Origin: Elusimicrobia bacterium RIFOXYA2_FULL_47_53
GTDB lineage: Bacteria; Elusimicrobiota; Endomicrobiia; Endomicrobiales; XYA2-FULL-47-53
Assembly (NCBI GenBank): GCA_001800315.1
Contig: MGVE01000017.1
Location: forward strand, 4,942 to 68,941
Direction of reading: 5' to 3'
DNA length: 64,000 nucleotides
Made by a program: the position numbers and the translations under genes. Shown here piece by piece: positions 1-64,000 of this stretch; positions within the stretch are counted from its first letter, which is position 1; every line of letters starts with the position of its first letter. Below the pieces are notes generated by a model. The model saw nothing but the letters and a program-made list of their open reading frames with translations, searched no databases and was not told the origin of the DNA.

Positions 1-100
1 GAATAAGGTAGGCGCTCACCTGCTCGCGCCTGTTGCAAACCTCGTGTGGCTTATTCGCCACACTGCAACTGTCTCGGCATTTAAGCTCGTACGCTAATTC

Positions 101-175
101 GTCATGCCGGAAATGTGTTGTCCGGCATCCATAACAAAGTCATTTTGAATGACTTTTGGAAGTGGATATTCAATA
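101..175. repeat. Intergenic hairpin repeat modules (member of family seen at 9368, 14627, 17996)
   Basis: 'gtcATGCCGGAaatgtgttgTCCGGCATcc': 8-bp stem 104-111/121-128. Followed by 'cttttggaagtggat', which recurs at 9421-9440 and, inverted, at 18296-18315. Confidence 0.6.
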
Positions 176-287
176 GAGAAACTTGGGTATGACTTCTGAA
201 AATATAATATAAACAACCAAGCAATTGACTCATACATTATAGCCTGTCATAAATATAGTTTTGGCCGGCGGAAAAAGGAAAGCAATA

Positions 288-1562
288 ATGGAAAACATGA
301 AAGTAGTAGTAGAAAGTGAAAAGCCATGCGCCGTAACCCTGTCAGTTGAGTTACCATCCTCGGCCGTAAGCAGTGAAACCGAAAAAGTCTACGCTGAGAT
401 ACAGAGATCCGCTCAGATACCGGGTTTCAGGGCCGGCAAAGCTCCTATGGATATGGTTAAGAAAAACTTTGTTTCTACCGCGAAACAGAAAGTGGCAGAA
501 AACCTTATTCATAACTCGGTTTTCAAGGCTTTGGCCGATAAGAAAGTTGAGCCTGTATATTTTCCGAAAGTTGAGAATATTGATTTTGATTTTGAGAAGC
601 CTTTTAAATTTAAATTCACGGCCGAGCGCCATCCCGTTGTAAAGGCCGTTGACTATAAGGGTATTAAAATTGCAAAAAAAGAGAACCATGTTGACGATGC
701 CAGGGTGAAGGAAAGTCTTGAAGCTTTGCTTGAAAGAAACTCACGGCTTGAAGAGTCAAAAACCGATATCGTAAATGACAAGCATTTTCTTATGGTTGAC
801 TACGACGCTTCTATTGACGGCCAGCCGGTTGCTGAGTTAAAGGCTAAGAACCATCTCATTGATATGTCTTCTCCGCAGACGATAGCCGGTTTCAAGGAGG
901 GCCTCACTGGGGTTAAAAAAGGCGAAGCCAGGGAAGTAAAAGTTAAATTTCCGGCCGAGCATCCCAATAAGAAAATCGCCGGAAAGGAAGCGGTTTTTAC
1001 AATCACCGTGAAAGAAATGAAGGAAAAAGTGCTGCCGGCCTTAGACGATGAGTTCGCCAGGGATCTCGGCTTAAAAGACCTTGCCGAGTTAACGCAGCGC
1101 GTAAAAGAAAGCCTTGAGATAGAGGAAAAAAGGCGTCAGGATCAGGAAGTCAATAATCAGATCATTGAGAGCCTTGTAAAATCCAATCAGTTTGAGGTCC
1201 CTGCCACTATGGTGGAAGAACAGTCCGCTTTTCTGTTTTCCAAGGCCTCCGATTATCTCAAACAGCAGGGAGTCCCGGAAGCATCGCTTAAGGGCAATCT
1301 GGATAAATTAAAAGACAAGTATAAAGAACAGGCCGATAAGGATGTAAGGCTTTCGTATATATTAAATTCTATTTCTGAGATTGAAAAGATTTCCGTATCT
1401 GACGAAGATCTTAAAAAAGAGCTTGAGGCTATGTATTCGCAGAACAAAGGGCGGGAGAAGGATGTTGAAAAGTATTTTAATGAGAATAAGGATAAGCTCT
1501 CCGCTCATATAAAAGAAGAAAAGATATTTAAGTTCATTTTAGATAACGCCAAGATAAAATAG
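288..1562 (+). CDS. tig: Trigger factor (ribosome-associated chaperone / PPIase)
   Basis: ORF 261..1562. ATG 288 lies 8 nt after 'aaaggaa'; ATG 297 is an alternative start. Length and layout fit tig, with an FKBP-like central part ('DYDASIDGQP...FKEGLTGVKKGE'), and it sits directly upstream of clpP-clpX. Confidence 0.88.
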   Translation: MENMKVVVESEKPCAVTLSVELPSSAVSSETEKVYAEIQRSAQIPGFRAGKAPMDMVKKNFVSTAKQKVAENLIHNSVFKALADKKVEPVYFPKVENIDFDFEKPFKFKFTAERHPVVKAVDYKGIKIAKKENHVDDARVKESLEALLERNSRLEESKTDIVNDKHFLMVDYDASIDGQPVAELKAKNHLIDMSSPQTIAGFKEGLTGVKKGEAREVKVKFPAEHPNKKIAGKEAVFTITVKEMKEKVLPALDDEFARDLGLKDLAELTQRVKESLEIEEKRRQDQEVNNQIIESLVKSNQFEVPATMVEEQSAFLFSKASDYLKQQGVPEASLKGNLDKLKDKYKEQADKDVRLSYILNSISEIEKISVSDEDLKKELEAMYSQNKGREKDVEKYFNENKDKLSAHIKEEKIFKFILDNAKIK

Positions 1563-1646
1563 TTCAGCGGTAAGCGCAGGGCGGTTATTCGTACGCGTTA
1601 GAGTTTCGTGCCGCGAAGCCGCTTAATCCGCATAGAGGAGTCTAAT

Positions 1647-2258
1647 ATGTCCGGTTTAGTCCCGACGATTATTGAAAGATGGAACCAGGGAGCGGCGGTT
1701 GGCTACGACATTTATTCCAGGCTGCTCAAAGACAGGATAATTTTTGTGGGCGGTTACGGCGGCGCCGTGACAACTGATTCCGCGAACCTCATTATAGCTC
1801 AGCTTCTTTACCTTGAAGCCGAAGACCCCGACAAAGACATAAACCTTTATGTAAACTCTCCCGGAGGCATGGTTACGGCAGGCCTCGCGGTTTACGACAC
1901 CATGCAGCACATCAAATGCCCCATAACCACCATCTGCATGGGAATGGCTATGTCTTTCGGCGCTCTGCTTCTTGCGGCCGGAAGCAAAGGCAGGCGTTAC
2001 GCCCTGCCGCATTCCCGCATTATGATTCATCAGCCCCTTATTTACGGCGAAGGGCTTTCCGGGCCAGTCACGGACATTGATATTGAGGCCAAGGAACTGC
2101 TCAATACCAAGGACAAGCTTATAGACATACTCGCGCTGCATACCGGCCAGCCCAAGGAACGGGTGCGCCAGGACACCGAGAGAAATTTTTATATGTCTTC
2201 AGAGGACGCGAAGAAGTACGGAATTATAGACGAAATAATGATCACAAGGAAGAAATAA
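1647..2258 (+). CDS. clpP: ATP-dependent Clp protease proteolytic subunit
   Basis: Start at ATG 1647, 6 nt after GAGGAG. ClpP motifs '[14 protein letters not shown]', '[10 protein letters not shown]', '[14 protein letters not shown]' (Ser) and 'IMIHQP' (His). See the finding on Asn at the Asp position. Confidence 0.93.
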
Positions 2259-2262
2259 TAAT

Positions 2263-3519
2263 ATGGCTGACGCTAAGGCTCCCGAAAACGAATATCAATG
2301 CGCGTTCTGCCACAAGGGCAAGGTCCACGGCCTTCGCCTGATCGGCGGACAGGGTGTCTATGTCTGTGAGGAATGCGTAAGAAATTCCGCCCAGCTTCTT
2401 GAAAAGATAGAAGCCGAGGAGTCCAGAAGGGCTTTAAAAAACCTTCCAAGGCCGAAAGAAATCAAAAAGTCTCTGGATGAATATGTCATAGGCCAGGAAA
2501 ACGCCAAGAAATCGCTTTCCGTCGCGGTATATAACCACTACAGGCGGCTTGAGTCTCAATCTTCAGGTAAAAGCGATGTTGAGCTTCAGAAGTCAAATAT
2601 ACTTTTAATCGGGCCGACCGGCACCGGCAAAACCCTGCTGGCGCAGACTCTCGCCAAACTCCTGCATGTCCCTTTCGCCATGGCTGACGCCACTACGCTT
2701 ACCGAGGCCGGCTATGTAGGGGAAGATGTTGAAAATATAATCCTGCGCCTCCTGCATAACGCTTCCTTTGAAGTCAAGAGAGCGGAAAAGGGAATAATTT
2801 ACATTGATGAGATTGATAAAATATCCCGCCGTTCCGACAGCCCTTCTATAACCAGGGATGTCTCGGGGGAAGGGGTTCAGCAGGCATTGCTCAAGATTCT
2901 TGAGGGCACCGTTGCCAATGTCCCGCCCCAGGGCGGCAGAAAACACCCCCAGCAGGAATACATAAGGGTTGACACTTCCAATATACTGTTTATCTGTGGC
3001 GGCGCTTTTGACGGCCTTGAAAAAGTCATTGAAGGCCGCATAGTTGAAAGAAAGCTCGGGTTCGGAGCCGAGGTCAAAGGCAAGCAGGACAGAACATCAG
3101 ACGAAATTCTTGCCATGACTCAGCCGGAGGACCTTATCAGATACGGCCTGATTCCGGAATTCATAGGCAGGCTGCCCGTTGTTTCCACGCTTGAAAAACT
3201 CACTCAAAAAGACCTTGTCAGGATACTCACCCAGCCAAAAAATGCCCTTATAAAACAGTACAGGAAAATGTTCGCCCTTGAAGGGGTGGAGCTTGAGTTC
3301 ACTCCGGAAGCCGTTGAGGAGATAGCGGGGCTTTCAATAAGAAGAGGCTCTGGCGCGAGAGGCCTTCGCGCCATACTTGAAAGCCTGCTGATGGAAACGA
3401 TGTACGAGCTCCCGGAACTGAAAGGGGCCGAGCGCTGCGTTGTGGATTTGGATGTTGTCTTGAAAAAAATTCAGCCAAAGCTTATTTTCCGCGCGGACAC
3501 GCAGAAGGAGTCGGCATGA
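2263..3519 (+). CDS. clpX: ATP-dependent Clp protease ATP-binding subunit ClpX
   Basis: N-terminal zinc-binding 'CAFC...CEEC', Walker A 'GPTGTGKT', Walker B 'IIYIDEIDK', 'GRLPV' and a sensor region 'GARGLR'. Confidence 0.97.
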
Positions 3520-5897
3520 GCGAACTGGATAGAAGGCAGTCAGGCGAGAAAAAAGACCAGATACAGAACATTCCCTCAAAACTTCCTCTTTTGCCCGTAA
3601 GGGATATAGTTATTTTCCCGGCGATGGTTCTGCCGCTTGCTGTCGGAAGGGAAAAATCAATTAAGGCCCTTGAAGAAGCCATGTCTTCCCACAGGCTTAT
3701 TTTTCTCGCGACCCAGAAAAATGTTCAGACGGAAGACCCTTCCCCCGACGATATACACAGAATCGGCACGGTCTCCGAGGTCTTGCAGCTGCTTAAGATG
3801 CCTGACGGAACTCTAAAGGTTCTTGTGGAAGGCATACAGCGCGCGAGATGGACCGATTTCAGGGTTAGTGATAAAGGGTATGTTGAGGTAGAGCTTAACA
3901 TATTGGCTGAAACAGCCGAGAAGACTCCCGAGACCGAAGCGCTGATGAGGCGCTCTTTGTCTTTGTTTGAGCAGTATGTAAAGCTCAATACAAGGCTCCC
4001 CATGGAAATATTCGTGGCTGTAACCAATATAGTAGACCCGGGCAGGCTTGCCGATACCATTGCCTCCCACCTCATGATAAAAGTCGCGGACAAACAGGCC
4101 ATTTTGGAGCTTCCCGTTCCTCATGAGCGCCTTGAAAAGCTTGTTGAAATACTCAATGCCGAGATAGAGATATTAAATATTGAGCGCAGGATTCAGAACC
4201 GCGTCCGCAGCCAGATAGAAAAAACCCAGAAAGAATATTATCTTACCGAGCAGATGAAGGCTATTCAAAAAGAGCTCAAGCAGAAGGACGATTACGCCAA
4301 AGAACTTGATGAACTGCGCGTTAAGATAAAAGAAGCCAAGCTTCCTAAAGAAGCGTCAGAGGTAGCCGACAAGGAGCTTGTCAGGCTTGAAAAAATGATG
4401 CCGTTTTCGCCCGAGGCAACGGTAATCCGCACTTATTTGGACTGGCTTATCAGTCTGCCCTGGGAAGTAACCACCAAAGACAACCTGGACTTAAAGCGCG
4501 CCCAAAAAATATTAGACGAGGATCATTTCGGGCTTGAAAAACCCAAAGACAGGGTGCTTGAATACCTTGCGGTTTTAAAAAGGGTGCAAAAAATTAAAGG
4601 GCCTATTCTTTGCTTTATCGGGCCTCCCGGAGTGGGGAAAACATCCATAGCAAAATCCGTGGCCAGAAGCCTGGGAAGAAACTTTGTCAGAATCTCGCTT
4701 GGCGGAGTCAGAGACGAGGCTGAGGTCAGGGGCCACAGAAGAACCTATATCGGAGCCCTGCCCGGCAGGATAATTCAGTCGCTGAGAAAAGCCAAATCTA
4801 ATAACCCGGTATTTATTCTTGACGAGATTGACAAGATGGGTTCAGACTGGAGGGGCGACCCTTCCGCGGCTCTGCTGGAGGTTTTAGACCCAGAGCAGAA
4901 CTACGCGTTTGCCGACCATTACCTGGATGTGGATTTTGACCTTTCAAAGGTAATGTTTATTACCACGGCAAATACTTTGTATAACATTCCAACCACGCTT
5001 TTAGACCGCCTTGAAGTCATAAGATTTTCAGGCTATACCACCGACGAAAAGGTTCAGATAGCCCAGAAATTCCTTATACCCAAGCAGTTAAAAGAGCACG
5101 GCCTTTCGGAAAACGAGATTGAGATAGCCGCCGACGCGATAAAGGCCGTTATCAACGATTACACTCATGAAGCCGGCGTAAGAAATTTAGACCGCGAGAT
5201 GGCCAATCTCTGCCGTAAGGTCGCAAAGGACCTTGGCATGGAAGAAAACGCCAAGCCCCGCAAAATAAAGATAACAGCCCAGAATGTCGGCGAATTTCTC
5301 GGCGTGCCAAGGTATTCCAAGGATAAAATAGCTCCCAACGATGTAGGCGTGGCTACGGGGCTTGCCTGGACCGAGGTCGGCGGCGAGACACTGACCATTG
5401 AAGTCAATAAAATGAAGGGAAAAGGTTCCATGAGCCTGACAGGCAAGCTCGGCGATGTGATGAAAGAGTCAGCCCAGGCCGCCTTGTCCTATGTCAGGGC
5501 CTCGGCTAAAAAACTTAAAATTAACGAAGACATATTTAAAGAAACCGATTTCCATGTCCATGTGCCTGAGGGCGCGGTGCCAAAAGACGGCCCCAGCGCC
5601 GGAATAGCCATGGCGACGGCTCTTGCCTCCATAGCCAGCGGCAGGCCGCTTAAAAAGGGCCTTGCAATGACAGGCGAAGTGACTTTGAGGGGCAGGGTTC
5701 TTTCAATCGGCGGGCTCAAAGAAAAGGTGCTGGCCGCCTATCGCGAGGGGATGAAAACCGTAATTTTCCCTGACGGCAACAGAAAAGACCTTGCCGACAT
5801 ACCAAAGGACATTCAGAAGGAGATAAAACTTATCCCCGTTAAGCACATGGATGATGTCATAAGGCTCGCGCTGGAAGGAAAGGCATCAAAGAAATAG
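3516..5897 (+). CDS. lon: Lon protease (LonA type)
   Basis: ATGA overlap with the clpX stop. N-terminal LON domain '[13 protein letters not shown]', Walker A 'GPPGVGKTS', 'ILDEIDK' and catalytic 'PKDGPSAG'. Confidence 0.97.
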
Positions 5898-5940
5898 TTT
5901 CAGTATAGGTTGTCCGCTCGTATGGTGGTGGCTTTGGGAT

Positions 5941-5970
5941 TGCACGGATGACGCGTTATCCGTGCATTTT
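5941..5970 (+). terminator. Rho-independent terminator after lon
   Basis: 'TGCACGGATgacgcgttATCCGTGCAtttt': perfect 9-bp stem plus a T run. Confidence 0.75.
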
Positions 5971-5999
5971 CTGTTATAGGAAATATATTTTTCGGGTAG

Positions 6000-6028
6000 T
6001 TGACAATTACTTCAAAAAAAACAATAAT
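6000..6028 (+). promoter_or_regulatory. Possible sigma70-type promoter for the aminotransferase-serA pair
   Basis: TTGACA at 6000-6005, a 17-nt spacer, then AATAAT at 6023-6028. About 100 nt of leader precede ATG 6128. Confidence 0.4.
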
Positions 6029-6127
6029 ATATACATTGTGAAAGATTTCACGAAGTATGGTGAAACGGATTTCGCAAAATTAAAGGCGCCGGCCCTACAA
6101 CTACCTGCCGGCAAAAGGAGAGTCAAG

Positions 6128-7264
6128 ATGAAAAAGCATTATTTGTTAACGCCAGGGCCTACGCCTATCCCGCCGGAGATCGCTCAGAAAGAGTCGCTTC
6201 CCATTCTGCACCACAGGACCAGTGAGTTCTCCGCGATATTTTCCGAAGTCGCTGAAGGCCTGAAGTATGTGTTTCAGACAAAGAATGATGTTTTGATCCT
6301 GGCTACCTCCGGAACCGGCGCCATGGAATCGTCCATCTCCAATCTTTTGTCGCCCGGGGACGCTGCTCTTGTCGCTTCCTGCGGCAATTTTGGCGAACGC
6401 TGGGGCAAAATAATGGAAGCTTACGGCATTAAGCCCACGATTATCGCCGCCGAATGGGGCAAGACAGTAAATCCGGCCGATATCGCCAAGGCTCTTGCCG
6501 ATAACCCGCAGATTAAAGCCGTTTACGCAACCCATACTGAAACCTCTACCGGCGTTGTCAATGACATAGCCGCGATCGGAGAGATAGTCGCAAAAACCAA
6601 TGCGGTTCTTGTCGTTGACAGCATATCCGGCCTTGTAGGGCAGGAAATGCGCACCGATGACTGGAAGGTGGATGTGGTCGTTTCCGGCTCGCAGAAGGGC
6701 TTTATGCTGGCCCCGGGCCTTGCTTTTGCGTCTGTAAGCGAAAAAGCCTGGAAGCTTGCCGAAACCGCCAAGCTCCCGAGATTTTATCTGGACTGGCGTA
6801 AGATGAAAAAATCGCTTGCCACGAAAGAAACGCCGTTTACTCCGGCTATTACACTTATAGTTTCTCTTGCCGAGGCCATAAAAATGATTAAAGCCAAGGG
6901 CATTGAGAATATATGGGCTGAATGCAAACTGCTTGCCAGGGCATCTCGCGCTGGAATGAAAGCCATAGGGCTTGAACTTTTCGGCGACAAACCCTGCGAA
7001 GTTGTTACCAGCGCCAAGGTTCCCGCCGGTGTTGAAGGCGGCAAAATCGTGAAAATGCTCCGCGAGGAGTTTGGAGTTTCTATAGCCGGAGGCCAGGGCG
7101 CCCTAAAGGGCAAGATCATCCGTTTCGCCCACATGGGCTACATCGGCAAGGCGGATATTCTTGTCGGTTTCGCGTGCCTTGAGATGGTTCTCTCCAAGCT
7201 CGGCTATAAGCTTGAAAAAGGCAAAGCCGTGGCGGCCGCCGAGGAAGCATTGATCAACGGCTGA
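6128..7264 (+). CDS. Class V pyridoxal-phosphate aminotransferase (serine-glyoxylate / archaeal-type phosphoserine aminotransferase family)
   Basis: Start at ATG 6128 after 'aaaggagag'. The upstream extension in the track has no RBS. 'LLTPGPTPIP', 'TSGTGAME' and 'SGSQKG' (PLP lysine). Adjacent to serA. Confidence 0.85.
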   Translation: MKKHYLLTPGPTPIPPEIAQKESLPILHHRTSEFSAIFSEVAEGLKYVFQTKNDVLILATSGTGAMESSISNLLSPGDAALVASCGNFGERWGKIMEAYGIKPTIIAAEWGKTVNPADIAKALADNPQIKAVYATHTETSTGVVNDIAAIGEIVAKTNAVLVVDSISGLVGQEMRTDDWKVDVVVSGSQKGFMLAPGLAFASVSEKAWKLAETAKLPRFYLDWRKMKKSLATKETPFTPAITLIVSLAEAIKMIKAKGIENIWAECKLLARASRAGMKAIGLELFGDKPCEVVTSAKVPAGVEGGKIVKMLREEFGVSIAGGQGALKGKIIRFAHMGYIGKADILVGFACLEMVLSKLGYKLEKGKAVAAAEEALING

Positions 7265-7339
7265 TGATAAGTTCTAAGTGTAAATAAAATATAGTAATCG
7301 CCCGCCGTTTGTTGCGTCAGTTTGAATAAGGAGATAAAA

Positions 7340-8920
7340 ATGCATAAAATATTAATGACTTACGCCAGCACAGAGGGATTAGACCCCATACTTAATAATC
7401 CCGAGTTTAAAATAGAAGTTGTCGCCAAGCCGACCCCTGAGAAATTCAAGGAAATTATAGGCGAATACGACGGGCTTCTTATCCGTTCGGAAGTTAAGGT
7501 TACCCCGGAGATCATTGAAGCGGGTAAAAAGCTTAAATTCATAGGCCGCGCCGGAACCGGCGTGGACAATGTAGATATTCCTTCCGCTACTCAGCGCGGA
7601 ATTGTCGTGGCGAATGTTCCGGGAGGCAATACCATATCGGCGGCCGAGCATACCATTGGCCTTATGCTGGCTATGGCGCGCAATATCCCCCAGGCGCACG
7701 GTTTATTCAAAAACAAAGAGTGGAAACGCGAGAAATTCATGGGTACCGAGCTTCAGGGCAAAGTGCTCGGGCTTATAGGTATTGGCAGAATAGGCCGCGA
7801 AGTGGCTTATAGAATGATAGCGTTCGGAATGAAGGTCATCGCTTATGACCCGTTTGTGAACGCCGATTTCGTTAAGAGTCTCGGGATTGAGCTAAAATCT
7901 CTTGACGAGATCTACGCTCAGGCTGATTATATATCCATCCATTCGCCTCTCAACGATTCCACCAGGAATTTGATCAACGCCGAAGTCTTAAAGAAAATGA
8001 AAAAGGGTGTTAGAATAGTAAATTGCGCCCGCGGCGGCATAATTGACGAAAAAGCTCTCTCGGAAGCTATTAAATCAGGCCATGTCAAAGGGGCGGCGAT
8101 AGATGTGTTCGCGAAAGAGCCTCCCGTTGACTGGACGATAATTGAAACCGAGGGCGTGGTCGTTACTCCGCATCTTGCCGCTTCTACCGAAGAGGCGCAG
8201 ATTAAAATAGCGCAGGAGTTAAGCGAAGTTGTGGTTGATTTCTACACAAAGGGCATTATCAGAAATGCCGTAAATGTTCCGACCCTTGACTGGGAAACCT
8301 ACAAGAAACTTGAGCCCTACATAATCCTTGCCGAGAAAATAGGCCTCTTCCAGAGCCAGATCGCTGAGGGCGGCATAAAAGAAGTTGAGATTGAATACGC
8401 CGGCGAGATCTCTAAGTTTAACACCAATCCCATCAATGTGGCTTATCTCAAGGGCCTGCTTTCTACCGCTCTTGATGTAAAGGTTAACTTTGTCAACGCT
8501 CCCTCGCTGGCTAAAGAGCGCGGCATAAAGATAAAGGAAACCCGCACCGAGTCTTCCCAGGATTACACTTCGCTTCTTAAGGCGAAAGTATTTACGGACA
8601 AGGAAACTCTTAAGGTATCCGCCACGCTGTTCGGACAGAAAACAGCAAAAATAGTTATGGTTGACTCGCTCGGCATGGACATCCCTCCGGCCGGCAATAT
8701 GGTTTATCTGACCAATATTGACCGCCCGGGAATAGTCGGACAGGTCGCAACCATACTGGGGAAAAACAATATCAATATCGCCGGTATGCAGGTAGGGCGC
8801 AGAGAGCAGGGCGGCGAAGCGGTAACGATAATCAATGTTGACGCGGCCGTTCCTCAGGATATTGTAAAGCAGATAGCAAACCTTTCCGGAATAAACAAAG
8901 TTAAGTACATAGCGCTATAA
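7340..8920 (+). CDS. serA: D-3-phosphoglycerate dehydrogenase, long form with a C-terminal ACT domain
   Basis: ATG 7340 lies 6 nt after AAGGAG. NAD-binding 'GLIGIGRIGREVA' and catalytic 'NCARGG...TPHLAAST'. The C-terminal 'DRPGIVGQVATILGKNNINIAGMQVGR' is ACT-like. Confidence 0.92.
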   Translation: MHKILMTYASTEGLDPILNNPEFKIEVVAKPTPEKFKEIIGEYDGLLIRSEVKVTPEIIEAGKKLKFIGRAGTGVDNVDIPSATQRGIVVANVPGGNTISAAEHTIGLMLAMARNIPQAHGLFKNKEWKREKFMGTELQGKVLGLIGIGRIGREVAYRMIAFGMKVIAYDPFVNADFVKSLGIELKSLDEIYAQADYISIHSPLNDSTRNLINAEVLKKMKKGVRIVNCARGGIIDEKALSEAIKSGHVKGAAIDVFAKEPPVDWTIIETEGVVVTPHLAASTEEAQIKIAQELSEVVVDFYTKGIIRNAVNVPTLDWETYKKLEPYIILAEKIGLFQSQIAEGGIKEVEIEYAGEISKFNTNPINVAYLKGLLSTALDVKVNFVNAPSLAKERGIKIKETRTESSQDYTSLLKAKVFTDKETLKVSATLFGQKTAKIVMVDSLGMDIPPAGNMVYLTNIDRPGIVGQVATILGKNNINIAGMQVGRREQGGEAVTIINVDAAVPQDIVKQIANLSGINKVKYIAL

Positions 8921-8930
8921 GTGTTTCGTT

Positions 8931-8968
8931 AACCCGCGAGGTTGGAATTAGTTCCGGTCTCGCGGGTT
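8931..8968 (+). terminator. Stem-loop after serA (terminator-like, weak T tract)
   Basis: 'AACCCGCGAG...18 nt...CTCGCGGGTT': 10-bp perfect stem. Confidence 0.5.
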
Positions 8969-8989
8969 AATTTAGTTGAGTAAGTTGAA

Positions 8990-9610
8990 AAAGTGTTTCA
9001 GTCCGGAAACCATCAAACGCCGTCATTCCTGCGAAAGCAGGAATCCAGGAAAACCTCTGGATACCAGTTTTCGCGGGGCTGCTGCCCCTGCACCCCGTTT
9101 TAACTTTCTTTGGGTGCGCAAATAAAGTTAATAAAGAAACTCGCGACGCCTCACTATCTCGGCGTCCTCATGGAAGTCCGCACTTATTCGTGCGAACATT
9201 CGACCCGCGAGCCATTCGCAAAAGTATTTTAGGCAGTCTTGCAAACTCCCTGCCTTGTCGGCAGGTCAAACAGGCAAGACTGAAAGCCTCCAAAAATACT
9301 TTTGCTCATAATCGGCTCGGAAGGGGGTATAAAAAAGCCCCTTAAAAACATAAAGTCACAAAACTCCGTCATCCCCGAAATGTTCTGTCGGGGATCCAGA
9401 ACAATGGCGTTTGTTAATGGCTTTTGAAGTGGATCCCGGACTACTACCTCTGGTTATAATGACGACGGAGAAAAAACGCCGTCGTTGCGAGCGAAGCGCG
9501 GTAATCTTGACTTAATATCGTGATTTCCTCGGCCATACACAAAAACCTGCCTCGCAGTGGCAAAACTGCAAGATTGCTTCTCTCCCTTCGGGAGATCGCA
9601 ATGACAGGGT
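8990..9610. repeat. Block of concatenated hairpin repeat modules filling the serA / ABC intergenic gap
   Basis: Modules include 'gtcATTCCTGCgaaaGCAGGAATcc' (9014-9040), the composite element at 9098-9325, 'cgtcATCCCCGAaatgttctgTCGGGGATccag' (9368-9399), 'gtcgttgcgagcgaagcgcggtaatc' (9481-9507), and an inverted copy of the 28323 module at 9572-9608. No ORF of 60 aa or more. Confidence 0.8.
9098..9325. repeat. Composite multi-hairpin element, copy 1 (about 230 bp)
   Basis: Aligns by eye along its whole length with 14311..14540, with scattered substitutions. It contains nested inverted repeats, such as 'gacgcc...ggcgtc', 'gtccgcacttattcgtgcg(a/g)ac' and 'gcaaaagtattttaggcagtcttgc...gcaagactga..cctccaaaaatacttttgc'. 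Confidence 0.85.
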
Positions 9611-9665
9611 CTTATTAAGGCTTTTTCAATTGACTCAAATTTGTAATCTCAATTTAAGGGGAAAA

Positions 9666-10421
9666 ATGCACGCTATTGAAGCTGAAAAACTCACCAAGAT
9701 ATATAAAAAACAGCACCTCTTTTCGGTAAGCCGGACCAGCGGAGTGGAAGAGTTAAGCTTTTCTGTAAAGGAAGGCGAGATTTTCGGGTTGCTGGGTTTA
9801 AACGGCTCCGGAAAAACCACCACTATAAAACTTATCCTGGGACTGCTTAAGCCGACCGCGGGCGGAGTATCTATTTTCGGTAGCAGAATGCCCGCCGTGG
9901 ATGTGCTGAGCCGCGTGGGTTATCTTCCCGAAGTGCCGTACTTTTACAGGTACCTCACCGCCGCCGAGATTCTGGAGTTTTATGCCAATCTTTCAGGCCT
10001 TAAAGACGGTAAAAAATTAGCGAGAAAAATGCTGGAGCTCGTGGGGCTTTCGGAACGCGCCGATAAAAAACTATCGGAATTTTCCAAAGGCATGCTCCAG
10101 AGGATAGGGCTGGCCCAGAGCCTTCTGCACGAGCCGCGCCTGCTTGTTTACGATGAGCCTGTCAGCGGGCTTGATCCTCTGGCGGTGCAGGAAATGAGAG
10201 GCCTGCTTCTTAAACTGAAAACGCAGGGGAAAACTATATTTCTTTCGTCTCACATGATTTCAGAAGTTGAAAAGGTATGTGACAGGGTCGGAATACTTGT
10301 AAGGGGCAGGCTGGTGAGGGTTTTAGAGCAGAAAGAATGGTCCCAGAACCCCGGCACTCTTGAGAATATTTTTGTCTCCCACGCGGGCGAATCATCCGAA
10401 ATGGGAAGAATATCATTGTAG
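9666..10421 (+). CDS. ABC transporter ATP-binding protein
   Basis: ATG 9666 follows 'aaggggaaaa'. Walker A 'GLNGSGKTT', signature 'FSKGMLQR' and Walker B 'LLVYDEPVSGLD'. Confidence 0.9.
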   Translation: MHAIEAEKLTKIYKKQHLFSVSRTSGVEELSFSVKEGEIFGLLGLNGSGKTTTIKLILGLLKPTAGGVSIFGSRMPAVDVLSRVGYLPEVPYFYRYLTAAEILEFYANLSGLKDGKKLARKMLELVGLSERADKKLSEFSKGMLQRIGLAQSLLHEPRLLVYDEPVSGLDPLAVQEMRGLLLKLKTQGKTIFLSSHMISEVEKVCDRVGILVRGRLVRVLEQKEWSQNPGTLENIFVSHAGESSEMGRISL

Positions 10422-10502
10422 TCCGGCGCTAAGCGGTAAGATGGTGATTTACAGCCTTAATCCATACGCCTGCGTGGTTTAAATCCGTCTTGAAGGTAAT
10501 TT

Positions 10503-11267
10503 ATGAAAAAAATATTGTCCATAGCTAGGTACACTTTTATTGAAAATGTCCGTAACAGGGTGTTTTATATACTTATTTTGTTCGGTGTCGTTATTATTGG
10601 CGCGTCGCTCCTGCTCGCGGCTTTGGGCGGCGAACAGCAGCAAAGGATACTGCTGAATATCGGGCTCGGGGCCATAGAGGTTTTCGCGCTTTTGACGGTC
10701 AGCTTCTCGGCCGTTACGCTTATTCTTGAGGAAATGGAATCCAAGACCATTTACCTTGTTCTGACAAGGCCGGTCCCGAGAGGGGTTTACCTTTTCGGCA
10801 GGTACTTAGGCCTCGCCGCCGCCGTATATTGCGGCATGGCCATAATGTCGGTTATGCATCTGGGAGTACTGCTTTTAAAAGGCTGGAATCCCGGGCTAAA
10901 ATATTTCATTGCCATACTTCTCTCGGCTGAAAAAATTACCATAATCAGTTCTCTGGCGCTGTTTTTTTCGCTGTTTTCGTCGTCAGCTGTTTCCTCGGTT
11001 AGTTTCACTTTCTTTCTCTGGGTAATGGGCCATTTCAGCGAGGAACTTAATTTTCTGGCCAATAAGCTCCAGCTGGTTGTCCCGAAGCTGTTAATCAAGA
11101 CTTTTTACTATATAGCGCCCAACCTTCAATACTACAACCTTAGGGATTTCTGGGATGTGCCGGGCCTGAGCATCAAGTGGCTCTCCGCGGCTTCCGCCTA
11201 TGGCGTAGCTTACTCGCTTGTGTTTCTTTTCCTTTCGCTGTGGCTGTTCAAAAACAGGGAATTCTGA
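10503..11267 (+). CDS. ABC-2 type transporter permease
   Basis: 254 aa with about 6 hydrophobic helices. The N-terminal 'ARYTFIENVRNRVFY' and 'EEMESKTIYLVLTRPVPR' are typical of ABC-2 permeases. It follows the ATPase. Confidence 0.72.
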   Translation: MKKILSIARYTFIENVRNRVFYILILFGVVIIGASLLLAALGGEQQQRILLNIGLGAIEVFALLTVSFSAVTLILEEMESKTIYLVLTRPVPRGVYLFGRYLGLAAAVYCGMAIMSVMHLGVLLLKGWNPGLKYFIAILLSAEKITIISSLALFFSLFSSSAVSSVSFTFFLWVMGHFSEELNFLANKLQLVVPKLLIKTFYYIAPNLQYYNLRDFWDVPGLSIKWLSAASAYGVAYSLVFLFLSLWLFKNREF

Positions 11268-12085
11268 TGCGTGATACGAATAAATATTTCCTGCTGGCGG
11301 CTGTCGTTTTATCCTCAGTGCTTCTGGTAAACGCATTTTTTATAGCCTCCCGGTTTAAATACCCTTTTGCTCCGATTGATACCGCTGTCGGTAAGCTTCC
11401 GCCCTACACCGGCCTTGATATGGCGGCGATTCTCACCGGCAACAGGCGGATAGCCGGAGACCTTTCGTGGATTGGGCTTCTTCAGTACTACGGAAAATCG
11501 GAAAGGCTCCTGAGTAAAGAACAGGAGTACGAACTTTCCATGGATGTGGTGAAGTATTATCTCGGGATAGGTAACCATGAAGAGTGCACGCATCACCATG
11601 TTACGAGCTACGAGGCCGGCAATTACTTTGATTTTCTTAATTACTCCTACCGTACGGTCAGGATAGATCCCTTTTTCTACTATGCTTACCTTTACAGCGC
11701 CGGCGCTTTAGCGTGGAACCTGGACCGTCCGGACGAGGCCGTTGAGCTCTTGCGTTACGGCATCGCCGAGCTGGAAAGGTATAAGTCTGATGTTACAAGA
11801 GATGTTCATGAGCCATTCTGGCAGTTGAATCTCTACATGAGCGCTATAATATACCGCAAAATGGGAGATTATACCAAAATGACCGGACTACTTGAGACAG
11901 CGGCCCGCCAGCCCGGGGCGCCTAACATGATAAAGACTATCCTGGCAAATATTTATCAGAAACAGGGTATGCTGCTCGCTTCTCTTAAGATTTGGCTGGA
12001 AGTCTATGATTCCAAGGACCCATCCTATCAAACCCGTTCCCTGGAGAAAATCCAGGAGCTTCGCGGCAAACTCAATATCCAATAA
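11267..12085 (+). CDS. Membrane-anchored hypothetical protein with TPR-like helical repeats
   Basis: ATG 11267 overlaps the permease stop (TGATG). It has an N-terminal TM ('YFLLAAVVLSSVLLVNAFFI'). The C-terminal half looks like helical repeats. No family recognised. Confidence 0.55.
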   Translation: MRDTNKYFLLAAVVLSSVLLVNAFFIASRFKYPFAPIDTAVGKLPPYTGLDMAAILTGNRRIAGDLSWIGLLQYYGKSERLLSKEQEYELSMDVVKYYLGIGNHEECTHHHVTSYEAGNYFDFLNYSYRTVRIDPFFYYAYLYSAGALAWNLDRPDEAVELLRYGIAELERYKSDVTRDVHEPFWQLNLYMSAIIYRKMGDYTKMTGLLETAARQPGAPNMIKTILANIYQKQGMLLASLKIWLEVYDSKDPSYQTRSLEKIQELRGKLNIQ

Positions 12086-12131
12086 TTCTTGTCTCCGAAT
12101 GTTTTCCTTTATCGTGTATTCCTTTGTTGTC

Positions 12132-12160
12132 TTGACAGGCTCAAGCATTTAATATATAAT
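12132..12160 (+). promoter_or_regulatory. Consensus sigma70-type promoter of the tetR-tolC-RND operon
   Basis: TTGACA at 12132-12137, a 17-nt spacer, then TATAAT at 12155-12160. Confidence 0.7.
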
Positions 12161-12175
12161 TAACGAAATCGTTAA
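12160..12175 (+). promoter_or_regulatory. Inverted repeat, probable TetR operator
   Basis: 'TTAACGA aa TCGTTAA': 7-bp perfect arms abutting the -10 box, 16 nt upstream of the tetR ATG. Confidence 0.55.
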
Positions 12176-12190
12176 ACGAAAGAGTTAAAT

Positions 12191-12811
12191 ATGGATACAA
12201 AAGAAAAAATACTTTCAGCGGCGGCAGGGGTTTTTTCAAGCAAAGGCAAGCACGGAACCACTATGGAAGAGGTGGCTGCGGCTGCAGGCGTGAACAAGGC
12301 CATGCTCTATTATTACTATTCCACCAAGGAAAACCTCTACAGGGAAGTCCTCTCGGTAACTTTTAAAAAAATATTTAAGAATATATCTAAATCCTGCGGC
12401 AAAACCTGCGGGGGAGACAGCCATATTGGAACTATAAAAAGGTTCATTGAGGCGCATTTTGACGCTTTTTCCCTGAACGGCCCCGCCTCAAGGATTTTTA
12501 TTGAAGCCGCGACGAGCGAGCACGAAGATTTTAAACAGGCCGTTTTAAGCAATATGAATAATATGGAACACAGAAGCGCCATGCATAAAATGATAAATGA
12601 CGGGATAGCACGCGGCATTTTCAGGAAAATTGATCCGAGGCAGATGATAATGAATATTATAGGCATGAACATGATATATATGGCGACCAAGCCAATGGCC
12701 GGAACAATGCTGGGTTTTGATGTCAAAGGCGAGAAAAAATTCCTGAAGGACAGAAAAAAGAGCATTGTTGATATGGTTCTAAACGGAATAGTCGCGAAAA
12801 GGGAAAAATAA
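12191..12811 (+). CDS. TetR/AcrR family transcriptional regulator
   Basis: N-terminal HTH 'KEKILSAAAGVFSSKGKHGTTMEEVAAAAGVNKAMLYYYYSTKENLY'. First gene of the efflux operon. Confidence 0.87.
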   Translation: MDTKEKILSAAAGVFSSKGKHGTTMEEVAAAAGVNKAMLYYYYSTKENLYREVLSVTFKKIFKNISKSCGKTCGGDSHIGTIKRFIEAHFDAFSLNGPASRIFIEAATSEHEDFKQAVLSNMNNMEHRSAMHKMINDGIARGIFRKIDPRQMIMNIIGMNMIYMATKPMAGTMLGFDVKGEKKFLKDRKKSIVDMVLNGIVAKREK

Positions 12812-14262
12812 TGAAAAAACGGATATTGCTGACAGCGCTCGCGGGTTTTGCCGCGGCCGGAATTGGTTTCGCCCAGGAACAGCTTGCGTTGCAGGATTAT
12901 CTTTCGCAGGTGGAGCAAAACAGCGCCGAAATAAAATCGGTGAATCTTGCCATTGACTCCGCTGTCAATAAGACAAGAGAGCTTGATATGGCCTATTCTC
13001 CCTATTTTTCGGCTGCCGCCAGCTACGCCGTTGAAAGCGGCGCAGGTTTTGGCTCAGCTCTTCCGGCAAAAGAGATGGATGTCACGGCCTGGAACCTCGG
13101 TTTATCAAAGAAGTGGCAGACGGGTTCCACTCTGACGCTCGGCTATTCGGACACCAGCATGATGTTTGACCTTCTTTATCCGACCGCCATAATAGGACCT
13201 GAAAAATTATCCAGTTTTACGGGCTACGAAGTTAAGCCAAGCGTTAAAATTGAACAGTCGCTTATGAAGGAATTTCTCGGCGGGCAGTCCCAGTCCGCTG
13301 TCAATAAGGCCAAGTCCTTAAACCGTGCCGGCATTTACGGTTTAATATTTAAAAAGCAGCAGCTTTTGCTCAGGGCCAGGCTCGCCTACTGGTCTCTTTC
13401 ACTGTCAAGAGAAGTTGTGGCATTCAGGAAAACATCCCTGGACAGGGCCCAGGAGCTTTTAAAATGGAGCGAAAACAGGGTCTCGCTTGACCTTGCCGAT
13501 AGGAGCGACCTGCTTCAGGCACAGGCAGCCTATAAAATGAGGCAGTTGAATTACCAGCTTGCCCTTGAGGACGAGGTGAAGGCCTGCAGGGTATTTAACG
13601 AACTGCGCGGTTCCGCCGCCGAAACTGTTGAGCAGGCGCTTGAAAGAATATCCGATGCACCAAAAAAATATGAAGGGCTTGATTCAATCCGCTGTAACGG
13701 CGAGAGGGCCGACCTGCTGGCGGCAAAAGAGGTTTTAAAAGGCGCCCAATACGCTCAGAAAGAAGCTTTTAAGCGCTCCGGCCCCGAACTTAGTGTATTC
13801 GGTACGGCATCGCTTAAAGGTCTGGATTTAAGTTATTCAGGGGCCTTGCAGCAGATAAGCGACGCGGATAAGCCTGCTTACGCCGTTGGGCTGGTCTTTT
13901 TCGCTCCGATAGATTTTAAAGTTGTTTCACGCGTGAGGAAAGCTTACAAAAGCGATTATGAATCCGCCCGCGAAGCTCTCGGTAAAACTGAGCTGTCGGT
14001 TAAAAATGACTGGGATGAACTTTTCAGGACCTGGAAAAATGTAAAATCAAGGGTCAGTCTGGCAAAAGAGATAAAGGATATTCAGTCCGAGCGGGTTGCG
14101 GTTGAAAGAGATAAGTCAAAGAGGGGAAGAACGACGACCTTTCTTCTTTTGAATTCCGAAAATGACCTTGATGACGCCACCCTTAACGAATACAGGCTGA
14201 TATTTGAAGAGCTAAATATCAATGCCCAGTCCGAGCTTTATTGCACCACGCCGGTTGAATAG
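12811..14262 (+). CDS. TolC-family outer membrane efflux protein
   Basis: The start overlaps the tetR stop (TAATG). It has a signal peptide 'LLTALAGFAAAGIGFAQE'. The two-repeat helical/beta architecture and the ~480 aa length are typical of OMF proteins. Confidence 0.8.
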   Translation: MKKRILLTALAGFAAAGIGFAQEQLALQDYLSQVEQNSAEIKSVNLAIDSAVNKTRELDMAYSPYFSAAASYAVESGAGFGSALPAKEMDVTAWNLGLSKKWQTGSTLTLGYSDTSMMFDLLYPTAIIGPEKLSSFTGYEVKPSVKIEQSLMKEFLGGQSQSAVNKAKSLNRAGIYGLIFKKQQLLLRARLAYWSLSLSREVVAFRKTSLDRAQELLKWSENRVSLDLADRSDLLQAQAAYKMRQLNYQLALEDEVKACRVFNELRGSAAETVEQALERISDAPKKYEGLDSIRCNGERADLLAAKEVLKGAQYAQKEAFKRSGPELSVFGTASLKGLDLSYSGALQQISDADKPAYAVGLVFFAPIDFKVVSRVRKAYKSDYESAREALGKTELSVKNDWDELFRTWKNVKSRVSLAKEIKDIQSERVAVERDKSKRGRTTTFLLLNSENDLDDATLNEYRLIFEELNINAQSELYCTTPVE

Positions 14263-14285
14263 GCAGAGTGTAGTTATAGTTTTTT

Positions 14286-14308
14286 AGCTGTTGAATATAC
14301 CAACAGCT
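14286..14308 (+). terminator. Hairpin after the tolC-like gene
   Basis: 'AGCTGTTGaatatacCAACAGCT': 8-bp perfect stem with only a short T run after it. Confidence 0.45.
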
Positions 14309-14310
14309 GA

Positions 14311-14540
14311 TTTTAACTTTCTTTGGACGCACAAAGAAAGTTAATAAAGAAACGCGCGACGCCTCACCATCTCGGCGTCCTCATGGTAGTCCGCACTTAT
14401 TCGTGCGGACATTCGCCAGCGCGAGCCATTCGCAAAAGTATTTTAGGCAGTCTTGCAAACTCCCTGCCTATCGGCAGGTCAAACAGGCAAGACTGAATGC
14501 CTCCAAAAATACTTTTGCTCATAGCCGGCTCTAAGGGGTA
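14311..14540. repeat. Composite multi-hairpin element, copy 2
   Basis: Same order of hairpins as 9098..9325. It lies between the tolC-like and RND genes. Confidence 0.85.
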
Positions 14541-14583
14541 TGAAAACAGAAAAACCAATAAGGGCATTAAATCACAAAACCAG

Positions 14584-14806
14584 GCCGTCATACTGATCTC
14601 CCGAGGGGAGAGAAGTATCTCGCTTTGCCGTCATTCCAGAGAGGTTCTGTCTGGAATCCAGAAAAGGTTGTCATTGCGAGGAACGAAGCAATCTCGTCGT
14701 CAAAATGATTTTCCGAGCTTGCTCGGCTGATGTTGTCGTAGTCTCGCCGTGCCGTTACACATGCAGTTGAAGTTTCTTAAAACTTAGAACTTAGAACTTA
14801 TAACTG
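14584..14806. repeat. Hairpin repeat modules plus an 'aactta' short tandem repeat
   Basis: 'gccgtcatactgatctcccgaggggagagaagtatctcgc', 'gccgtcATTCCAGAgaggttctgTCTGGAATccag' and 'gtcattgcgaggaacgaagcaatctcgtc', then 'aaacttagaacttagaacttataactg' (14780-14806). Compare 28471-28504. Confidence 0.75.
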
Positions 14807-14832
14807 TAGTAAAAAGTTTCCGGAGGAATTAA

Positions 14833-17800
14833 ATGAATCTCGCAGGTTTGTCCATCAAAAGGCCAACATTTATTTCGTCAATAATCGCGCTTATGCTTAT
14901 CGTCGGTTTTATCTTTATGAACCGTCTTCCAGTGGACATGTTCCCGGATGTGAATTTTCCGTTCATAATGGTTACCACAATATACCCCGGCGCCGGCCCC
15001 AAAGAAATGGAGACAATGGTTTCCAAAATACTTGAAGAGCAGATAAGCTCTATCTCGGGACTTAAAAATGTTACATCCATCAGCCAGGACGGGGTATCAA
15101 TGGTATTCGGCGAGTTTACCCTTGAAACCGACCCGAAATACGCCGAACAGCAGGTAAAAGACAAAATAGCCCAGATCCGCAACAGCCTGCCGGCCGACAT
15201 TAAAGAACCGATTATCAGAAGATTTGACCCCGCCGACAGGCCTGTGCTTACCGTTAGCGTATCGGCCGACCTTTCAGCGGCTGAGTTATATGATTTGGCT
15301 GATACCGTTATAAGGAATTCGCTTGAGCAGATAGCCAATGTAAGCACCGTTGAGCTTATAGGCGGAACGAAGCGCGAAATACATGTTGACCTTGATCTGG
15401 CTAAACTCAAAGAGTATGAAACAAACCTTTCCCTTGTTTCCGGGCGAATCACCGCCAATTCGCAGAATATTCCCATAGGGAAGGTGGCTCAGGGCGCGAG
15501 CGAACTGTCGTTTCGCAGTATGGGCGAGTTCCGCACAGTCCAGCAGATTAAAGATGTAGTCGTGAGCTTTTTCGGGAGTGATGTGCCGATAACAATTGAT
15601 AAAATAGGCAAAGTCAGCGATTCCGTTGAGGATGTTAAAACTCTCGGTTATTTGAACGGCAAATCAGCGCTTGTTATAAATATTTATAAACAGTCCGGAT
15701 CAAACACAGTGAGCGTTTCTGACGCGCTTATCAAGAGAATAGACAAGATAAATGAAAAGATTAAAAGCGCCAGGGGCAATCCGAATATCCTTGTTGTCAG
15801 AGACGGCGCGCGGCCCATCAGGATGAACCTTGAAGATGTGAAGCAGACGATCTTTGAGGGTATCCTGCTGGCGATAATCGTAGTGTATTTCTTTTTGGGT
15901 AATTTCCGTTCCACTCTGATTACGGCGGCGGCTCTTCCCAACAGCCTTATAGGAGCCTTTATATTCATGGGCCTGGCGGGTTTTAGTATCAATATGCTTT
16001 CACTAATGGCGCTATCGCTCGCCGTGGGGTTATTAATTGATGATGCTATAGTGGTCAGGGAAAATATATTCCGACATATAGAAAACGGCGAAAAGCCGAT
16101 GGTCGCGGCTCTTAAAGGAACCAACGAGGTTACTCTGGCGGTAATAGCCACAACGCTGACTGTCGTCGCCGTCTTCCTGCCGGTGGCCTTCCTTCAGGGT
16201 ATCGTAGGCCAGTTTTTCAAGCAGTTCGGCCTGACCGTAGTATTTGCAATGGGAATATCGCTTTTTGACGCTTTAACAACCGCGCCGATGCTTTCGGCGT
16301 ACCTGATAGGCCAGTTGGAACATGAAAAGAAAAAAACAGGTTTTATGGCCCTTGTTAACGCTCCCGCGGCCTGGTTCGGGCGCGTTCAGGACAAAGTGGA
16401 TATCCTTTACGAAAGAGCCATGCGCTATGCCCTAAAGCATAAAAACTTTGTTCTTGTCGGAGCTTTCTTAATATTTGTTTCCAGCCTCGTGCTCGTAAGG
16501 GGCATACCAAAGACCTTTATGCCTTCCAACGAATGGGGGGAGTTCTTTGTAGATATGGAAGCCGAGCCCAGTATTTCTCTTGGAGAGATGGATAAAACTG
16601 TCCGGGAAATTGAAGCCCTGATAAGGCTGGAAAAGGATGTTGAGCTCGTTTCCACGACAGTCGGCAACACAAACGGCGAAAGCAATGTGGCTTCATTGTT
16701 TATTAAAATGATTCCCTCAAACAAAAGAAAACGCTCAACCGCGGAGCTGAAAGAATATTTAAGAAAAGAGCTCTCGCCTTACGAGCCAAAAATGCATCCG
16801 AGAGTCAACGACCAGTCCATGGCGGGCGGGTCAGATCAGCCGTTTTCTTTGATAATTACAGGGGACGATATTTCCCAGCTGGCCAGGGTCGCCGAGGATT
16901 TAAAGGTTAAGTTTAAGGACATAAAAGGCCTGGTTGATTTAAGCACCAATTACAGGGAAGGCAAGCCCGAGTTCCAGTTTAAAATGGACGCGCGCAAGAT
17001 GGAAAAGCTCGGAGTGCAGTCGGTAATGGCCGGCCTTGAGCTCAGGGCCATGGTTGAGGGCACGGTTCCCGCTAAATTCAGGGAGCACGACCTTGAATAC
17101 GATATAAGGGTCAGGGCTATTGAAGAACAGAGAGATCTGAGCCGCAGCTTCGGGATGCTTTATGTGCCCAATGTAAATATGCAGCTCGTAAAACTTAAAA
17201 ATATAGCCGATCCCGTAAAAACAACGGGCCCTTCAAAGGTTTACCGCAGAAACCGTTCCCGTTATGTAATGGTAAGCGGCAACCTCGGGAAAGGCGGCGC
17301 CATAGGCAACATAACGGACGAGGCCAAAAAAATCATTGGCAAAGAAAAACTGCCTGAAGGCGTAGCCTACGAGTTTATCGGTTCTTCAGAGGATATGATA
17401 GATCTGTTTAGAAGCATGCTTATAGCCGGTGTCTTGTCCATAATATTTATTTACATTGTTCTGGCAAGTTTGTACGAGTCTATAATTATCCCTTTTACCA
17501 TCATGCTGGCTCTGCCGCTTGCCATTGTGGGCGGCCTGATAGCGCTTTTTGTAACCGGGGAAACCATAAGCATGTTTACCATGATAGGTTTCATCATGCT
17601 GCTCGGGCTTGTGACAAAGAATTCAATTCTGCTCGTGGATTACGCTCAGAAACTTATGAGGGGCGGCCTCCACAGGGATGAAGCTATTATCAAGGCCGGC
17701 CTTACCAGGCTTCGCCCCATTCTTATGACCACCTTCGCTCTTATAGCCGGCATGCTTCCGCTCGCTTTAGGGTTAAGCGAGGTGGGAAAATTCAGAAGAA

Positions 17801-17964
17801 GCATGGGTATAACCATAATAGGCGGCCTTATAAGCTCTACTTTCCTGACGCTTGTGGTAATACCGGCGGTATTCGGCTATATGGACGGCTTCAGGAACAG
17901 GATGAGAAAAGTTATGAAAAGGCCCGCCCTTCGCGAGATTGATAAAACGGACAACGAGTTATAA
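14833..17964 (+). CDS. RND family efflux transporter, inner-membrane permease (AcrB/HAE1-like)
   Basis: 1,043 aa. 'LSIKRPTFISSIIALMLIVG' N-terminus, a 12-TM layout with two large periplasmic loops, 'LLIDDAIVVRENI' and 'VTKNSILLVDYA'. Confidence 0.95.
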   Translation: MNLAGLSIKRPTFISSIIALMLIVGFIFMNRLPVDMFPDVNFPFIMVTTIYPGAGPKEMETMVSKILEEQISSISGLKNVTSISQDGVSMVFGEFTLETDPKYAEQQVKDKIAQIRNSLPADIKEPIIRRFDPADRPVLTVSVSADLSAAELYDLADTVIRNSLEQIANVSTVELIGGTKREIHVDLDLAKLKEYETNLSLVSGRITANSQNIPIGKVAQGASELSFRSMGEFRTVQQIKDVVVSFFGSDVPITIDKIGKVSDSVEDVKTLGYLNGKSALVINIYKQSGSNTVSVSDALIKRIDKINEKIKSARGNPNILVVRDGARPIRMNLEDVKQTIFEGILLAIIVVYFFLGNFRSTLITAAALPNSLIGAFIFMGLAGFSINMLSLMALSLAVGLLIDDAIVVRENIFRHIENGEKPMVAALKGTNEVTLAVIATTLTVVAVFLPVAFLQGIVGQFFKQFGLTVVFAMGISLFDALTTAPMLSAYLIGQLEHEKKKTGFMALVNAPAAWFGRVQDKVDILYERAMRYALKHKNFVLVGAFLIFVSSLVLVRGIPKTFMPSNEWGEFFVDMEAEPSISLGEMDKTVREIEALIRLEKDVELVSTTVGNTNGESNVASLFIKMIPSNKRKRSTAELKEYLRKELSPYEPKMHPRVNDQSMAGGSDQPFSLIITGDDISQLARVAEDLKVKFKDIKGLVDLSTNYREGKPEFQFKMDARKMEKLGVQSVMAGLELRAMVEGTVPAKFREHDLEYDIRVRAIEEQRDLSRSFGMLYVPNVNMQLVKLKNIADPVKTTGPSKVYRRNRSRYVMVSGNLGKGGAIGNITDEAKKIIGKEKLPEGVAYEFIGSSEDMIDLFRSMLIAGVLSIIFIYIVLASLYESIIIPFTIMLALPLAIVGGLIALFVTGETISMFTMIGFIMLLGLVTKNSILLVDYAQKLMRGGLHRDEAIIKAGLTRLRPILMTTFALIAGMLPLALGLSEVGKFRRSMGITIIGGLISSTFLTLVVIPAVFGYMDGFRNRMRKVMKRPALREIDKTDNEL

Positions 17965-17995
17965 GTGCGCGGGTTGCCCCGCATTTTGTAGCATG

Positions 17996-18345
17996 TAGTC
18001 ATTCCGGAAATGTTCTGTCCGGAATCCAGTAGGCCGCCTTTGCGAGGAGTGAAATGACGCGCCAGCCCGCCGAAGGCTCAGTGGCGGGCGCCAGCCCGCC
18101 AGAGGTTCAGTGGCGGGACAATCTCTTTGTCAATAAAGGCCGTCAGAAATGTTCACAGACTGTGTCGTAACTGCCATTAACGAGGGCTTTGAGCTGTCAT
18201 GCTGAACGCAGTGAAGCATCTCGACGGTAACAATAACTTCGCGATCCTTCGCTAACGCTCAGGATGACATTGCCACACAGTCTGTCAGCCTGGGATCCAC
18301 TTCAAAAAGTCTTTCTCAAATGCCATTGAACCGGATCCCCGATGC
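17996..18345. repeat. Block of hairpin repeat modules between convergent genes
   Basis: 'gtcATTCCGGAaatgttctgTCCGGAATccag' (17996-18029). Two tandem copies of 'cagCCCGCC..g..g..tcagtGGCGGG' (18061-18118). Then 'gtcatgctgaacgcagtgaagcatc' and an inverted 'gatccttcgctaacgctcaggatgac'. Confidence 0.8.
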
Positions 18346-18375
18346 CCCATTTGGGGTGGTAAATCTAACAAAAAA

Positions 18376-18408
18376 AGAACCCGTGATTTCTCAGGGGTTC
18401 TTTTTTTG
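18376..18408. terminator. Bidirectional rho-independent terminator
   Basis: 'aaaaaAGAACCCgtgatttctcaGGGGTTCTttttttg': A run, stem, then T run, between the RND gene (+) and the 18430 gene (-). Confidence 0.75.
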
Positions 18409-18429
18409 TTTAAACTATTGCTAAGTCGT

Positions 18430-19251
18430 TTATTTCCTGTTTGTTTCGCTGTCAGAATCAAGTATAAGATCAGTTAAATCGGAGTTGTAAACCTTAACCG
18501 CAGAAAAAGGCACATAGGAGATTGATGCGGGTAAGGTAAGAATAACGCTTGGATCCATTAGACTTACTTTTCCTACAACAATAACCTCAATTTCTGCAGC
18601 CGCTATCTTAAGGTATTGTTTGTAGGGTTTTTTAAGAGCCCCTCCGTTTAATAGAAAGAAAAAGTCGCCGTATTTATCCTGGATCATAATTCCGAATTGC
18701 TCTTTAGGATCTCCCATATATAGGCAGCTTTCTACCATTGCCATTTTCCCAGCTACAACATCCATGTTCGGGTCTTTTATGCCGAGTTTTTTAAGTGTCG
18801 CTTCACGAAATGTTGTTTTGTCCTGAACTTTTTTCTTTATGGCATCCGCAACTTCGGTTGAGAGCTTTTGTCCGATTGTGAAATCTTTTGTATTAAATTC
18901 GTCAACTTCAATGCGGTATCTTATTTCTTTGCCTCCGATATTCTTCGGGTCAGGCGACATTAACGATCCGAACACGAAAACATTCTGTTTGCTTCCTGCC
19001 AAAGACTGCAGTTCTTTTGTTCTTGTACCTACTAAAACATAGTTGTTGGTGCCGCGGGGAGTTGTAAGTACAATATGTTCGTCAATTTGGGACAGAGAGC
19101 CGCTTGCCTTGATTTTTATCGGAGCAGTCTTTACTGGAACCTGAGCGGGGGTCTTCTTTATCATCCAAGTAAGTAATTTTGGCCCCGCAACAAAAAAAAG
19201 AATCGCTGCCACTATAAGTACAATGGCGATTACAATCATTTTGCTTTTCAT
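18430..19251 (-). CDS. Membrane-anchored hypothetical protein
   Basis: ORF 18430..19281. ATG 19251 is preferred because 'aaggagaa' lies upstream. It has an N-terminal TM 'MIVIAIVLIVAAILFFVAG'. No family recognised. Confidence 0.6.
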   Translation of the reverse strand: MKSKMIVIAIVLIVAAILFFVAGPKLLTWMIKKTPAQVPVKTAPIKIKASGSLSQIDEHIVLTTPRGTNNYVLVGTRTKELQSLAGSKQNVFVFGSLMSPDPKNIGGKEIRYRIEVDEFNTKDFTIGQKLSTEVADAIKKKVQDKTTFREATLKKLGIKDPNMDVVAGKMAMVESCLYMGDPKEQFGIMIQDKYGDFFFLLNGGALKKPYKQYLKIAAAEIEVIVVGKVSLMDPSVILTLPASISYVPFSAVKVYNSDLTDLILDSDSETNRK

Positions 19252-19414
19252 GCGGCTGTTCTCCTTTAGGGTAGAATGCAATTTCTTGAGTTAATTATAT
19301 AGTAAAATGCATTGATAGTCAATAGATTTATTAGGTGATTTTGTAAATATAAAGAAGGCTTGCCTTTTATAAGGCAAGCCTTCTTTAGTAAATCAATTGC
19401 TTTGGCTGTATTCC

Positions 19415-21247
19415 TTAGAAAGTCGGCCCGCTTGAATTGGCCAGAGCGTTCCACTGGTCTTTCCATGAGGCGTCTCCGACGCCAAGCGCGTCATAAACAT
19501 TTATCATGGTGTTGACCATGTTCTTGTAGAATGACTCGTTCTGCTTCATCCAGGTTTTGTTGGTAGTCCCGGCTTCGCCGACAACATAGCCGCCTTCATT
19601 TACTGTCATAGTAAGGTGGCCGTCAACACTGGCTGAAACATTTCCGGATATGGTTATCTCTTGGCCGACCTTGTCTTTCATGTTCGCGGCGGTTGCGGCG
19701 TCAACCTCAATTAATATTGTTTCGCCGTCCGCATCTTTCTGCCCTTTGCCGTCAAACATGTCAACTCCGGATGCATTGACAGACAGGTAGTAGTGTGTAA
19801 CCCCATTGGCATCTTTTATTGAGAGGACATCATTAATTGCGCCCGTAACCAATGGATCGCGTTGAGCATTTGACCCTAACGAAGATGCGCAAATATTCAC
19901 TGTAAGTGACTTTTGCTGAGCAGAATCAAAATAGCTTAATGTGTTTGCTAAGCCGTCAGCTCCCATTTGAACAGTAAATGTTGAGTAAGGTGATTCTTTG
20001 GCTGCTGCCCGAATGGCATCTAATCCAAGAGTTTGACCTTCAATCTTCCAAGTAATTTTGGAGTAGCTCTGCAGAGGCTGGGTGCCAGGTTGAATTTGTG
20101 TTACATGTTGGTCATCAATAGGAACCGTTATGCCATCGCCAATTTTACCTTTTTCAATTGTTCCAACCTCAACACCGGTGGAGGTGAATAGCTTTCCATC
20201 TTTTTCGTAATACAACTTTCCATTTATGATATATGAATTTGCATCTTTGAGTCCAGAGCCGGCTGTTGAGGCTGTCTTGGTTGTGTATGCCCCTTGAGTG
20301 GTTGTGAGTGCATTTTTGCCTGTATCAGTCTTTGAGACAGTAACTGTTCCATCAGTATTTACTGTGCATTCGCCAGTCCATGAATTCGCTCCATTCATGG
20401 TGTTGTGCTTAACCACGACTTTTAAGCTCCCGTCAGCATTTTGCGTGAATGTGCCCCAGGAACCTACTTGATATTGACCTGTTGAAGCATTTCTGCGGAC
20501 AAGGTTGCCGTTTGATGAAAGTCCGTAAGTAGTTCCGTCAATGGTGACAGATCCTACAATGTGTTCTCCGGCAATTCCGCCTGTTACAGTGTCACCAATC
20601 TTAAATGTATTGTTGGGGTCAATAGCGCCTGTGCCACCTGTTATTGTTGAGAGATTGAAAACTCTCGCTAGTCCGGCATCGTCAAGGTTTGCTATCTGTG
20701 AACCGGTGAGAGAAACATTTGAAACATTTATGCCGGCTTCTTTCCAAGTTTTGCGGCCGGCTAAAACATCAGCAAAAGCCTGCTGAACCTGGGCTACTGT
20801 ATAATTGTTGGTGCCTCCAGATGATCCATTGGAAGTAATAGTCAGCCCATCTTTTCCTATAGCTCCACGGTCGACGGTTACTGCTGCTCCATCGATATAA
20901 AATGTGGTATAAACATGCGGTGCTCCATCCGCTCCATTTGAAGTAAAATCTGCAGAAGTTAAGTTGCCGGCTGCATTGTAGTGGCGAACAGAGAGAACTT
21001 TGTTATCTCCATCAGTTGTGTAAGCGAGTTGCCCCGCTATGTTGAAGTGCGATATCTGTGCATTTTGTCCGAGTCCGTCCGTAGATTTAGCTATCTGAAG
21101 TATGCCGTTGGCAGCATAAGAATAGGATGTCTGGCTTTGGATTAGATTTGTATTCCAGTTGTATCCCATTGATGTTGATGACAATACATTCAACATCATG
21201 AGTGCGGCTATGCTTGTTGAAAGTATTTTTGCGATTAGTTTTTTCAT
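19415..21247 (-). CDS. Secreted Gly/Thr/Asn-rich hypothetical protein (610 aa)
   Basis: AGGAGG RBS and signal peptide 'ILSTSIAALMMLNVLSSTS'. It shares a module with the 949-aa protein and with the N-terminus of giant ORF 1 (see findings). Confidence 0.7.
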   Translation of the reverse strand: MKKLIAKILSTSIAALMMLNVLSSTSMGYNWNTNLIQSQTSYSYAANGILQIAKSTDGLGQNAQISHFNIAGQLAYTTDGDNKVLSVRHYNAAGNLTSADFTSNGADGAPHVYTTFYIDGAAVTVDRGAIGKDGLTITSNGSSGGTNNYTVAQVQQAFADVLAGRKTWKEAGINVSNVSLTGSQIANLDDAGLARVFNLSTITGGTGAIDPNNTFKIGDTVTGGIAGEHIVGSVTIDGTTYGLSSNGNLVRRNASTGQYQVGSWGTFTQNADGSLKVVVKHNTMNGANSWTGECTVNTDGTVTVSKTDTGKNALTTTQGAYTTKTASTAGSGLKDANSYIINGKLYYEKDGKLFTSTGVEVGTIEKGKIGDGITVPIDDQHVTQIQPGTQPLQSYSKITWKIEGQTLGLDAIRAAAKESPYSTFTVQMGADGLANTLSYFDSAQQKSLTVNICASSLGSNAQRDPLVTGAINDVLSIKDANGVTHYYLSVNASGVDMFDGKGQKDADGETILIEVDAATAANMKDKVGQEITISGNVSASVDGHLTMTVNEGGYVVGEAGTTNKTWMKQNESFYKNMVNTMINVYDALGVGDASWKDQWNALANSSGPTF

Positions 21248-21297
21248 TGTAGTGTTCCTCCTTTTTTGATTTTTTGCAGTTACAAGGTGCGCTCAAA

Positions 21298-21774
21298 TCA
21301 AAAAAGGAGAGGGTTGTCGCCCCTGGGGAGCGATGGAGTGGATAGCCTGACAGTTTGTGCGCGGAAAAAGACAGATGCGAATAGGGGGAATAATACCAGA
21401 AACGCAAGGTTTGGTTTGTAGTGGAGCGCTGAATCAAATATCGCCAAAAGCTTTGAAAGCGGGAGGATGGTAATCCTTGTTACGGCGACTGAAATATTGT
21501 TAGGTGTGGCGGCCCTGGAAAAAGCATCGTCATCCGGGAGAGGCGCTGAATTGTTATTCTCGGTATTTTCAATAGGTTTTATGTTTGCCGGAGGCAGTAT
21601 TTTTTCAATTACAAGCATGCTGATTTCCATTACAGGCACCCATACGAAAGAATACACAAGAATAGGTTGCTTGGCGAGAGCCTCAATAAGAGCATTCCGG
21701 CTTAAGCGGGGATAGACCGCTTGAGCGAGAATTATAGGAATTATTAAGAGGATGATTTTGTTGATTTTATTCAT
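21298..21774 (-). CDS. Small secreted or membrane hypothetical protein (158 aa)
   Basis: Signal-like N-terminus 'INKIILLIIPIILAQAVYP' and a second hydrophobic segment. It lies between two secreted-protein genes on the same strand. Confidence 0.5.
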   Translation of the reverse strand: MNKINKIILLIIPIILAQAVYPRLSRNALIEALAKQPILVYSFVWVPVMEISMLVIEKILPPANIKPIENTENNNSAPLPDDDAFSRAATPNNISVAVTRITILPLSKLLAIFDSALHYKPNLAFLVLFPLFASVFFRAQTVRLSTPSLPRGDNPLLF

Positions 21775-21896
21775 ATTGTTATCCCTTAACTATCTCTATT
21801 GTTATACATTATAAATGTAAAATGCAAATAAATCAAGTGTGAAATATTTGTGAAATATTAATATAGGATATGTTCAACACTGCCAAGACACCAATA

Positions 21897-24716
21897 CTAA
21901 TTAGCTGCCGCATCCTTGACAGGGGTTATCTTCCTAATGGGCTGGGTAGATAACCTCCCGTCCCTTCTGGGCGGCGTAGGTTCAGAGCTGGGCGGTAAAG
22001 GTTTTATGCTTTCATCGGGAGCAGGGATATTGTTGTTGTCAGCATTTCCGGTTAAATTAGCGGCAATTTCAGAAATTATATCAATCCCGGCGGCCTGAGT
22101 TATTATGTTGCCGGCCGCTTCAAATTCCATTATGTAGGGCCTCAGTGAAAGTGTCGCAATATTGCCGGACCCGCGGTCAATTTGAATTTGATATGCCTCT
22201 GAAGAATCTCTTGTATAGCCTATAGTCAGTGTCGCGCTTATGCCGACATCGTACGCGCAATTCTTAACAAAGGCCGCGGCGTCCTGGCTTAGGCCGAGCA
22301 GTTCGCTTATCTGTTTGTTCTCCATTTTAAGAATCTGTGCGGGATTCACGCTTATGAACTGGATTGTCCTTGCAAAAGAAGTCAGTTCCGTGTTTTTTCT
22401 GCCGTTTGTTATATCGTTAATGCTTGAGCCCGAGTTAACCGCATCCCAAAGTTTTGCCGCGAGTTCGGCATTGTTTTCCTGGTCGCCCCATACGGTTATA
22501 GAGGGTTGATCGCTGCCCGCAGCGCCCCAGCCGACATAGAAAGTTGTTACGAATTCCGGACGGCCTGACTGGTCAGTAGACATTGTTTTAACGCTCTTAA
22601 GCGCCCCATTTCTTGCGTATGTAAATGACTGGGCAAGATTGCCGTCACGGTCATAAATTTTGGTTCTCTTTCCGAAGTTATCGTATTCAACCATGCCCTC
22701 TTTGCTTGACTCTGTAAGAATGTTTCCGTTATCAGAATAAGTGCGGGTAACGCCGTTGACAGTCCTCGTCCTTTCGGTTGAGGGGGAATGTTTGGCAAGT
22801 TTCCTTCTTTCCGATGAGGCAAGATTGCTTCCGCCCGCTTCAGCCACGCTCTGTCTGTCAGCTTCGCTTGCCAGATAAAGCATATTATCATTTTGTATGC
22901 CAGTTAATCCCGCGACATAGAACTGGTCTGCGTCAATCGCGGATATCGTATGCGCATATACTCTGCTGCCGCCTAATGAAATGTTAACTGTTCCGTCTGT
23001 GCCTGCATTTTCAGCTCTTACAATAACATCGGAAAGATATTTCTGTGTGGCAGAGGCCGAACGGTTCCATCCAAATAGATTGCAGATCTGGGCGTCTGAG
23101 AGTTCTGAAAATACTCTTGCGTTTATGCTGATGTTTTTGATTTTCTGGGCAATCTTTGCCAGTTCACCATCTTCTGCGGATATATCGCCTATGTTCTTTG
23201 CTCCGTCAACAACAGCTTTCCACAGTTCCTTTACGAGGGCCGCGTTTGCTGTCTGATCTCCGGAAAGTATTATTGCGGTTCTTTCGTTTGAGCTTGTATT
23301 TGGCAGGTCAATAAATATCTGGGTGACCATGCCCGCGCCGTCAGAAAGGTCTTCCGACAACACGCTTTCCAGCCTGCCGTCAACCGCGGAATAGTTGTAC
23401 TTGGCCTTCTGCACGCCGGTATTTGCCGCAAGGCCGCCTTCCTTAGGCACGGCAACCGTGTTAAATACCTTGTTGTCCAGTATTGTGGGGGAAAGCTTGC
23501 GGGGGGCGCTTACAAGCATTTTAGTCACCGGCTTGGAAATAACCGCCGCTACATTGGATTCGCCTACATCGTGCATCTGTCCGCTCTGCTCATAGTATTC
23601 CTCAAGCTGTTTGGCGGTGGGCCTGTCGGATTGGGCGTATACTTTCGCGACCTGGTCCACCCGCTCGTACTTGAACATAGTAACGGTTTTTTCCAATTCG
23701 TCAAAATAGCCTACAAGGCGGGATTTGTGATAGAGCCATTCTTTCGTGAGGTTTTCGTTGAAAGTTGTTTTTGTCTGTTTGCCTGCCACATCATACCAGG
23801 TTGTTTCGTTTGTCCTCGTGTCAAAAGTGAAAACCAGCTTGGTTCCGTCGTAGTGGTACTCTTTGGCTGTGCCTCCGAAGCGGGAATCGGTCCTGACCGC
23901 TCTGCCGTTTTTAAAGTAGGTCACATCGCCGCTTTGAGGCCCGGGGGAGACATCCGTCATTTTGTCAAGGATATACCTGCCTTCCTCATCAAATTTGTAT
24001 GAATATTCAGCCATTTTTTCGCCGTTGGCGTTTTCGGTGTAAGTTAAGTTTCCGTCAGAATTGAAGTAGGTCTTATTTTTGTAGTTATCTTCTTTGTAGA
24101 GGAGCCTGTCGTCGTCATCATAGGCATACTCGGCGATCCTTGCTCCCTCAAAATTCTCGTCGTAAGATGGTTGGCCTTTGTAATTGAAAACGGTTTTAGA
24201 CATTGTAAGTTCATCAACCGTAAGTTCAAGGTTCTTGCCGTAAGTGTCGTATTTGTAGCTCTTTATCTTGTTTCCTTCGGCGTCAAATTCGCCTACTGTT
24301 TTTCCGCCGAGGCCGTATTCCCTGTATCCGGTTACCTCTCCCTTGGCGTTTTTAACAACCGCCTCGCCTGTCCCCTGGATGTTTTCTACGGTCTGGGTTA
24401 TGTTGCCTTCGGCGTCTTTGCTTACGGTTTTGCCTTTAACTGAAAAAGACATGCTCCCGTCTCTGGAAACCGAGAGGACAAGGCTTCCTCCCGGGGTATA
24501 ATAAACTCTGTTGCCGTTTTTGTCTCTCGCGGAAACCGGCCTGTTGGGGAGAATGTTTACCATCTCGCTGGGTTTGCCGAAGTCAAGCTGCTCGGCGGGC
24601 CTGAGCTGGTCTCTCGGGCCAAAAGACGGATGCTGCGGCTCCAGGGTTTCCATAAAACCGAAAGCCATGTTGCTCGCTAAAACAAGCATGGATATCAGGC
24701 CGATTGTTTTTTTCAT
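21897..24716 (-). CDS. Secreted YD/RHS-repeat-like protein with an internal duplication
   Basis: ORF 21897..24746. ATG 24716 is preferred, because the GTG at 24746 sits inside a TATAAT-like box. Signal peptide 'IGLISMLVLASNMAFG'. YD-like repeats 'YKYDTYGKN', 'YAYDDDDRLLY', 'YSYKFDEEGRYI' and 'YDNFGKRTKIYDRDGNL'. Confidence 0.75.
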   Translation of the reverse strand: MKKTIGLISMLVLASNMAFGFMETLEPQHPSFGPRDQLRPAEQLDFGKPSEMVNILPNRPVSARDKNGNRVYYTPGGSLVLSVSRDGSMSFSVKGKTVSKDAEGNITQTVENIQGTGEAVVKNAKGEVTGYREYGLGGKTVGEFDAEGNKIKSYKYDTYGKNLELTVDELTMSKTVFNYKGQPSYDENFEGARIAEYAYDDDDRLLYKEDNYKNKTYFNSDGNLTYTENANGEKMAEYSYKFDEEGRYILDKMTDVSPGPQSGDVTYFKNGRAVRTDSRFGGTAKEYHYDGTKLVFTFDTRTNETTWYDVAGKQTKTTFNENLTKEWLYHKSRLVGYFDELEKTVTMFKYERVDQVAKVYAQSDRPTAKQLEEYYEQSGQMHDVGESNVAAVISKPVTKMLVSAPRKLSPTILDNKVFNTVAVPKEGGLAANTGVQKAKYNYSAVDGRLESVLSEDLSDGAGMVTQIFIDLPNTSSNERTAIILSGDQTANAALVKELWKAVVDGAKNIGDISAEDGELAKIAQKIKNISINARVFSELSDAQICNLFGWNRSASATQKYLSDVIVRAENAGTDGTVNISLGGSRVYAHTISAIDADQFYVAGLTGIQNDNMLYLASEADRQSVAEAGGSNLASSERRKLAKHSPSTERTRTVNGVTRTYSDNGNILTESSKEGMVEYDNFGKRTKIYDRDGNLAQSFTYARNGALKSVKTMSTDQSGRPEFVTTFYVGWGAAGSDQPSITVWGDQENNAELAAKLWDAVNSGSSINDITNGRKNTELTSFARTIQFISVNPAQILKMENKQISELLGLSQDAAAFVKNCAYDVGISATLTIGYTRDSSEAYQIQIDRGSGNIATLSLRPYIMEFEAAGNIITQAAGIDIISEIAANLTGNADNNNIPAPDESIKPLPPSSEPTPPRRDGRLSTQPIRKITPVKDAAAN

Positions 24717-24908
24717 GGTTATTTTTGCCTCGCTTATGTTTTTCACATCATTATTATAGTGTATTAGTATGAAAAAAACATCAAATATTTGAAAATTTTT
24801 TGTGAAATGTCATTAGTCAGCGGCAAGGGGGCAATGCTTTTCCGTTTGAAATAGAATATCGAAACGAATGCCTTTAACTTACATCTTACCCCTTATCACT
24901 TACCGCTG

Positions 24909-25127
24909 TTAAATATCCCAGTTTTTCGGTATCATCTGATAGCACAACTCTGTCCAGCAAATGTTCACAAGGTCTTCAAGCTTTACATCGTAATTATGAT
25001 TTTCCGCGTACATGCGCATTTTTTCCGCTGCTCCGCATTCAATTGCTTTCCAGACCATGTCAGGATCCTTGCTTTTGAGAACATTAAATGCCTTTACTTC
25101 AAGCTGAATGAATTCCTGGAAAGACAT
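24909..25127 (-). CDS. Small hypothetical protein (72 aa)
   Basis: ATG 25127 lies 9 nt after AAGGAG. No signal peptide and no recognised family. Confidence 0.4.
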   Translation of the reverse strand: MSFQEFIQLEVKAFNVLKSKDPDMVWKAIECGAAEKMRMYAENHNYDVKLEDLVNICWTELCYQMIPKNWDI

Positions 25128-25319
25128 GTTAATCATCTCCTTTTGAGGATTCCCTGCTTTCTACGATTAACTAATATGCGTTTGTATTGAAAATCACGCG
25201 TTTAAGGTGTAAAAGAAATGTGAAAGTTGGTTGGCGGTAAGGGGTAGGTGAATGGCGCGGACCTGAAAAACCCCGTAGGTCCGTATTCATATATGGCCTG
25301 GCGGCTACAAAACCACTCA

Positions 25320-25445
25320 TACGGCGAGATTCTTCGCCCGCCGCGGCGGACTCAGAACAACGGCGTTTGTAGTGTCATCCGAAAAAGCTTTCCGCCACTG
25401 AACCATAGGCGGACTGTTGCGTCGTGCCGCGCAGAGTTTGTAAGT
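25320..25445. repeat. Hairpin repeat modules
   Basis: 'cagaacaacggcgtttgt' (compare 9396-9413) and 'ttCCGCCactgaaccataGGCGGactg' (compare 28395-28420 and 18061-18118). Confidence 0.65.
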
Positions 25446-25501
25446 CATTTGCGGTGCAGTAAGGCAATAAGTGCTTGAAAATACTATTATTATTTCAACC
25501 A

Positions 25502-25530
25502 TTGACAAAAGAAATATTTGCGTATATACT
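25502..25530 (+). promoter_or_regulatory. Sigma70-type promoter for the OMP-TPR gene
   Basis: TTGACA at 25502-25507, a 17-nt spacer, then TATACT at 25525-25530. The GGAGGTG RBS and ATG 25558 lie downstream. Confidence 0.6.
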
Positions 25531-25557
25531 ATTATAAATTTCACGGAGGTGCGGATA

Positions 25558-27669
25558 ATGGTAAGTTCAAAAACATATATAAATACATCGCTGATTTTTT
25601 TTATGTGCGTTGTTCAGGCCATTGCCGCGAAGCCCGTTTCACCTGTTAAAACCAATATTGACTTTTATAAAATAGCGCCCGACGCTAAAACATCCGCGGT
25701 TGGAGGTGACAATGTTGCCCTCACCGCTTCTCTCGCCTCAGTAATCTCAAACCCCGCCGGCCTCGCCGGTATTTATCAGCACAAACTTTCTTTAAGCCAT
25801 ATCGTCTGGACGGACAACACGAAATTCGGTTTTGCGTCCTATGCTGTGCCGCTTGAGCACGCTACACTCGCCTTGTCCGCGGGATATCTCGGCTACGGCG
25901 ACACCCCCGGCTATGATAATAACTTAAAACCATATTCACTTTCTTCGTCGTACGAAACCGATTTGGTGCTGAGTTACGCGAGAAAATTCGGCGCCGGCGA
26001 AGATTCCATGCTGGGAATAAATACCAAGTTTGTTAATAAAAAACTCGCTTATTTTACTCATGAGCCTATTACAATGGATTTGGGCGGTATATGGAAGCTT
26101 CCTTTTCTGAGTGAGGGTTTATCTTTGGGGCTGGTTTACAAAAATGCAGGCTCAACACAGCCTCAATCGTTAGTTACCGGCTTCGGGTATCACAATGAGG
26201 GATATAACGATCTGTCCGTCAATGTTAATGCTGATGCCACCTCAAATTCCATGCCGTCATATTCCGCCGGTATCAGTATCGCGCCGGCGCATTTCCTCAG
26301 GATGAGAGCCGGCTGGAGAGAGACAGTTAACAAATATGAGTCTGGGCTCAGAGTCGGTTTGGGGGTGGAAGTCGGAAATTTTTCGGTTGATTACGCCCTT
26401 CTTCCCTACGACGGAGTGCTTGCGCTCCACCATATCGGGATTGACATTGCCATCGGGAGCATTTTTAAGCCGCAGACTGACCCGGAGTACCATTTGAAAA
26501 GGCATTTTACTCACGCGAAAAAGCTGTTTGACGCGAAGAAATATGTCAGGGCCAGAGCTGAGTTTGAGCAGATACTCGCTCTTTATCCCGATTATGTGCC
26601 TGCCATTGACTATATCAATCGCATGGCGCAGGCTATGAAAGAAGGTTCCAGTACGGACGAGATAGGCGCCTACTTAAGAAAAGCCGATGAGTGTCTGGCC
26701 AATAACGATTTCCTTGCCGCCAGAAAGTACTACGGCATGGTTCTCGCTGCGGAAAACGGGAATTCCATGGCTGTTGCCGGGCTGACCAGAGTAAACGAGT
26801 TAATAGACGGGCTGCAATCAGATAAGGCGCGGGATGATAACCGCGATGTCATAGCTAAAATATGGGAAGAGGCCAGTGTTTTGTACGCGAGGGGAGAGTA
26901 CTTAAACGCAAAGGAAGTTTTCAGGGGAATACTGGCTCTGGATCCGAAACATAAGGAAACTCTTGAACGAATCGTTGAAATAGACAACCAGCTTGCCAAG
27001 ATAAACGCAAGCAGGGTAAACGAGATGTTTGATTCCGGCATGGACCTCTATAATACGGGGAAATACAAAGAGGCTATCAGGTATTTTGAAGCGGTTGTGA
27101 TAGCCGCGCCCCACAGGATGGACGCCGAGGAGCTGGTCGCGAAGTGCAAGCAAAGGCTTGTTGATGATGAGGCGAGGGCCAAGAGGGAGCGCCTGGCTAA
27201 AGAACAGAGCAGAATGAAAGGCGAGGTTGAGGGCGCTTTCGCCAGGGCCATGAGTTTTTACGAAGAAGGCGATTATATAAAGGCTATGGAGTGGTTTAAT
27301 AAAACCGATGATGTTGCTTCTCAGTATGAGTTTGAGGAGTATCAGGATGACTCAAAAAAATACATCGCCACAATAAAGTCAACATTGTCCGAGAGGCACT
27401 ATAAATTCGGGTTTAACTTCTACCAGCAGAACAGGTTTGAGAGCGCCTATTCAGAATACAGAAAGGCTATTCAGTATAATCCCGACAACTCTTCGGCCAA
27501 ATTGGAACTGGATCGCCTTGCTAAAATGCTGGCGCAGAATTACTACGAACGGGGAATGAGCTATTATACCCAGGGCGATTACAATAAGGCCAGGGAGCTT
27601 TTCTCAAAATCTCTCTCTTATCAGCCCGATAAACTGGAGCCGCAGCGAGCGCTTGACCGCATGAAATAG
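25558..27669 (+). CDS. Outer-membrane beta-barrel-like domain fused to C-terminal TPR repeats
   Basis: Signal peptide 'LIFFMCVVQAIAAKP'. The N-terminal ~320 aa have alternating beta-strand character and an 'ISNPAGLAG' motif (PorV/FadL-like, tentative). The C-terminal ~380 aa hold clear TPR units, such as 'YYERGMSYYTQGDYNKARELFSKSLSYQPD'. Confidence 0.72.
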   Translation: MVSSKTYINTSLIFFMCVVQAIAAKPVSPVKTNIDFYKIAPDAKTSAVGGDNVALTASLASVISNPAGLAGIYQHKLSLSHIVWTDNTKFGFASYAVPLEHATLALSAGYLGYGDTPGYDNNLKPYSLSSSYETDLVLSYARKFGAGEDSMLGINTKFVNKKLAYFTHEPITMDLGGIWKLPFLSEGLSLGLVYKNAGSTQPQSLVTGFGYHNEGYNDLSVNVNADATSNSMPSYSAGISIAPAHFLRMRAGWRETVNKYESGLRVGLGVEVGNFSVDYALLPYDGVLALHHIGIDIAIGSIFKPQTDPEYHLKRHFTHAKKLFDAKKYVRARAEFEQILALYPDYVPAIDYINRMAQAMKEGSSTDEIGAYLRKADECLANNDFLAARKYYGMVLAAENGNSMAVAGLTRVNELIDGLQSDKARDDNRDVIAKIWEEASVLYARGEYLNAKEVFRGILALDPKHKETLERIVEIDNQLAKINASRVNEMFDSGMDLYNTGKYKEAIRYFEAVVIAAPHRMDAEELVAKCKQRLVDDEARAKRERLAKEQSRMKGEVEGAFARAMSFYEEGDYIKAMEWFNKTDDVASQYEFEEYQDDSKKYIATIKSTLSERHYKFGFNFYQQNRFESAYSEYRKAIQYNPDNSSAKLELDRLAKMLAQNYYERGMSYYTQGDYNKARELFSKSLSYQPDKLEPQRALDRMK

Positions 27670-27849
27670 TGTGTTTAGCACATTTATGATTGCTCAGGCA
27701 GATAATACCTTAACCGTTGTTCACTGAATTCTCTTCTGTGCCGCTTTCCTGTTTATTTCATAATAATTTCACAAAATTTTTTAAGCTTTTGCGCATTGTT
27801 CTGGTAATACTCCCACAGGACAGGTCTGTAAACTAAGGCGGTGTTCTGT

Positions 27850-28209
27850 ATGGGAACAATTCTCATTATTGAAGACGAGTTGCCGATAGCGAATCTTTTG
27901 AAAATACGCTTTGAGGCCGAGGGTTTTAAGGCTCAAATAGCCCTTTCCGCGGCAGAGTGCCTGAAAAAGATAATGACTGCTATACCGGACGCTATTACGC
28001 TGGATATCACGCTTCCGGATTGCCGAGGGTTTGGCCTGCTTCAGGTACTCAAGTGTAACCCGAAGACTGCCAAGGTTCCGATTATCGTGATTTCTTCAAG
28101 CGATGAGGCGGAATCTGCCGCTGAGATCGGAGCGGTAAGTGTAATATCAAAACCCATTGATTTTAAAAGGCTTTTGGAGGTTTTAAAAAAGGTGTGTGGC
28201 AGTAAGTAG
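27850..28209 (+). CDS. Stand-alone response-regulator receiver domain (CheY-like)
   Basis: 'ILIIEDE', the phospho-acceptor context 'ITLDITLPD', 'PIIVISS' and 'ISKP'. No output domain and no kinase in the window. Confidence 0.85.
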   Translation: MGTILIIEDELPIANLLKIRFEAEGFKAQIALSAAECLKKIMTAIPDAITLDITLPDCRGFGLLQVLKCNPKTAKVPIIVISSSDEAESAAEIGAVSVISKPIDFKRLLEVLKKVCGSK

Positions 28210-28322
28210 CCTCAGCTTGCATGTGTTTTTGCAGTTGCCAGGTTTGCCTGTCTGATTAGGCTGTTGAATCGTTTTCTCGTATGACTTATAGCTTGTGTCA
28301 ATTGAAAAAGCCTTTAAAATGC

Positions 28323-28504
28323 CCTGTCATTGCGATCTCCCGCAGGGAGAGAAGCAATCTCGTCTTACCGTCGTAAACTACGAGATAGCTTCCCGCCACT
28401 AAAGCTTTGGCGGACTGCCGTGTTGTTGCGCTTCTCGCAAAGACGGCCCGAAACACATTTTTTGCAGGCTCAACTTAAAACTTATAGCTGAAAACTTAAA
28501 ACTG
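28323..28504. repeat. Hairpin repeat modules plus an 'aactta' short tandem repeat
   Basis: 'cctgtcattgcgatctcccgcagggagagaagcaatctcgtc' is a near-identical inverted copy of 9572-9608. Then 'cccgccactaaagctttggcgg' and 'caacttaaaacttatagctgaaaacttaaaactg' (28471-28504). Confidence 0.75.
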
Positions 28505-28593
28505 TCGTTTTAATGTTTCACAAAGATTTTACATGTATTGCGCAAGTATTTTTATATATAAATACACAATTATATAGCATTCAGAGAAAAGTG

Positions 28594-28621
28594 TTGCATT
28601 TACGCGATAATTAGCTATAAT
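28594..28621 (+). promoter_or_regulatory. Sigma70-type promoter of the small TM gene / giant ORF 1 unit
   Basis: TTGCAT at 28594-28599, a 16-nt spacer, then TATAAT at 28616-28621. The -10 region and leader ('ctataattgta.cgg...cggatttga...tgttgaa') are homologous to 47044-47100. Confidence 0.6.
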
Positions 28622-28672
28622 TGTATCGGATTTGATGTTGACAATTTGTTGAAGTTGTAACGGGTGAACATT

Positions 28673-29227
28673 ATGGGAAAAAGTGCAGCAATCATCCTGC
28701 TTTTTTCTATGCTGGCGAACACACTGTCGCCGCGCAGTTTTCTTTTTGACGAAAACAGCGGCCTTGTCGCCGGAGCCTTAGGCGCGCAGACTATGGTCGT
28801 CAGCGTTCTTCGCTTCCCTTTTCATCCCATGAAGGCTGTAAAGGAACTCTACGATAAAAAAACCCCTCTTCCCTTTTCTCCGTCTAAAAACAGCGGCAAA
28901 CAGGGCCGCAGGACGGCCGGGGAATTTGAATATACGGTTTCGCTTGATAACCTGAAAGACAACAGGTTTGACAACACCTTCATTCTTGTAAATACTTTGG
29001 TTTCCTGCTCGCGTTCGCTTACTTTAACCGTCGGTAATATTAAGAATAATTCTCCCGGCGGGAATACTTTCGCGGCACTTTTGATATTCCTGATGTTGTT
29101 TGCTCTGCGCCCGAGAAGCTCAATAAACAGCGACAATATATTTCCGATAAAATATACAACTCTTAATCTCCGCCTCTTAACTGACGGCGGGGATTTTTTT
29201 ACTTACGGTACAGGGGAGATTTTATGA
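28673..29227 (+). CDS. Small membrane protein, paralog A (precedes giant ORF 1)
   Basis: ORF 28664..29227. ATG 28673 was chosen because 'MGKSAAIILLFSMLANTLSPR' aligns residue for residue with 'MKKALVLIILAAMVANFLVPR' of 47105. It has a second shared hydrophobic block, 'LLIFLMLFALRPRS'. Its stop overlaps the giant ORF start (ATGA). Confidence 0.6.
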   Translation: MGKSAAIILLFSMLANTLSPRSFLFDENSGLVAGALGAQTMVVSVLRFPFHPMKAVKELYDKKTPLPFSPSKNSGKQGRRTAGEFEYTVSLDNLKDNRFDNTFILVNTLVSCSRSLTLTVGNIKNNSPGGNTFAALLIFLMLFALRPRSSINSDNIFPIKYTTLNLRLLTDGGDFFTYGTGEIL

Positions 29228-32200
29228 AAACAACTAACTTTTCGTCGGAGAGCCTTCTGCGAATGCCGCTTGGCATTCTGTGGAAAATGCTTTTTTCGTG
29301 GATAAGAAAAAACGCGAAAAAAATTACCGCGGTAAATGTAATTATGGTTTTTTTGTCGTTTGAAATGATGTGGGTCAGCGGCTACGCGAGCACCATTAAG
29401 GAAATTCAGGACAAAAAAGTCTCCGAGCAGGCATTGGGCCGATGGGATAAGAAAGTTGAATTTAACGGTAAGTCAATTACTTACGCGCCAAACGGCGCGG
29501 CCAAGTCCGTAAAAGATAATAAGACGGGAATGACAGAGGATTTCATGGAAACTGACGGCAAGGTTTCCGTGATAATTAGCGATGCTCAGGGCAATGTATT
29601 ATCTCAGAAAGAAATGTCTAAACAGGATTTTGTTAATTATTTTAAGGCGCTGACATCGGGCGATTCTTCCAAACCCGATAAAGACGCCTCAAATGTTCAG
29701 TATGGAAAAGTTAAGGTAGAAGATAAATCAGCAAAGAAGTCCGATGGCCAGTATAATCTGGACAGCGGCGTTAAACAGGCGGGAACCGCGAAATCAAATG
29801 TCGGCGGGCAGGTGGATCTGGCGGCGCTTGCCGCTCAGTCGTGGCAGAAGGAATATTCCGCGGCCAGCCTTTCCGGGAAAAAACAGATGGTGGAACAGGT
29901 TGGTATAACCGAGGCGGAAGCTCAGAATTTCTCTCGTGAGACCGCCAAAAAAGTTCAGGCTCACCTCGGTTTTACCGATAAGAAACAGGATGAAAGCGGC
30001 ATAACGATAAAAGGCCTCGCTGATGTGCCCGAACAGATAGGCAGGTATGTAAATAAGGCGCTCGCGGGCATGGTTAATGTCGTAAAGAGCCTCGTTAAAG
30101 GAAAAGAGGGAAAAGAAGTTGAAGTCAGTATCGCGGATATCCAGGGCGCAGCGGAGAAATACGGCATCCGCCTTAAGAGTTCCAGAGGGACGGTCACTGA
30201 CCTGAAAGGTGTTGTCGCGGACGGGCCGGCGATAGCTCATTTGAACACCGGCGGCAAGACGGGAACTTTCGTTGTTGTTAAAAGCATTGACGATGACAAC
30301 GCTGCGATAATAAATTCGGATGGCAGTGAGTCAACCATTTCGGTTCAAGATTTTGAGGCCTCCTGGTCAGGGAAAATGATGTCGCAGAAATCTGACGGTC
30401 CGGAACTGGTAATAAGCGAGAAAAAAGAAACAAAAGGCAGGTTCTATAGTGAATTTTTCAGTTCAATAGGCAAGGTTTTCGGCGGCAGATCTGGTGATTT
30501 GAAAAACGCTGTCCGCGGTTCTCCTTCCGACACAGAGCCCGTGGTAGCTGGCGCTGTCGGCGGACAGATTTCAGAGGGAACGAAAACTGGACAGGTGTCG
30601 GATCTGAAAGGCAAACCAGGACAAGTCCAATCCTCAGCAAACGACCAGAGTGTAGTAGGTCAGACCATCAGTCAGATTGAAAAATTTCTCAACGATTTTG
30701 TTAATGCCAGCCCTGCCGAAAAAGCCAAAATGGCTGCCTCTCTTGGAGTTCCTGTCAGCCAGCTTGCCAATATAACCGCGGAAACTGCCTCAAAAATAAT
30801 TGATTATCTTAAATCTCAGGGTGAGGGTATACTCAACTGCGCTGTGCAGTCGCTGTTCAATCTCTTTGATTCTTCCGGGAAAAGCTACAGCAAGAGCGAT
30901 GTGGCCGCAAAAGCGATTCTCGTTGATATTATAACAGGAAATGTTACAAAACAGGCGGAGCAGGGCGGTCCGTTGCGCCTGAGTATGAATGCCATACAGA
31001 AGACGGCCGGAGCGTACGGCGTTGACATGACCGGCTACAGTACGGATATGGCAGGACTCAAAGACGCGGTTGCCAATGGCCGCGGAGCGGTTGCATACAT
31101 CAATACCCCCGATGGACAGGGCCATTTCGTTGTTGTCACAGGCGCGAAAGACGGGATGATCACCTACACCGATGCTGACGGCAAGAGCTACACGGTCAGC
31201 GAGTCGGATTTTCAGTCAAAGTGGTCCGGCCAGGTGCTTTCCCAGGAAAAGGTAAAGAGCCCGAATGCCGTAGAGCTTGGGTTCTCGGCGCTGAAACAAA
31301 CTATGGGCGCTTCTATGCCTCCATCAAATACTTATCCCACAGGCGCAGGCGAGTCAACTCCGGATCCCGATGCCTCAGCCTCGGCCCCGGCTCCTGACGA
31401 GGAATCTGGTGATAGTGACAGAGGTGATGGAAGGTCGGGGATTTATGGATTTGGTGGCGACGATGATTCCGCCGCAAGAGCTGCTGAGGAAGCCAGGAAG
31501 GCAGCTGAAGATGCGAGAAAGGCCGCTGAGGAAGCTCAACGGAAGGCCGAGGAGGCCCGTAAAAAGGCTGAAGAAGCGCGCAAAGCAGCTGTTGATAGAG
31601 AAGAGCAGAAAGCGCTTGATAAGGCTGCCGATGAAGCGGAAAGGGCCGCCAAAGAAGCAATTAGAAAAGCAGATGAGCTGGCTAAGATTGCTGATAAAAC
31701 AAAAACATCCGCTGAAAGAAAATCTGTTGAGTCTGTTGCGAATTCGCAGCCGTCCGTCGGTGCCGATTCTCAGGATACGGCTGATGTCTCAGTAACAGGT
31801 AAGATGGTAAGAAGCGCTGAAAATGCCGCGGTTGCTCCCCAGCAGGCTCGCGGGACAATGTCGGACATAATTAAAAAATCATTCGGTTTAAGCGGTACTG
31901 AGGATAAGGGCGAGTCAAATGCGCGTTCAAATATTACCGGTGAGACTGCAGATACGGCTTCCGGACTTCAGGATATAGCTAATCTAAGAACTTCCGTGGG
32001 GGCTGTGCCGTCTGACGAAGTGCCGTCTGCGGCATCTAGAGTAGTTGGTCCCAGATCAATAGGAACAGAATCCTCGGATCAGGAGGAAACAGTTGATTCA
32101 GGGCGCAGCGCCATACAGGAAGGTTTGAGGAATGTTTTTGGGGATATTCCCGCACCTGTTGAAAGCGCGGTTTCCGCTTTAGAGGGAACTTTTAATGTTA

Positions 32201-35200
32201 GAAGCATTTTGGGTAGTTATCGTAAAGATGTCTCCGGAGATGAAAGCGATTCAAGCGGAAGTTCTTCGCAGTATGACTCGGTGTCAGGAAAAACCGCCAT
32301 TCAGACAGCAGGATTAGGTAATTCCGGTTCCTCTCCCGTTGGTAGACAAGTTAGGAGCGAAGCTTCTGCCGGATTGTCGGAATCGGAATATGATAGTGGA
32401 TATAGCGGCAGAAGAGTTCTTTCAAGGACGGATGAGTCAGATATGTCCTACGGCCGCCGGATAGTTGACAGTTCCAGCGGCGATGAATCCTTTACTATGG
32501 CTATGGCCGGTTTTGGCGCCAAAAGATTTGGCGCTCAGGATGAATTATCCGAAGAGGATCAGGCTCTTGCTGAAGAGTCTGAAAAAATGGTTGACGATAT
32601 TGAAACCAAACTGAAAAACTATCAGAAAGCAAGCGCTAAGGAAAAAGCAAAGATAGCCGAAGAGCTGGGTGTAAAGCCTGAAGATCTGATGAATTTGACG
32701 GATCTGGAGATAAAAAGAATTGTTCATAATCTCAGGTCTATGGGCGGCGATCTGGCGAGAAATTATCAAAAAGCTAAGGATGAAAATACTTCCGGAAGTT
32801 TTTCGCTTGATGCTTTGCAAAACAGGGGATTTGATACTTCTCGTACAACGGCTGAAAAAACCAATGATTTATTCAAAGATATTATAACCGGCAAGGGTGT
32901 CAGGAACTCTTCGGAAAACAAAGATGGTCAAAATGAACCGCAATTTGATGAGTTTGGCGGCGCTTCTTATCAGTCTGCGGGCATGCGCGGGCAGAGTGAC
33001 GGCTACAACAAAAGTGTTTATGGTAGCGGGACCACTCTTCAGGAGTTGGGTGCCCGCGGCGCGAGTGCGCTGAATGATTTATTCCACCAGGGTTATAGTC
33101 TTTTTGAGGCCGCCGGGATGCTTGCCCAGGCAAAAGAGTTTTCTAAACTGCCTCAGGAAGTGCAGGACCAGTATAATCAGGCAGCTGATAAGATGACCGA
33201 TGAAATTGAAGAATGGTTATACGATTTTGAATCTGCCGATGCTGCCGGTAAAGAGAAAATGGCCAAAAAATTCGGCCTTACGGTTGACGAGGTAAAAAAC
33301 CTTACAGCTGATGGAATAGATCAGTTTGTTGGAATGCTCAGGATGCAGCGCGGCATGGCGCTGGCATTTAGTCCGGGCCTGAATAAACTATTTTCAGCTT
33401 TGCAGGGAAACGGCAAGAAATTTGACATGGCAAAGGTCGCCGGAGAGGCATTTTTGACCAATTTCCTTGTCGGCGGTTCGCGGGCATCAATTAAGAATGA
33501 GTCAAACGATGTGACAGGTGAAAATTATTCTACGAGAATTCCGCCCAGCCTCACCCTTGACCTGTACAGCGTGCGCAAAGTAGCAGCAAAATATGGCGTT
33601 GAAATGGGTATGGCATACAGGACCGATCTGCAGGGGCTTAAAGACGCCCTGGCCAACGGAACGGAGGTGGAAGTATACTGGTCACAGTATGGAAATAATA
33701 ACCTTGTCAAACTAATAGCGATAGATGGCGGACAGGTAGCTTTCATGACTGAGAGCGGCCAGGTTATGAATATTCCGGAAAAAGACTTCATATATAACTG
33801 GAAAGACGGCCTGGTTTTTACAAATGAGGAAATAACCAGAGGAGTAGCTGTCAGTGAAACTGAACTGAAGGGCCTTGGAATAAATAACTTTTCAGGAATC
33901 AAAAAAGAAAAAAGCAAAAAGGGTTTCCTTGGCGCAATAATAGGAGTTGTGGCCATTGTGGCCATGGTAGTAATATCCATATATTGCCCTCCTGCTGGTG
34001 CCGCTATAGGTACAGCTGCGGCCGGTGCGGGTACCGGTACGGCAGCTGCCGTAGGAACAACTGCTGCAATTGGAACATCATTGACTGCGACAGGTGTGGG
34101 TATGATGTCAGCCGGCGCGGCCATGATAGGTACGGGTATAGGAGCAACGATTGCAGGAGTAGGTATGGTTGCTGCCGGTGCTGTTGTTGCCGCAGCTGGT
34201 GCCATTGCCACAGCTGCTGCAGCGATAGGTGCGGCATTTTCCGCTGCTGGAGCTGCTGTCAGTAGCGCCATGGGACTTACTGGCGTCGCAGGTTCATTTG
34301 TTTCTGGATTTGTCTCAGGCGCTCTCTCGTCAATGGCCATGAGTATGGGTACTCAGCTGATAATGACCGGCTCAATAGATTTCGGCCAGGTTTTAAAATC
34401 AGGGCTAACTGGCGGTTTGACGGCAGGCATAATGCAGGGAATAAATGCAGGATTTGATGTGGCCATGGGCAACCCAATAGGATCAGCTGGTGGTGGCCTT
34501 TCAGGATTTGTAGAGAATTCGTTGGGTTTTGGAAGTTCTGCCGGCGGTTTTGCAAGTAATTTGATGCAGGGCGCAATAAGCGCGACGGTGGATTATGGTA
34601 TAAATGGTGGAAATTTTGTTGATAAACTTTCAAATCTAGGAATGAGTATCGGTAGCGGATTATTGGGTTTTGCTTCGGAAACATTAGGACTGGGTAAGGT
34701 ATTTAATAATATTGGGGCGTTGGCAGGTGAAATAGTTTCCAATGCGGTTAAAGGAGCTGTAGGAGCGTTGGTAGATTATGCCATAAACGGCGGCAATCTT
34801 GCTGAAAGCCTTACCAGGTCAATTGTCGGGTCAGCAATGAATGGCTTGGTTGGAGTAAATGGCTTAGGGCTTACTGGACAGCCCGCAAGCTCATTTATGG
34901 GAGATTTCTTTGGTACTGCTATCGTGAACTTTGTCACTGATACCGTTACAGCTTTGGTAAGCGGGAATGAATACGATTTTATGGACACTCTAACAAATAG
35001 CTTGTTGTCCGGATTTACAACAGCTACGACCAATTATGTGCTGGAGAAGCTATTTACTGAGAACGAAATTAAATTTGCGGATAAATATGGCTTTATTAAT
35101 GACCCCACGAGAACAGCTGACTACGCATCTGTATCGTTTGTTATGTCAGCTTTATCAAGTTTGACGGGTATAGCGGTAAAAAGCGCTCTCGGAATAAAAA

Positions 35201-38200
35201 TCCAGGATGGCGCAATCAATAGCGCCATTGCGGCAGCTTTTGAATCAGCCTTTAAGCCCTATTTGATTGGTATGTATAACAGAGGTGAGGCAGCTGTTTT
35301 GAGCGCTCAGGCAAGAGCAAATGGCTGGGGAGATAAAGACAGCGGCTTCTATATGGCTCCCCAGGATGACATAGAATTATTGCGTGACATTGACGGCAAT
35401 ATTAATATTATTAACGGTACCGCTCGGTACGGTTATGAAGATGGTGTGCATTATAATGTTTCTTATAAAGAAGGTAATTATTCTGAAATCCGTGTTAATG
35501 ATAAAGAGAAGGGTATTGTTAACGAATTGGCTGTCACAGGCCCTCAGAATGGCCTTGCTCAGGGTATTCTTGGCATTGATCCCCAAGGCATAATTAAGGG
35601 CAAAATGGTATTTGGACAGATTTACTATTGGAATGGTGGAACCGGAGTTGGCAGACTTTCTGATTCAAGCCTTTTTAAGGATGGCAAGTATTCTTACACC
35701 CTGGGTGACGGCAGGCTGGGCGTTGATATTACTCAAGAGCAGGGTAAATATGTACTGAACTTTAGTGTTGATAATGCTGCGGTGGATATGTATGGTTCAT
35801 CAATCGCGGGCACTGTTTTTACTTCGGATAACAAAAAAGAAGTCTATGTTCTTGATAAGAACGGCGAGCTTGTTGATGTAAAGGCAGGTGGTGTAACAAA
35901 AATGTCGGTAGGCGATGTTACCGTGGAATTTGGTTTTGATGATCGCGGCTATTTTAAAGGCGATATAGTTTCCAAAACAACTTTCACGAATATTGATGGG
36001 GTTACTAATACCTATACCCTGGACAGAGCGCTTATGCAGAAGGGTAAGACCACGATTTATTCTGCCAAGGGAGAAGATGGTAAGTCGTATCTCCTGGAAT
36101 TTAATGCCGATTTTGAGCTTGTGATTAAAGATGTTTTAAAAGTAAATCAGTCTTCTGCTAAAAATGGTGTTAAAGATGTTATAGAAGTGGATAAGAATAC
36201 CGGCGAGATTACAGACAGTTATCAGATGTTGTTAAAACAGCAGGATATGAGCGAAGCGACGAAGGCGATGTTCGGAAATAAATCCGAATTAAGAATAACG
36301 AGTTCGTTGATGAAAAATTTTGATGAAACGGCGGAGTCAAGTAAGTTCGCTTTCGTAAAAGGCGCTGATGGAAAAGAGTATGTGGTCGGATTGGATGATG
36401 AAAATAATATCAAAGATATTTTGACGGGCGAAGTGGCAAATAAAAATGGTGATTGTTTAATAACTTATAGTTCTGATGAAAACGGTGTTTTGGAAAGCAC
36501 AAAAACTCGGCTGATGAATAGTGACACGCTTAACCTTGAGGATAACGAGCGTGATGCCCTTTTTGGGGATAAAGACTTAATTGATGTGACAACGCAAAAA
36601 ACTGGTAGTGGCAAAGATCTTAAGATGTATGGCGAGATAAAAGACAAAGAAGGTAATGTTATTTATGTTTTGGATTTTGGGAGTGATTATGTGGTTGACG
36701 GGCTTCTCAGGAATAACACTACTCTTAATAACGGTATTCAGAAGATAAATTATACTTTTGACAGCAGTGGAAAAGTTAATAAGAGCGAGACTTGGACTGT
36801 CGCCGGTTCCGATTACGACGCCGATCAACTGAAGTTTACGGAAAATGCCGACGGGCGGAGCGTTGTTCAGGCAAGAGACAAGGATGGCAAAATTAAAGCC
36901 ATTGATTATGTAGATTATAAGGATGGGGAGTATCTTGATGGAGGGGCAATAGACAAGGACGATGAGTTTGTGCAATATAGGGGTGAAAATGGTACGGCAT
37001 TATATGCTTCTTGGGACGGCAAGTCCGAGCTTCTTTCAAGTTTTGGCGATGGCAGAAAGACAGCAGAGCTGGTAATAGGCGGGAAAACATTAAAAGTTGA
37101 GATAACTAAAGACGGAAAAGGTTTGCGTCTTACTGACGGGCCTGCAAAGATTGGCCTTCCCGGCGGCAAAGACCTGGTGATTGATGAGGTAATTAAATTA
37201 GATACCGAGAGAGGAGACCTTACCTGCACCGGCAAGTTGAATGTCGGAGCAGGCGAATCGGCTGAATTTGACAAGGAACATGTTTTTGCTGAGAAAAATT
37301 CTCAGGGTGGGGATCCGGGTCCGGATAAGTCGAAAACTAAGGCCAATACTGAAGTAGGACTGCAAATAGACAAAGATGGAAAAGTAACTATAACCGGTGA
37401 AAAAGGCGAATCATCGCTTGATGTCAGTTTCAGTTTTGAAGCTGCCCTTGGCGGTACGGACAGTATTGAAAGAAATATGCGCCTTGAAGGTTTTGCAAAA
37501 GGGACGCAGATTAACTTTAGATCTGATTATAGCGCCTCTGTTTCAGGCACCGGCTATAACAGCCTGCTCGTGACTGCCGGATCTTCAATAGTCATTCAGA
37601 GAGAAGGCGGCATAATGCAGAACCTTGACGGCCTTGCTAAAGGTTCGTATATCGTAAAGGGTGTAAACGCGGATGGCGCTAAAGTGACACACGAGGAGCG
37701 CGCCGCGTCATCTGTCGGGCAAATCAAGTCAATTGATACAATTCAAAAAGGTTCCCAGACTACGACAGTTGAAACAAAAATTGGAAGTGTTGAAAACGGG
37801 AAAGTAACGGATTATACCTATACTTACAATGGGGTTGCTTCTTCTGAAGACGCTCAGTTAGATGGTGATAGAGGAACACTTATTGTTTTTGAAGACATGG
37901 GTGGTGTTATTTTAGGCAGGGATGCTAATGGCATAACTACGCTTTCAGGAATTGTTATGTCCGGCACCCTGAAGTCTGGTGTAGTTGATGGGAGAGATTA
38001 CGCGTATTCATTTAATATTTCAGGGCATAAAGGGGATTATCGGCTTGACACACAACTTTTTGTTGGCGGTGTGCCTTACAATCCGGTTGACCTGATTTCC
38101 AGGCAGGGTAATGTGTCGCGTAGTTTGTATTTTGGCGGCAAGGAAGGTAAATACTCCGCGCTTGCAATAGATTTTAAAGATGGCGATATCGTTGGTATTC

Positions 38201-41200
38201 ATGGTGTCCAGTTAACTGGGAATAATCAGGAAGTTGAGCTGGGTAACGGTAAATCGGCAATATTCTTCAGGAACGCAGATGAAGTTCTGACTTACCAGGG
38301 GAGTTATGATACAGGAAGAATAAGTGAGAAAAATGGAGACATATATGTGTCCGATTCTATATTGAAATCCTTTGGTGTTAATAACAGTATGAATATTAAA
38401 GGAGATTTAATATTTAGAAATAACGGGACAATGAGCTCGGAATATAAAGAACTCTACAAAGGTAAAGAACTTGTAGGTAATCTTGAAAACAAGGGCAATG
38501 GTTTATATGCTGTCATCCCTCCTAATGGAAGCGATAAGATAGACCCAATCGCAGTTAAGGCCAAGGACGGCAAGGGCGGCTGGACGGATGCCGATTTTGA
38601 AATATCCAGCCTCCAGTTTAGCAATGATGGAACAACTACCGCCATGGGAAGGCTATTGCTTGATTCCGGTGAAAGTGTTGGCGGAGCAAAACTAAGTGAA
38701 ACTCTTGGAGGGGAAGGTGGGAGCGCCCCGGAGAATAAGCTTGGCAAGCCTGATTATTTCTTAACAATAGATGGTGATACGATAACAAATACTGGCGCGA
38801 ATGAGGTTGGATTCAGCGTTTCAGTGTCTATGGATCAGCTTGCTAACGGTCAGATAACAGAAATGACAGTAACTGGTTTTGATACTTCAACCCAAGTCAC
38901 GGTTTTGAAAGCTCAGCTTAATTATTCAAGGCCGCTTGGAAATGGACTTACAGCTACAGGCACAGTCACTATTCAGAATAAAATATTTAGTATTTCCCGG
39001 CCTGGTGGTTTGATGGCAAACTGGGATACAATGGAAAATGTCCAGGGTAAAAATGGTGCGGCGTTTGAAGCGGTTTCAATAATTGATTCCAAGGGAAATA
39101 TCGTTAAAGATGAAAAAGGTAACTTGGCTCAGGGTGTAAGAGTATTTGGCGACAAAGGCAAGGTGGAGCAGAGTGGAATAGCCAATATTCAGCTCCAGGG
39201 TAGCTGGATTGATACTTCAACGGCTGAGTTTGCTACAAGGACAGTATACCAGGACTTCGGCGCCGGAGTTGTTGATGTGCTTGCGGGTTCAGTAAAGGTG
39301 CTGTTTGAGGATTCTACTGAATCCGGTTGGAATAAAATATTTAGTGGCGTTGCTCAGATGTATGGTGGTGGTTTGGGTGTCATTTCTGATATTTATGCTA
39401 CAGCAAGTAATTTAGTGAAGCTTATTCCGGCATCGACACGAGTTGAAGCGGAAGAATATTTAATGAATAACAGTATCCTCGCCCAAGGAGCAGTTAGCTT
39501 ATATAATGCATCTTCAGAGCTTGTTCAGTCTGTATTGGGGTATGTGACTGATTCTGGTGTAGATAAAAATAAAGCGATAGACAATATTAAAAATAATCCA
39601 ATAATTATTGGTTTTGAAAATGCAATGTCGGGATTAGCTTCTTTTGCAAATAAAACTTATGATTTCTTGGTCGCCGTCGGTTCCGTTACTACAGGTCTGA
39701 TAATTAAGGCTGTAACTTGGATCCCAAATGCAATAATGGGTATAAAGGCTGGTGATTACAGCGATGATTTTGCAATTAAAAATAACAGCTGGACTAAGTT
39801 TGGTGATGAGATGGAAGCCTGGGGTTTAAGTACTTTGACGGGCAAACAATATGCCTCAGGTAAGGATTTGACATATTCTGATGCTTTTATCGTAGGCGCA
39901 AAGATTGGTGCAACACTTGCCGTTGGGACAAAATTATTGACTGCCGCAAAATCCATATTTGGTGTCAGTTTTAAATCAATTGTTACCGATGCTGTAAATG
40001 CTGGTGTAATAACTACGGCGGCAAATATGGGTACTAATGTTGTTTTGGGTAAGCCGATAACCGCTGAGAATATTACATCTTCATTCTTGTCAGGAGTACT
40101 TATGGGCGGAGGGTTGTCATTAGGTTTAAGAGGTATAGGCGCTGCTCTGGGTACATCAAGCTTTATTGCAAATAGGGTTGCCGGTGGTAAATTGTTTGGT
40201 CAGATAGCAACTTTTGAAAAGACTTACCTTGCAGGTATGGATTGGTTGGGTATGTCGGCGATCAATGGTACTATCCGCGTGGTTAATGCAGTAGATGCAT
40301 GGGCTGCCACCGTTGCTAAAGGAGTTATGACCGCGGCTTCAAGCGGAACGGCTATGATAACCTATGGAGGCGTCTGGAATTTCGCAAAAGTCGCTCCGAT
40401 TTTTGGTGTCGTTGAGACTGTTGGCGGCCTAACCTGGGATATGGTAGTCAAGGGTAAGGATGTAAATGAGAGCATTGAATCAAGGGGTGGGATCTATGCC
40501 ATGGCAACAAGAATAGTAACTCAGCCGTTTGAGTTTGCAAAAATGGCCCTCTGGCTTCAGCCTATGATGGGGGTTGCCCAAGCGACTGATAAAGTTGTAA
40601 AGGCATTGCTTGGAGAAGGGCGTTTTGGCCAGACAATGAGAGTTCTCTCTGGCGAGCATAGCGCGAGCAATCTTATTAGAAGCGGAAAAGTGCTTTTTGA
40701 CTACTCCGGTAAAATTAATGTGGAAGCTTTAATCGCGAGAAATCTTGAAAGACAGGCGGCTAAGCATGGGTTGGCTGCACAGTTTGATAGCGCAATATTT
40801 ATTTCCGGAACGCTTTCAGCAAGCGCTTCAATAGGTACACTGATAGGCTCAACGGTTTTTGGTAAAGATAATAGCGCTATAAATCCTCTGACCGGTATGA
40901 CCGAGGCTCAGGAATGGGGGCAGTCATTTGCTTTCTGGTCTCTGTTGTTCCTGCCTCGTTCTACCGTTACGGGGGTTAAACTTTCCAAAGCTCTTGGAGT
41001 TGAGAATGCTAACAAGTTGCTGAGTGGGTCTGCGGCAGGTGATGTTAAGATTAAAGACATACTTACCGGCGACATTCCTGCTTTTGGAGAAATGCCTGTC
41101 GCGAAGGCTCGGGAGTATATAGCTAATGAGTTTCTTGGAAAAAGGTTTGAGGTCGGTTCAATAGATTTTGAGAACAGTAAAATTGCCATAAAAGAAATAG

Positions 41201-44200
41201 GTGAAGGGAATTATGCTCTTAAAGGTGAAATAGTAGCCAATCGCGGCGCTAATGTTAAAGTTGATATCAAGGATTATGGTTCGGTCACGCTTGAAACTGC
41301 GAGCGAACAGGCAAAGTTTGAAGTCACTTACGATGTTGGAACTAATATGTCCAGAGTAACCCTCAAAGAGGGCGGAAAATTAAGTATTAATGAGAATACG
41401 GGTTCAATGAAACTTCTGGTTAAAGAAAACGCAGGTTCAGCTGAGGGCACGAAAGTAATTGAGGTTGTTTCAGGGGAAGTTGAGGTTCGTGGCGGGAAGC
41501 TTATTCTTGACCTTGCAAATGTTAAATATGAGGTTACTGACAAAAATGGAGATGTTAAAGAAGAGAGCGGCATGATTCTTAATCTGGAGCTGGCAAGCCG
41601 TGGTGAAAGCGGTGATTTCAAATTCAATTCTGATATTTCCTTTGATATTGTCCGTGCTGGTAATGATGCCGGTAAGTTTATCGGAGATGCTAAGGAAAAG
41701 ATTGGCTCGGTTATATCTAAAATGAGTGAGGGGGACACAGCATTTTCTTACAAAGAATTGCTTAGTAGTGCTTTTAATCTTTCTGCCGGCAACAAAAAAA
41801 TAGTTATTGATTTTATTAAAGAAAACTTTAAGGCGAAAACAAAAGATGGTCAGAAAGAAGGGCAAGAGATGGGAACGGAACAAGCCGAACATTATTATAA
41901 TCGGGCTATGGATGCGTATAAGAAGGATGTTTTAAAAGCAAATCGTTTCGTTGATGAAGCGATTGGTAAAAATGAAGTCTCAGGTGAAAGTAAAGTCGTT
42001 TTGGAGAAGAACTCAAAAGCAGATAAGGATGGTTTTAAAGGGGCAGTTAACAGATATACAGGCCAAGTTATTGAAACCCTTAGAAAAAATGGTGTTGATT
42101 TGGATAAGACAACAAAAGATCTCGTGCGCGAGTATGTGTCTGGTAGGCTGTCTGAATTAATTAATGAACGCATTAAGAACCTTTCTGGTAAACACGGAGA
42201 CAATATCTTGGCTGCCGCCAAAGAGTTGGGAGATTTGATGGGTGTTGATACAAATCACATGCAAGGGATTATTAATGGTAAAATGGTTGGCGATGCTGTT
42301 ATAAAGGTGCTTAATGCGTTGTCTCGTGATGGTATTGATCTTCGTCCCGGCCAGTGGGACACATTGCGCTGGGCTATCGAGCTGACCGTAGGGAAAACTG
42401 ACAGGGTGCTTCTAAATAACCCTACTGCGGCCGGAAAAACTCTGAGCGGACATATCATTGCGCTATTCAGGGGCTCTTTAGGTTTGAAAACAGATATTTT
42501 CGCGCCCAATACTGCCCTTGCCAAGCAGGCTATGGAAGGCAAGGTGAATGGAAAAGCTTATGAAACTTTACACGGATTTAAAAAACCGGTAATGTTTGAC
42601 GATATTGTGCGGCAATATACTGATCCTAACAACAAACTTTCAGCGGCAGAAGTTATTAAAATTCTTGAAACAGCTGATACTTTGATATACACTCAGAATT
42701 CATTTTTCCTTATGCAGAATGCAAGAACCAATGGGGACAAGGCTTTAATGAAGGCGCTTGAGACAAGAATGCGCGACACTATGCTTGTGCTTGATGAAGC
42801 CCATCTCTATATGAAAAATGTTATGGACCTCATAATAGCGGGTGATCCTATCCCGCTTGACGCGTTGGAAAGACAGCACTTTGAAATGGTGTTTGACAAA
42901 TTGCAGCAAGCCGGGCTTGTTGATAAGGACGGGCATGTTGAACAAAAAGTTGTTAGGGATATGGTTGAGGACGGCGGGGCTCATGTTGCTTTTAAAAAGA
43001 CGGCTGAGGAAAAGCTTCTGAAAACTTTCAGTAAAAATGAGCTTGGTACTGCGGAAAGTATTCTTTCCGGTATGCTTGGGGTTGTTAAAGGGCAGATACA
43101 TGTTGACATAAATGGAGTCAAGCCTATAAGCGGTTCTACCGGACAGATAGAATATTCAAGGCAGTTCCAGGATATGAGTTTTATTCTTGGAGCGGGCAAA
43201 CAGGGTAATCTTGGAAAGCATAATAAAGAAGCCTTGTATGCTGCCGCAACCAGGTCGCGCACTGTTTCAAGTGAGGGGCTTGTTACAATATTCGGCCGTT
43301 TTGGCAAGGTCCTCGCGATGACAGGCACGCCGCCCGATCGCGCGGTTGCTAAACTTTGGGGCTTTGGAGAAGCGAAATCTATTGGTTTTGCCGGTGGTGT
43401 TGACATTAACTATGTGAATGTCAGCGGAGAGAGCATCCCTGCTATGGTGAAATTTATTGTAGACAGATATATAGCAAATGATAAAATTCAATACATTATA
43501 CAGCATGAGCAGGTTGATAAGGTTATGGATGCTCTAAAGAATTATATCGGTGAAATAAAAGACCCTGCCATGCGGCAAAAACTTTTAGATAATCTTGTAA
43601 GAGTTGGGGAAGACAGGATAAGCCCTCTTGCATCCGGCGGGTATATTGGGAAAATAGTTGCCGCCAACAAAATCGCCGGACTCGGCGTTGACTATAAAAT
43701 TGATCTTGTTTTTGCCACCGACGCGAGATATTCGGAAGCCATTGTAAGGCAAGCCAAGGGAAGGCCGAGCAGGAGCGGTGAATATGGCGAATTTCATGTT
43801 TTCGGTGAAAGAGAATGGATTGACAAGAGATATAGTGAACTTTATGAACTTAAGTGGCGGAGCACTACAAATGAAATCCTGGAAGGACTTGGTGAAGTGG
43901 AAAGATTTGAAAAACAAAAAGCAGAGCTTTCAGGCAAAAAGGATTCTGCCGATAGAACAGCCGCCGAAGCCGAAATTAATGAAAAGCTTTATATTGAGAA
44001 GCTTCAGTTTATTCAGAAATATATGGATGCAAAAGACGAGGCTGATGTGTGTGTGCAGACCGTTTCTCAGGCACTAAGGGATTATGTTATTGAAAGAATC
44101 AGCGTGTCAGAGGCTGATAGAGCCCTGTTTATGAAGGAATTTCATAAGAATGAGGGCATTGAAAAAGGCAAAGCCTCAAAACAATTTAATAAAGGCAGCT

Positions 44201-46872
44201 TTGACGGCGAAATGCAGTTGAGAAACACCTTAGAGGTTACGGTGGCTTCGCTTAAGGCGGTCGTTAAAGACAAGGCGATCCTTGCAGAGCTTAATTCACT
44301 TAAGCTTAAACCCGGCGAAGGCAAAACCGGTGTTGAGTCTTTGACGGAGGCATTGAAGGGAACTGAAAATGTAATGCAGAGGATAGTTGACGCCGGCTAT
44401 TCCAACGCAAAAGACCTGGTTCCTGTTGAGATACTTTTTGGCGCTCCTGTTGTATCCCAGCAGTTTGTTGATTCTCGCGCGGCTAAATCGCAGAAAATCA
44501 ACGAAGTCACAGGTCCGGCGGAAAGGTACCTGTCGGACATTAAGGAAAACAATGATAAATATACCTATTCGCGGTATGTTGAGGAGAACGGCAATCTTAC
44601 CGTTGCCGGACAGATGTTGGTTTACCTTGTAAATTCTGCCGGCAGTTTATACAGCGCCATGGTGAGCGATGATGTTTCTGCCGCCAGACCGATTGATTTA
44701 ATCCTCAAAACAATGGAAGGTATAATGAATTCCAACGACTGGGAGCAGGAGTTGCTCTCAACGGTCATGGATGAGGCAAAGAAGAATTCCCAGAGTTTCG
44801 CGCAGGCCAACTCCGGAACAGCGGCAGATGTCAAGCTCACTCCGTTATATGACGACTTTAGACAGCTTAAGGAGGGCGGAGACAATATTCGCAATCTTTC
44901 TAAGCCTGGGGTTTCCGGTCTGAAATCTTTGGCATTAAATTATTACGCAAGATTAATGCCAATGCGTCAATCTAAAAACGCCATAAACTCAATCTATCGG
45001 CGTGTTGTGGGCGATCCGACTATAGCTCCTGAGGAGAAAGCCGCGCTTATAGACGCTTTATGGACAGTTGCTTCTTCAAATCCAGCGATGGCGGGAAAAG
45101 TTAAAGGCACAGGTGCTTATAGGGCTTCTATAATGACTGCCGATCAAGCCAATGCTCTGAAGAATTTGATCGCATTCCCTAACTCAGGATTTATTTGGAA
45201 AAATGTCATTATAAATGATGTAGTAAAATCAATACAAAGTGGAAATATTGCCAATCTAATACTCAGCCTGAGTCCAGGCGATAGTGTTCTTCCGCTTGTC
45301 GCTAAGGCTATTCAGGAAATCCCGGGGAACAGGGTGCTTACTATGGCTCAGGCAAATGCGCTTGCGACTGATATTGCCGGCAAGGCGAACATGCAGGGTA
45401 ATGTGCAAGATATTCTTGAAAAGGTACTGTTTGCTGGCGGGTTGGCCTATTCTGAAAACTTCAAGATTGATATTGAAAATGTTATTAATAGATTTGCCGA
45501 GGTTAAAAATTTAATTCAGGACACGGACTTTACCGACCGCATTACTATTGATCAGCTTGTTGCCAAAGATTTCGATGCCAAGAACTCATATAAGCAATAT
45601 CTTGCATCGGTTAGATCGAGCGCATTGGCAAGATCGGTCTCTAGGGCTGATATATTCGAGGGAGTAGTAGATTCATATTTGAGCAATTCTGCGGATAATC
45701 TGAAGGATTATTCAGCTGCGGATGACTATGTTATGTCTAAACGTGCGGCAAGCGGCCTGCAGACAGTCGATGGTATTGTCGCTTCGGTTTCCGATGAGGC
45801 AAGCGCAATAAAAGCTGCAGATATATTCCGTCGCAATATTGACTTCCTAGTTGATGACAGCCTTTTAAAAAGTATACATATGGCCGGTATGTTTATTAAG
45901 ATAGAAAAATCCATGGCAGACGCAGTAAAAGTTAATAATAGTGCACGTGTTCAGGCACTGGATGTTTTAAAGGGTGAGGTGTTAAAGTTTGTAACGGACA
46001 TGGAAGTTACAAAAATGGCTGAGCTTGAAGCAATAGGTTTTGAGTCTATAGTCTCGCTCGGGGCCGGTAAAGCTATAGAAGGCGCTGCGAATGCAATGGG
46101 TGTAAACACAAGGGGTTATATTGCTCCAGATATAATTGAGACGCTTTTGCCGAGCGTATATTCAATAACCGTTTACAATGCAAATACTGAAGACGCTATG
46201 TTCGCTTCTATTTTGCGCAATTATAGAAGCGGCCAAGAGCTTATTGTTAACGGTCTTGGTATGAAAGCTGATGAGGCTCTTACGGTCGCAGCGATTGAGG
46301 GTGCTTTCCTCGATAAATGTACAAAAATAATGGCCAGATTCAATAATGCTGATATCACTCTTGAAGAGGCGCTTCTTGAGATAGAAACTGTAAAGAAGAT
46401 CAAGTTTATTCTCTCGGTTGAGAACGGTGTTTCGAAATACAACGAGGTTAGAAGTGAATTGGTGGGCAAATTTGGGGACGAGCTGTCTGATATCGATCTC
46501 AAGAGTCTGCGGAAAATTGAAGCATATGCCAGCTTGACCAAGGAAGTAAGGGGGATCGAAGCTGTCCAGAAAGACATCGCAACACTGGAGTTTGTCGGCA
46601 GGCTAAGGGCTGAATCGCAGAAGAAGATGGTGTCCGATATTAAGGCCGGGACAGTCAATCCTTGGATGGTTTCAATCAGGACGATTAAGGGACTTGGCGA
46701 AACAATATCGGGATTTGTAGAGGGAGTCACGGGTTTTGCTCAGGGAAATAAGAAAGGTCCAGATGAACTGCTAAAAGATGCTTTGAGGAAATATGAGGGA
46801 TTTGACGAGGAAAATCTCAAAGTCAAGAGGATTGATGTGCAAAAATCTATGAAGATTAAATTAGCGGCGTAA
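29224..46872 (+). CDS. Giant mosaic membrane protein 1 (5,882 aa)
   Basis: Single uninterrupted frame in the ORF track. GGGGAG RBS 5 nt before the ATG. All other-frame ORFs across these 17.6 kb are short. Sub-domains are listed separately. Confidence 0.9.
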   Translation: MKTTNFSSESLLRMPLGILWKMLFSWIRKNAKKITAVNVIMVFLSFEMMWVSGYASTIKEIQDKKVSEQALGRWDKKVEFNGKSITYAPNGAAKSVKDNKTGMTEDFMETDGKVSVIISDAQGNVLSQKEMSKQDFVNYFKALTSGDSSKPDKDASNVQYGKVKVEDKSAKKSDGQYNLDSGVKQAGTAKSNVGGQVDLAALAAQSWQKEYSAASLSGKKQMVEQVGITEAEAQNFSRETAKKVQAHLGFTDKKQDESGITIKGLADVPEQIGRYVNKALAGMVNVVKSLVKGKEGKEVEVSIADIQGAAEKYGIRLKSSRGTVTDLKGVVADGPAIAHLNTGGKTGTFVVVKSIDDDNAAIINSDGSESTISVQDFEASWSGKMMSQKSDGPELVISEKKETKGRFYSEFFSSIGKVFGGRSGDLKNAVRGSPSDTEPVVAGAVGGQISEGTKTGQVSDLKGKPGQVQSSANDQSVVGQTISQIEKFLNDFVNASPAEKAKMAASLGVPVSQLANITAETASKIIDYLKSQGEGILNCAVQSLFNLFDSSGKSYSKSDVAAKAILVDIITGNVTKQAEQGGPLRLSMNAIQKTAGAYGVDMTGYSTDMAGLKDAVANGRGAVAYINTPDGQGHFVVVTGAKDGMITYTDADGKSYTVSESDFQSKWSGQVLSQEKVKSPNAVELGFSALKQTMGASMPPSNTYPTGAGESTPDPDASASAPAPDEESGDSDRGDGRSGIYGFGGDDDSAARAAEEARKAAEDARKAAEEAQRKAEEARKKAEEARKAAVDREEQKALDKAADEAERAAKEAIRKADELAKIADKTKTSAERKSVESVANSQPSVGADSQDTADVSVTGKMVRSAENAAVAPQQARGTMSDIIKKSFGLSGTEDKGESNARSNITGETADTASGLQDIANLRTSVGAVPSDEVPSAASRVVGPRSIGTESSDQEETVDSGRSAIQEGLRNVFGDIPAPVESAVSALEGTFNVRSILGSYRKDVSGDESDSSGSSSQYDSVSGKTAIQTAGLGNSGSSPVGRQVRSEASAGLSESEYDSGYSGRRVLSRTDESDMSYGRRIVDSSSGDESFTMAMAGFGAKRFGAQDELSEEDQALAEESEKMVDDIETKLKNYQKASAKEKAKIAEELGVKPEDLMNLTDLEIKRIVHNLRSMGGDLARNYQKAKDENTSGSFSLDALQNRGFDTSRTTAEKTNDLFKDIITGKGVRNSSENKDGQNEPQFDEFGGASYQSAGMRGQSDGYNKSVYGSGTTLQELGARGASALNDLFHQGYSLFEAAGMLAQAKEFSKLPQEVQDQYNQAADKMTDEIEEWLYDFESADAAGKEKMAKKFGLTVDEVKNLTADGIDQFVGMLRMQRGMALAFSPGLNKLFSALQGNGKKFDMAKVAGEAFLTNFLVGGSRASIKNESNDVTGENYSTRIPPSLTLDLYSVRKVAAKYGVEMGMAYRTDLQGLKDALANGTEVEVYWSQYGNNNLVKLIAIDGGQVAFMTESGQVMNIPEKDFIYNWKDGLVFTNEEITRGVAVSETELKGLGINNFSGIKKEKSKKGFLGAIIGVVAIVAMVVISIYCPPAGAAIGTAAAGAGTGTAAAVGTTAAIGTSLTATGVGMMSAGAAMIGTGIGATIAGVGMVAAGAVVAAAGAIATAAAAIGAAFSAAGAAVSSAMGLTGVAGSFVSGFVSGALSSMAMSMGTQLIMTGSIDFGQVLKSGLTGGLTAGIMQGINAGFDVAMGNPIGSAGGGLSGFVENSLGFGSSAGGFASNLMQGAISATVDYGINGGNFVDKLSNLGMSIGSGLLGFASETLGLGKVFNNIGALAGEIVSNAVKGAVGALVDYAINGGNLAESLTRSIVGSAMNGLVGVNGLGLTGQPASSFMGDFFGTAIVNFVTDTVTALVSGNEYDFMDTLTNSLLSGFTTATTNYVLEKLFTENEIKFADKYGFINDPTRTADYASVSFVMSALSSLTGIAVKSALGIKIQDGAINSAIAAAFESAFKPYLIGMYNRGEAAVLSAQARANGWGDKDSGFYMAPQDDIELLRDIDGNINIINGTARYGYEDGVHYNVSYKEGNYSEIRVNDKEKGIVNELAVTGPQNGLAQGILGIDPQGIIKGKMVFGQIYYWNGGTGVGRLSDSSLFKDGKYSYTLGDGRLGVDITQEQGKYVLNFSVDNAAVDMYGSSIAGTVFTSDNKKEVYVLDKNGELVDVKAGGVTKMSVGDVTVEFGFDDRGYFKGDIVSKTTFTNIDGVTNTYTLDRALMQKGKTTIYSAKGEDGKSYLLEFNADFELVIKDVLKVNQSSAKNGVKDVIEVDKNTGEITDSYQMLLKQQDMSEATKAMFGNKSELRITSSLMKNFDETAESSKFAFVKGADGKEYVVGLDDENNIKDILTGEVANKNGDCLITYSSDENGVLESTKTRLMNSDTLNLEDNERDALFGDKDLIDVTTQKTGSGKDLKMYGEIKDKEGNVIYVLDFGSDYVVDGLLRNNTTLNNGIQKINYTFDSSGKVNKSETWTVAGSDYDADQLKFTENADGRSVVQARDKDGKIKAIDYVDYKDGEYLDGGAIDKDDEFVQYRGENGTALYASWDGKSELLSSFGDGRKTAELVIGGKTLKVEITKDGKGLRLTDGPAKIGLPGGKDLVIDEVIKLDTERGDLTCTGKLNVGAGESAEFDKEHVFAEKNSQGGDPGPDKSKTKANTEVGLQIDKDGKVTITGEKGESSLDVSFSFEAALGGTDSIERNMRLEGFAKGTQINFRSDYSASVSGTGYNSLLVTAGSSIVIQREGGIMQNLDGLAKGSYIVKGVNADGAKVTHEERAASSVGQIKSIDTIQKGSQTTTVETKIGSVENGKVTDYTYTYNGVASSEDAQLDGDRGTLIVFEDMGGVILGRDANGITTLSGIVMSGTLKSGVVDGRDYAYSFNISGHKGDYRLDTQLFVGGVPYNPVDLISRQGNVSRSLYFGGKEGKYSALAIDFKDGDIVGIHGVQLTGNNQEVELGNGKSAIFFRNADEVLTYQGSYDTGRISEKNGDIYVSDSILKSFGVNNSMNIKGDLIFRNNGTMSSEYKELYKGKELVGNLENKGNGLYAVIPPNGSDKIDPIAVKAKDGKGGWTDADFEISSLQFSNDGTTTAMGRLLLDSGESVGGAKLSETLGGEGGSAPENKLGKPDYFLTIDGDTITNTGANEVGFSVSVSMDQLANGQITEMTVTGFDTSTQVTVLKAQLNYSRPLGNGLTATGTVTIQNKIFSISRPGGLMANWDTMENVQGKNGAAFEAVSIIDSKGNIVKDEKGNLAQGVRVFGDKGKVEQSGIANIQLQGSWIDTSTAEFATRTVYQDFGAGVVDVLAGSVKVLFEDSTESGWNKIFSGVAQMYGGGLGVISDIYATASNLVKLIPASTRVEAEEYLMNNSILAQGAVSLYNASSELVQSVLGYVTDSGVDKNKAIDNIKNNPIIIGFENAMSGLASFANKTYDFLVAVGSVTTGLIIKAVTWIPNAIMGIKAGDYSDDFAIKNNSWTKFGDEMEAWGLSTLTGKQYASGKDLTYSDAFIVGAKIGATLAVGTKLLTAAKSIFGVSFKSIVTDAVNAGVITTAANMGTNVVLGKPITAENITSSFLSGVLMGGGLSLGLRGIGAALGTSSFIANRVAGGKLFGQIATFEKTYLAGMDWLGMSAINGTIRVVNAVDAWAATVAKGVMTAASSGTAMITYGGVWNFAKVAPIFGVVETVGGLTWDMVVKGKDVNESIESRGGIYAMATRIVTQPFEFAKMALWLQPMMGVAQATDKVVKALLGEGRFGQTMRVLSGEHSASNLIRSGKVLFDYSGKINVEALIARNLERQAAKHGLAAQFDSAIFISGTLSASASIGTLIGSTVFGKDNSAINPLTGMTEAQEWGQSFAFWSLLFLPRSTVTGVKLSKALGVENANKLLSGSAAGDVKIKDILTGDIPAFGEMPVAKAREYIANEFLGKRFEVGSIDFENSKIAIKEIGEGNYALKGEIVANRGANVKVDIKDYGSVTLETASEQAKFEVTYDVGTNMSRVTLKEGGKLSINENTGSMKLLVKENAGSAEGTKVIEVVSGEVEVRGGKLILDLANVKYEVTDKNGDVKEESGMILNLELASRGESGDFKFNSDISFDIVRAGNDAGKFIGDAKEKIGSVISKMSEGDTAFSYKELLSSAFNLSAGNKKIVIDFIKENFKAKTKDGQKEGQEMGTEQAEHYYNRAMDAYKKDVLKANRFVDEAIGKNEVSGESKVVLEKNSKADKDGFKGAVNRYTGQVIETLRKNGVDLDKTTKDLVREYVSGRLSELINERIKNLSGKHGDNILAAAKELGDLMGVDTNHMQGIINGKMVGDAVIKVLNALSRDGIDLRPGQWDTLRWAIELTVGKTDRVLLNNPTAAGKTLSGHIIALFRGSLGLKTDIFAPNTALAKQAMEGKVNGKAYETLHGFKKPVMFDDIVRQYTDPNNKLSAAEVIKILETADTLIYTQNSFFLMQNARTNGDKALMKALETRMRDTMLVLDEAHLYMKNVMDLIIAGDPIPLDALERQHFEMVFDKLQQAGLVDKDGHVEQKVVRDMVEDGGAHVAFKKTAEEKLLKTFSKNELGTAESILSGMLGVVKGQIHVDINGVKPISGSTGQIEYSRQFQDMSFILGAGKQGNLGKHNKEALYAAATRSRTVSSEGLVTIFGRFGKVLAMTGTPPDRAVAKLWGFGEAKSIGFAGGVDINYVNVSGESIPAMVKFIVDRYIANDKIQYIIQHEQVDKVMDALKNYIGEIKDPAMRQKLLDNLVRVGEDRISPLASGGYIGKIVAANKIAGLGVDYKIDLVFATDARYSEAIVRQAKGRPSRSGEYGEFHVFGEREWIDKRYSELYELKWRSTTNEILEGLGEVERFEKQKAELSGKKDSADRTAAEAEINEKLYIEKLQFIQKYMDAKDEADVCVQTVSQALRDYVIERISVSEADRALFMKEFHKNEGIEKGKASKQFNKGSFDGEMQLRNTLEVTVASLKAVVKDKAILAELNSLKLKPGEGKTGVESLTEALKGTENVMQRIVDAGYSNAKDLVPVEILFGAPVVSQQFVDSRAAKSQKINEVTGPAERYLSDIKENNDKYTYSRYVEENGNLTVAGQMLVYLVNSAGSLYSAMVSDDVSAARPIDLILKTMEGIMNSNDWEQELLSTVMDEAKKNSQSFAQANSGTAADVKLTPLYDDFRQLKEGGDNIRNLSKPGVSGLKSLALNYYARLMPMRQSKNAINSIYRRVVGDPTIAPEEKAALIDALWTVASSNPAMAGKVKGTGAYRASIMTADQANALKNLIAFPNSGFIWKNVIINDVVKSIQSGNIANLILSLSPGDSVLPLVAKAIQEIPGNRVLTMAQANALATDIAGKANMQGNVQDILEKVLFAGGLAYSENFKIDIENVINRFAEVKNLIQDTDFTDRITIDQLVAKDFDAKNSYKQYLASVRSSALARSVSRADIFEGVVDSYLSNSADNLKDYSAADDYVMSKRAASGLQTVDGIVASVSDEASAIKAADIFRRNIDFLVDDSLLKSIHMAGMFIKIEKSMADAVKVNNSARVQALDVLKGEVLKFVTDMEVTKMAELEAIGFESIVSLGAGKAIEGAANAMGVNTRGYIAPDIIETLLPSVYSITVYNANTEDAMFASILRNYRSGQELIVNGLGMKADEALTVAAIEGAFLDKCTKIMARFNNADITLEEALLEIETVKKIKFILSVENGVSKYNEVRSELVGKFGDELSDIDLKSLRKIEAYASLTKEVRGIEAVQKDIATLEFVGRLRAESQKKMVSDIKAGTVNPWMVSIRTIKGLGETISGFVEGVTGFAQGNKKGPDELLKDALRKYEGFDEENLKVKRIDVQKSMKIKLAA
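29323..29391 (+). other. N-terminal TM / signal-anchor of giant protein 1
   Basis: 'ITAVNVIMVFLSFEMMWVSGYAS' preceded by the basic 'RKNAKK'. Confidence 0.6.
29990..30387 (+). other. C39-like module A, degenerate (no Cys or His at the aligned positions)
   Basis: 'IAHLNTGGKTGTFVVVKSIDDDNAAIINSDGSESTISVQDFEASWSGKMM' aligns with the C-terminal half of module B. Confidence 0.45.
30820..31250 (+). other. C39-like papain-fold cysteine peptidase module B (Cys and His present)
   Basis: 'GILNCAVQSLFNL' (Cys codon 30838-30840) ... 'GQGHFVVVTGAKDGMITYTDADG...FQSKWSGQVL' (His codon 31123-31125). This pattern is typical of the peptidase C39 / C39-like families. Confidence 0.6.
31471..31698 (+). repeat. 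Charged Ala/Glu/Lys/Arg coiled-coil-like low-complexity repeat
   Basis: 'AARAAEEARKAAEDARKAAEEAQRKAEEARKKAEEARKAAVDREEQKALDKAADEAERAAKEAIRKADELAKIADK'. Confidence 0.8.
33355..33825 (+). other. C39-like module C, degenerate
   Basis: 'SPGLNKLFSAL' replaces 'NCAVQSLFNL', and 'NNNLVKLIAIDGGQVAFMTESGQVMNIPEKDFIYNWKDGLVF' replaces 'GHFVVV...WSGQVL'. Confidence 0.45.
33921..35060 (+). other. Gly/Ala/Ser/Thr-rich hydrophobic region (multi-helix membrane block 1 of giant protein 1)
   Basis: 'GAIIGVVAIVAMVVISIY...AAGAGTGTAAAVGTTAAIG...GMVAAGAVVAAAGAIATAAAAIGAAF...'. Small-xxx-small patterns run for about 380 aa. At DNA level, GCWG-rich low complexity gives spurious ORFs in several frames. Confidence 0.6.
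39240..40980 (+). other. Second hydrophobic region of giant protein 1
   Basis: Many 18-25 residue apolar segments, such as 'FLVAVGSVTTGLIIKAVTWIP', 'AFIVGAKIGATLAVGTKLLTA', 'FLSGVLMGGGLSLGLRGIGAAL' and 'AFWSLLFLPRS'. Confidence 0.5.
42343..43815 (+). other. SecA-like DEAD-motor ATPase domain inside giant protein 1
   Basis: Walker A 'NNPTAAGKTL' (42427-42441 = AAGKT). 'LVLDEAHLYMKNVMDLIIAG' (DEAH 42793-42804). About 176 aa to 'VLAMTGTPP' (43318-43329). Then 'AANKIAGLGVDYK' and 'QAKGRPSRSGEYGEFHVF' (43750-43773). Confidence 0.6.
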
Positions 46873-47022
46873 ACTATCGGCCTGTGGCTGAAAAGCTAAG
46901 AGCTGGCCGGTGTGGTGAATTGAGATGGGGGCTAAGTTTTACATCAAATTCACAAAAGTTTTTAATCTATTTTTCATCTAAAACGGAGTATTTGAACGAG
47001 GTGTATAGTATCAAAAAAAGCA

Positions 47023-47051
47023 TTGACAACAGCGGTAAACTCGCCTATAAT
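47023..47051 (+). promoter_or_regulatory. Perfect-consensus sigma70-type promoter of the small TM gene / giant ORF 2 unit
   Basis: TTGACA at 47023-47028, a 17-nt spacer, then TATAAT at 47046-47051. Confidence 0.7.
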
Positions 47052-47104
47052 TGTACCGGGTACGGATTTGAGAATTGTTTGAAACTCTTGTTCAATTTTA
47101 TTCT

Positions 47105-47614
47105 ATGAAAAAAGCGCTTGTGCTTATCATTTTAGCGGCGATGGTCGCCAACTTCCTGGTTCCGAGGTTTTCTCTGAGCCGGCAGGATAGCTTTACGCTC
47201 ACGCAGATAATTAAAACGCAGTCCACTCTGCTTTACTTCTTTTCTCTGACGACGCTCCCGATGAAAATGGTAAACGACCTGTTTCACCGCTCGCAGAGCG
47301 CCCCTCTTACTTCTCAGGATAAACAGGATGGCAAGCCGCATAATGCTTCGGATACTTCGGCGGATTTCACCATTCTCTCCGCGAATAAAACAGTGGCTTC
47401 CGAGAGAAATGATCTCGGGAGCGCCTGGGTTCCGTTTGCTCTTGCTGAGGGGATAGAGCTTGTCGCCGGCAGGTTGTATAAACTATTTGGTACGGCTCAG
47501 GGGTCCGGTGTCCCTCTGATATGCATGCTTATGTTTTTTTTCCTTCGTCCAAGAAGCGCGATTGACGACATAATTTTTTCCTATACAAATAATAAAACCC
47601 AGCTTATAAACTAA
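47105..47614 (+). CDS. Small membrane protein, paralog B (precedes giant ORF 2)
   Basis: ORF 47075..47614. ATG 47105 gives an N-terminus collinear with paralog A. Shared 'PMK.V..L' and 'LMFFFLRPRS' blocks. Confidence 0.6.
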   Translation: MKKALVLIILAAMVANFLVPRFSLSRQDSFTLTQIIKTQSTLLYFFSLTTLPMKMVNDLFHRSQSAPLTSQDKQDGKPHNASDTSADFTILSANKTVASERNDLGSAWVPFALAEGIELVAGRLYKLFGTAQGSGVPLICMLMFFFLRPRSAIDDIIFSYTNNKTQLIN

Positions 47615-47628
47615 GCTGGGTTTTTTCT
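47595..47628 (+). terminator. Rho-independent terminator / possible attenuator between small gene B and giant ORF 2
   Basis: 'AAACCCAGCTTataaactAAGCTGGGTTTtttc': 11-bp perfect stem plus a T run. The loop/stem contains the TAA stop of 47105..47614, and the hairpin ends 31 nt before ATG 47659. Confidence 0.75.
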
Positions 47629-47658
47629 TTGCTTAATTCTTACTTTTGAGAGGGTAAA

Positions 47659-50600
47659 ATGAACATTCAAAAACTTAAGCGGAAGCTGATGGAAGGCGTT
47701 GCCCGGCCGGTCTGGGGAACTCTTAACGCTCCGGTGCCGGTTCTTCTGGAAACGGCCTCGGAGTATTTTAGCTTTATCCGCGCGGTAGCTATTGTCACGG
47801 TCACATGCTTTATCGTCTCCTCAATAGCGGGGCCGGCCATTGCCCAGGTTTCGCAGGTGGCGGAGGAAAACAGAAAATACGCGCAGGTTTTTGATGATTT
47901 CGTTCTTCCCTATACGGCCGCCCGCATTACAGGAGCAAGCTATTCCGCCAGCCCCAGGGTTGTAATTCAGATACAGGACCTTCACTGTCACGGCGAAGTT
48001 CAGCGCAATATAAACAGGGTTTTAAGCCTTGTAAACGAGAAGTATCCGGTCTCAAAGATCTATCTTGAGGGCGCCTATGGTTCTGTTGACACCTCCTGGC
48101 TTAATGCCATATCTGATAAAGAAATGCGGCAGGCTGTCGTTGAATCCCTCGTGGATCAGGGCAAGCTGACCGGCGTTGAATATTTCTCCGCTTCAGGAAA
48201 CTCAGTTCCGGTTATGGGGCTTGAGGATAAGGATATATATAACGCAAACCTTTTGCGTCTTGGCAGGATACTTGATAGCCAAGCGGATGTGGATAAGGCG
48301 CTTTCAGGAATTGAGTTGGAGCTTGCAAGGCTTAAAGCCAGGTACTACAACCCTAAACAAAAGGCGCTTGACATTCTATCTGCCAAATACAGAAAGGAAG
48401 AGGTAAAAACCAACGATTTCTACCGCGAGCTTAAAAAATTAGGCGATAAAAACGGACTTGACATATACGAGTACAGGAATATGACGGCATTTCTCGGGCT
48501 TATGGAGCTTGAGAAAGAGCTCAACTACAAGAGGATAAGCCGCCAGCTGCAGGAGTTTATAATAACACTCAAACAGCGCCTTCCCTACGACGCCTACAAG
48601 GTGCTTCTTGAAAAAATGAACGATTTCTCGCGTTTAGACGAGCTCTATGTTTACCTTATTAAACTTGACCGCGATTTTAAGTTGGGACTTTCTAATACAT
48701 TCCCGAATCTGAGCACTTTTTTCGCTTATATTGACGCAAGCCAGAAGGTAAATCCAGTTAATCTCGTTAATGAAGAGAGAAGGTTTGTGCGGGAACTGCA
48801 GAAAAAGCTTTCCGCCAATGCCACCGAGAAAGAAGTGGTTTTTATAGCGGATTTCTATTCAACACTTGCGGAATACTATACAAACCGCCTGACAGCGGAA
48901 GATTATGAATACTATTTGAAAAATGAAAGAGAATTTAAGGTATTGTGGTCCAAGTATTCGGATTCCTACTATTTGTCCGGATTAGAACCCTTTAACGCCA
49001 TTCTTAACGACTACTATGTCGCCAACATTGAGCGCAACAGGCGTTTTGTCAAGAATATTCTATCGGCCTCGGATACCCCGGCTGGAACAGAGGCGTCGCC
49101 TTATGTTAATAGTGTTTCTGAAACGCTGAAATCACTGAAAAATGCGACTGAAATTGACATTGTAGTAACCGGAGGTTTCCATACTTTAGGGTTGAGCGAA
49201 CTGCTTGCGGAAAAGAATATTTCGTACCTTGTAATAACCCCTAATGTCACAAAGGACACAAAGTATGCCAGCGATGTCTATAACGCTCTGGCTAAACAAC
49301 AGTTCAAAGTTCTATTAGGAGAGGAGAGGCCTTCAACCTCGGCCCAAATCCAGGGCCAAACGACCGATCGTTTTGCTAAGAACACGCCGCAGAAAGGCGC
49401 GTTAGCGTTGCCGGTTATTTCTGGAGATGAATGGGATGCGGGTTACATCCATTCCGCCACCTTGGCTCAAGGTGGTTTAGGGGCACTTGTCAAAGCGAAC
49501 AGCGATCCGAATTCAGTCGTAGGCCAAATCAACCGTGAAATTTTAAAGGACGGCAGAATTAAGATGTCTTACAATGGCGAAAATGAGTATTCACTCCGCG
49601 ACGGCAGTTACGGTAAAATAATACAAAAATACACCGTTACTCCGGAAGGTAATGTGGAGATCGTTGGTTCAAGCGAATTCTCGTCAAAGCCCCAGGCGTT
49701 TGGCCTGACCAGCAAAACCCAGCTGATTAGCGAAGTCTATATTTCCATGCTTTCGGTAGGCGTGTCAGCCGTTCCTTTTATGAAATTAGCCGAGTACACC
49801 TTGGCTTTTCAGAATATGTCGGTAAAGGCGCTTGATAACTTAGTCGGCAAGTCAAGAAGTTATGACGGCAAAACTTTCAAAATAGTTAATGATAGCAGGC
49901 TTGAACCCGCCAGTCAAAAGGCTCTTGCCGCGCTAAAGACAAAATTGTTGGAGAGAAGAACTGAGTTAAGGCAAATTACCGAGAAATTCGCCCCGGAAAA
50001 CACAAACGGTAGAATGCCGGTCACTATCAATGTTGTAGAGGGCGATGTGCTGCCTATTGACGATGATTCTCTCGCTTTTGCTACCGTTAAACTGGATAAC
50101 GGCACGCTTGTTTTATATATCACGGAAGGGCTTTTGAAGAGTATTTCCAGGATTCCGGCCGGCGACAAGAAGGAAAGGATTATTAAGTCGCTGTTGCAGT
50201 GGGAATTGTCCGAGTATATTTATCTTAACGTGGCGGATAACGCGCTTGAAACAAAGGACGGGCTCGGCCGTGTGGTAAGCCTGACTTATCGCGATTTCTA
50301 CAATAAAGAGATGAAAGAAGCGCAGGTTAAAGGGGATAAGTGGGAGTTCGCGGAACTCTTTGCTTTTGCAGATAGGGAAAGGGCCAAACTGCAAAAGCTG
50401 GTCTATGAAGAAGCCAAGCGGGTTACATTGGTTCCGTCCACCAGAAACTCAATAGATAAAATTTCCGATCCGGTTGAAAAGAGGCAGGCTTACGCGGCAG
50501 CAATAAGGTCTGCGGTTAGAGCATGGACAATCTCGTATTTGAACGAATACAAGAAGGAGCGCGCGGGTGATTTAGTCGCGTTAGTTGGAGAAATTACTCC

Positions 50601-53600
50601 TTCAAGTTTCTACAGGAACGCCGAGAGCGATGAATATGTGTTCGCGGTTGAAGAAAATGCCAGGGCGTTATCTTTAGATGACTTGATTGCGGGGATAAGA
50701 GAAAAACTTGTCAATGATCAGCTTTTGGGGCTTGGTATCGCGAAGGGCAGTCAGGAGGAGAAGGATTTCTTTAGATTGGAAGCGAGAATACCTGAAGCTT
50801 TTTATTCTATAAGCAATGAGTTTAATAATCTTATGCCCGTTAAGGCGGTTTTAACAAAATTAGAGGGGCCGCAGGATGCATTGACGGCTGCCGAGTTAAA
50901 GAATACGGACTTAGCGCGTAGCATTCAGGTCAAAGTTGTAATGAATGAGTTGAGTGACAAGGCCAATAAAATCAAGGCCGATCTTGTCCAAAAAGTGCTT
51001 CCGGCACAGATATACCGAAATATTCCAACAGCTTCCATTTTGGATCCTCTTATTAACAGGCTGAATATTAGCCAGTCGTTTGCCAAATTCTTTACGGTTA
51101 TTCTTGCCCCGGGCTGGGAAACCATTGCCCTGTATTTCGCGTTTAACGCGTTTGGCTTTGGATGGGCGGTTCTTGGTTTTGCTTTTGCTCATACCATAGT
51201 GGACTGGGTTGTAAGAACCAATCAGGATGGATTGGCAAAGGCATTCAGCATTAATAATCTGAAAAGCGATATAAGTAAGTTCTCTGTTCGGTTGCTCCTC
51301 GCGGGCGCTTTTGTGGTTCCTTTTGAATTTTTCTCTCCTATAGCGGCCGGAGTAATAAGCTTTATTACTCACGCGGTATACAATTATGCCGTTCTCAGTA
51401 GAGGGTGGTCGCTGCCCCTGGCCTCTTTGACAACCCCAGCTTTTGATCTCAATAAAGAAAATAGAAAATTGCGGATATATAGATTCCTTGACGAAAAATG
51501 TGGCATCAGAACGGATAAGTTGAACTCTAAAGAAGTTTTCTGGAAGGACGGTGTTAGAACTAATTTATATACCTGGATAGCTCGCAGGAGACTGCTTCCG
51601 GAAAGCACATTAACTGTCGCTTGGGGCGCTGCCCTTTCTGATGCGGCCTATATAAAGAGTCTTGATAAATCTAAATTAAGAGATTTTGCGGCCCAACAGG
51701 GTATTGATATTACAAATAGCAGGCAACCATGGGCTGATGTGACAAACTTATATCAGGAAAAATCAAGATTCTTTTCTTTGCTGCGTTCGGAATTATTTGG
51801 CTCAAAAAATATGACTTTTGACGAACTTAAATTTATTCCTGTCAGGGTAAACGATAAAGGCGAGTTTGAAATCATAGAATACCTGCTTGAAACAACAGAT
51901 AAGAACGGTAACGATAAAACCTGGGTCTCTCGTGAGTTTGGATTAACTCCGTCAAAATATTATTACGATAAGAAGCTTATGAAAGTGTCAATTAGACAGT
52001 ATATTGACGGCTATTCGGCTGTTAAACAAGAATTGGATGAGAAAAATTTGTTCTATGAAGAAGAGCTTGACAGGCTGATTGAAACCGGCGAAATAAGTAA
52101 TATTGGAAGATTCGGCAATATTATAAAGCCCGCTGTGATAGCGGTAGGTACATTCTTCTCAACAATGTTTTTAAGCGGCACGAGCTATGCGGCACAGGTT
52201 ATTCAAAAAGGGGACAGCCTGTGGAAAATAGCTAAAAATCAATTGATAAATTCGGGCATTTCGTCTCCCAGAAATGCCCAGATTTCTGAAATGGTAGACA
52301 AAATAAAGGAAGTAAATCCAGCCATTAATCCTAATCTGCTAAGAATTGGCCAGGAAATAAATGTTGATGTGGCGGAAAAAGTTCAGCCGAGTGTTCAGCC
52401 GCTTGTTGAAGCTGTAGCGAATACTCCGCAGGCCGCTGAAACTGCAGCCCAGGCAGTCACAAATGTTTCAGCTAACGCAGCGCCGGCGGCTGATGTCGTT
52501 TCTCAGGCACTTCCGCAGGTAGCCGATGCCGCATCAAAACTTGCCGATTTTTATCAGGCTGTAGAGCCGGGCGCAAGGCAAGGCGCTGAAATTGCATATC
52601 CTGTCGTAAATGCAGTTCAGAATGCCGTGCCAGCCGTCAATACAGCCGTGCCTTCCGTTAACATGTTTGATTCACTGGTAACATCAATGCAATCCACAAT
52701 TTTAGATGCTTTTACATACATTCAATCTATCGGTCAGTCATATCCGTCAATTGCGGCGACAGTGGGAATAATAGCGATCGCGGTCGGAGTAGTCTTTTTG
52801 GGATACAAGGCATTCTTGCGAAATAAGGCAGTTGAAACTCTTGTTTTTAGGACAAAAGATGAGGGGCTGAGAAGTAAGAACTTAACTTGGCTGTATGAAT
52901 CTAATAGGCCAATAGCCTTAAATACTGCTGCAAAAGACTACACATTAAATAATGTCAGGGAAATAATAAAAATAAACAGGCAGAGTAAAAATGGTGTTGA
53001 AGGGTTAAGCGGTGGGAAGATAAAAGTTGATTACAGCGACTCAGTGTTGAAGCAATATTCTATTTATGAACTCTCAAGGCTTGTTGAGGAGATAATAAGG
53101 CCCCAGCTAAGCACAGGATCAAAAATCAGGCTTAGTGTGATAAACGACTTAAAGCGCGCGCCCGGAGTTTCAATCAGTCTGCTTTACAGAGTTACAAACG
53201 GAGCATTTGGAAGTGTCTCGCTTAATCTTGCGGGCCATCCCGAGGCACGGTTGTTGTACGAGCAGGCCGGCATTTTCTTTGATTCCGGTTTAATAGTTCC
53301 GTTGTTAGCCATTGGAAAAGAGCTTTATGGCGCATCTTACGAGTTCCCCGAACCTAAAGATGTCGGACAAGAAGAAAGTATGAAAGAACAGGAATCCGTT
53401 CTTGCAAAGTCTCTGGAGACGGCCAGAAGAGTAGCCGCTCAGGAAAAAAAGATAGAGAAGCCTAATGAAATGGATGCTCTCGCCTCTGAGGTTGTGACCT
53501 ATATGCACGAAAAGGCGCGCTCCGGAATTCTGCTTCCTTGGCCGGTGTTTTCATTCCTATATAAACGCGGTTTTTTCAAAAAGTCGGCAGAAAAGTTCAG

Positions 53601-56600
53601 GTACGCCGCCGAGGGCCAGCGCAGGTTTACAATGCCGGAGTTGTTGGTAAGCGGCAGGGTAGCTAAGCTCGCCTCAGTTAGGCTTGCGGCTATGGGAAAG
53701 GGTGACGCTGAAACTAAGAAAAAAGAGCTTGAGATTGAGCGCGCCAAGGCTGAGCCTGATGCCGCAATAATCAATGAACTTGAGCGTTCAATTGACATGA
53801 TTGAAGCCAATGGGAAAATTGAAGCTTTAAGAAAAGAATTAGATTCTATAAACGCCGACATTAAAAAACAGGCCAAACAGGGAGTTGACAATCCGCTGAA
53901 GGGCAATGCGCGCAAGGGTGCTATAGAGTTTGAGATTGAAAGGAGTGAATTCAATCTGCTTAATATGAAGTATCAAGTTCAGAGCGAAATTAGAAACGAG
54001 TTTATTGCTAAGTACCAGGCGCTTGCGAAAAAAGAAGTCGGCGATATGGATTTCTCTTCCTATGACAAGCTGTTTAATAATATAGTTGACAAGATTAATA
54101 TAGTTGTTAAAGCCGCCGGCAATGATAAGGATATAGCCGATTTAAGCGAGATGCTCGGCCTTCCGTTAGAGGTGGTTGTGGGAGCCATTGAAGGGCACCG
54201 TATCGGCAGCGATAAACTTTATTTGGTAAACAGGTTAATAAAAGAACTGAATAGATACGGAAGCAAATACTCCTCCGCGCTTGAGATGCTTAACTACTAC
54301 AAGTACGATGTTGAGGCAAGGGACTTTGTGGCTGGCCTTGTGAAAAACGCGGACACCATAATACCGGATTCGTTTGTAAAGTCAAATCCCGCGTATTTCT
54401 ATGAATGGTTTAGAATTTCCTTGCAGGCTTTCATGGGCCTCGGCATCTATGTGCTTCCGGCCTTAATATTTTACGGCACAGCTTTTGTGTTTATGCCCAT
54501 TCCGATTATTTTCGGGGTAATATTCGGATTGATAACCTATTATGTCGCATGGGCTCCGGCGCACAAGTTCTCTCTTCATGTGACGGGTGTTTTTGTAAAA
54601 TGGTTCGGCAGGGGCGTAAGGGGTCACGAGAGAATAAAATATATTGACAGATATATTGACGACAAATATACGGCAGATGTTCCTTTGAGGGTTTCCAATG
54701 TAATCTCAAAGATTAGTGCGAGCGAGGATGATTTTGATGTTGCAATAAAATATCTCAGGCAGACTCTTGAAAGGGATATAGCGTTACTTAAAAGGCATCC
54801 TAATAATCTTGAATTTAACATAATAATCAGGTCTGATACCAATCCGTATAAGAGCGCGAGAAACAAGGAGATTGTTGACTATGAAATGAAGGTTATGCGG
54901 GAACTTATTGAGGAATACCGTGAGGAACTTCCCAATCTCAATATAGGCTATTTTAATATGGGCGCAAGGGAATGGGTTAATAACACTAATGGCAAACTAG
55001 GTCAGGGCGGTTTTGGAATGAAAGCGGGTGGTATTGCCCTTCAGATGCAGTTGTTTGAAGAGGGATATACCAAATCAAGAATATATGTTGATGAGTCACA
55101 CGAACATTCCATGCGTGACAACCCAGTCTTCTGTGCGGTTGTTGCAACAGATCTTGCTAAGATGCTGGGGCATGAAAAATCCCATGACACGAGAGATAAA
55201 GCGGCAAGGGGTGAACTCAATGAGAGTATTCATAGAGATATTCTTGCCGGTAATGACTTAAAGCTGACAAAAGATTACGGTTACAGAGATACGCTTTCAT
55301 TGCTTTCTGATGATAAGAATATAGTGCTTGAGGTTGGAGAAACTGACAAAATGCTCGCCATAATGCTTCATCCGGCTAACAAACATATAGTTATGACAAC
55401 TCCTCACATTGTGGTAACGCCGCCATATATAGATGGTGTTCCGCAATCAAGCTGGTGGTGGAAACTTATGAAGGTCTCGCGGGATATTCATAACGAATTT
55501 AACGCCCGCCTGATGGCTAGTATTTACGGCAATGGATCTGCTTTCTTCGGGAAGGGGGTCGTAAGACAGGGTAAGTATTATCAAAATGTCTTCAAAAGAG
55601 AGACGCTTTCTATAGCCAGAATACTTTCTCATGATTGGCAGGAATCAATATTCAGTGTTTACACTGAAGCGCTCTACGGGTCACTGAATTATAGCGTTGA
55701 GATTCTGCAAAAGTCTGAAGATGAAATGCTTCTGCAGGTGAATCTTAACGACGATACCAGATTTGTTAAGATAGTTTTTGACAGAAAAAAAGGCCAGGTA
55801 GAGGTTTATGAAGAGGATTACGCAGGCGGGGATGGTAAATTTACTCTTGCGAAGGTCTTTTTGCTGAAAGATATATGCGTAAGTACCGAGTTTAACGATC
55901 TGGCCGGCATATTAAAGCTTTCGCCGGAGGCGGCCAAAGATTTTAAAGAGCTCCAGAGTAAGGAAGTTCTTAGAGTTTACGATTTAGTGTCATCTGGAGA
56001 ATTGAAGAAAGTGAAAGATGAGAAGGATAAGAAAGAGTTTATAAGTAAAAAGTTGTCTGAATTTGAAAATCTGAGAGGTGTATCTAATCTCAGTGCTGCT
56101 GAAAAAGAAAAAGCGGTAGAGAATTACAAAAATGATTTGCTCGCGGCTTTTGATAAGAAACATATTTTGGACAAGAAAATCGGGGCTCATATGGCGGAAC
56201 TGGCCGAAAGAGCGGAGATTAAATTTAATGGCGACGCCCGCAAAATCGCGGAGTATATGTTGAGAAGAGGGAACGCTTATCAAAATCAACTGCTTGCCGA
56301 ACTTAAATCGGCGGAACTGGCGAGGAATATCCCTATAATAAAAGCTCGTATGATTGATGAATTTGGCCACTTAATGACGATTGATCATGTGTCCAAGATT
56401 GTTACAAACTCTTACGGCAATTCTTACAGCATGGGAGAGCGCGATCAGCTAAATCCGCTGACCTATCTTATGAGAGATGCCAGATGGCTCCTGGGCGATA
56501 TTCAGATGGCCAGGACAGAGCTTCCATATAAAGCATTTCTACCGCCTGCCCATCAAACGCATACTGAGGGAATTATGCGGCGTTTGCTTGGGAATTCATT

Positions 56601-59600
56601 TTTCCTTGCTTTTGTCGTGCTAAGCAATTTGATATGGATCTTTCCTACGGTATTAGCTTTGCCCGCCGTGGTGCCTATTCAGGTTGCTCTAATATTAATT
56701 ACTGCGTTCGGGATTTTATATAAAGACAGGATAGGTGACCCGTTCTCGTATGCCGTAAATATGGCAAAAGCAGAAGGAAGGGAGCTTTCGTTAGTGGGTA
56801 GGGTTGTAACATATATACCTCTGTTTTTTCAAGGTATTTTTGAGATCGTTGTAACAACACTTGTTTCTTTGCTGCTGGTTGTCATTAGTCCGCTTATTAC
56901 TTTCGCGATGTATTTGTACGAAAAAAGCGGAAAAAGCCCGTCGTGGACACCTTCCTCGGTTGTTTCAACAATGGAACTTAAAAAACCTATTTCCAGAAAA
57001 GAATTTGCCGATATGTCCGCGCGGCTTGAACTTGAAGGTCTTTCAAAGGATGAGATTCAAATGTTGAGGGATTCATTAAGTAAGGAAGGTAACGAGAAAT
57101 CAGAGATAATTTCGTACATATTGCAAAGCGCGCAAAATCAGGGGTTGGATATTAAAGCGATGCAAAAAGATATTAAGAGGATAGCCGGCGGAATAAGCCA
57201 AAAGGAATACAAAGATGTGCTTTTGTTTAAAGCGGTTAAGATTGGTATTTTTGCCGTTCTGACTTTCGGTGTGTTTATATGGCTTGGCGTAACCCCGGTA
57301 ACGGCATTTTCGGTTTATGGCATTTTGCCACTTTCATTTTCTTTGCTTGGGGGTATGCTGGCAATGAGATGGGCTGGACAGGTAAGAGCGTATTCTTCTT
57401 CCAGTACTCCGCTTTGGAAAAAAGGAGTAGCTTCAGCGGTTTTGGTTTCCATAATGGCTGGTAGTGTAGCCGGAGTTATGACGGCAAGGTCTGTGCCCAC
57501 TTACGATAAAAGCATGATTGAAAGAGCTTTGCCGCTGCTTTCAGAGAGCCCGGAAAGATATGGGTATAGCGAAGAGGTAAAAAAAGCCTTTGACCAAGTG
57601 AAGGAAAGCCAGGCCAGGGCAAATGCTTATGTGCCGAAAAGTACCGTGCCGGGCATGGCGCTCTCCGGGAAGATTAGCGATGTAGCGGCAGCTCAGGTAC
57701 CGCTGACAAAAGTTGAGGCCAAACCCGGGGTAGTAATGACCAAGCCTGCCGCCAGTGTTGATGTGGTCCTTCCGCCTATAAATGCCAAGGCCGGAAGAAT
57801 CAATACTGTTAGGGAAGTTTTTAGTGCTGATCTTTTGAAATTCATGAAGTATGCTAAAGTGAGAGCTGAAAGAAAGCCTCTCTCGGAAATATCGCTTCCT
57901 GATGAAGAAATAAAAAGAGGCGGCGGTGGCGAGTTGATTAAGACAGGCGCTGCGCTTGGTTTTAAAAGAACTCAAAAAAGTATTGCGTGGGCTGCCGTTC
58001 AAACCGTGGCAGCTTCGTTCTCGTCTTATATTGGTATTGGAATAAACCTGATTTCTAAGGTGGAAGCTATTGCTGTTATATGGGAGTACGGCGATAAATA
58101 TCCATGGCTTTCTCTGACCGGCGATATCTCGTCAACTGTTTTCTGGTCTGAATCGCGGTTGTATGCCGACAGGAGTATGGAGGATTTTGCCAGAATATAC
58201 AGGTGGGATGATATTGCCGCCATGTGGAAAGCTGGGGTGGCGGAAGATATCCCGGGTTATGAACGATATGAATACCTTCAGACAGCCGTTGTGACATTGC
58301 ATTACGCCGGACTGCCTGTTACCGAACAAAATGTGAATAAGTTTCTGGGCCATTTTACAAAAGAAAATATAAATAAATTGGTCGCAAAATATCCTGCTTT
58401 GGAGAACTCATTAAGGCCGTATCAACTGCTTCCGGAAAAAGCCAGGACAGGCATTAAACTTTTCGGTATACTGAACCTGCTTCTTCCTCCGGGTATGGGC
58501 GTCCAGTTGCCGACTGATCTGCCGGTAATTACTTTAGCGCAGGTGGCACACCAGGTTATTTCCGGGGACTCGGGCACCGTGGAGGTATTGACGGCGCTGG
58601 CAATAGCAAATGATATGACGCTTGAGTCGCTGCTTGATAGAATGGGTTTTGGGTATGTAAACGAGGCTATTGATAAGAAATGGGCTGTCAATGAAAAGGT
58701 TTTTGCCGAGTATGTAAACAGGTTCCAATCAGATATGAAGATGCAGGGTCTGGAAAAACCCGAAGATTTCATGAAACCTGAATCCGTCACATTGTCTGCA
58801 CATATGGCGAATTATCAGATGGTTGAGGCTGTTTGGGACACTCTTGTAAATGAAGGTTTGCGTTCGGGCCGTCCGTCTAACAACGAAATAAGGGAAATAG
58901 GCGAAAAACTGAATAATAATATGGTTGAGATGTGGGATATTTTCAGTGTCTGGGAAAGAGGGGGTAAGGAAAAGTATCCAAAAATATTTAAGCAGGCAAT
59001 GATCTCTAAGGGTGTTGCTGATCAATATGCGATGAACATGTATCTGGCGATGGAGTTAGCAGGCAAGGATAAGACGGTTCAGGAAAAGGCAAAGCAAGAT
59101 TATCTTATGCTGTTGAAAAAACTTCAGTTTGATCCCGCGCTTGCTGTTTATAATCAATATGGTTTTGTTGAAGAAGGTATTGTTAATGATTTGATGTTTA
59201 TGAATGAAGTGGGCCGTAGAAAGCTTTCTTATGACCCGCGGAGTGACGAGGCGAATAATAAGGATTTGATTGAGAATATAAATAAAACTATAAATGGGCA
59301 GCGGTTTGAGGCCAAACAGCTTACGGCCTTGTTGTGGCTGGCTTCTCTTGATGAGGAGCTTAGGGCGAATGGCTTTGTTCATACTGATGAAAATGGCAAT
59401 AAAAAATACGCGGAATATGAGGTTAAAACTTCTGACAGGGGGAATGTGCTGATAAAAGTTACGCCCTTAAATGCCGCTAAGACATATTTGGAATTGTATG
59501 GTCAGGGTGTGAGGTCTTATCCGGATATTCCATGGTCAAAGGTTGTGGGAAGCTATCTCATGCTTTTTTACCACGGTCATTTTGGAAAAGTTAGTGACCT

Positions 59601-62600
59601 GATGAATCATTCCAAGGATGATTTTTCCGATGCGCAAAAATGGTTTACTCAGGGCTATTTAATGCAAGAGTATTCTATGTCTAAAGAAGAACACGCGAAG
59701 TTAAGGTCGGAGGTGAATAGTGCTTTTGATGAATACCAGAGACTTGTGTCAAAGGATAAGTCGGCTTTGAATCAGCGGGACAGAGATTCTATCGCTGATT
59801 ATGAAAATAAAGAACTGACCCTCGCCAAAAAGGATCTTATTGAAGTCGTTATGAAGGACAAATATACAAAGATTGGTATCACGGATGAAGAAGAAATAGA
59901 AATGATGCACAGGAGGTCCGAAGATAAGGAGAATCTTTTCGGTGTGTATACATTTATCTCTAATATGATTATTTCGGCCAGGGTAAATAATATTGATGCT
60001 GAGGAAAATGAGCTTATCAGGGTTTTTATGAAAGCCTATAATTTCGGCACAAAAAGTATGGATTTTTCTGAAAAGAATATGGTCCCATGGCTGGATGTGT
60101 CACTTTTTATCGTAATAAACTATTTTAAGACAGATTTTGCCGCGCAGTTCAATGAGAAGGATATCAGGTCGCCTGACTCTAAGATAAAAATATTGTTTGA
60201 AAAACTCAATGCTCCGATGCGTTATTCCAATAGGTGGCTTTTTAATAAGTATGACCCGGCCGGCAGTGGGGAAGCTCCCGAAATTACGGATAAACAGATT
60301 GAGCTGATTGCCCGTAAGATGTATGAGAGGATGGGCTATGTTGACCAGCAGATTGATATTCTTATTTCTATATTAAATACTGACCAGGCCGGAATAATAA
60401 AACTATATACCGCGTATATGTTTGTAGGTACCCTGCTGGAAGACTATGAGAAGAACAGAGTTAAGCAGATTGATGCGGATAAGGACCCTGTTAAAGACCT
60501 CGGCGAAGTTGACAAAGCGTCAAAACTGGCGGAGATGTATTTTAAATTATACCTGAAAGGCAAGGGTGGAGACTATCAAAACATACCCTGGTGGGATATC
60601 ACCAGGTTCATGCTTCAGGCGGAGATACTGGCAGGATTTAAATCGGAGGAAGAAGTTTTTGAGTATTATAAGAAAAGCTTTGGGTATGTGAATGCCTGGC
60701 TTGCGGATAAAAATTTTAAGGTGCCGGAAGATTTTGTTATTACGGTTGTAAAAAAGCCATATGGGGATTTGAATTACCCTGAAAGTAAAATAGATGTTAT
60801 TGTGAGAGAAACCTTGCCGCAGCTGAAACTATACACGGCATATATGTTCGCGGCTAAAATCATTGAGAGCCTTGATTATAATGGCGTTAAAGTTGACCCC
60901 CAGGAAGTTATCGCGGACTTTATGGAACTTTACAAATATGGCATTGCCGAGCAGAAAGACAAGCTGGGTGCTATACCATGGTTTGATTTTGCGAGTTATG
61001 CCGTTGTTGAATATCATGTTAATAAAGCCGACAAAGGCTGGAAAAATGTGAAGGAATATATTAACTCGGATTATTATAAGGGAACGCTTCCGTTAGTTCA
61101 GCGGTACATTACTGACTCCACGAAGCTTCCTGATGGCTTTGCGTACGAGAATGCCTTTAGAACCGAGCTGGTCATAAAGAATAAAAACACCGATCCGCGA
61201 AACGACCTTAGTAAGGAAGAAAACAGAAAGCAGTTATTGGAGATAAATGCCGTTCTCGGAGATCAAAGCGATGCTGTTAAGAATTTTAACGGTTACCTCG
61301 TCTTGGCCTCGCTTAAATTAAAGTATGAGGCAAGGTTTGGAGCGATAGCTGACAGGGATGAAAGGGCATGGTTGGAAACTGCCGCGTCCAGGCTTTTAAA
61401 CGCGTGGAAGACCTATCCCGGCAAGTATCCGAATCTGCCGATGATGAAGTCCGGTGTGTTGGAAAGCATAGTAATGGATTCCATGGTTTTCAGCGATCCT
61501 CTTGAAATAGAAAGAGCTCTTGGTTTGGATGAAGCAAATAGGCTAATGAGTGCGGATAATAATCTAGGGGTTTCTCAGGCCGTAAAAGATGACATCGCGA
61601 AAGAATTTACTCTTAGAACCAAAGTTGAGATAAAAGATGAGGCGGTCAAGGAGTATATGGCGGTGCTGACGGCTGTCAATCTTCTGAAAGTAAACTTTAT
61701 GGATGTAAGTAACGAAAATATTAATAAAGTGCTGGAAACGCGCTTGGCTATAAGGAATTTAAGCGCAAAATATCCCAGGCTTAAAATTAGCGAAAAGAGG
61801 GGTAATGCCGAGACTTGGACAATCTTTGCCATTGAGAACGGAATTGCTGTCGGCGACCTTGAAACAAAATATTTTGAGGTTATTTCCGCTAATTTTGACA
61901 AAATAAAGAGTTCTTTTACAGATGATGAAATGGCGATAAAGTTAAATAAAGGCTTGATTTCAGCTTTGATTGACCGTCGTACCGCGGCGGCGGAGTTCGG
62001 CGCCGAAGAGGACATGCTCGCGGATCCCGATATTGATGCTGACGATATAGTAGTAGAATTGGGAAGGTATCAGGTATCTAAAAGTATCGCATTGGGGCAG
62101 GATGTTGCTGATTTAGCTGTTTTCTTTGAGCTTTCAGGCAAGGTTAAGGCTGCGAACAAACCCCAGCTTGATGCGATGACAAATTCTTATAATAATGTTT
62201 TATCAAAACTGGATCTGAAGAATAGAGTGGAATCCAGTGATGATCTTAAGGAACTGATATCATATATTGTGCTTACGGAAAAAATTCAGGGAAAGTGTGA
62301 TTCGTTTGCTTCATCCATTGTCGCGTTAAAAAATGCTGTTTATGGCCCGGCAGCAACTCCTGAAATACGGGAAGCTTTCAGCCAATTTAAAGGCTTTGAT
62401 GAGCTTAGTGCCGGTATAGTTAAGAACCTGACAGCGATAAACAATAGCACGCCGGTCCTTGGAAAAATTGAATCCGTGCGAAAAGATAATGAAAGGTTGG
62501 CGGCATCTCTTGAATTTTCCTGGGCATTGTGGATGACTTTAAAAAATGTCCCTATCGGTGCTCTTGAGGAAATTATTGGCAATATTGAGTATGTTGAGGA

Positions 62601-64000
62601 AAAATACAGAGATGTAATCGGATTTATACCTTCGGATGAATCCGGTGTTACATTTACAGACGCTCTTGGAGTATATATCAGGGGCGATTACTGGAAGCCA
62701 ATGTATTGGCTTAACGCGGAGTATAAAAAAATACAGCCTGAATGGTGGGTAAATAATATTGTTAAAGAGAGTTATCAGAGGCTTTTTGATAAAGTTTTGG
62801 ACGACTCCGATCCTGATGGGAATGACGCGAAACTGCTGAAAGCATTTTATAAGAAGTATGAGCGTAAGCGGCCGTTGGGAGACGGAAAGGGTTTATTTGA
62901 CGAAATTGTAGATGACCTGGCCAACAACGGAGCCTATGAGTTAAACAAATCAGGCGAATTGGTGAGAGCTGACAAAAATACTTATAAGTTGCGAATTGAA
63001 TTGGCTCAGGAGCTTTACAATGCGAAAAACGAGATTTTAAATGATATTCAAAAGCAAAGGCGTTCAGATACTTTTATTAGGGAGGATGTGTCCGCGGCTT
63101 CAAAGTTGCTTAATGAGTTGCTGGATTCTCCTTCCCAGATGAAGGCGGAAGCCGCAAATATTGAAAATATACTTAATAGAAATCTTTATATGAATAAGAA
63201 AATGGCTTTGTTGATTTCGGTTGCGATGGCCGGATTGCTGTATGTTTTATGGAAAGTGTTGGATTTCTTTGGTAGGTCGCGCCCGCTGCCGGCGTCTTCG
63301 GTAGGCTTAGGATTTACAAAGGATGAAGTTCTTTCCAGAGTTGCAATGGGGAGCGCCGAAGGGTCGCAGGTTCACAATCTTGCGGTATCCTTGGTTGACC
63401 GTATGTTCGCTGACAGCGATAAGAGGACAGTTCTTAGTAAGGGAGAAGCGCGTTTAAGACATTCTGAAAGCTTAGACTTGCTGTCTGCGGCTATTTCATC
63501 AAATACAGATCTGCTGAAGAGCGTAGGAGTAAACAAAAACAATATTGAGGTTCTGGTATCGGATCAAATGCTGACAAAAGAAAATTCGCTCAGCTTTGGT
63601 TTAGTTCAGGTGCGAGATGGGAAGCTCTATTTTATTGTTTCCGAGATATTCTTAAACAGGCTGACTGACAGCGATAAAGAGATGCGTATAGGTCAATTTG
63701 TCAATTATTCTCTTAGAGAGTACGCTGCTATCAATGCGAAGAATTCGGATGAATATAACAAATTTGTCTATTCCCTTGATTCAAAGGTCGATGAGAAGGA
63801 TAGGACAAGGAGTGCTGTGAATTACAGGAAATATGCCATGGCAGGCACTAATGAAGATTTGATAGATATATTGAGTTTTGCAAAAAATAATATCCCCATT
63901 GATATAACTTATAAAAAAGCTGTTGGTGGCTTGCTTGCTGCGAATAAAGATGTCAAGGGCAAAAAAGCGGCGATAAAAGCGCTACTTACGGTTGCTAAAC
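47659..64000 (+). CDS. Giant mosaic membrane protein 2, 5' partial (at least 5,447 codons, runs off the window)
   Basis: Not in the ORF track because it has no stop in the window. Hand translation of frame 1 from ATG 47659 (GAGAGGG RBS) to 64000 found no stop codon. Only short ORFs are listed in other frames over these 16.3 kb. Confidence 0.85.
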   Translation, partial: MNIQKLKRKLMEGVARPVWGTLNAPVPVLLETASEYFSFIRAVAIVTVTCFIVSSIAGPAIAQVSQVAEENRKYAQVFDDFVLPYTAARITGASYSASPRVVIQIQDLHCHGEVQRNINRVLSLVNEKYPVSKIYLEGAYGSVDTSWLNAISDKEMRQAVVESLVDQGKLTGVEYFSASGNSVPVMGLEDKDIYNANLLRLGRILDSQADVDKALSGIELELARLKARYYNPKQKALDILSAKYRKEEVKTNDFYRELKKLGDKNGLDIYEYRNMTAFLGLMELEKELNYKRISRQLQEFIITLKQRLPYDAYKVLLEKMNDFSRLDELYVYLIKLDRDFKLGLSNTFPNLSTFFAYIDASQKVNPVNLVNEERRFVRELQKKLSANATEKEVVFIADFYSTLAEYYTNRLTAEDYEYYLKNEREFKVLWSKYSDSYYLSGLEPFNAILNDYYVANIERNRRFVKNILSASDTPAGTEASPYVNSVSETLKSLKNATEIDIVVTGGFHTLGLSELLAEKNISYLVITPNVTKDTKYASDVYNALAKQQFKVLLGEERPSTSAQIQGQTTDRFAKNTPQKGALALPVISGDEWDAGYIHSATLAQGGLGALVKANSDPNSVVGQINREILKDGRIKMSYNGENEYSLRDGSYGKIIQKYTVTPEGNVEIVGSSEFSSKPQAFGLTSKTQLISEVYISMLSVGVSAVPFMKLAEYTLAFQNMSVKALDNLVGKSRSYDGKTFKIVNDSRLEPASQKALAALKTKLLERRTELRQITEKFAPENTNGRMPVTINVVEGDVLPIDDDSLAFATVKLDNGTLVLYITEGLLKSISRIPAGDKKERIIKSLLQWELSEYIYLNVADNALETKDGLGRVVSLTYRDFYNKEMKEAQVKGDKWEFAELFAFADRERAKLQKLVYEEAKRVTLVPSTRNSIDKISDPVEKRQAYAAAIRSAVRAWTISYLNEYKKERAGDLVALVGEITPSSFYRNAESDEYVFAVEENARALSLDDLIAGIREKLVNDQLLGLGIAKGSQEEKDFFRLEARIPEAFYSISNEFNNLMPVKAVLTKLEGPQDALTAAELKNTDLARSIQVKVVMNELSDKANKIKADLVQKVLPAQIYRNIPTASILDPLINRLNISQSFAKFFTVILAPGWETIALYFAFNAFGFGWAVLGFAFAHTIVDWVVRTNQDGLAKAFSINNLKSDISKFSVRLLLAGAFVVPFEFFSPIAAGVISFITHAVYNYAVLSRGWSLPLASLTTPAFDLNKENRKLRIYRFLDEKCGIRTDKLNSKEVFWKDGVRTNLYTWIARRRLLPESTLTVAWGAALSDAAYIKSLDKSKLRDFAAQQGIDITNSRQPWADVTNLYQEKSRFFSLLRSELFGSKNMTFDELKFIPVRVNDKGEFEIIEYLLETTDKNGNDKTWVSREFGLTPSKYYYDKKLMKVSIRQYIDGYSAVKQELDEKNLFYEEELDRLIETGEISNIGRFGNIIKPAVIAVGTFFSTMFLSGTSYAAQVIQKGDSLWKIAKNQLINSGISSPRNAQISEMVDKIKEVNPAINPNLLRIGQEINVDVAEKVQPSVQPLVEAVANTPQAAETAAQAVTNVSANAAPAADVVSQALPQVADAASKLADFYQAVEPGARQGAEIAYPVVNAVQNAVPAVNTAVPSVNMFDSLVTSMQSTILDAFTYIQSIGQSYPSIAATVGIIAIAVGVVFLGYKAFLRNKAVETLVFRTKDEGLRSKNLTWLYESNRPIALNTAAKDYTLNNVREIIKINRQSKNGVEGLSGGKIKVDYSDSVLKQYSIYELSRLVEEIIRPQLSTGSKIRLSVINDLKRAPGVSISLLYRVTNGAFGSVSLNLAGHPEARLLYEQAGIFFDSGLIVPLLAIGKELYGASYEFPEPKDVGQEESMKEQESVLAKSLETARRVAAQEKKIEKPNEMDALASEVVTYMHEKARSGILLPWPVFSFLYKRGFFKKSAEKFRYAAEGQRRFTMPELLVSGRVAKLASVRLAAMGKGDAETKKKELEIERAKAEPDAAIINELERSIDMIEANGKIEALRKELDSINADIKKQAKQGVDNPLKGNARKGAIEFEIERSEFNLLNMKYQVQSEIRNEFIAKYQALAKKEVGDMDFSSYDKLFNNIVDKINIVVKAAGNDKDIADLSEMLGLPLEVVVGAIEGHRIGSDKLYLVNRLIKELNRYGSKYSSALEMLNYYKYDVEARDFVAGLVKNADTIIPDSFVKSNPAYFYEWFRISLQAFMGLGIYVLPALIFYGTAFVFMPIPIIFGVIFGLITYYVAWAPAHKFSLHVTGVFVKWFGRGVRGHERIKYIDRYIDDKYTADVPLRVSNVISKISASEDDFDVAIKYLRQTLERDIALLKRHPNNLEFNIIIRSDTNPYKSARNKEIVDYEMKVMRELIEEYREELPNLNIGYFNMGAREWVNNTNGKLGQGGFGMKAGGIALQMQLFEEGYTKSRIYVDESHEHSMRDNPVFCAVVATDLAKMLGHEKSHDTRDKAARGELNESIHRDILAGNDLKLTKDYGYRDTLSLLSDDKNIVLEVGETDKMLAIMLHPANKHIVMTTPHIVVTPPYIDGVPQSSWWWKLMKVSRDIHNEFNARLMASIYGNGSAFFGKGVVRQGKYYQNVFKRETLSIARILSHDWQESIFSVYTEALYGSLNYSVEILQKSEDEMLLQVNLNDDTRFVKIVFDRKKGQVEVYEEDYAGGDGKFTLAKVFLLKDICVSTEFNDLAGILKLSPEAAKDFKELQSKEVLRVYDLVSSGELKKVKDEKDKKEFISKKLSEFENLRGVSNLSAAEKEKAVENYKNDLLAAFDKKHILDKKIGAHMAELAERAEIKFNGDARKIAEYMLRRGNAYQNQLLAELKSAELARNIPIIKARMIDEFGHLMTIDHVSKIVTNSYGNSYSMGERDQLNPLTYLMRDARWLLGDIQMARTELPYKAFLPPAHQTHTEGIMRRLLGNSFFLAFVVLSNLIWIFPTVLALPAVVPIQVALILITAFGILYKDRIGDPFSYAVNMAKAEGRELSLVGRVVTYIPLFFQGIFEIVVTTLVSLLLVVISPLITFAMYLYEKSGKSPSWTPSSVVSTMELKKPISRKEFADMSARLELEGLSKDEIQMLRDSLSKEGNEKSEIISYILQSAQNQGLDIKAMQKDIKRIAGGISQKEYKDVLLFKAVKIGIFAVLTFGVFIWLGVTPVTAFSVYGILPLSFSLLGGMLAMRWAGQVRAYSSSSTPLWKKGVASAVLVSIMAGSVAGVMTARSVPTYDKSMIERALPLLSESPERYGYSEEVKKAFDQVKESQARANAYVPKSTVPGMALSGKISDVAAAQVPLTKVEAKPGVVMTKPAASVDVVLPPINAKAGRINTVREVFSADLLKFMKYAKVRAERKPLSEISLPDEEIKRGGGGELIKTGAALGFKRTQKSIAWAAVQTVAASFSSYIGIGINLISKVEAIAVIWEYGDKYPWLSLTGDISSTVFWSESRLYADRSMEDFARIYRWDDIAAMWKAGVAEDIPGYERYEYLQTAVVTLHYAGLPVTEQNVNKFLGHFTKENINKLVAKYPALENSLRPYQLLPEKARTGIKLFGILNLLLPPGMGVQLPTDLPVITLAQVAHQVISGDSGTVEVLTALAIANDMTLESLLDRMGFGYVNEAIDKKWAVNEKVFAEYVNRFQSDMKMQGLEKPEDFMKPESVTLSAHMANYQMVEAVWDTLVNEGLRSGRPSNNEIREIGEKLNNNMVEMWDIFSVWERGGKEKYPKIFKQAMISKGVADQYAMNMYLAMELAGKDKTVQEKAKQDYLMLLKKLQFDPALAVYNQYGFVEEGIVNDLMFMNEVGRRKLSYDPRSDEANNKDLIENINKTINGQRFEAKQLTALLWLASLDEELRANGFVHTDENGNKKYAEYEVKTSDRGNVLIKVTPLNAAKTYLELYGQGVRSYPDIPWSKVVGSYLMLFYHGHFGKVSDLMNHSKDDFSDAQKWFTQGYLMQEYSMSKEEHAKLRSEVNSAFDEYQRLVSKDKSALNQRDRDSIADYENKELTLAKKDLIEVVMKDKYTKIGITDEEEIEMMHRRSEDKENLFGVYTFISNMIISARVNNIDAEENELIRVFMKAYNFGTKSMDFSEKNMVPWLDVSLFIVINYFKTDFAAQFNEKDIRSPDSKIKILFEKLNAPMRYSNRWLFNKYDPAGSGEAPEITDKQIELIARKMYERMGYVDQQIDILISILNTDQAGIIKLYTAYMFVGTLLEDYEKNRVKQIDADKDPVKDLGEVDKASKLAEMYFKLYLKGKGGDYQNIPWWDITRFMLQAEILAGFKSEEEVFEYYKKSFGYVNAWLADKNFKVPEDFVITVVKKPYGDLNYPESKIDVIVRETLPQLKLYTAYMFAAKIIESLDYNGVKVDPQEVIADFMELYKYGIAEQKDKLGAIPWFDFASYAVVEYHVNKADKGWKNVKEYINSDYYKGTLPLVQRYITDSTKLPDGFAYENAFRTELVIKNKNTDPRNDLSKEENRKQLLEINAVLGDQSDAVKNFNGYLVLASLKLKYEARFGAIADRDERAWLETAASRLLNAWKTYPGKYPNLPMMKSGVLESIVMDSMVFSDPLEIERALGLDEANRLMSADNNLGVSQAVKDDIAKEFTLRTKVEIKDEAVKEYMAVLTAVNLLKVNFMDVSNENINKVLETRLAIRNLSAKYPRLKISEKRGNAETWTIFAIENGIAVGDLETKYFEVISANFDKIKSSFTDDEMAIKLNKGLISALIDRRTAAAEFGAEEDMLADPDIDADDIVVELGRYQVSKSIALGQDVADLAVFFELSGKVKAANKPQLDAMTNSYNNVLSKLDLKNRVESSDDLKELISYIVLTEKIQGKCDSFASSIVALKNAVYGPAATPEIREAFSQFKGFDELSAGIVKNLTAINNSTPVLGKIESVRKDNERLAASLEFSWALWMTLKNVPIGALEEIIGNIEYVEEKYRDVIGFIPSDESGVTFTDALGVYIRGDYWKPMYWLNAEYKKIQPEWWVNNIVKESYQRLFDKVLDDSDPDGNDAKLLKAFYKKYERKRPLGDGKGLFDEIVDDLANNGAYELNKSGELVRADKNTYKLRIELAQELYNAKNEILNDIQKQRRSDTFIREDVSAASKLLNELLDSPSQMKAEAANIENILNRNLYMNKKMALLISVAMAGLLYVLWKVLDFFGRSRPLPASSVGLGFTKDEVLSRVAMGSAEGSQVHNLAVSLVDRMFADSDKRTVLSKGEARLRHSESLDLLSAAISSNTDLLKSVGVNKNNIEVLVSDQMLTKENSLSFGLVQVRDGKLYFIVSEIFLNRLTDSDKEMRIGQFVNYSLREYAAINAKNSDEYNKFVYSLDSKVDEKDRTRSAVNYRKYAMAGTNEDLIDILSFAKNNIPIDITYKKAVGGLLAANKDVKGKKAAIKALLTVAK
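47950..49260 (+). other. N-terminal domain with Tiki/ChaN/TraB-superfamily-like motifs (tentative)
   Basis: 'VVIQIQDLHCHGEVQRNINRVLSLVNEKYPVSKIYLEGAYG' ... 'IDIVVTGGFHTLGLSELLAEKNISYLVI'. This follows the GxxH...E...GxxH pattern. Recognised by eye only. Confidence 0.3.
52195..52371 (+). other. LysM peptidoglycan-binding domain
   Basis: 'QVIQKGDSLWKIAKNQLINSGISSPRNAQISEMVDKIKEVNPAINPNLLRIGQEINVDV'. It is bracketed by TM segments 52120-52194 and 52750-52806. Confidence 0.75.
54640..56510 (+). other. OpgH / cyclic-glucan-synthase-like family-2 glycosyltransferase domain with a large insertion
   Basis: 'FNIIIRSDTNP', 'GMKAGGIAL' (55021-), 'LLSDD' (DD 55309-55314), 'GNGSAFFGKGVVR', 'ILSHDWQE' (SHD 55627-55635) and 'RDARWLLGDIQ' (56473-56505). 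TM clusters lie at 54415-54560, 56578-56920 and 57235-57480. Confidence 0.65.
59440..61480 (+). repeat. Tandem divergent ~130-170 aa helical repeats within giant protein 2
   Basis: Recurrent '(E/K)LY..G......(I/V)PW.D' cores at about 59470, 60020, 60530, 60910 and 61390. 'KLYTAYMF' occurs at 60403 and 60826. Confidence 0.6.

Follow-up and report, generated by a model that had tools for sequence, protein, structure and literature searches.

The window analysed here, a stretch of 64,000 nucleotides from a groundwater Elusimicrobia genome, encodes a small, so far undescribed membrane protein in two diverged versions (S1 and S2), each directly 5' of a giant gene (G1 and G2, respectively). The most informative feature is the conserved terminator that separates S from the giant gene, which was absent from the initial annotation of the window. 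The arrangement of S, terminator and giant gene suggests a dedicated partner as well as a checkpoint for giant-gene expression. The four genes are:

28673 to 29227, plus strand: S1 gene, 184 aa, two-TM protein, fast-evolving member of the S family
29224 to 46872, plus strand: G1, 5,882 aa, with the same length in the gene tables of the parent contig
47105 to 47614, plus strand: S2 gene, 169 aa, two-TM protein, mainstream S-family type
47659 to 64000, plus strand: G2, runs past the end of the window; 8,798 aa in full on the parent contig

S1 and S2 are old paralogs of an undescribed family

Re-reading of the sequence returned the same ORF coordinates as the initial annotation, with the TGA of S1 overlapping the ATG of G1 (ATGA). 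The paralogy proposed for the two proteins of ~170-185 aa was borne out: they are 26% identical over 159 aa (BLASTP, E=3e-10), and their Smith-Waterman score of 114 compares with 31±5 for 2,000 shuffles (z≈16). Block-preserving shuffles likewise gave 31±5, and the observed score was never reached by any shuffle. S1 and S2 are true paralogs, and the 'PMK.V..L' and 'LRPRS' blocks that had been pointed out in them are the most conserved columns across the whole S family. The split between the two is ancient, since S2 has clear orthologs in other genomes that are partnered by G2-type genes, and the closest relative of S1 (P0048, E=2e-16) lies 5' of an ORF that, judged from 43 aa, is of the G1 type.

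An exhaustive profile search among 1.84 billion proteins yielded 184 cluster representatives of the S family at E<=1e-3, nearly all of them 150-260 aa long. The codon differences between the members P0005 and P0006 are distributed over the three positions as 35/25/57, with 35 synonymous codon changes, which identifies S as protein-coding. In 43 S-family sequences P52 and R150 are invariant, and the conserved blocks (NGFVPRF, QSxLLxFFSxSxxPxKIVNxLF, NTSxDYSL and TM2) span the whole protein. The N-termini start with MKK, followed by a hydrophobic helix and then NxFVPRF. The only Gly-rich motif, 'PGG/PGxG', is found at ~aa 130, on the N-terminal side of TM2, and its GG is unconserved in S2-type members. 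Peptidase C39 substrates were considered and rejected as a model for S, which has no N-terminal leader of ~15-25 aa ending in GG, GA or GS.

Hydropathy across the family placed two strongly hydrophobic TM segments at ~4-20 and ~134-148, and the basic residues of S are found at the N-terminus and after TM2. The AF2 model of S2 has helices at 2-18, 26-64, 108-127 and 135-147, with a moderate mean pLDDT of 66. In the predicted layout, an N-in TM helix leads into an extracytoplasmic loop of ~115 aa, which contains a long conserved helix, and TM2 then ends in the invariant L-[LR]-P-R-S motif. One protein, P0136, consists of an S-like domain fused in frame to a G2-type N-terminus, which is compatible with a cytoplasmic location of both the S C-terminus and the giant N-terminus. 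No supra-threshold match to S was recovered in Pfam, NCBIfam, PADLOC, PDB sequences or PDB folds; DUF3112 matches 4 of the 43 members (best E=2.4e-5), the S2 of the window falling below the curated cut-off. Neither sequence nor fold homology to a chaperone, insertase or anchor was detected, and the TpsB, T1SS ABC/MFP, YidC and usher-chaperone families were ruled out on the same basis. The best reading is that S1 and S2 are paralogs that parted long ago within a so far undescribed family of inner-membrane proteins, ~170-200 aa in length.

The giant genes

Behind an N-terminal TM segment at aa ~35-55, the G1 protein matches Peptidase_C39 (E=4e-21) over two stretches, both located within aa ~300-680 and the better one at aa 586-676. 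A weak, sub-threshold DEAD/ResIII/Helicase_C region lies at aa ~4370-4850, and the SecA_DEAD model found no match in G1. G2 combines an N-terminal TM anchor with a conserved domain of ~550 aa, a LysM domain at aa 1514-1569 and many hydrophobic clusters. Its N-terminal domain, without sequence match in Pfam or the PDB, contains an invariant H109, H111 and E137 and a 'GGFHT' motif. The domain was modelled with a pLDDT of 82.6; among PDB folds the model came closest to EreC, an erythromycin esterase (E=0.026, probability 0.51, TM-scores 0.12-0.15), with HopBA1 at rank 35. The domain is a possible member of the EreA/ChaN/TIKI-like hydrolase superfamily.

As stated in the initial annotation, the giant genes are not obviously homologous: G1 and G2 lack BLASTP similarity at E<1e-3. 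Their N-terminal anchors resemble each other weakly (6.9 bits for G1, a score attained by 11 of 5,000 shuffles), a scan of the whole ORFs failed to recover this similarity, and no clear S-binding element common to G1 and G2 emerged. The genes upstream in the window include tig-clpPX-lon, serine biosynthesis genes, an ABC transporter and a TetR-OEP-AcrB efflux set.

S as a neighbour of giant genes

The earlier suggestion that S is specifically tied to giant genes was supported by other genomes. In each of the nine related loci for which downstream sequence is available, representing at least 6 distinct lineages, S directly precedes a long ORF, and the genes 5' of S vary between loci (radical SAM, LysE, GH77, EPSP synthase). 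All nine are of the S2/G2 type except L019, which is of the G1 type; the G2 type is marked by the conserved N-terminal domain of ~550 aa, the G1 type by a TM anchor and a C39 peptidase. The junction is either a 4-bp overlap or a gap of <170 nt. The downstream ORF is 37-53% identical to aa ~38-553 of G2 in L001-3, L013, L015, L016 and L017; in L014 it is an open frame only, with an N-terminus that by eye is like the G2-type anchor, and in L019 the N-terminus resembles that of G1 (RKNAIKIIAVQTLIAFLSFEL versus RKNAKKITAVNVIMVFLSFEM). In the reverse check, carried out at DNA level for one G2-type gene (L023), a divergent S homolog was found 45 nt upstream.

The type of S follows the N-terminal domain type of the giant protein: S1 and P0048 occur with the C39 type and S2-like members with the G2 type. 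Two partners measure 5,882 and 8,798 aa, two more have no fewer than 3,278 and ~3,300 aa, and all others reach contig ends; the '908-aa' ORF of L013 is split by a scaffold gap of 100 N. The adjacency was invariable wherever downstream DNA could be read. The readable contexts number 15 out of ~184 clusters, with L001 and L012, and S2 and L010, being close relatives and with most partner ORFs truncated; that the partner would always be giant is an extrapolation from these contexts. The best reading of the gene order is that in Elusimicrobiota (Endomicrobia-like lineages) the S family would be dedicated to giant membrane-anchored proteins.

A conserved terminator between S and the giant gene

In 14 of 14 loci the S gene has, at its 3' end, a hairpin followed by a T-run, i.e. 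a canonical intrinsic terminator. Counted were mismatch-free stems with at least 4 G-C pairs, loops of 3-15 nt and no fewer than 5 T among the 8 nt that follow, for which the background is 61 matches in 251 kb, or 0.03 per 125 nt. The stems (9-15 bp) differ between loci through compensatory changes. In the window the elements are:

29165 to 29202, plus strand: S1 terminator-like hairpin and T-run, 10-bp stem, 11-nt loop
47594 to 47633, plus strand: S2 intrinsic terminator, 13-bp stem, 5-nt loop, T-run

The S1 hairpin falls within the last 20 codons of S1 and ends ~25 nt 5' of the G1 ATG. The stop codon of S2 (47612-47614) is positioned at the junction of loop and 3' arm, and the G2 ATG follows ~25 nt 3' of the T-run. 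Counted over 15 junctions (L014 and L023 included), the S stop lies downstream of the hairpin in 9, six of these with an ATGA overlap, in the hairpin loop in 5, and 1 nt 5' of the stem in the remaining one; no junction has the stop more than 1 nt ahead of the hairpin. The seemingly conserved C-terminal peptides KTQL...SWVFYL and KNPIW...LGFSF of the family are in fact translated terminator arms. The distance from the PR[SG] motif to the hairpin is constant (45-56 nt), and from hairpin end to giant ATG it is 19-40 nt in 9 of 10 loci. The ribosome binding sites are outside the hairpin (GAGAGGG before 47659, GGGGAG before 29224). In front of the giant genes of the window there is no space that could hold a separate promoter; because only 19-40 nt are left before the giant ATG, transcription of the giant gene has to proceed through the terminator. 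The terminator of L001 is followed by a gap of 154 nt that contains TTGACA-17-TATTTA (read by eye), so that this giant gene may have its own promoter.

Promoters and leaders

The following elements were found upstream of the two S genes:

28594 to 28621, plus strand: S1 promoter-like site TTGCAT-16-TATAAT, read from the sequence, consensus score 9/12
47023 to 47051, plus strand: S2 promoter, perfect TTGACA-17-TATAAT, from the consensus scan
28515 to 28535, plus strand: tandem direct-repeat box TTTCACA-N4-TTTTACA, ~60 nt 5' of the S1 -35 hexamer
46936 to 46962, plus strand: tandem direct-repeat box TTTTACA-N4-ATTCACA, ~60 nt 5' of the S2 -35 hexamer
27841 to 28209, plus strand: single-domain response-regulator gene, 122 aa, 5' of S1 (Pfam Response_reg, E=8e-19)

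Of the two consensus promoters initially annotated, the one at 47023 is perfect and one of only two such sites in the window, whereas the one at 28594 scores only 9/12; its -35 fits the consensus in 3 of 6 positions, as a consequence of which it is absent from the list of the consensus scan. Near-consensus promoters occur at the matching place in L001, L010, L011, L012, L013 and L017.

The leaders had also been described as sharing several strings. The sequence CTATAATTGTAYCGG is present exactly twice in the window, at the S1 and S2 promoter sites (0.08 expected), and the 90-nt upstream regions align with z=7.2. Only the 15-nt block at the -10 is clearly common, however: once the -10 hexamer is removed the similarity becomes borderline, being matched by 48 of 2,000 shuffles even with the TGTAYCGG part still included. 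The further claim, that the duplication had included the regulatory DNA, was not supported, as S1 and S2 are only 26% identical, their split is old, and the leaders of S2 orthologs are unlike that of S2 with L010 as sole exception. Considering this dissimilarity, the common -10-proximal block is more likely a regulatory or consensus element, or a product of gene conversion.

The box motif has 4 matches in the window against 0.69 expected, all intergenic, and the box at 28515 aligns with boxes 5' of the S homologs in L001, L010, L011, L013 and L015. A TTTCAYA-type box is also found at 27768, 5' of the response-regulator gene, which is possibly part of the S1 module. In L020 the S homolog P0011 follows, with an ATGA overlap, a C-terminus that by eye is receiver-like.

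A possible mechanism and its alternatives

We consider the chances evenly balanced that S is a two-TM accessory membrane protein whose expression would be tied to that of the giant protein by a translation-sensitive attenuator. A strong sigma-70-type promoter would drive each S gene, S would end in, or read through, the intrinsic terminator 19-40 nt before the giant start codon, and the giant gene would be transcribed by read-through only. We infer that termination actually takes place at the hairpin and that a ribosome completing S would cover or melt it, so that RNA polymerase would enter the 17.6-kb or 26.4-kb gene only with a ribosome close behind. Uncoupled transcripts would terminate to give an S-only mRNA, resulting in surplus S and in a gate on the commitment to a costly gene. 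In the cases with an ATGA overlap, translation of the giant gene is probably coupled to that of S. The S protein itself would pair stoichiometrically with the giant protein in the membrane, serving as its anchor or as an assembly subunit, in physical contact with the N-terminal TM anchor and the ectodomain of the giant protein.

The same geometry could be read the other way around, with S mainly as a regulatory 'sensor ORF' and the protein as secondary: the progress of translation or membrane insertion would decide on the folding of the terminator, as in the pyrBI leader, SecM, MifM and VemP, and S would report the capacity for translation and membrane insertion before commitment to the giant gene. 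SecM and VemP are about 160-200 aa long, begin with a hydrophobic segment and carry a conserved motif near the C-terminus, and S shares this size and layout. In addition, S runs into or through the terminator in 14/14 loci at a constant PR[SG]-hairpin spacing of 45-56 nt, and the giant genes in the window lack room for a promoter. Nevertheless, we regard this reading as unlikely. S is conserved along the whole protein, beyond any C-terminal arrest motif, has no arrest motif of a known type, and the RBS of the giant gene is not sequestered by the hairpin. Furthermore, a ribosome paused at PRS would end ~30 nt short of the hairpin, so that a stall at that point would favour termination rather than relieve it.

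It is a doubtful proposition that S is an abundant stand-alone membrane protein, acting as substrate, inhibitor or immunity factor for giant peptidase-like ectodomains, with the terminator raising S over the giant protein. Abundant monocistronic S mRNA is indeed what a perfect promoter and a strong terminator predict, both giants start with a TM anchor and then a hydrolase-like domain (C39 in G1, E=4e-21; the EreC fold match in G2, E=0.026), the S type tracks the type of this domain, and the Gly-rich 'PGG/PGxG' precedes TM2. However, the double-glycine leader that C39 peptidases cleave is absent from the N-terminus of S and members of the S2 type do not conserve the GG, grouping the G2 domain with EreA/ChaN-like proteins lacks significance (TM-scores 0.12-0.15), and the ATGA overlaps suggest co-translation and roughly coupled synthesis rather than independence. 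Finally, an ordinary end-of-gene terminator after an unrelated S, functionally uncoupled and adjacent through the shared ancestry of a few related genomes, is disfavoured and seems very improbable: although all contexts are from one phylum, several loci are closely related and the L001 giant gene may carry its own promoter (by eye), the adjacency persists down to 22-30% S identity and with altered upstream neighbours, each of the two giant-gene types retains an S paralog, no fewer than 6 loci show an ATGA overlap and an in-frame fusion exists as well, and in the window each giant start codon follows the T-run after only ~25 nt.

Comparison with known systems

Very large genes in Elusimicrobiota have been noted before (West-Roberts et al. 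2023, bioRxiv 10.1101/2023.11.21.568195). The same study described giant proteins of the Omnitrophota/PVC group as having an N-terminal hydrophobic anchor or signal, a nearby C39, a divergent DEAD-type ATPase region and otherwise mostly unannotatable sequence. A small upstream partner or terminator is mentioned neither there nor in the 2026 Omnitrophota preprint. G1 is alike in its N-terminal anchor, its C39 near the N-terminus, its weak DEAD-type region and its mostly unannotatable remainder; in lying close to the N-terminal anchor, its C39 is placed as in 'Archaeovorin'-like giants. The host here, however, belongs to the Elusimicrobia rather than the Omnitrophota, G1 and G2 measure 5.9 and 8.8 kaa versus >30 kaa, and the type II/IV secretion (T2SS/T4P-like) locus upstream of the Omnitrophota giants was not found upstream in the window. 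Lacking a SecA_DEAD match and this locus, and given its phylum, G1 was not classified as a full Omnitrophota-type giant.

The terminator geometry recalls the pyrBI operon of E. coli, in which translation of a leader ORF runs across an intrinsic terminator and a close ribosome prevents formation of the hairpin, resulting in read-through. Likewise, the S ORF enters or passes a terminator just before the downstream gene in 14/14 loci. The pyrBI leader encodes a 44-aa peptide, whereas S is a conserved membrane protein of 170-200 aa; S was rejected as a short non-functional leader peptide of the pyrBI type, the family being conserved, of this length and protein-coding. Unlike at pyrBI, no nucleotide- or metabolite-sensitive RNA polymerase pause element was identified at S.

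In SecM-secA, MifM-yidC2 and VemP-secDF2 a hairpin hides the downstream RBS and a C-terminal arrest peptide stalls the ribosome. S resembles these systems as a small ORF with an N-terminal hydrophobic segment before a membrane-protein gene, with a hairpin at the junction, but it has no sequence similarity to SecM, MifM or VemP and its hairpin is a terminator. A monitoring substrate of this type was rejected, since the RBS is outside the hairpin and PRS lies 45-56 nt before it.

Partial terminators within operons are known to set subunit ratios, for example after the major pilin gene papA. The order of strong promoter, small gene for an abundant membrane or structural protein, terminator and read-through-dependent downstream gene is common to both, although S is unrelated to pilins, its stop is in or beyond the hairpin, and what follows is a single giant ORF. 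Very large secreted proteins, too, can have dedicated accessories: TpsA has TpsB, and RTX adhesins have the ABC/MFP components of the T1SS. S differs from these in having no Omp85/POTRA, ABC or MFP homology, being a small two-TM protein without recognisable catalytic or transport domain. Nevertheless, it shares with TpsB/TpsA and T1SS/RTX that an accessory membrane protein is paired gene-for-gene with a very large partner and that the paralogs are matched to the partner types.

Genomic organization of the S and giant genes

The observation made on the small membrane-protein genes S1 and S2 is real and extends well beyond the window. Both encode paralogous two-TM proteins and are directly followed by a giant gene, G1 and G2, respectively. 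The four genes are all co-oriented:

28673..29227, + strand: S1, 184 aa
29224..46872, + strand: G1, 5,882 aa
47105..47614, + strand: S2, 169 aa
47659 to beyond 64000, + strand: G2, more than 5,447 aa inside the window

The stop codon of S1 and the start codon of G1 share an ATGA overlap. The full G2 measures 8,798 aa in the gene calls on the parent contigs (Rifle groundwater metagenomes, up to 390 kb). In public gene calls S2 begins at a TTG that lies 10 codons further 5' (window 47075-47104; protein P0002, 179 aa); on basis of ortholog alignment and promoter position we favour the ATG at 47105. The gene order on the 5' side is tig-clpP-clpX-lon, two serine-pathway genes, an ABC transporter and a TetR-OEP-AcrB efflux set, followed upstream of S1 by four minus-strand ORFs that could not be annotated, the gene of a TPR protein and that of a single-domain response regulator. 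The four consecutive minus-strand ORFs (window 18430-24746; 283, 610, 158 and 949 aa) gave no Pfam hit and are syntenic on every parent contig; the first gene is preceded by a TTTCACA box. On the coding strand of the giant genes G strongly exceeds C along tens of kilobases, the GC skew being +0.14 to +0.27 over most of G1 and G2 (window 30000-64000) versus about +0.02 to +0.09 in the upstream plus-strand genes.

Linkage between S and giant genes in other genomes

The context of S could be read at 15 junctions. At the loci L001-L003, L013 and L015-L017 the next gene starts between 4 bp before and 166 nt after the S stop, and over its first ~550 aa it shares 37-53% identity with G2 residues ~38-553. 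At L014 the next open frame begins within the 3' end of S and its N-terminus is, by eye, like the anchor of the G2-type giants (those that carry this conserved N-terminal domain). The best relative of S1, P0048 (locus L019; E=2e-16), is overlapped by a downstream ORF that starts with a G1-type anchor, i.e. the TM anchor that goes with a C39 peptidase. The reverse check gave the same picture: on an Endomicrobia contig of 37 kb, the gene for a G2-type protein has a divergent S homolog 45 nt upstream. Moreover, in P0136, a protein of 424 aa encoded on an NCBI contig of 738 kb, the S-like domain runs in frame into a G2-type N-terminus (IINIQDLHCNGEVQRNI...), which represents either a natural fusion of S and giant or a lost stop codon or frameshift. 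Since the genes on the other side of S vary by locus, the conserved unit is S together with the giant gene. In L001 the S gene is preceded by an ORF resembling the C-terminus of G1 (E=5e-8), so that the tandem order G1-S2-G2 is conserved as well.

The partner ORFs measure 5,882 aa, 8,798 aa and at least 3,278 aa (L001), and all others end at contig ends; a complete partner of ordinary size was not seen among the readable S contexts, in which most partner ORFs are cut by contig ends. The 908-aa partner at L013 was considered as a counter-example and proved to be an artefact of a 100-N scaffold gap (L013:13149-13248), beyond which the frame stays open for at least 2,485 more codons, to the end of the locus (the 'uncultured Elusimicrobiales' contig CAZNYG010000010, a GTDB representative). 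These assemblies systematically fragment or shorten giant genes, as 11/11 G2-type hits were 'partial' or on short contigs. The initial annotation proposed the small proteins as dedicated partners of the giant proteins, a putative role whose support comes from the genomic linkage.

The S protein family

The paralogy of S1 and S2 was borne out by BLASTP (26% identity over 159 aa, E=3e-10) and by a Smith-Waterman score of 114 versus 31±5 in shuffled controls (2,000 full and 2,000 block-preserving shuffles), none of which reached 114. In fact, the motif blocks noted initially as shared by the two proteins are the most conserved columns across the whole family. Word-indexed protein searches gave only 6-7 members, so the real size of the family is visible only with an exhaustive profile search, which among 1.84 billion representatives returned 184 at E<=1e-3 and 93 at E<=1e-10 (the ~184 clusters being defined at 50% identity). 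Nearly all are 150-260 aa long. Pattern-based locus scans of GTDB genomes and metagenomes yielded 0, 1 and 1 loci.

Third codon positions account for most differences between close orthologs, hence S is a real coding gene. The family signature starts with a hydrophobic helix followed by N-G-F-V-P-R-F and QSxLLxFFSxSxxPxKIVNxLF. Next comes a basic, polar linker with NTSxDYSL at its end, then a stretch of variable sequence, a Pro/Gly motif and another hydrophobic helix, which closes with FFFL[LR]PRS. Two TM segments stand out clearly in the family-averaged hydropathy (S2 residues ~4-20 and ~134-148), and basic residues are found at the N-terminus and after the second segment. This suggests a topology with both termini inside and an outside loop of ~115 aa. 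AF2 predicted an all-helical structure with moderate confidence (pLDDT 66). The family is unannotated: searches of Pfam, NCBIfam, PADLOC, PDB sequences and PDB folds (Foldseek) gave no match and nothing usable for function. Rfam hits in the S1 region did not exceed chance level. S is not a lipoprotein, as S1 and S2 lack the Cys found in the hydrophobic N-terminus, and this Cys has no lipobox around it. Likewise, a GlyGly-CTERM or other sortase-type signal was ruled out, the Gly motif being unconserved and the basic cluster being followed by 20-40 further residues.

A conserved predicted terminator at the 3' end of S

The initial annotation overlooked a conserved feature at the 3' end of S, where a canonical intrinsic terminator is predicted in 14/14 loci. 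The scan required a mismatch-free stem (7 bp or longer, 4 or more G-C pairs), a loop length of 3-15 nt and 5 or more T among the 8 nt that follow. Within the 125 nt around the S stop it found one such site per locus, compared to a background of 0.03 per 125 nt. The stems vary by lineage with the pairing kept: CCCAGCTTA/TAAGCTGGG, CCCGGTG/TACCGGG, CCCGGCCTGATC/GATCAGGCCGGG, CCCAGTTTGGA/TCCAAATTGGG and CTCCGCC/GGCGGGG. The geometry does not vary: the 5' arm is preceded at 45-56 nt by the invariant PR[SG] codons, and, with the exception of a single locus, 19-40 nt separate the end of the hairpin from the giant ATG. The S stop codon lies at most 1 nt upstream of the hairpin, and else in the loop, past the T-run or where S and the giant start overlap as ATGA. 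As the hairpin sits in the 3' end of S, the C-terminal family peptides KTQL...SWVFYL and KNPIW...LGFSF are the terminator arms and T-run in translation. Such hairpin-derived 'conserved' peptides (KTQLxxxSWVFYL, KNPIWxxxxLGFSF) occur for instance at window 47594-47633 and L017:2681-2724. This calls for caution in the building of protein families, for part of the C-terminal conservation of S is a translated RNA hairpin.

In the window the T-run is so close to either giant start that no promoter fits in between, and therefore transcription of both G1 and G2 must cross the terminator. In L001, unlike the window, the S terminator is followed by a spacer of 154 nt (L001:3315-3467) with a promoter-like TTGACA-17-TATTTA before the giant gene. 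Judged from these spacers, the reliance on read-through may vary between lineages.

Promoters, leaders and tandem boxes

The consensus promoters proposed initially hold fully for S2, with a perfect TTGACA-17-TATAAT, and in part for S1, where the -10 is perfect but the -35 is weak (TTGCAT, 3/6). The leaders had also been called homologous; the alignment of the 90 upstream nt is significant (z=7.2) but becomes borderline without the -10 hexamer (about p=0.02). CTATAATTGTAYCGG is common to the two upstream regions and absent elsewhere in the window. The further claim that the regulatory DNA was duplicated along with the genes is not supported, given that the split is ancient and that the leaders of S2 orthologs are unalignable to that of S2, except in the closest relative, L010. 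As S2 orthologs have G2-type partners elsewhere and P0048 precedes a G1-type gene, the split predates the divergence of the sampled genomes. Neutral DNA would have diverged over that span, so the 15-mer shared at the -10/+1 region is better explained by gene conversion inside this genome or as a functional element held in common.

A tandem repeat with an 11-bp period, in the same layout as PhoB/OmpR-type boxes, is found at four positions:

24793-24806, - strand: tandem TTTCACA-N4-TTTCACA box, before the minus-strand unknown operon
27768-27781, + strand: tandem TTTCACA-N4-TTTCACA box, before the response-regulator gene
28517-28530, + strand: tandem TTTCACA-N4-TTTCACA-like box, before S1
46949-46962, + strand: tandem TTTCACA-N4-TTTCACA-like box, before S2

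In the whole window 0.69 such repeats were expected. All four are intergenic, and the box recurs 5' of S homologs in L001, L010, L011, L013 and L015. This distribution suggests that the S genes, the response-regulator gene and the minus-strand operon are under a shared regulator.

The giant proteins

G1 and G2 lack BLASTP similarity to each other, in agreement with the initial statement that the giant genes are not obviously homologous; their N-terminal anchors showed a weak similarity only, which was not reproduced in a whole-ORF scan. The conserved ~550-aa domain of all G2-type partners (G2 aa 1-560; window 47659-49338) has invariant H109, H111 and E137 and a 'GGFHT' motif. Searches of Pfam and PDB sequences with this domain gave no hit. 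The best fold hits of its AF2 model (pLDDT 82.6) were the erythromycin esterase EreC (E=0.026) and HopBA1, a faint indication of a hydrolase core of the EreA/ChaN/TIKI type that carries a large helical insertion. Further along, G2 contains a LysM domain (aa 1514-1569, E=7.5e-5) and a very weak MdoH/OpgH-like glucosyltransferase hit (aa ~2934-3025, window ~56460-56735, E=0.04), a lead that falls short of a finding. In G1, sub-threshold DEAD/ResIII/Helicase_C hits (E=1e-4 to 0.07) cover aa ~4370-4850 (window ~42300-43800). The giant genes had suggested an Omnitrophota origin, which was ruled out by the relatives of the G2 N-terminus, MAG proteins named Endomicrobiales, Endomicrobiaceae or Endomicrobia, and by the ClpX of the window, which shares at least 90% identity with a protein from an 'Elusimicrobia bacterium' MAG.

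A model for the expression of giant genes

The locus presents a dedicated adjacency, two pairs of paralog and partner, a strong promoter, an embedded terminator and an obligatory read-through. A ribosome finishing S would cover or unwind the hairpin, and the polymerase would enter the giant gene only if that ribosome follows closely; uncoupled transcription would stop and leave an mRNA with S only. The protein itself could be a stoichiometric membrane partner of the N-terminal anchor and ectodomain of the giant protein. We infer such a partner role because the type of S tracks the N-terminal domain type of the giant, S1 and P0048 going with the C39 type and the S2-like proteins with the G2 type, and the P0136 fusion is topologically compatible with it. 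Taken to its full extent, S and its terminator would form a commitment checkpoint that admits the polymerase to a gene of 17-26 kb only with a coupled S ribosome, possibly only during membrane insertion of S, after which S would act as docking subunit for the nascent giant protein. We consider this complete scheme unlikely as it stands.

Alternatively, S may mainly be a sensor ORF, whose translation matters more than its product, but its conservation spans the whole length and the position of the PRS motif argues against this as well. S may also be a substrate of, or a protector against, the hydrolase-like N-terminal domains of the giant proteins; however, a C39-type leader is lacking, and the case for an EreA/ChaN-like G2 domain is weak. 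That the association of S and giant genes may be coincidental is at odds with the breadth of its conservation and with the ATGA overlaps.

Giant bacterial genes are a recent discovery, and their regulation, the avoidance of premature termination and the membrane insertion of their products are poorly understood. The S locus offers a concrete and conserved handle on their expression, an unannotated small membrane family of ~184 clusters marking giant genes in Elusimicrobiota, and S could flag those that are broken up in short-read assemblies. The geometry of the terminator predicts that read-through depends on S translation; a conserved terminator that is entered or crossed by S translation would thereby provide a specific, testable model for the gating of giant-gene expression. 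If true, the checkpoint would be a previously unknown, lineage-wide way to transcribe, translate and insert proteins of 5,000-9,000+ residues without premature termination.

Comparison with known systems

The giant proteins of Omnitrophota and other PVC-group phyla (West-Roberts et al. 2023, bioRxiv 10.1101/2023.11.21.568195) resemble G1 in having a C39 domain near the N-terminus and a divergent DEAD-type region, whereas G1 gave no SecA_DEAD hit, has no secretion locus upstream and belongs to the phylum Elusimicrobiota. A small partner gene upstream or a terminator is described neither there nor in an Omnitrophota preprint of 2026, and literature searches for an Elusimicrobia equivalent were negative.

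The regulatory layout of S and giant gene varies a known theme, that of attenuators and of terminators inside operons. In pyrBI attenuation a closely following ribosome brings about read-through, and termination ensues when transcription and translation are uncoupled. The same logic is proposed here for S, with the difference that S is a full-length membrane-protein gene.

Follow-up and report, generated by a model that had tools for sequence, protein, structure and literature searches.

Two adjacent giant genes in an Elusimicrobiota genome encode predicted membrane proteins with C39 domains and a putative SecA-like ATPase

Genes at the locus and integrity of the giant frames

The window analyzed here, a 64,000-nucleotide stretch of contig MGVE01000017.1 from Elusimicrobia bacterium RIFOXYA2_FULL_47_53, contains two consecutive giant genes, named here ORF1 and ORF2. 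The genes and signals of the locus are as follows.

28664..29227 (+): s187, small membrane-protein gene, 187 aa (ORF list; 4-nt overlap with the ORF1 start)
29224..46872 (+): ORF1, 5,882 aa (ORF list, public gene calls, codon usage)
47023..47051 (+): perfect sigma-70 consensus TTGACA-17-TATAAT upstream of s179 (consensus match only)
47075..47614 (+): s179, small membrane-protein gene, 179 aa (homologues upstream of ORF2-like genes)
47594..47624 (+): terminator-like hairpin with a 13-bp stem and a T run, 35 nt before the ORF2 ATG
47659..64000 (+): ORF2, first 5,447 of 8,798 codons, running off the window (stop-free frame, gene calls, codon usage)
21298..21774 (-): s158, possible distant third member of the small-protein family (similarity to a small protein of metagenome contig L087, E 1e-3)

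The flanks consist of housekeeping genes, namely tig-clpP-clpX-lon, serA and an AcrB-type efflux pump. The Lon protein of the window was 78% identical to that of an Elusimicrobiota MAG and 70% identical to that of Endomicrobia. The initial annotation had associated giant genes with candidate phyla such as Omnitrophota. The Lon identity places the host in Elusimicrobiota, a phylum already reported as enriched in huge proteins (PMC11573180; bioRxiv 10.1101/2023.11.21.568195), but the association holds to the extent that relatives of both proteins were found in both phyla. Secreted-looking proteins with YD-like sequence patterns are encoded nearby, at 19415-24746.

ORF1 is one frame, as first described, with an ATG start and a single, terminal stop. 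The ORF2 frame was likewise free of stops over 5,447 codons from ATG 47659 to base 64000; since this frame opens only at 47650, position 47659 is its earliest possible start. The ORF list does omit frames that run off the window, as had been suspected, which accounts for the absence of ORF2 from the first track. Gene calls on longer public contigs with an identical locus (ENA ERZ909572 k127_130515, 109.6 kb; NCBI GCA_001800475.1 MGVL01000023.1, 114.6 kb) gave the same 5,882 aa for ORF1 and supplied the ORF2 stop that had been expected beyond the window, with a length of 8,798 aa, or 8,788 aa from an alternative start. ORF2 would therefore end approximately 10.06 kb past the window, at window-equivalent position 74055. 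The ORF2 sequence read here comprises the first 5,447 of 8,798 codons, and the last 3,351 aa are known by length alone.

It is highly improbable that the giant frames are an artefact, whether through chimeric or collapsed assembly, through pseudogene decay, or because sequencing errors joined several smaller genes. Such an origin would be compatible with the source, a short-read metagenome assembly, with the lower GC3 of the giants (0.41-0.45 versus 0.55 in housekeeping genes) and with the unusually positive GC skew within the ORFs. However, over 37075-57614 (20.5 kb, across the ORF1-ORF2 junction) the window was base-identical to five assemblies made independently from different samples with different assemblers, and a sixth assembly differed by 2 SNPs and an N-gap. 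ORF1 is on record in eight contigs of up to 390 kb, and DNA repeats able to cause collapse were essentially absent. In-frame codon usage correlated with that of the window's housekeeping genes in every 3-kb tile (r 0.54-0.83), compared with an r of at most 0.25 off frame. The five base-identical assemblies and the gene-like codon usage of every tile make mis-assembly unlikely. A stop-free run of this length would arise by chance with a probability of about 1e-160 (from base composition, ~1e-168 for ORF1 and ~1e-159 for ORF2), and relatives at 31-44% identity were collinear across thousands of residues. ORF1 and ORF2 are two genuine, intact chromosomal genes of an Endomicrobiales-related bacterium from groundwater.

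Domains and relatives of the ORF1 protein

The following regions were distinguished in ORF1.

29320..29397 (+): N-terminal hydrophobic anchor, aa 33-58 (hydropathy scans)
29836..30438 (+): repeat 1, aa 205-405, helical motif and degenerate C39-like domain (internal repeat BLAST, alignment)
30679..31308 (+): repeat 2, aa 486-695, helical motif and C39 peptidase domain (Pfam PF03412, alignment)
33127..33852 (+): repeat 3, aa 1302-1543, degenerate C39-like domain (internal repeat BLAST, alignment)
33913..35196 (+): Gly/Ala-rich hydrophobic cluster 1, aa 1564-1991, several candidate membrane helices (hydropathy)
35521..39663 (+): variable middle region, aa 2100-3480, no recognizable family (no Pfam or PDB match)
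39664..41073 (+): hydrophobic cluster 2, aa 3481-3950, kept in all long relatives
42337..44493 (+): putative SecA-like SF2 ATPase module, aa 4372-5090 (motifs, predicted fold)

The description of both products as mosaics with hydrophobic clusters was borne out by hydropathy scans and repeat searches, which showed two largely non-repetitive proteins with many hydrophobic segments. The membrane segments come from these scans, which do not fix the topology, and a naive count can put the LysM domain of ORF2 on the wrong side. The segment-wise profile searches proposed in the initial annotation succeeded in part: C39 and LysM passed the Pfam cut-offs, but approximately 80-90% of both proteins was without any match (Pfam, PDB). 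Five further tiles of the giants gave nothing against the PDB by sequence.

A C39-like peptidase had been noticed in ORF1, and PF03412 indeed matched aa 586-676 with 70.6 bits against a cut-off of 22 (E 1.5e-19). The best NCBIfam matches of the region were peptidase-containing ABC exporters. The three internal repeats were found by a tiled search, whereas a whole-protein self-BLAST missed them. Repeat 2, which was 42% identical to the same region of the relative P0003, keeps NCAV (Cys) and GHFVV (His), and P0003 and L087 have these motifs at the aligned positions; a Cys and a His are the catalytic residues of this family. In repeats 1 and 3, the alignment showed that both are absent. Hydrophobic cluster 1 resembles L087, and the variable middle region is much shorter in the L087 relative.

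The earlier suggestion of a SecA-like motor was supported by fold comparison and conserved motifs, but no sequence profile names SecA. The ATPase motifs NPTAAGKT, LVLDEAH, MTGTPP and GRPSRSGEYGEF were invariant across four long relatives. MTGTPP and GRPSRSGEYGEF, together with DEAHLYMKNVMDLIISG, are presumably SecA-like variants of the respective motifs. The top 18 Foldseek matches of the module's model were all SecA or SecA2 (E 3.9e-11 to 4.8e-5), and other SF2 helicases were weaker, the best of them (1.3e-4) overlapping the last SecA entries. The model is mediocre (pLDDT 63, pTM 0.32), with TM-scores to SecA/SecA2 of 0.15-0.18, and a single-sequence model reached a pLDDT of 38. DEAH (aa ~4523) and MTGTPP (aa ~4700) are separated by an insertion of ~170 aa, and the model has long helices after NBD2. 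SecA_DEAD (PF07517) was not detected in ORF1 by Pfam, and no SecA was found by PDB phmmer and profile searches with the module. In hhalign against E. coli SecA, the probability was 2.9% and the Walker A region alone was aligned. Judged by the best matches of its predicted structure, the module would be a very divergent ATPase with a fold closest to SecA.

Relatives of the ATPase region numbered five among 1.84 billion representative proteins, and no canonical SecA was among these five matches. Three of the five are huge proteins, from Endomicrobiales, Omnitrophota and a JGI contig. The ORF1 relative MCX5716635.1 comes from an Omnitrophota MAG. A word-indexed protein search with ORF1 aa 4200-5200 returned no match, self included, and seems to miss giants. 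ORF1 aa ~3490-5460 was 31% identical to the L087 relative over about 2,100 residues, and the C-terminus of ORF1 is also kept in L087. ORF1 is a member of a very rare family in Endomicrobiales and Omnitrophota. The layout of this family consists of one or more C39 domains, a hydrophobic cluster, a variable middle, a conserved cluster, a putatively SecA-like SF2 ATPase and a conserved, unannotated C-terminal stretch.

Other readings of ORF1 were weighed against its domain content. The module could be a nucleic-acid helicase or translocase of the DEAD/ResIII type whose substrate is DNA or RNA, with a role such as defence or DNA uptake, but we regard this as unlikely. Its sole Pfam matches were a weak DEAD (E 5.7e-5), ResIII and Helicase_C, a PDB profile search led to reverse gyrase helicase and UvsW (E 0.2-0.4), and MCX5716635.1 is named "DEAD/DEAH box helicase family protein" by NCBI. 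All of these Pfam matches were below the curated cut-offs, however, and the Pfam and PDB matches reflect generic P-loop motifs only. The Foldseek ranking, with 3.9e-11 for the best SecA against 1.3e-4 for the best helicase, also argues against a helicase, as do the insertion between motifs II and III, which is the site of the preprotein-binding domain of SecA, and the position of the module in a many-pass membrane protein beside a conserved hydrophobic cluster.

It is similarly improbable that ORF1 acts against neighboring cells as an exoprotein of the contact-dependent or polymorphic-toxin type (CdiA, Rhs, MARTX-like), in which the C39-like domains would serve to free a payload and the Gly-rich hydrophobic region to enter the membrane of the target cell. 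A near-threshold match to DUF637 ("possible hemagglutinin") in this region, cluster 1, would fit (25.8 bits versus a cut-off of 26.6, E 1e-5), but the sequence there is of low complexity and relatives gave no such match. The best PDB sequence neighbor of the C39 region was a DUF4150 domain-containing protein (E 0.063), DUF4150 being a PAAR-like domain of type VI secretion effectors. The YD-like patterns of the secreted-looking proteins nearby also favor an exoprotein; however, the secreted-looking neighbors at 18430-24746 had no Pfam RHS match and no similarity to either giant. No TpsB, T6SS, T1SS ABC/MFP or immunity-like gene was found in the window, and ORF1 had no TPS or FHA match of the kind expected for CdiA or filamentous haemagglutinin. 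In addition, the best-conserved part of ORF1 is an ATPase that depends on cytoplasmic ATP, and the C-terminus shared with L087 is not polymorphic. A predatory role has nevertheless been proposed for the Omnitrophota giants (bioRxiv 10.1101/2023.11.21.568195). It is also highly improbable that a phage, plasmid or integrative element carries the locus as cargo, encoding a "polyvalent" protein delivered with DNA. Polyvalent proteins of mobile elements unite peptidases, SF2 ATPases and hydrophobic segments, and at locus L089 a small ORF that looked by eye like an antirepressor follows the ORF1-like gene. Against this origin, tblastn with ORF1 aa 3480-5460 found nothing in 50,697 phage and 72,556 plasmid records, housekeeping genes flank the locus here and at related loci, no integrase, tRNA or repeat boundaries were found, and the codon usage resembles that of host genes.

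ORF2 and the small membrane-protein genes

Four regions were recognized in the part of ORF2 within the window.

47836..49338 (+): conserved N-terminal "head" domain, aa ~60-560 (13 homologues, alignment)
52198..52365 (+): LysM domain, aa 1514-1569, between two hydrophobic segments (Pfam PF01476, hydropathy)
54409..57495 (+): candidate OpgH-like region, aa 2251-3279 (motifs, layout)
59830..61116 (+): divergent tandem repeat, aa 4058-4486, period about 150 aa (tiled repeat search)

The 500-aa head domain is common to 13 homologues, mostly from Endomicrobiales, with one relative from an Omnitrophota MAG; identity to L087 was 44%. The alignment showed D107, H109, Q115, E137, G138, G505, G506 and H508 to be invariant. 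A profile of the domain had no match in Pfam or the PDB. Its D-x-H ... E-G ... GG-x-H pattern might suggest TraB/ChaN/Tiki-type domains, which no search confirmed. The ORF2 family is defined by this conserved head, followed by lineage-variable modules: LysM and the candidate OpgH-like region in ORF2, and HD/RelA-SpoT, cytidylate kinase or a TIM barrel in relatives. With ORF2 aa 4248-5447 as the query, no related locus was found in genome contigs or metagenome contigs.

The LysM domain noted earlier was recovered by PF01476 with 23.2 bits against a cut-off of 20.9 (E 6.6e-5), and LysM-containing NCBIfam families matched the same stretch. For the proposed OpgH-like glycosyltransferase, collinear short motifs that look like the catalytic series D, DxD and (Q/R)xxRW and a membrane/soluble/membrane layout (two to three helices, a soluble part of ~680 aa, then about six helices) were in agreement, but Pfam, PDB, BLASTP and shuffle comparisons were all non-significant. 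The only NCBIfam family matching at this position was MdoH, below threshold (E 0.062, 11.7 bits versus a cut-off of 829). A GT2 domain had no Pfam match in ORF2 even at E 10, comparison with OpgH gave a BLASTP E of 0.59 and a shuffle z of 0.69, and a homologue search with aa 2240-3290 returned only a 100%-identical fragment. The OpgH-like assignment, which is drawn from sequence motifs and layout, is weak and unproven.

One small gene stands ahead of each giant. The s187 and s179 products have hydrophobic ends and are paralogues (26% identity, E 3e-10), and a 169-aa variant of s179 starts at ATG 47105. Neither s187 nor s158 had a Pfam match; s158 sits upstream of a gene for a 610-aa secreted-looking minus-strand protein. 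Homologues of s179 were located directly upstream of ORF2-like (head-domain) genes at loci L087, L093 and L098, so that s179-family proteins precede both giants here and ORF2-like genes at at least three other loci. The gene order on L087 is ORF1-like, a 331-aa ORF, s179-like and ORF2-like. The strong terminator-like hairpin between s179 and ORF2 weighs against the favored reading of the locus given below. Term searches of bioRxiv 10.1101/2023.11.21.568195 and 10.64898/2026.06.07.730766 found neither such a pairing of small and giant genes nor the ORF2 head domain. At the related loci L093, L094 and L097, the ORF1-like gene is not next to an ORF2-like gene, indicating that the two giants need not work together.

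Proposed function and comparison with known systems

On balance, we lean toward reading the locus as the Elusimicrobiota counterpart of the C39 and SecA-like giant membrane proteins of Omnitrophota, for which roles in export and processing have been proposed. Both giants would be placed in the inner membrane, and we infer a function in envelope-embedded export and processing, together with cell-wall and glycan modules. The ORF1 ATPase, which must be cytoplasmic because it needs ATP, may act like SecA and drive translocation of a polypeptide by way of the conserved hydrophobic cluster of ORF1 or alongside it. Candidate cargo would be the extracytoplasmic parts of ORF1 itself or a partner such as ORF2. 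The intact C39 domain in repeat 2 may cut the giant or its cargo, and the two degenerate copies may serve for binding, as their counterparts in RTX exporters do. ORF2 may be tethered to peptidoglycan via LysM and could make or modify a glucan, and the small proteins could be dedicated membrane partners or expression "leaders". The idea that the adjacent giants form an envelope-spanning machine, raised in the initial annotation, is speculation.

A further reading, which we consider rather doubtful but better than a long shot, is that the stretch of ORF1 from the conserved hydrophobic cluster through the SecA-like motor to the tail represents an unrecognized, self-contained membrane translocase lineage that split from SecA, with the s179-family proteins as dedicated membrane partners. 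Such a lineage might specialize in the insertion or export of huge proteins. Fewer than ten members of this candidate core were found, and the named ones are from Elusimicrobiota and Omnitrophota.

The Giant1-5 set of Apilactobacillus kunkeei (PMC12863079) resembles this locus in that a small genome carries a series of neighboring genes, each 3,000-8,000 codons long. Those giants are described as extracellular surface proteins, unlike the many-pass membrane proteins here, which include an ATPase and have almost no repeats. ORF2 is like OpgH (MdoH) in the order of helices, soluble domain and helices and in the collinear motifs FNIIIRSD/FDVYILSD, ILSHDWQES/ILSHDFVEA and LMRDARWLLGDIQ/LKRDRRWCHGNLM. 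It differs in that the likeness was significant by no test, that homology would need an insertion of ~240 aa and that no opgG partner gene is near ORF2.

The PF03412 match and the one copy with Cys and His resemble the C39 peptidases of bacteriocin ABC exporters, and the two copies without these residues resemble the substrate-binding C39-like domains of RTX exporters (HlyB). Unlike these exporters, ORF1 has no ABC transporter domain and carries three copies that follow an N-terminal membrane anchor and may lie outside the cytoplasm, and no double-glycine leader substrate was identified for it. With SecA/SecA2, the ORF1 module appears to share a two-lobe SF2 motor, the insertion between motifs II and III, the motif variants and the best Foldseek matches. 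It is unlike them in the lack of a significant sequence-profile match, in the low TM-scores and in its position at residue ~4,400 of a membrane protein, whereas SecA is a soluble protein of ~900 aa.

The closest likeness is to the giants of Omnitrophota. These were described as having an N-terminal C39, a divergent SecA_DEAD without scaffold and wing and many membrane helices, and self-export and self-cleavage were proposed for them (bioRxiv 10.1101/2023.11.21.568195, West-Roberts et al. 2023). Long-protein clusters with C39, or SecA_DEAD, as the sole Pfam match have also been described (bioRxiv 10.64898/2026.06.07.730766, Nielsen & Lui 2026). ORF1 fits this description in its N-terminal C39 and its very divergent, putatively SecA-type ATPase adjoining transmembrane regions; many membrane helices, mostly "dark" sequence and a kept architecture with highly divergent sequence are further common traits. 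The differences are the host phylum, the sizes of 5.9 and 8.8 kaa, which are under the 10 or 30 kaa thresholds of those papers, the failure of Pfam to see SecA_DEAD in ORF1, and the absence of detected dockerin, GT1, methyltransferase or NUDIX modules in ORF1 and ORF2.

The C39 and SecA-like architecture known from Omnitrophota thus appears to extend to Elusimicrobiota. In Omnitrophota, Elusimicrobiota and other candidate phyla, some very small genomes devote much of their length to huge "dark" membrane proteins, and this locus is a comparatively small, tractable example, with an ATPase module of about 700 aa and one intact C39 domain. The 500-aa head domain and the recurring small gene provide search handles for the system in other genomes. 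ORF1 and ORF2 are real and are not a new kind of thing, but are of the same kind as the poorly understood giants of Omnitrophota.

Reality and extent of the two giant genes

ORF1 is listed as a single frame of 5,882 aa (29224..46872, plus strand), and its translation contains one stop, at the end only. ORF2, on the same strand, runs from ATG 47659 to base 64000 as 5,447 sense codons with zero stops. Its frame is open only from 47650, and 47659 is therefore the earliest start available; this ATG is preceded by the ribosome-binding-like GAGAGGG. The probability of such stop-free runs, computed from base composition, is about 1e-168 for ORF1 and about 1e-159 for ORF2. In-frame codon usage correlated with that of the housekeeping genes of the window in every 3-kb tile (r 0.54-0.83), and r was ≤0.25 in the two other frames.

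The 179-aa protein encoded between the giants (s179) is carried by 19 public contigs. On the longest of these, gene calls give 5,882 aa for ORF1 and 8,798 aa for ORF2. ORF1 is recorded on 8 contigs, the longest of 390 kb. Across 37075-57614, five of the six loci compared, assembled from separate samples by different assemblers (ENA MEGAHIT, NCBI, Logan), showed zero base differences from the window; the sixth carried two SNPs and an N-gap. DNA repeats able to collapse an assembly were essentially absent within 29-64 kb. Mis-assembly or pseudogene decay is very unlikely to lie behind either gene, and the two consecutive giant ORFs of the initial annotation were confirmed by the stop-free frames, the identical independent assemblies and the in-frame codon usage.

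Within both giant ORFs (30000-64000), GC skew was strongly positive at 0.14-0.27, compared with 0.02-0.09 in the housekeeping region, and GC3 was 0.41-0.45, compared with 0.55.

Domain organization and relatives

Features of ORF1 (plus strand, amino acid positions)
33-58, N-terminal hydrophobic anchor
205-405, 486-695 and 1302-1543, helical motif plus C39-like domain, copies 1, 2 and 3
1105-1174, additional lone helical motif
~1564-1991, Gly/Ala-rich hydrophobic cluster (cluster 1)
2100-3480, region without any match
3481-3950, hydrophobic cluster 2
4372-5090, ATPase module
from the ATPase to 5882, unannotated C-terminal tail, no Pfam match

After its anchor, ORF1 has a threefold unit in which a short helical motif is joined to a C39-like domain. 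The strong Pfam match to Peptidase_C39, within copy 2, scored 70.6 bits against a cut-off of 22. In an alignment with the copies of relatives, the cysteine of NCAV and the histidine of GHFVV were kept only in copy 2; both residues are missing from copies 1 and 3. A long acidic, Ser-rich and probably disordered stretch lies between the C39 repeats (aa 700-1100, window ~31320-32520) and includes a charged helical repeat of the AEEARKAAE type.

ORF1 aa 4300-5499, searched exhaustively with HMMER against 1.84 billion representative proteins, returned five matches only, two of them short fragments. The others were P0001 (6,073 aa, a JGI protein), P0002 (MCX5716635.1, 3,055 aa, partial, Candidatus Omnitrophica) and P0003 (MBN1822685.1, 7,221 aa, Endomicrobiales). 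P0003 is collinear with ORF1: the two correspond in the helical motif and C39 domain (42% identity), in part of the middle region, in hydrophobic cluster 2 and in the ATPase. When metagenomes were scanned using the ATPase alignment, four loci emerged. The ORF1-like protein of one, L087, is at least 4,828 aa long, being cut by the contig start. Three of its parts correspond to ORF1: the C39 domain, at 52% identity, hydrophobic cluster 1, and a 2,106-residue stretch that is 31% identical and spans ORF1 aa 3492-5461. Both this protein and P0003 have a second C39 domain near the C-terminus. From what P0003 and L087 share with ORF1, it follows that the family has a conserved core consisting of hydrophobic cluster 2, the ATPase and the conserved tail, and that its middle region is variable.

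Features of ORF2 within the window (plus strand, amino acid positions)
33-64, hydrophobic anchor
~60-560, conserved head domain
~1144-1247, 1487-1512, 1691-1722, 2251-2302, 2975-3089, 3187-3279 and 5179-5205, further hydrophobic segments
1514-1569, LysM domain
~2251-3279, candidate OpgH-like region (helices, ~680 soluble residues, ~six helices)
4058-4486, divergent tandem repeat

The LysM domain proposed from the sequence alone was upheld, scoring above the Pfam cut-off, and the rest of the windowed ORF2 had no match in Pfam, NCBIfam or PDB. The candidate OpgH-like region of the earlier proposal carries a collinear series of look-alikes of OpgH motifs; MdoH was the sole NCBIfam family touching this tile, at the position of RDxRW plus helix (E 0.062, 11.7 bits). 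Comparisons of the region were non-significant by BLASTP against E. coli OpgH (E 0.59), in Pfam and PDB searches, and by gap-tolerant alignment against shuffles (z 0.69). The OpgH-like identity is a lead whose chances we put at about even.

For the head domain, 13 homologues could be detected. Most are proteins cut short by contig ends, from Endomicrobiales, Endomicrobia or Endomicrobiaceae MAGs (36-45% identity), and one is from Omnitrophota (26%). D107, H109, Q115, E137, G138, G505, G506 and H508 are invariant. The modules following the head in relatives are HD/RelA-SpoT, cytidylate kinase or a TIM barrel, indicating a family design in which the head is conserved and the modules behind it vary.

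Small-gene cassette and neighbourhood

Genes for small proteins of ~160-215 aa, without a Pfam match, directly precede giant or large genes. Those before ORF1 (s187, of 187 aa) and ORF2 (s179) are paralogues.

Small-protein genes and adjacent signals
28664-29227, s187
47075-47614, s179
21298-21774, minus strand, s158 (158 aa), possible third, more distant copy
L087 15775-16425, L093 9371-9955 and L098 4906-5469, members at related loci on other contigs
47023-47051, perfect sigma-70 consensus (TTGACA-17-TATAAT) before s179
47594-47624, strong terminator-like hairpin (13-bp stem) between s179 and the ORF2 start

Each small protein is hydrophobic at its N-terminus and again in a C-terminal helix, after which comes an (L)RPRS-like motif, and the genes sometimes overlap the start codon of the downstream gene. 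The order in L087 is ORF1-like gene, 331-aa ORF, s179 homologue (E 3e-19) and ORF2 homologue (44% identity across 549 aa), the last continuing past the locus end. The head-domain genes of L093 and L098 have s179 homologues directly upstream, and L094 and L097 have small unannotated ORFs at the equivalent position, overlapping the downstream start. ORF1-like genes were absent upstream in L093, L094 and L097, indicating that the stable unit is the small gene plus the head-domain gene. The adjacency of ORF1 and ORF2 recurs at least once and is not obligatory. Expression of ORF2 may hinge on read-through or attenuation, as the promoter consensus and hairpin suggest; an equivalent hairpin was not found in L087.

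Upstream of the pair in L098 (an Endomicrobiales MAG), positions 1-4621 encode the end of a further large protein, namely its last 1,539 aa. This part includes a domain of family GH77 (4-alpha-glucanotransferase), and a short segment of it resembles ORF2 aa 707-862 (E 2.7e-4).

To the left, the window is an ordinary stretch of bacterial chromosome, with genes for trigger factor, ClpP, ClpX, Lon, a class-V aminotransferase, SerA and an ABC-2 transporter. Lon shares 78% identity with its counterpart in an Elusimicrobiota MAG, 70% with that of an uncultured Endomicrobia MAG and ~60% with those of other Elusimicrobia; matches from other phyla rank below those from Elusimicrobiota, and the genome is accordingly assigned to Elusimicrobiota and not to Omnitrophota.

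Other features left of ORF1
12191-17964, ordinary efflux operon (TetR regulator, outer-membrane efflux protein, AcrB-type RND pump, 853 bits)
18430-24746, minus strand, three secreted-looking proteins (283, 610 and 949 aa), no Pfam match
25471-27669, protein with a beta-barrel-looking N-terminal half (outer-membrane type) and C-terminal TPR repeats
27841-28209, stand-alone response regulator (single receiver domain), shortly before the ORF1 cassette

The three secreted-looking proteins show YD-like patterns by eye, have no similarity to the giants and are interleaved with s158.

ATPase module, candidate mechanism and known giant proteins

The ORF1 ATPase carries the motifs LRxGQxDT, NPTAAGKT, LVLDEAHLYMKNVMDLII, SRQFQD, MTGTPP, N.I.GLGVDY and Q.KGRPSRSGEYGEF. 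SecA identity is not demonstrable by sequence profiles. Pfam matches to DEAD, ResIII and Helicase_C were all sub-threshold, PDB sequence and profile searches gave nothing or weak P-loop matches to reverse gyrase and UvsW, and hhalign against E. coli SecA aligned the Walker A region alone. The AlphaFold model had a pLDDT of 38 from the single sequence, and of 63 (pTM 0.32) with a six-sequence alignment. With the latter model, the best 18 Foldseek matches in PDB were SecA or SecA2 (E 3.9e-11 to 4.8e-5), with TM-scores so low (0.15-0.18) that domain placement within the model is unreliable. Other SF2 ATPases (RapA, DinG, RIG-I, reverse gyrase) were weaker (best 1.3e-4), and two more SecA entries ranked among them. 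An insertion of ~170 aa between motifs II and III lies at the site of the preprotein-binding domain of SecA, and several motif variants resemble those of SecA. Together with the location of the module within a membrane protein, these two features make SecA-like the best, though provisional, reading of the ATPase. The SecA-like motor of the initial annotation is supported by the fold comparison and is not demonstrated by any sequence profile.

An ATPase requires cytoplasmic ATP, LysM binds peptidoglycan, and an OpgH-type glycosyltransferase draws on cytoplasmic nucleotide sugar; on these grounds, both giants would pass through the inner membrane repeatedly. The most economical reading, modelled on the proposal for Omnitrophota giants, is that the SecA-like motor, together with the conserved hydrophobic cluster beside it, would power the export or insertion of very long segments lying outside the cytoplasm, belonging either to ORF1 or to a partner. 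The product would be processed by the intact C39 domain and bound by the degenerate copies. ORF2 would be an envelope-anchored multi-enzyme with cell-wall binding.

The helicase-type Pfam and PDB matches fit the alternative that the ORF1 ATPase is a nucleic-acid helicase, and the Foldseek ranking favours SecA; we consider a helicase improbable. A contact-dependent toxin is an equally doubtful reading of ORF1, whose most conserved part is the ATPase. An origin as cargo of a mobile element is given very little credence: the window has no tRNAs and no integrase-like features, and the ORF1 core found zero similar entries among phage and plasmid records. Equally little is given to an assembly artefact, against which the identical assemblies stand.

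Term searches of three sources (PMC11573180; West-Roberts et al., bioRxiv 10.1101/2023.11.21.568195; Nielsen & Lui, bioRxiv 10.64898/2026.06.07.730766) found no mention of the cassette of small gene and giant gene, of the head-domain family with variable modules, or of how extremely rare and divergent this ATPase lineage is. These sources describe Elusimicrobiota as enriched in proteins >5,000 aa without functional assignment (PMC11573180) and note Elusimicrobiota genes of at least 10,000 aa (bioRxiv 10.1101/2023.11.21.568195). They also report long-protein architecture clusters with C39 or SecA_DEAD as the sole Pfam match (bioRxiv 10.64898/2026.06.07.730766), and Omnitrophota giants with an N-terminal C39, a divergent SecA_DEAD and many membrane helices, for which an export-type mechanism was proposed (bioRxiv 10.1101/2023.11.21.568195). 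ORF1 fits the kind described for Omnitrophota, from which one of its few relatives comes, and ORF1 and ORF2 are thus placed within an already described kind of giant protein.

Follow-up and report, generated by a model that had tools for sequence, protein, structure and literature searches.

In the C39 peptidase LahT150, the catalytic Cys opens a helix, the His and Asp are on adjacent strands, and the bound leader is helical at first and then extended; the published leader consensus is Leu(-12)-X3-Glu(-8)-Leu(-7) ahead of Gly-Gly, Gly-Ala or Gly-Ser (PMC6363468). A case of cleavage in cis is offered by the C39 toxin domain of StbD, which cuts itself after a Gly-Gly in its own linker (10.64898/2026.05.07.723447). 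N-terminal C39 domains are also on record in giant Omnitrophota proteins, for which autoproteolysis has already been suggested (West-Roberts et al. 2023, bioRxiv 10.1101/2023.11.21.568195), and a PF03412 architecture cluster of giant proteins has been described (10.64898/2026.06.07.730766); catalytic residues, inactive copies, double-glycine motifs and cleavage sites are mentioned in neither of these two reports. C39 domains in giant proteins are, in other words, published in outline, and the residue-level picture is absent from the literature searched. The giant-gene preprint states as an open question whether the giant proteins of bacteria function as single chains or in cut pieces.

The window, i.e., the whole 64,000-nucleotide stretch that was analysed, contains a giant ORF, here called g1, with the following features.

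29224 to 46872, plus strand: giant ORF g1, 5,882 aa, carrying all modules (ORF list, translation).
29323 to 29379, plus strand: N-terminal hydrophobic segment, aa 34-52, with RKNAKK just before it (Kyte-Doolittle scan).
29833 to 30411, plus strand: module A, aa 204-396, a pseudo-C39 in which Ile/Thr/Asn occupy the Cys/His/Asp columns (PF03412, BLASTP against B, HMM alignment).
30397 to 30438, plus strand: tail of module A, aa 392-405, GPELVISEKKETKG, then R; degenerate site (PSSM score 1.3).
30673 to 31272, plus strand: module B, aa 484-683, catalytically intact C39 by its residues (PF03412 E 3.7e-10, PF13529 E 6e-4).
30817 to 30819, 30838 to 30840, 31123 to 31125 and 31171 to 31173, plus strand: codons of Gln532, Cys539, His634 and Asp650 of module B, respectively.
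31276 to 31314, plus strand: leader-like double-glycine-type site, aa 685-697, LGFSALKQTMGA, then S past the predicted bond (conservation after active relatives, PSSM, AlphaFold).
32593 to 32961, plus strand: copy D, fourth and partial, aa 1124-1246, N-terminal helical subdomain only (profile search of genomes, own HMM, alignment).
33202 to 33855, plus strand: module C, aa 1327-1544, a pseudo-C39 descended from the B type, in which Pro/Asn/Thr occupy the Cys/His/Asp columns (BLASTP against B, HMM alignment).
33841 to 33882, plus strand: tail of module C, aa 1540-1553, GVAVSETELKGLGI; degenerate, with Leu at -1 (PSSM score -14).
33913 to 34014, plus strand: first hydrophobic segment (aa 1564-1597) of a long Gly/Ala-rich membrane region, downstream of module C (hydropathy scan).

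An earlier note, made from the letters alone, had described three C39-like modules of which only the middle one kept Cys and His, and both statements were borne out. All the strings that it quoted were located in frame +1 of ORF 29224-46872 where it had placed them, namely NCAVQS at nt 30835 (Cys539), GHFVVV at 31120 (His634), TDADG at 31168 (Asp650) and WSGQVL at 31222 in module B; TFVVVKSID at 30265 and SWSGKMM at 30361 in module A; and LVKLIAIDGG at 33703 and NWKDGLVF at 33796 in module C. In the HMM search that it had proposed, modules A (41.1 bits, E 1.9e-10) and B (40.2 bits) exceeded the 22-bit gathering cut-off of Pfam Peptidase_C39 (PF03412); module C matched no Pfam model, and its membership of family C39 comes only through BLASTP to B, of which it is a full-length paralogue (8e-25, 29% identity over 219 aa). 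Module A is similar to B at 3e-19 and to C at 9e-6 by BLASTP, so that g1 holds three full paralogous modules of ~200 aa. The note had placed these correctly but drawn them too short, as each opens with a three-helix subdomain of ~55 aa, followed by the C39 core; likewise, its count of three holds for the full copies, to which the partial copy D is to be added (E 2.6e-8 over model positions 1-101 in the profile search of genomes, E 4e-6 with our own HMM), a copy that lacks the beta-sheet half.

The AlphaFold model of module B (pLDDT 93.5, pTM 0.88) had as its best PDB matches in Foldseek the ComA peptidase domain, PCAT1, LahT150 and two C39-type toxins, with a TM-score of ~0.70 on target and a probability of 1.00 for ComA, LahT150 and PCAT1. 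By HMM alignment, module B is the sole module to keep Cys/His/Asp at the catalytic columns. In the model, Cys539 (model residue 59) starts helix 59-71, His634 (residue 154) starts strand 154-162, and Asp650 (residue 170) directly follows strand 165-169, which neighbours the strand of His634; this is the layout seen in LahT150. In the family profile alignment, moreover, His634 and Asp650 align with the His and Asp of the PCAT1 sequence HFVV...ADP. Cys539, His634 and Asp650 are taken to form the C39 triad. Gln532, the candidate oxyanion-hole residue, is seven residues N-terminal to Cys539, in a Q-G pair kept by most active relatives. Cys539 is also one of just 6 Cys residues among the 5,882 residues of the translated g1. 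Across 22 aligned active-type modules, which share 21-48% identity with B, Asn-Cys and His were invariant and Asp nearly so, which points to selection on the triad.

At the same columns, the earlier note had given Thr or Asn in place of His, which was exact (Thr in A, Asn in C), and Ser/Pro or other residues in place of Cys; Ser/Pro fits module C (it reads S-P), and in module A the residue is Ile or, with a one-residue shift, Thr. The tail of A occupies the position of a double-glycine site, but carries Lys at -7, Thr at -4 and Arg at -1, and its PSSM score compares with 10.0 for the site after B; E[TK]KKNTKG-TFF is conserved at this position in relatives. Since nucleophile, His and cuttable tail have been lost together, A and C are taken to be pseudo-peptidases. 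Module A is a pseudo-module of long standing that relatives conserve, and its role is probably non-catalytic. Module C is a duplicate of B that has decayed, placed where relatives have an active module, directly before the Gly/Ala-rich membrane region; a region of the same kind directly follows the active module in relatives.

The note had also proposed a search for Gly-Gly-type motifs in both giant proteins and the small partners, and this yielded a site after B in g1, while the leader-like pattern search found none in giant protein 2 or the two small partner proteins. The site (L685-GFSALKQTM-G695-A696, then S697) starts 18 residues past the last conserved Trp of B, is hydrophobic at -12 and -7, has Gly-Ala at -2/-1, and fits the consensus of double-glycine leaders, L(-12)..E(-8)L(-7)..I(-4).G(-2)[GAS](-1); the predicted scissile bond, Ala696-Ser697, falls between nt 31311 and 31312. 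When g1 was scanned with a PSSM built solely from other proteins, residue 685 was the best position in the entire protein, and a score as high occurred genome-wide at a frequency of 4.3e-5 per position. It is to be noted that the site is weaker than those of most relatives, with Thr at -4, Ala at -8 and Gly at -11 (PSSM 10, against up to 16). In the AlphaFold model of B plus tail, pLDDT was 98 for residues 681-690, 80 for 691-700 and ~52 beyond, values that indicate ordered packing and say nothing on catalytic geometry. The tail is confidently placed up to residue 697 or so, with P10-P5 helical and P3-P2 extended, the same geometry as in the leader bound to LahT150 (PMC6363468). Across the 2.41-Mb genome, PF03412 matches nothing but modules A and B, and thus no PCAT exporter would compete for the site.

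The frequency of the motif was determined in 150 representative homologues plus g1 with a 12-residue leader-like pattern, sought 10-59 residues past the conserved Trp. It was present in 36/75 Cys-His modules and 43/73 Ser-His modules, compared with one of the 16 degenerate modules and 2.8% of random 50-aa windows of the same proteins; in the catalytically intact relatives it is, therefore, ~17-fold commoner than in random windows, although the strict pattern goes unmatched in about half of the active modules of this set. Positions left free by the pattern also fit the published consensus (Leu at -12 in 28/46, S/T/D/N at -11 in 34/46, E/Q/D at -8 in 30/46), and among the aligned genome relatives the motif was present in 15 of 22. 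A degenerate module followed by an active one was found in all eight of the closest homologue clusters with at least two modules (P0003-P0009 and P0013), and in the same order in the loci of G006, G012, G005 and G014. In P0003, the two copies have identical cores and differ by Cys to Ser, by Ala to Thr at P1, and at a few other positions; the joint loss of nucleophile and P1 in A and C has, thus, occurred there as well, apparently independently.

Because module B alone combines the catalytic residues with a double-glycine sequence, g1 probably undergoes a single self-cleavage, at an identifiable bond. We give a probability of about 0.6 to this reading, which takes B for a self-cleaving cassette and the other two full modules for pseudo-peptidases. 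The earlier note had left the choice between self-processing and substrate-binding decoys, and the evidence favours the former, since B is immediately followed, in cis, by a double-glycine-type site that is also kept behind the active modules of relatives. The three full modules are duplicates of a single cassette type, composed of the ~55-aa three-helix subdomain, the C39 papain-fold core, a linker of ~20 residues and a leader-like tail, with B as the only complete example. The tail of B imitates a double-glycine bacteriocin leader; it would fold back into the leader groove of B itself and be cut after Ala696, releasing a head of ~696 residues (membrane anchor, module A and module B) from a body of ~5,190 residues.

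Where this would happen depends on topology, classical C39 domains being active in the cytoplasm. The segment at aa 34-52 is a probable signal anchor, and if it is indeed a Sec signal anchor, the modules would be extracytoplasmic; a Lys-rich stretch ahead of the second hydrophobic segment is at odds with a simple two-span topology (hydropathy scan). The next gene encodes a 179-aa membrane protein, a paralogue of the gene upstream of g1, and is followed by the second giant gene (47659 to 63999), in whose product the profile search found no C39-like module.

A tail docked as predicted would equally suit a pseudo-substrate that is never cleaved and keeps the enzyme shut until needed, in which case module B would be an active C39 peptidase working in trans on secreted partners or on prey or host proteins. 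There is precedent in StbD-CT, which cuts foreign Gly-Gly sites as well as itself, and the giant-gene preprint states that C39 domains 'may cleave other protein substrates'. Nonetheless, this is unlikely, as the two partners and giant protein 2 offer no leader-like site, and elsewhere in the genome the PSSM scores best at the N-terminus of a cytoplasmic enzyme at the LpxD position of a BamA/lpx-type cluster, which we read as chance. A blocker, furthermore, has no need of a cuttable P1, yet -1 was Ala, Ser or Gly in 46/46 and 51/51 collected sites (the collecting pattern itself required these residues), and in the dead copies site and catalytic residues decay together. That the modules are instead C39-type toxin domains sent into other cells (Tox-PL-C39, such as StbD-CT or the 9L5U effector), with the extra copies as decayed toxin cassettes, is highly improbable: the papain-like toxin 9L5U was the best single-sequence PDB match, CdiA/StbD toxin domains were matched too, and DUF637, a CdiA-associated region, scored weakly just past module C, but this last match is under the cut-off and in low-complexity Gly/Ala sequence, and the Foldseek likeness to PCAT-type domains is equal or better. 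Toxins of this type are C-terminal (PMC3482391), whereas the modules are at aa 204-1544 of 5,882, near the N-terminus, with no immunity-like gene downstream, and their position and order are conserved across relatives rather than polymorphic. Least probable is that no module is catalytic, the triad of B being a remnant in a set of binding or chaperone domains like the Cys-less HlyB domain, for although C39-like domains without catalysis are established in type I secretion and 2/3 copies in g1 are clearly dead, the triad is held almost without exception in active-type modules, and the cuttable site accompanies intact triads and vanishes with them.

If self-cleavage by module B is true, it would show that a leader and its peptidase can be joined in cis in one unit that excises itself, that enzyme and site degenerate jointly after duplication, and that pseudo-C39 domains can persist for other roles beyond ABC exporters. 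The locus offers a named bond and a named nucleophile, Cys539, that are testable in a small recombinant construct, with internal negative controls in g1, since the sites of A and C are dead. A wider view, possible but with the odds against it, is that a C39 module with its own double-glycine tail is a portable 'cut exactly once' cassette, in which enzyme and site evolve jointly, duplicates are disabled at nucleophile and P1, and module A has taken on another function; acting as an intramolecular chaperone or as a receptor for a leader-like segment, it might bind the head once freed or the body while it is being made.

With PCAT/AMS systems, g1 shares the fold and the Cys/His/Asp layout of ComA, LahT150 and PCAT1 in module B, and the substrate signature L(-12)..E(-8)L(-7)..hydrophobic(-4).G(-2)[GAS](-1). 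Unlike in those exporters, the modules are fused to no ABC transporter and sit inside a giant membrane protein, tandemly arranged with dead copies and probably extracytoplasmic; enzyme and leader-like site share one chain, the site lying C-terminal, and the domain has in addition the three-helix subdomain before the Cys helix and a ~45-aa insert after it. Pfam and NCBIfam found no ABC transmembrane or nucleotide-binding domains in g1 (exporter models 32 bits, against a cut-off of 500), and it is, therefore, not a bifunctional exporter of that class. The C39-like domain of HlyB-type RTX exporters, a C39 fold without the catalytic Cys that binds the substrate in its non-catalytic role, is the closest analogy for A and C, but it belongs to an ABC transporter, whereas A and C are outside one, lack His and Asp as well, and adjoin an intact copy in the same chain; they are, thus, not such domains proper. 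StbD-CT (CdiA-type; PDB 8SSK, 8SSM), a structural match to B, likewise joins C39 to a double-glycine motif in a flanking linker, but its site is N-terminal to the domain, ~25 residues ahead of Cys; as a C-terminal toxin it also has an immunity protein and foreign targets (GyrB, ParE), and it has no pseudo-copies. Assignment of the modules to Tox-PL-C39 polymorphic toxins was rejected for their N-terminal-side position, conserved order and the membrane-protein gene that follows. In overall design, g1 resembles the giant Omnitrophota proteins, in which C39 and a signal or anchor segment stand near the N-terminus of a multi-thousand-residue membrane protein with a SecA/DEAD-like region.

Three C39-like modules with a papain fold had been proposed in the earlier note for the N-terminal part of g1, a giant open reading frame (ORF), and all amino acid strings quoted for them were indeed found, in frame and where they had been placed. 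In profile searches, Pfam Peptidase_C39 matched modules A (E 1.9e-10) and B (E 3.7e-10) well over the cut-off, so that the family assignment held for these two, whereas module C had no Pfam match. Pairwise BLASTP documented full-length paralogy of all three (8e-25 for B-C, 3e-19 for A-B, 9e-6 for A-C), with C being of B-type descent and having no counterpart in most relatives. At the catalytic columns of an HMM alignment, B carries Cys/His/Asp, A carries Ile/Thr/Asn and C carries Pro/Asn/Thr, which bears out the proposal that the middle module alone keeps both Cys and His. The features of the locus are as follows.

Features of the g1 locus (window positions; aa, residues of g1)
25471-29227: genes just 5' of g1 (TPR protein, lone receiver domain, 187-aa small membrane protein)
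29224-46872, forward strand: g1, 5,882 aa
aa 204-396: module A
aa 484-683: module B, putative triad Cys539/His634/Asp650
32593-32961 (aa 1124-1246): copy D, N-terminal half only (N-terminal subdomain of three helices, plus part of the helix after it)
aa 1327-1544: module C
47659 to beyond the window end: giant protein 2

It is to be noted that g1 has 6 Cys in its 5,882 residues, Cys539 being the sole one within the first 1,587. The helical motif of copy D terminates in NLRSMGG, followed by Asp, and is the sole true Gly-Gly among the four copies. In the 2.41-Mb genome, PF03412 matched modules A and B and no other sequence; elsewhere in the window, neither giant protein 2 nor either of the small partner proteins, the two membrane proteins of about 180 aa beside g1, gave a C39 module. 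A homologue search limited to proteins of similar length retrieved, as full-length relative, only g1 itself.

Searches of the PDB with the single sequences of A, B and C returned weak matches only (E >= 0.01), and a profile search and a fold search were therefore used instead. The AlphaFold model of B, built on an alignment of 31 modules taken from this window and from related genomes, had a pLDDT of 93.5 and a pTM of 0.88. It is predicted to contain three N-terminal helices followed by the core, in which Cys539 starts a helix, His634 starts a strand and Asp650 lies after the next strand. This is the same arrangement on secondary structure as in LahT150, where the Cys is on alpha-1, and the His and Asp are on beta-4 and beta-5 (PMC6363468). 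The best PDB matches of the model in Foldseek, all with a probability of 1.00, were the ComA peptidase domain, PCAT1, LahT150 and the C39-type toxins 9L5U and StbD-CT, and in the family profile alignment His634 and Asp650 fall opposite the His and Asp of PCAT1.

After modules of this family a motif recurs, hydrophobic-x-x-hydrophobic-[RK]-G-[ASG], that lies past a conserved Trp by about 26 residues in the Cys-His type and by 32 in the Ser-His type. The form L-S-x-x-[EDQ]-[LM]-x-x-[IV]-[RK]-G-[AS] was present in 15 of the 22 active modules from genomes. Within 50 aa downstream, the strict 12-residue pattern was found after 36 of 75 Cys-His, 43 of 73 Ser-His and 1 of 16 degenerate modules, against 2.8% of random windows in the same proteins; about half of the active modules are thus missed by it. 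A looser collection, in which positions -7, -4, -2 and -1 were fixed (-1 being P1, the residue before the cut) and the others left free, yielded 46 sites, with Leu at -12 in 28, Ser, Thr, Asp or Asn at -11 in 34, and Glu, Gln or Asp at -8 in 30. The published leader consensus is Leu(-12)-X3-Glu(-8)-Leu(-7), then Gly-Gly, Gly-Ala or Gly-Ser (PMC6363468), with which the residues at the free positions agree even though the search pattern had left them open.

The candidate site in g1 is L685-G-F-S-A-L-K-Q-T-M-G695-A696, then Ser697. By a position-specific scoring matrix (PSSM) built from other proteins only, this site scored highest in all of g1, and the genome-wide frequency of such a score was 4.3e-5 per position; the quality of the match is moderate, position -4 being Thr. 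The tails of A (PSSM 1.3) and C (PSSM -14) are not sites, and in the A-type tails of relatives another motif is conserved, ETKKNTKG-TFF, whose Gly is followed by Thr, Asn or Arg. As a separate observation, every pseudo-module A is followed by the strongly conserved E[TK]KKNTKG-TFFAKLFxxIKKIF (in g1, KKETKGRFYSEFFSSIGKVF; 30412-30480, aa 397-419), a segment that, from its sequence, looks like an amphipathic helix.

Other potential sites were set aside. Giant protein 2 and both small partner proteins yielded no leader-like site. A genome-wide PSSM scan for trans substrates gave 8 matches scoring at least 14; the best look-alike, LTIEELTTITGG (cut position MKLTIEELTTITGG/RTN), the N-terminal sequence of an acyltransferase-like protein encoded within a BamA/lpx-type cluster (contig C8:32141-33172), was judged a chance match. 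Further pattern matches in g1, at residues 586, 1706, 2518, 3152 and 4627, equal the chance expectation in number. The Q-G-x motif before the Cys was also considered as an N-terminal cut site of the StbD-like kind and rejected, since its Gln probably serves as the oxyanion residue and its hydrophobic residues are not suitably spaced.

When residues 481-720 of g1 were modeled by AlphaFold, the mean pLDDT was 98 for residues 681-690, 80 for 691-700 and about 52 beyond, with 23 residues below 70. The tail is predicted to form a short helix from P10 to P5 and to be extended at P3-P2; in the LahT150 co-crystal, the bound leader makes two helical turns between -11 and -4 and is linear from P3 to P1 (PMC6363468). 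The model supports binding of the tail to B in a substrate-like fashion, which in itself does not prove catalysis, and autoinhibition is another role that a tail docked in this way could have. On the simplest reading, B is a self-cleaving cassette that makes a single cut in g1, after Ala696; such a cut would separate the body from a head about 696 residues long.

The relatives of these modules were then considered. When 1.84 billion representative proteins were searched exhaustively, 288 homologues were obtained at E <= 0.001. The module was present in 35 of the 61 nearest genomes, and in 55 of 301 genomes (23 of 98 genera) sampled across the phylum; the genomes bearing it belong mostly to the same order, and nearly all modules lie within open frames of 2,000-12,000 codons. 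HMM dissection of the best 150 of the 288 homologues distinguished three classes, namely Cys-His (81 modules), Ser-for-Cys with His and Asp/Glu (73), and degenerate without Cys and His (17). The Ser-type modules lie mostly deep in proteins of 2,000-5,000 aa, directly before a hydrophobic Gly-rich region. In this branch (P0037, P0038, P0044, P0047 and about 70 other homologues), an invariant Ser occupies the Cys column of modules located about 70-80% along repeat-rich proteins of that size, and EAQxIRG[AS] follows, then the hydrophobic Gly-rich membrane region; by its sequence features, the branch resembles a form of the self-cleaving cassette that has Ser as its nucleophile. In two other homologues, P0007 (about 600-650) and P0080 (CFPAGTKVLMADGS...; CCFAAGTMILMADGT...), HINT/intein-like sequence begins a few residues past the leader-like motif, and thus two different self-processing elements are adjacent.

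Where a full-length module is degenerate, it nearly always comes first in its protein and is followed by an intact one. This order is seen in the close homologues P0003-P0009 and P0013, which are cluster representatives with less than 50% identity to one another, and also at loci of four related genomes of different families. The arrangement of a dead A followed by a live B is therefore old and conserved, and not a case of decay confined to this genome. Directly before a hydrophobic Gly/Ala-rich region, relatives have the active module; in g1 the dead module C stands there, and some 630 residues of low-complexity and coiled-coil-like sequence come after live module B. In the hydrophobic, Gly/Ala-rich stretch behind module C (34201-34630, aa ~1700-1800), DUF637 ('possible hemagglutinin', a CdiA-associated region) also scored slightly under its cut-off, a score that may be compositional in origin.

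Two modules of P0003 (6,338 aa), the second (406-640) and third (1083-1317), share an identical sequence across most of the core and differ in Cys to Ser at the nucleophile, in LRKTKGA to LKELRGT at the site (P1 Ala to Thr) and in a few other positions. The same protein has another intact module close to its C-terminus (5807-6010). As read from the alignments, decay of the enzyme goes with decay of the site in A and C, and similarly in the P0003 copies, a pattern that suggests selection against additional cuts.

Farther 5' of g1 are tig, clpX, lon, a serA-like gene and an AcrB-type pump, and the locus is therefore chromosomal; on the 3' side, the ORF list has a 179-aa ORF and then the second giant ORF, which leaves the window. 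The order of short ORFs, a 179-193-aa ORF and the start of a giant gene is shared with loci in three related genomes of other families (L013, L018, L019). The closest named relative of the ClpX of the window (2263-3519), at 72% identity, is from a metagenome-assembled genome (MAG) labelled Elusimicrobiota, in which the C39 module is absent; the rest, from many phyla, are at ~60% or less, and the lineage of the window is therefore poorly represented among named genomes.

Among known systems, StbD-CT, a C39 domain that cleaves in cis at a flanking double-glycine (10.64898/2026.05.07.723447), is a precedent for cis cleavage, which in B is proposed at a predicted site. Giant proteins of Omnitrophota have N-terminal C39 domains that might cut the giants (10.1101/2023.11.21.568195; 10.64898/2026.06.07.730766); these two preprints do not mention catalytic residues, dead copies or cleavage motifs, and none of the papers searched describes a cis leader-like site for giant C39 proteins. 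To this picture the locus contributes a live cassette in tandem with two dead ones whose sites are degenerate as well, together with the conserved pseudo-module A.
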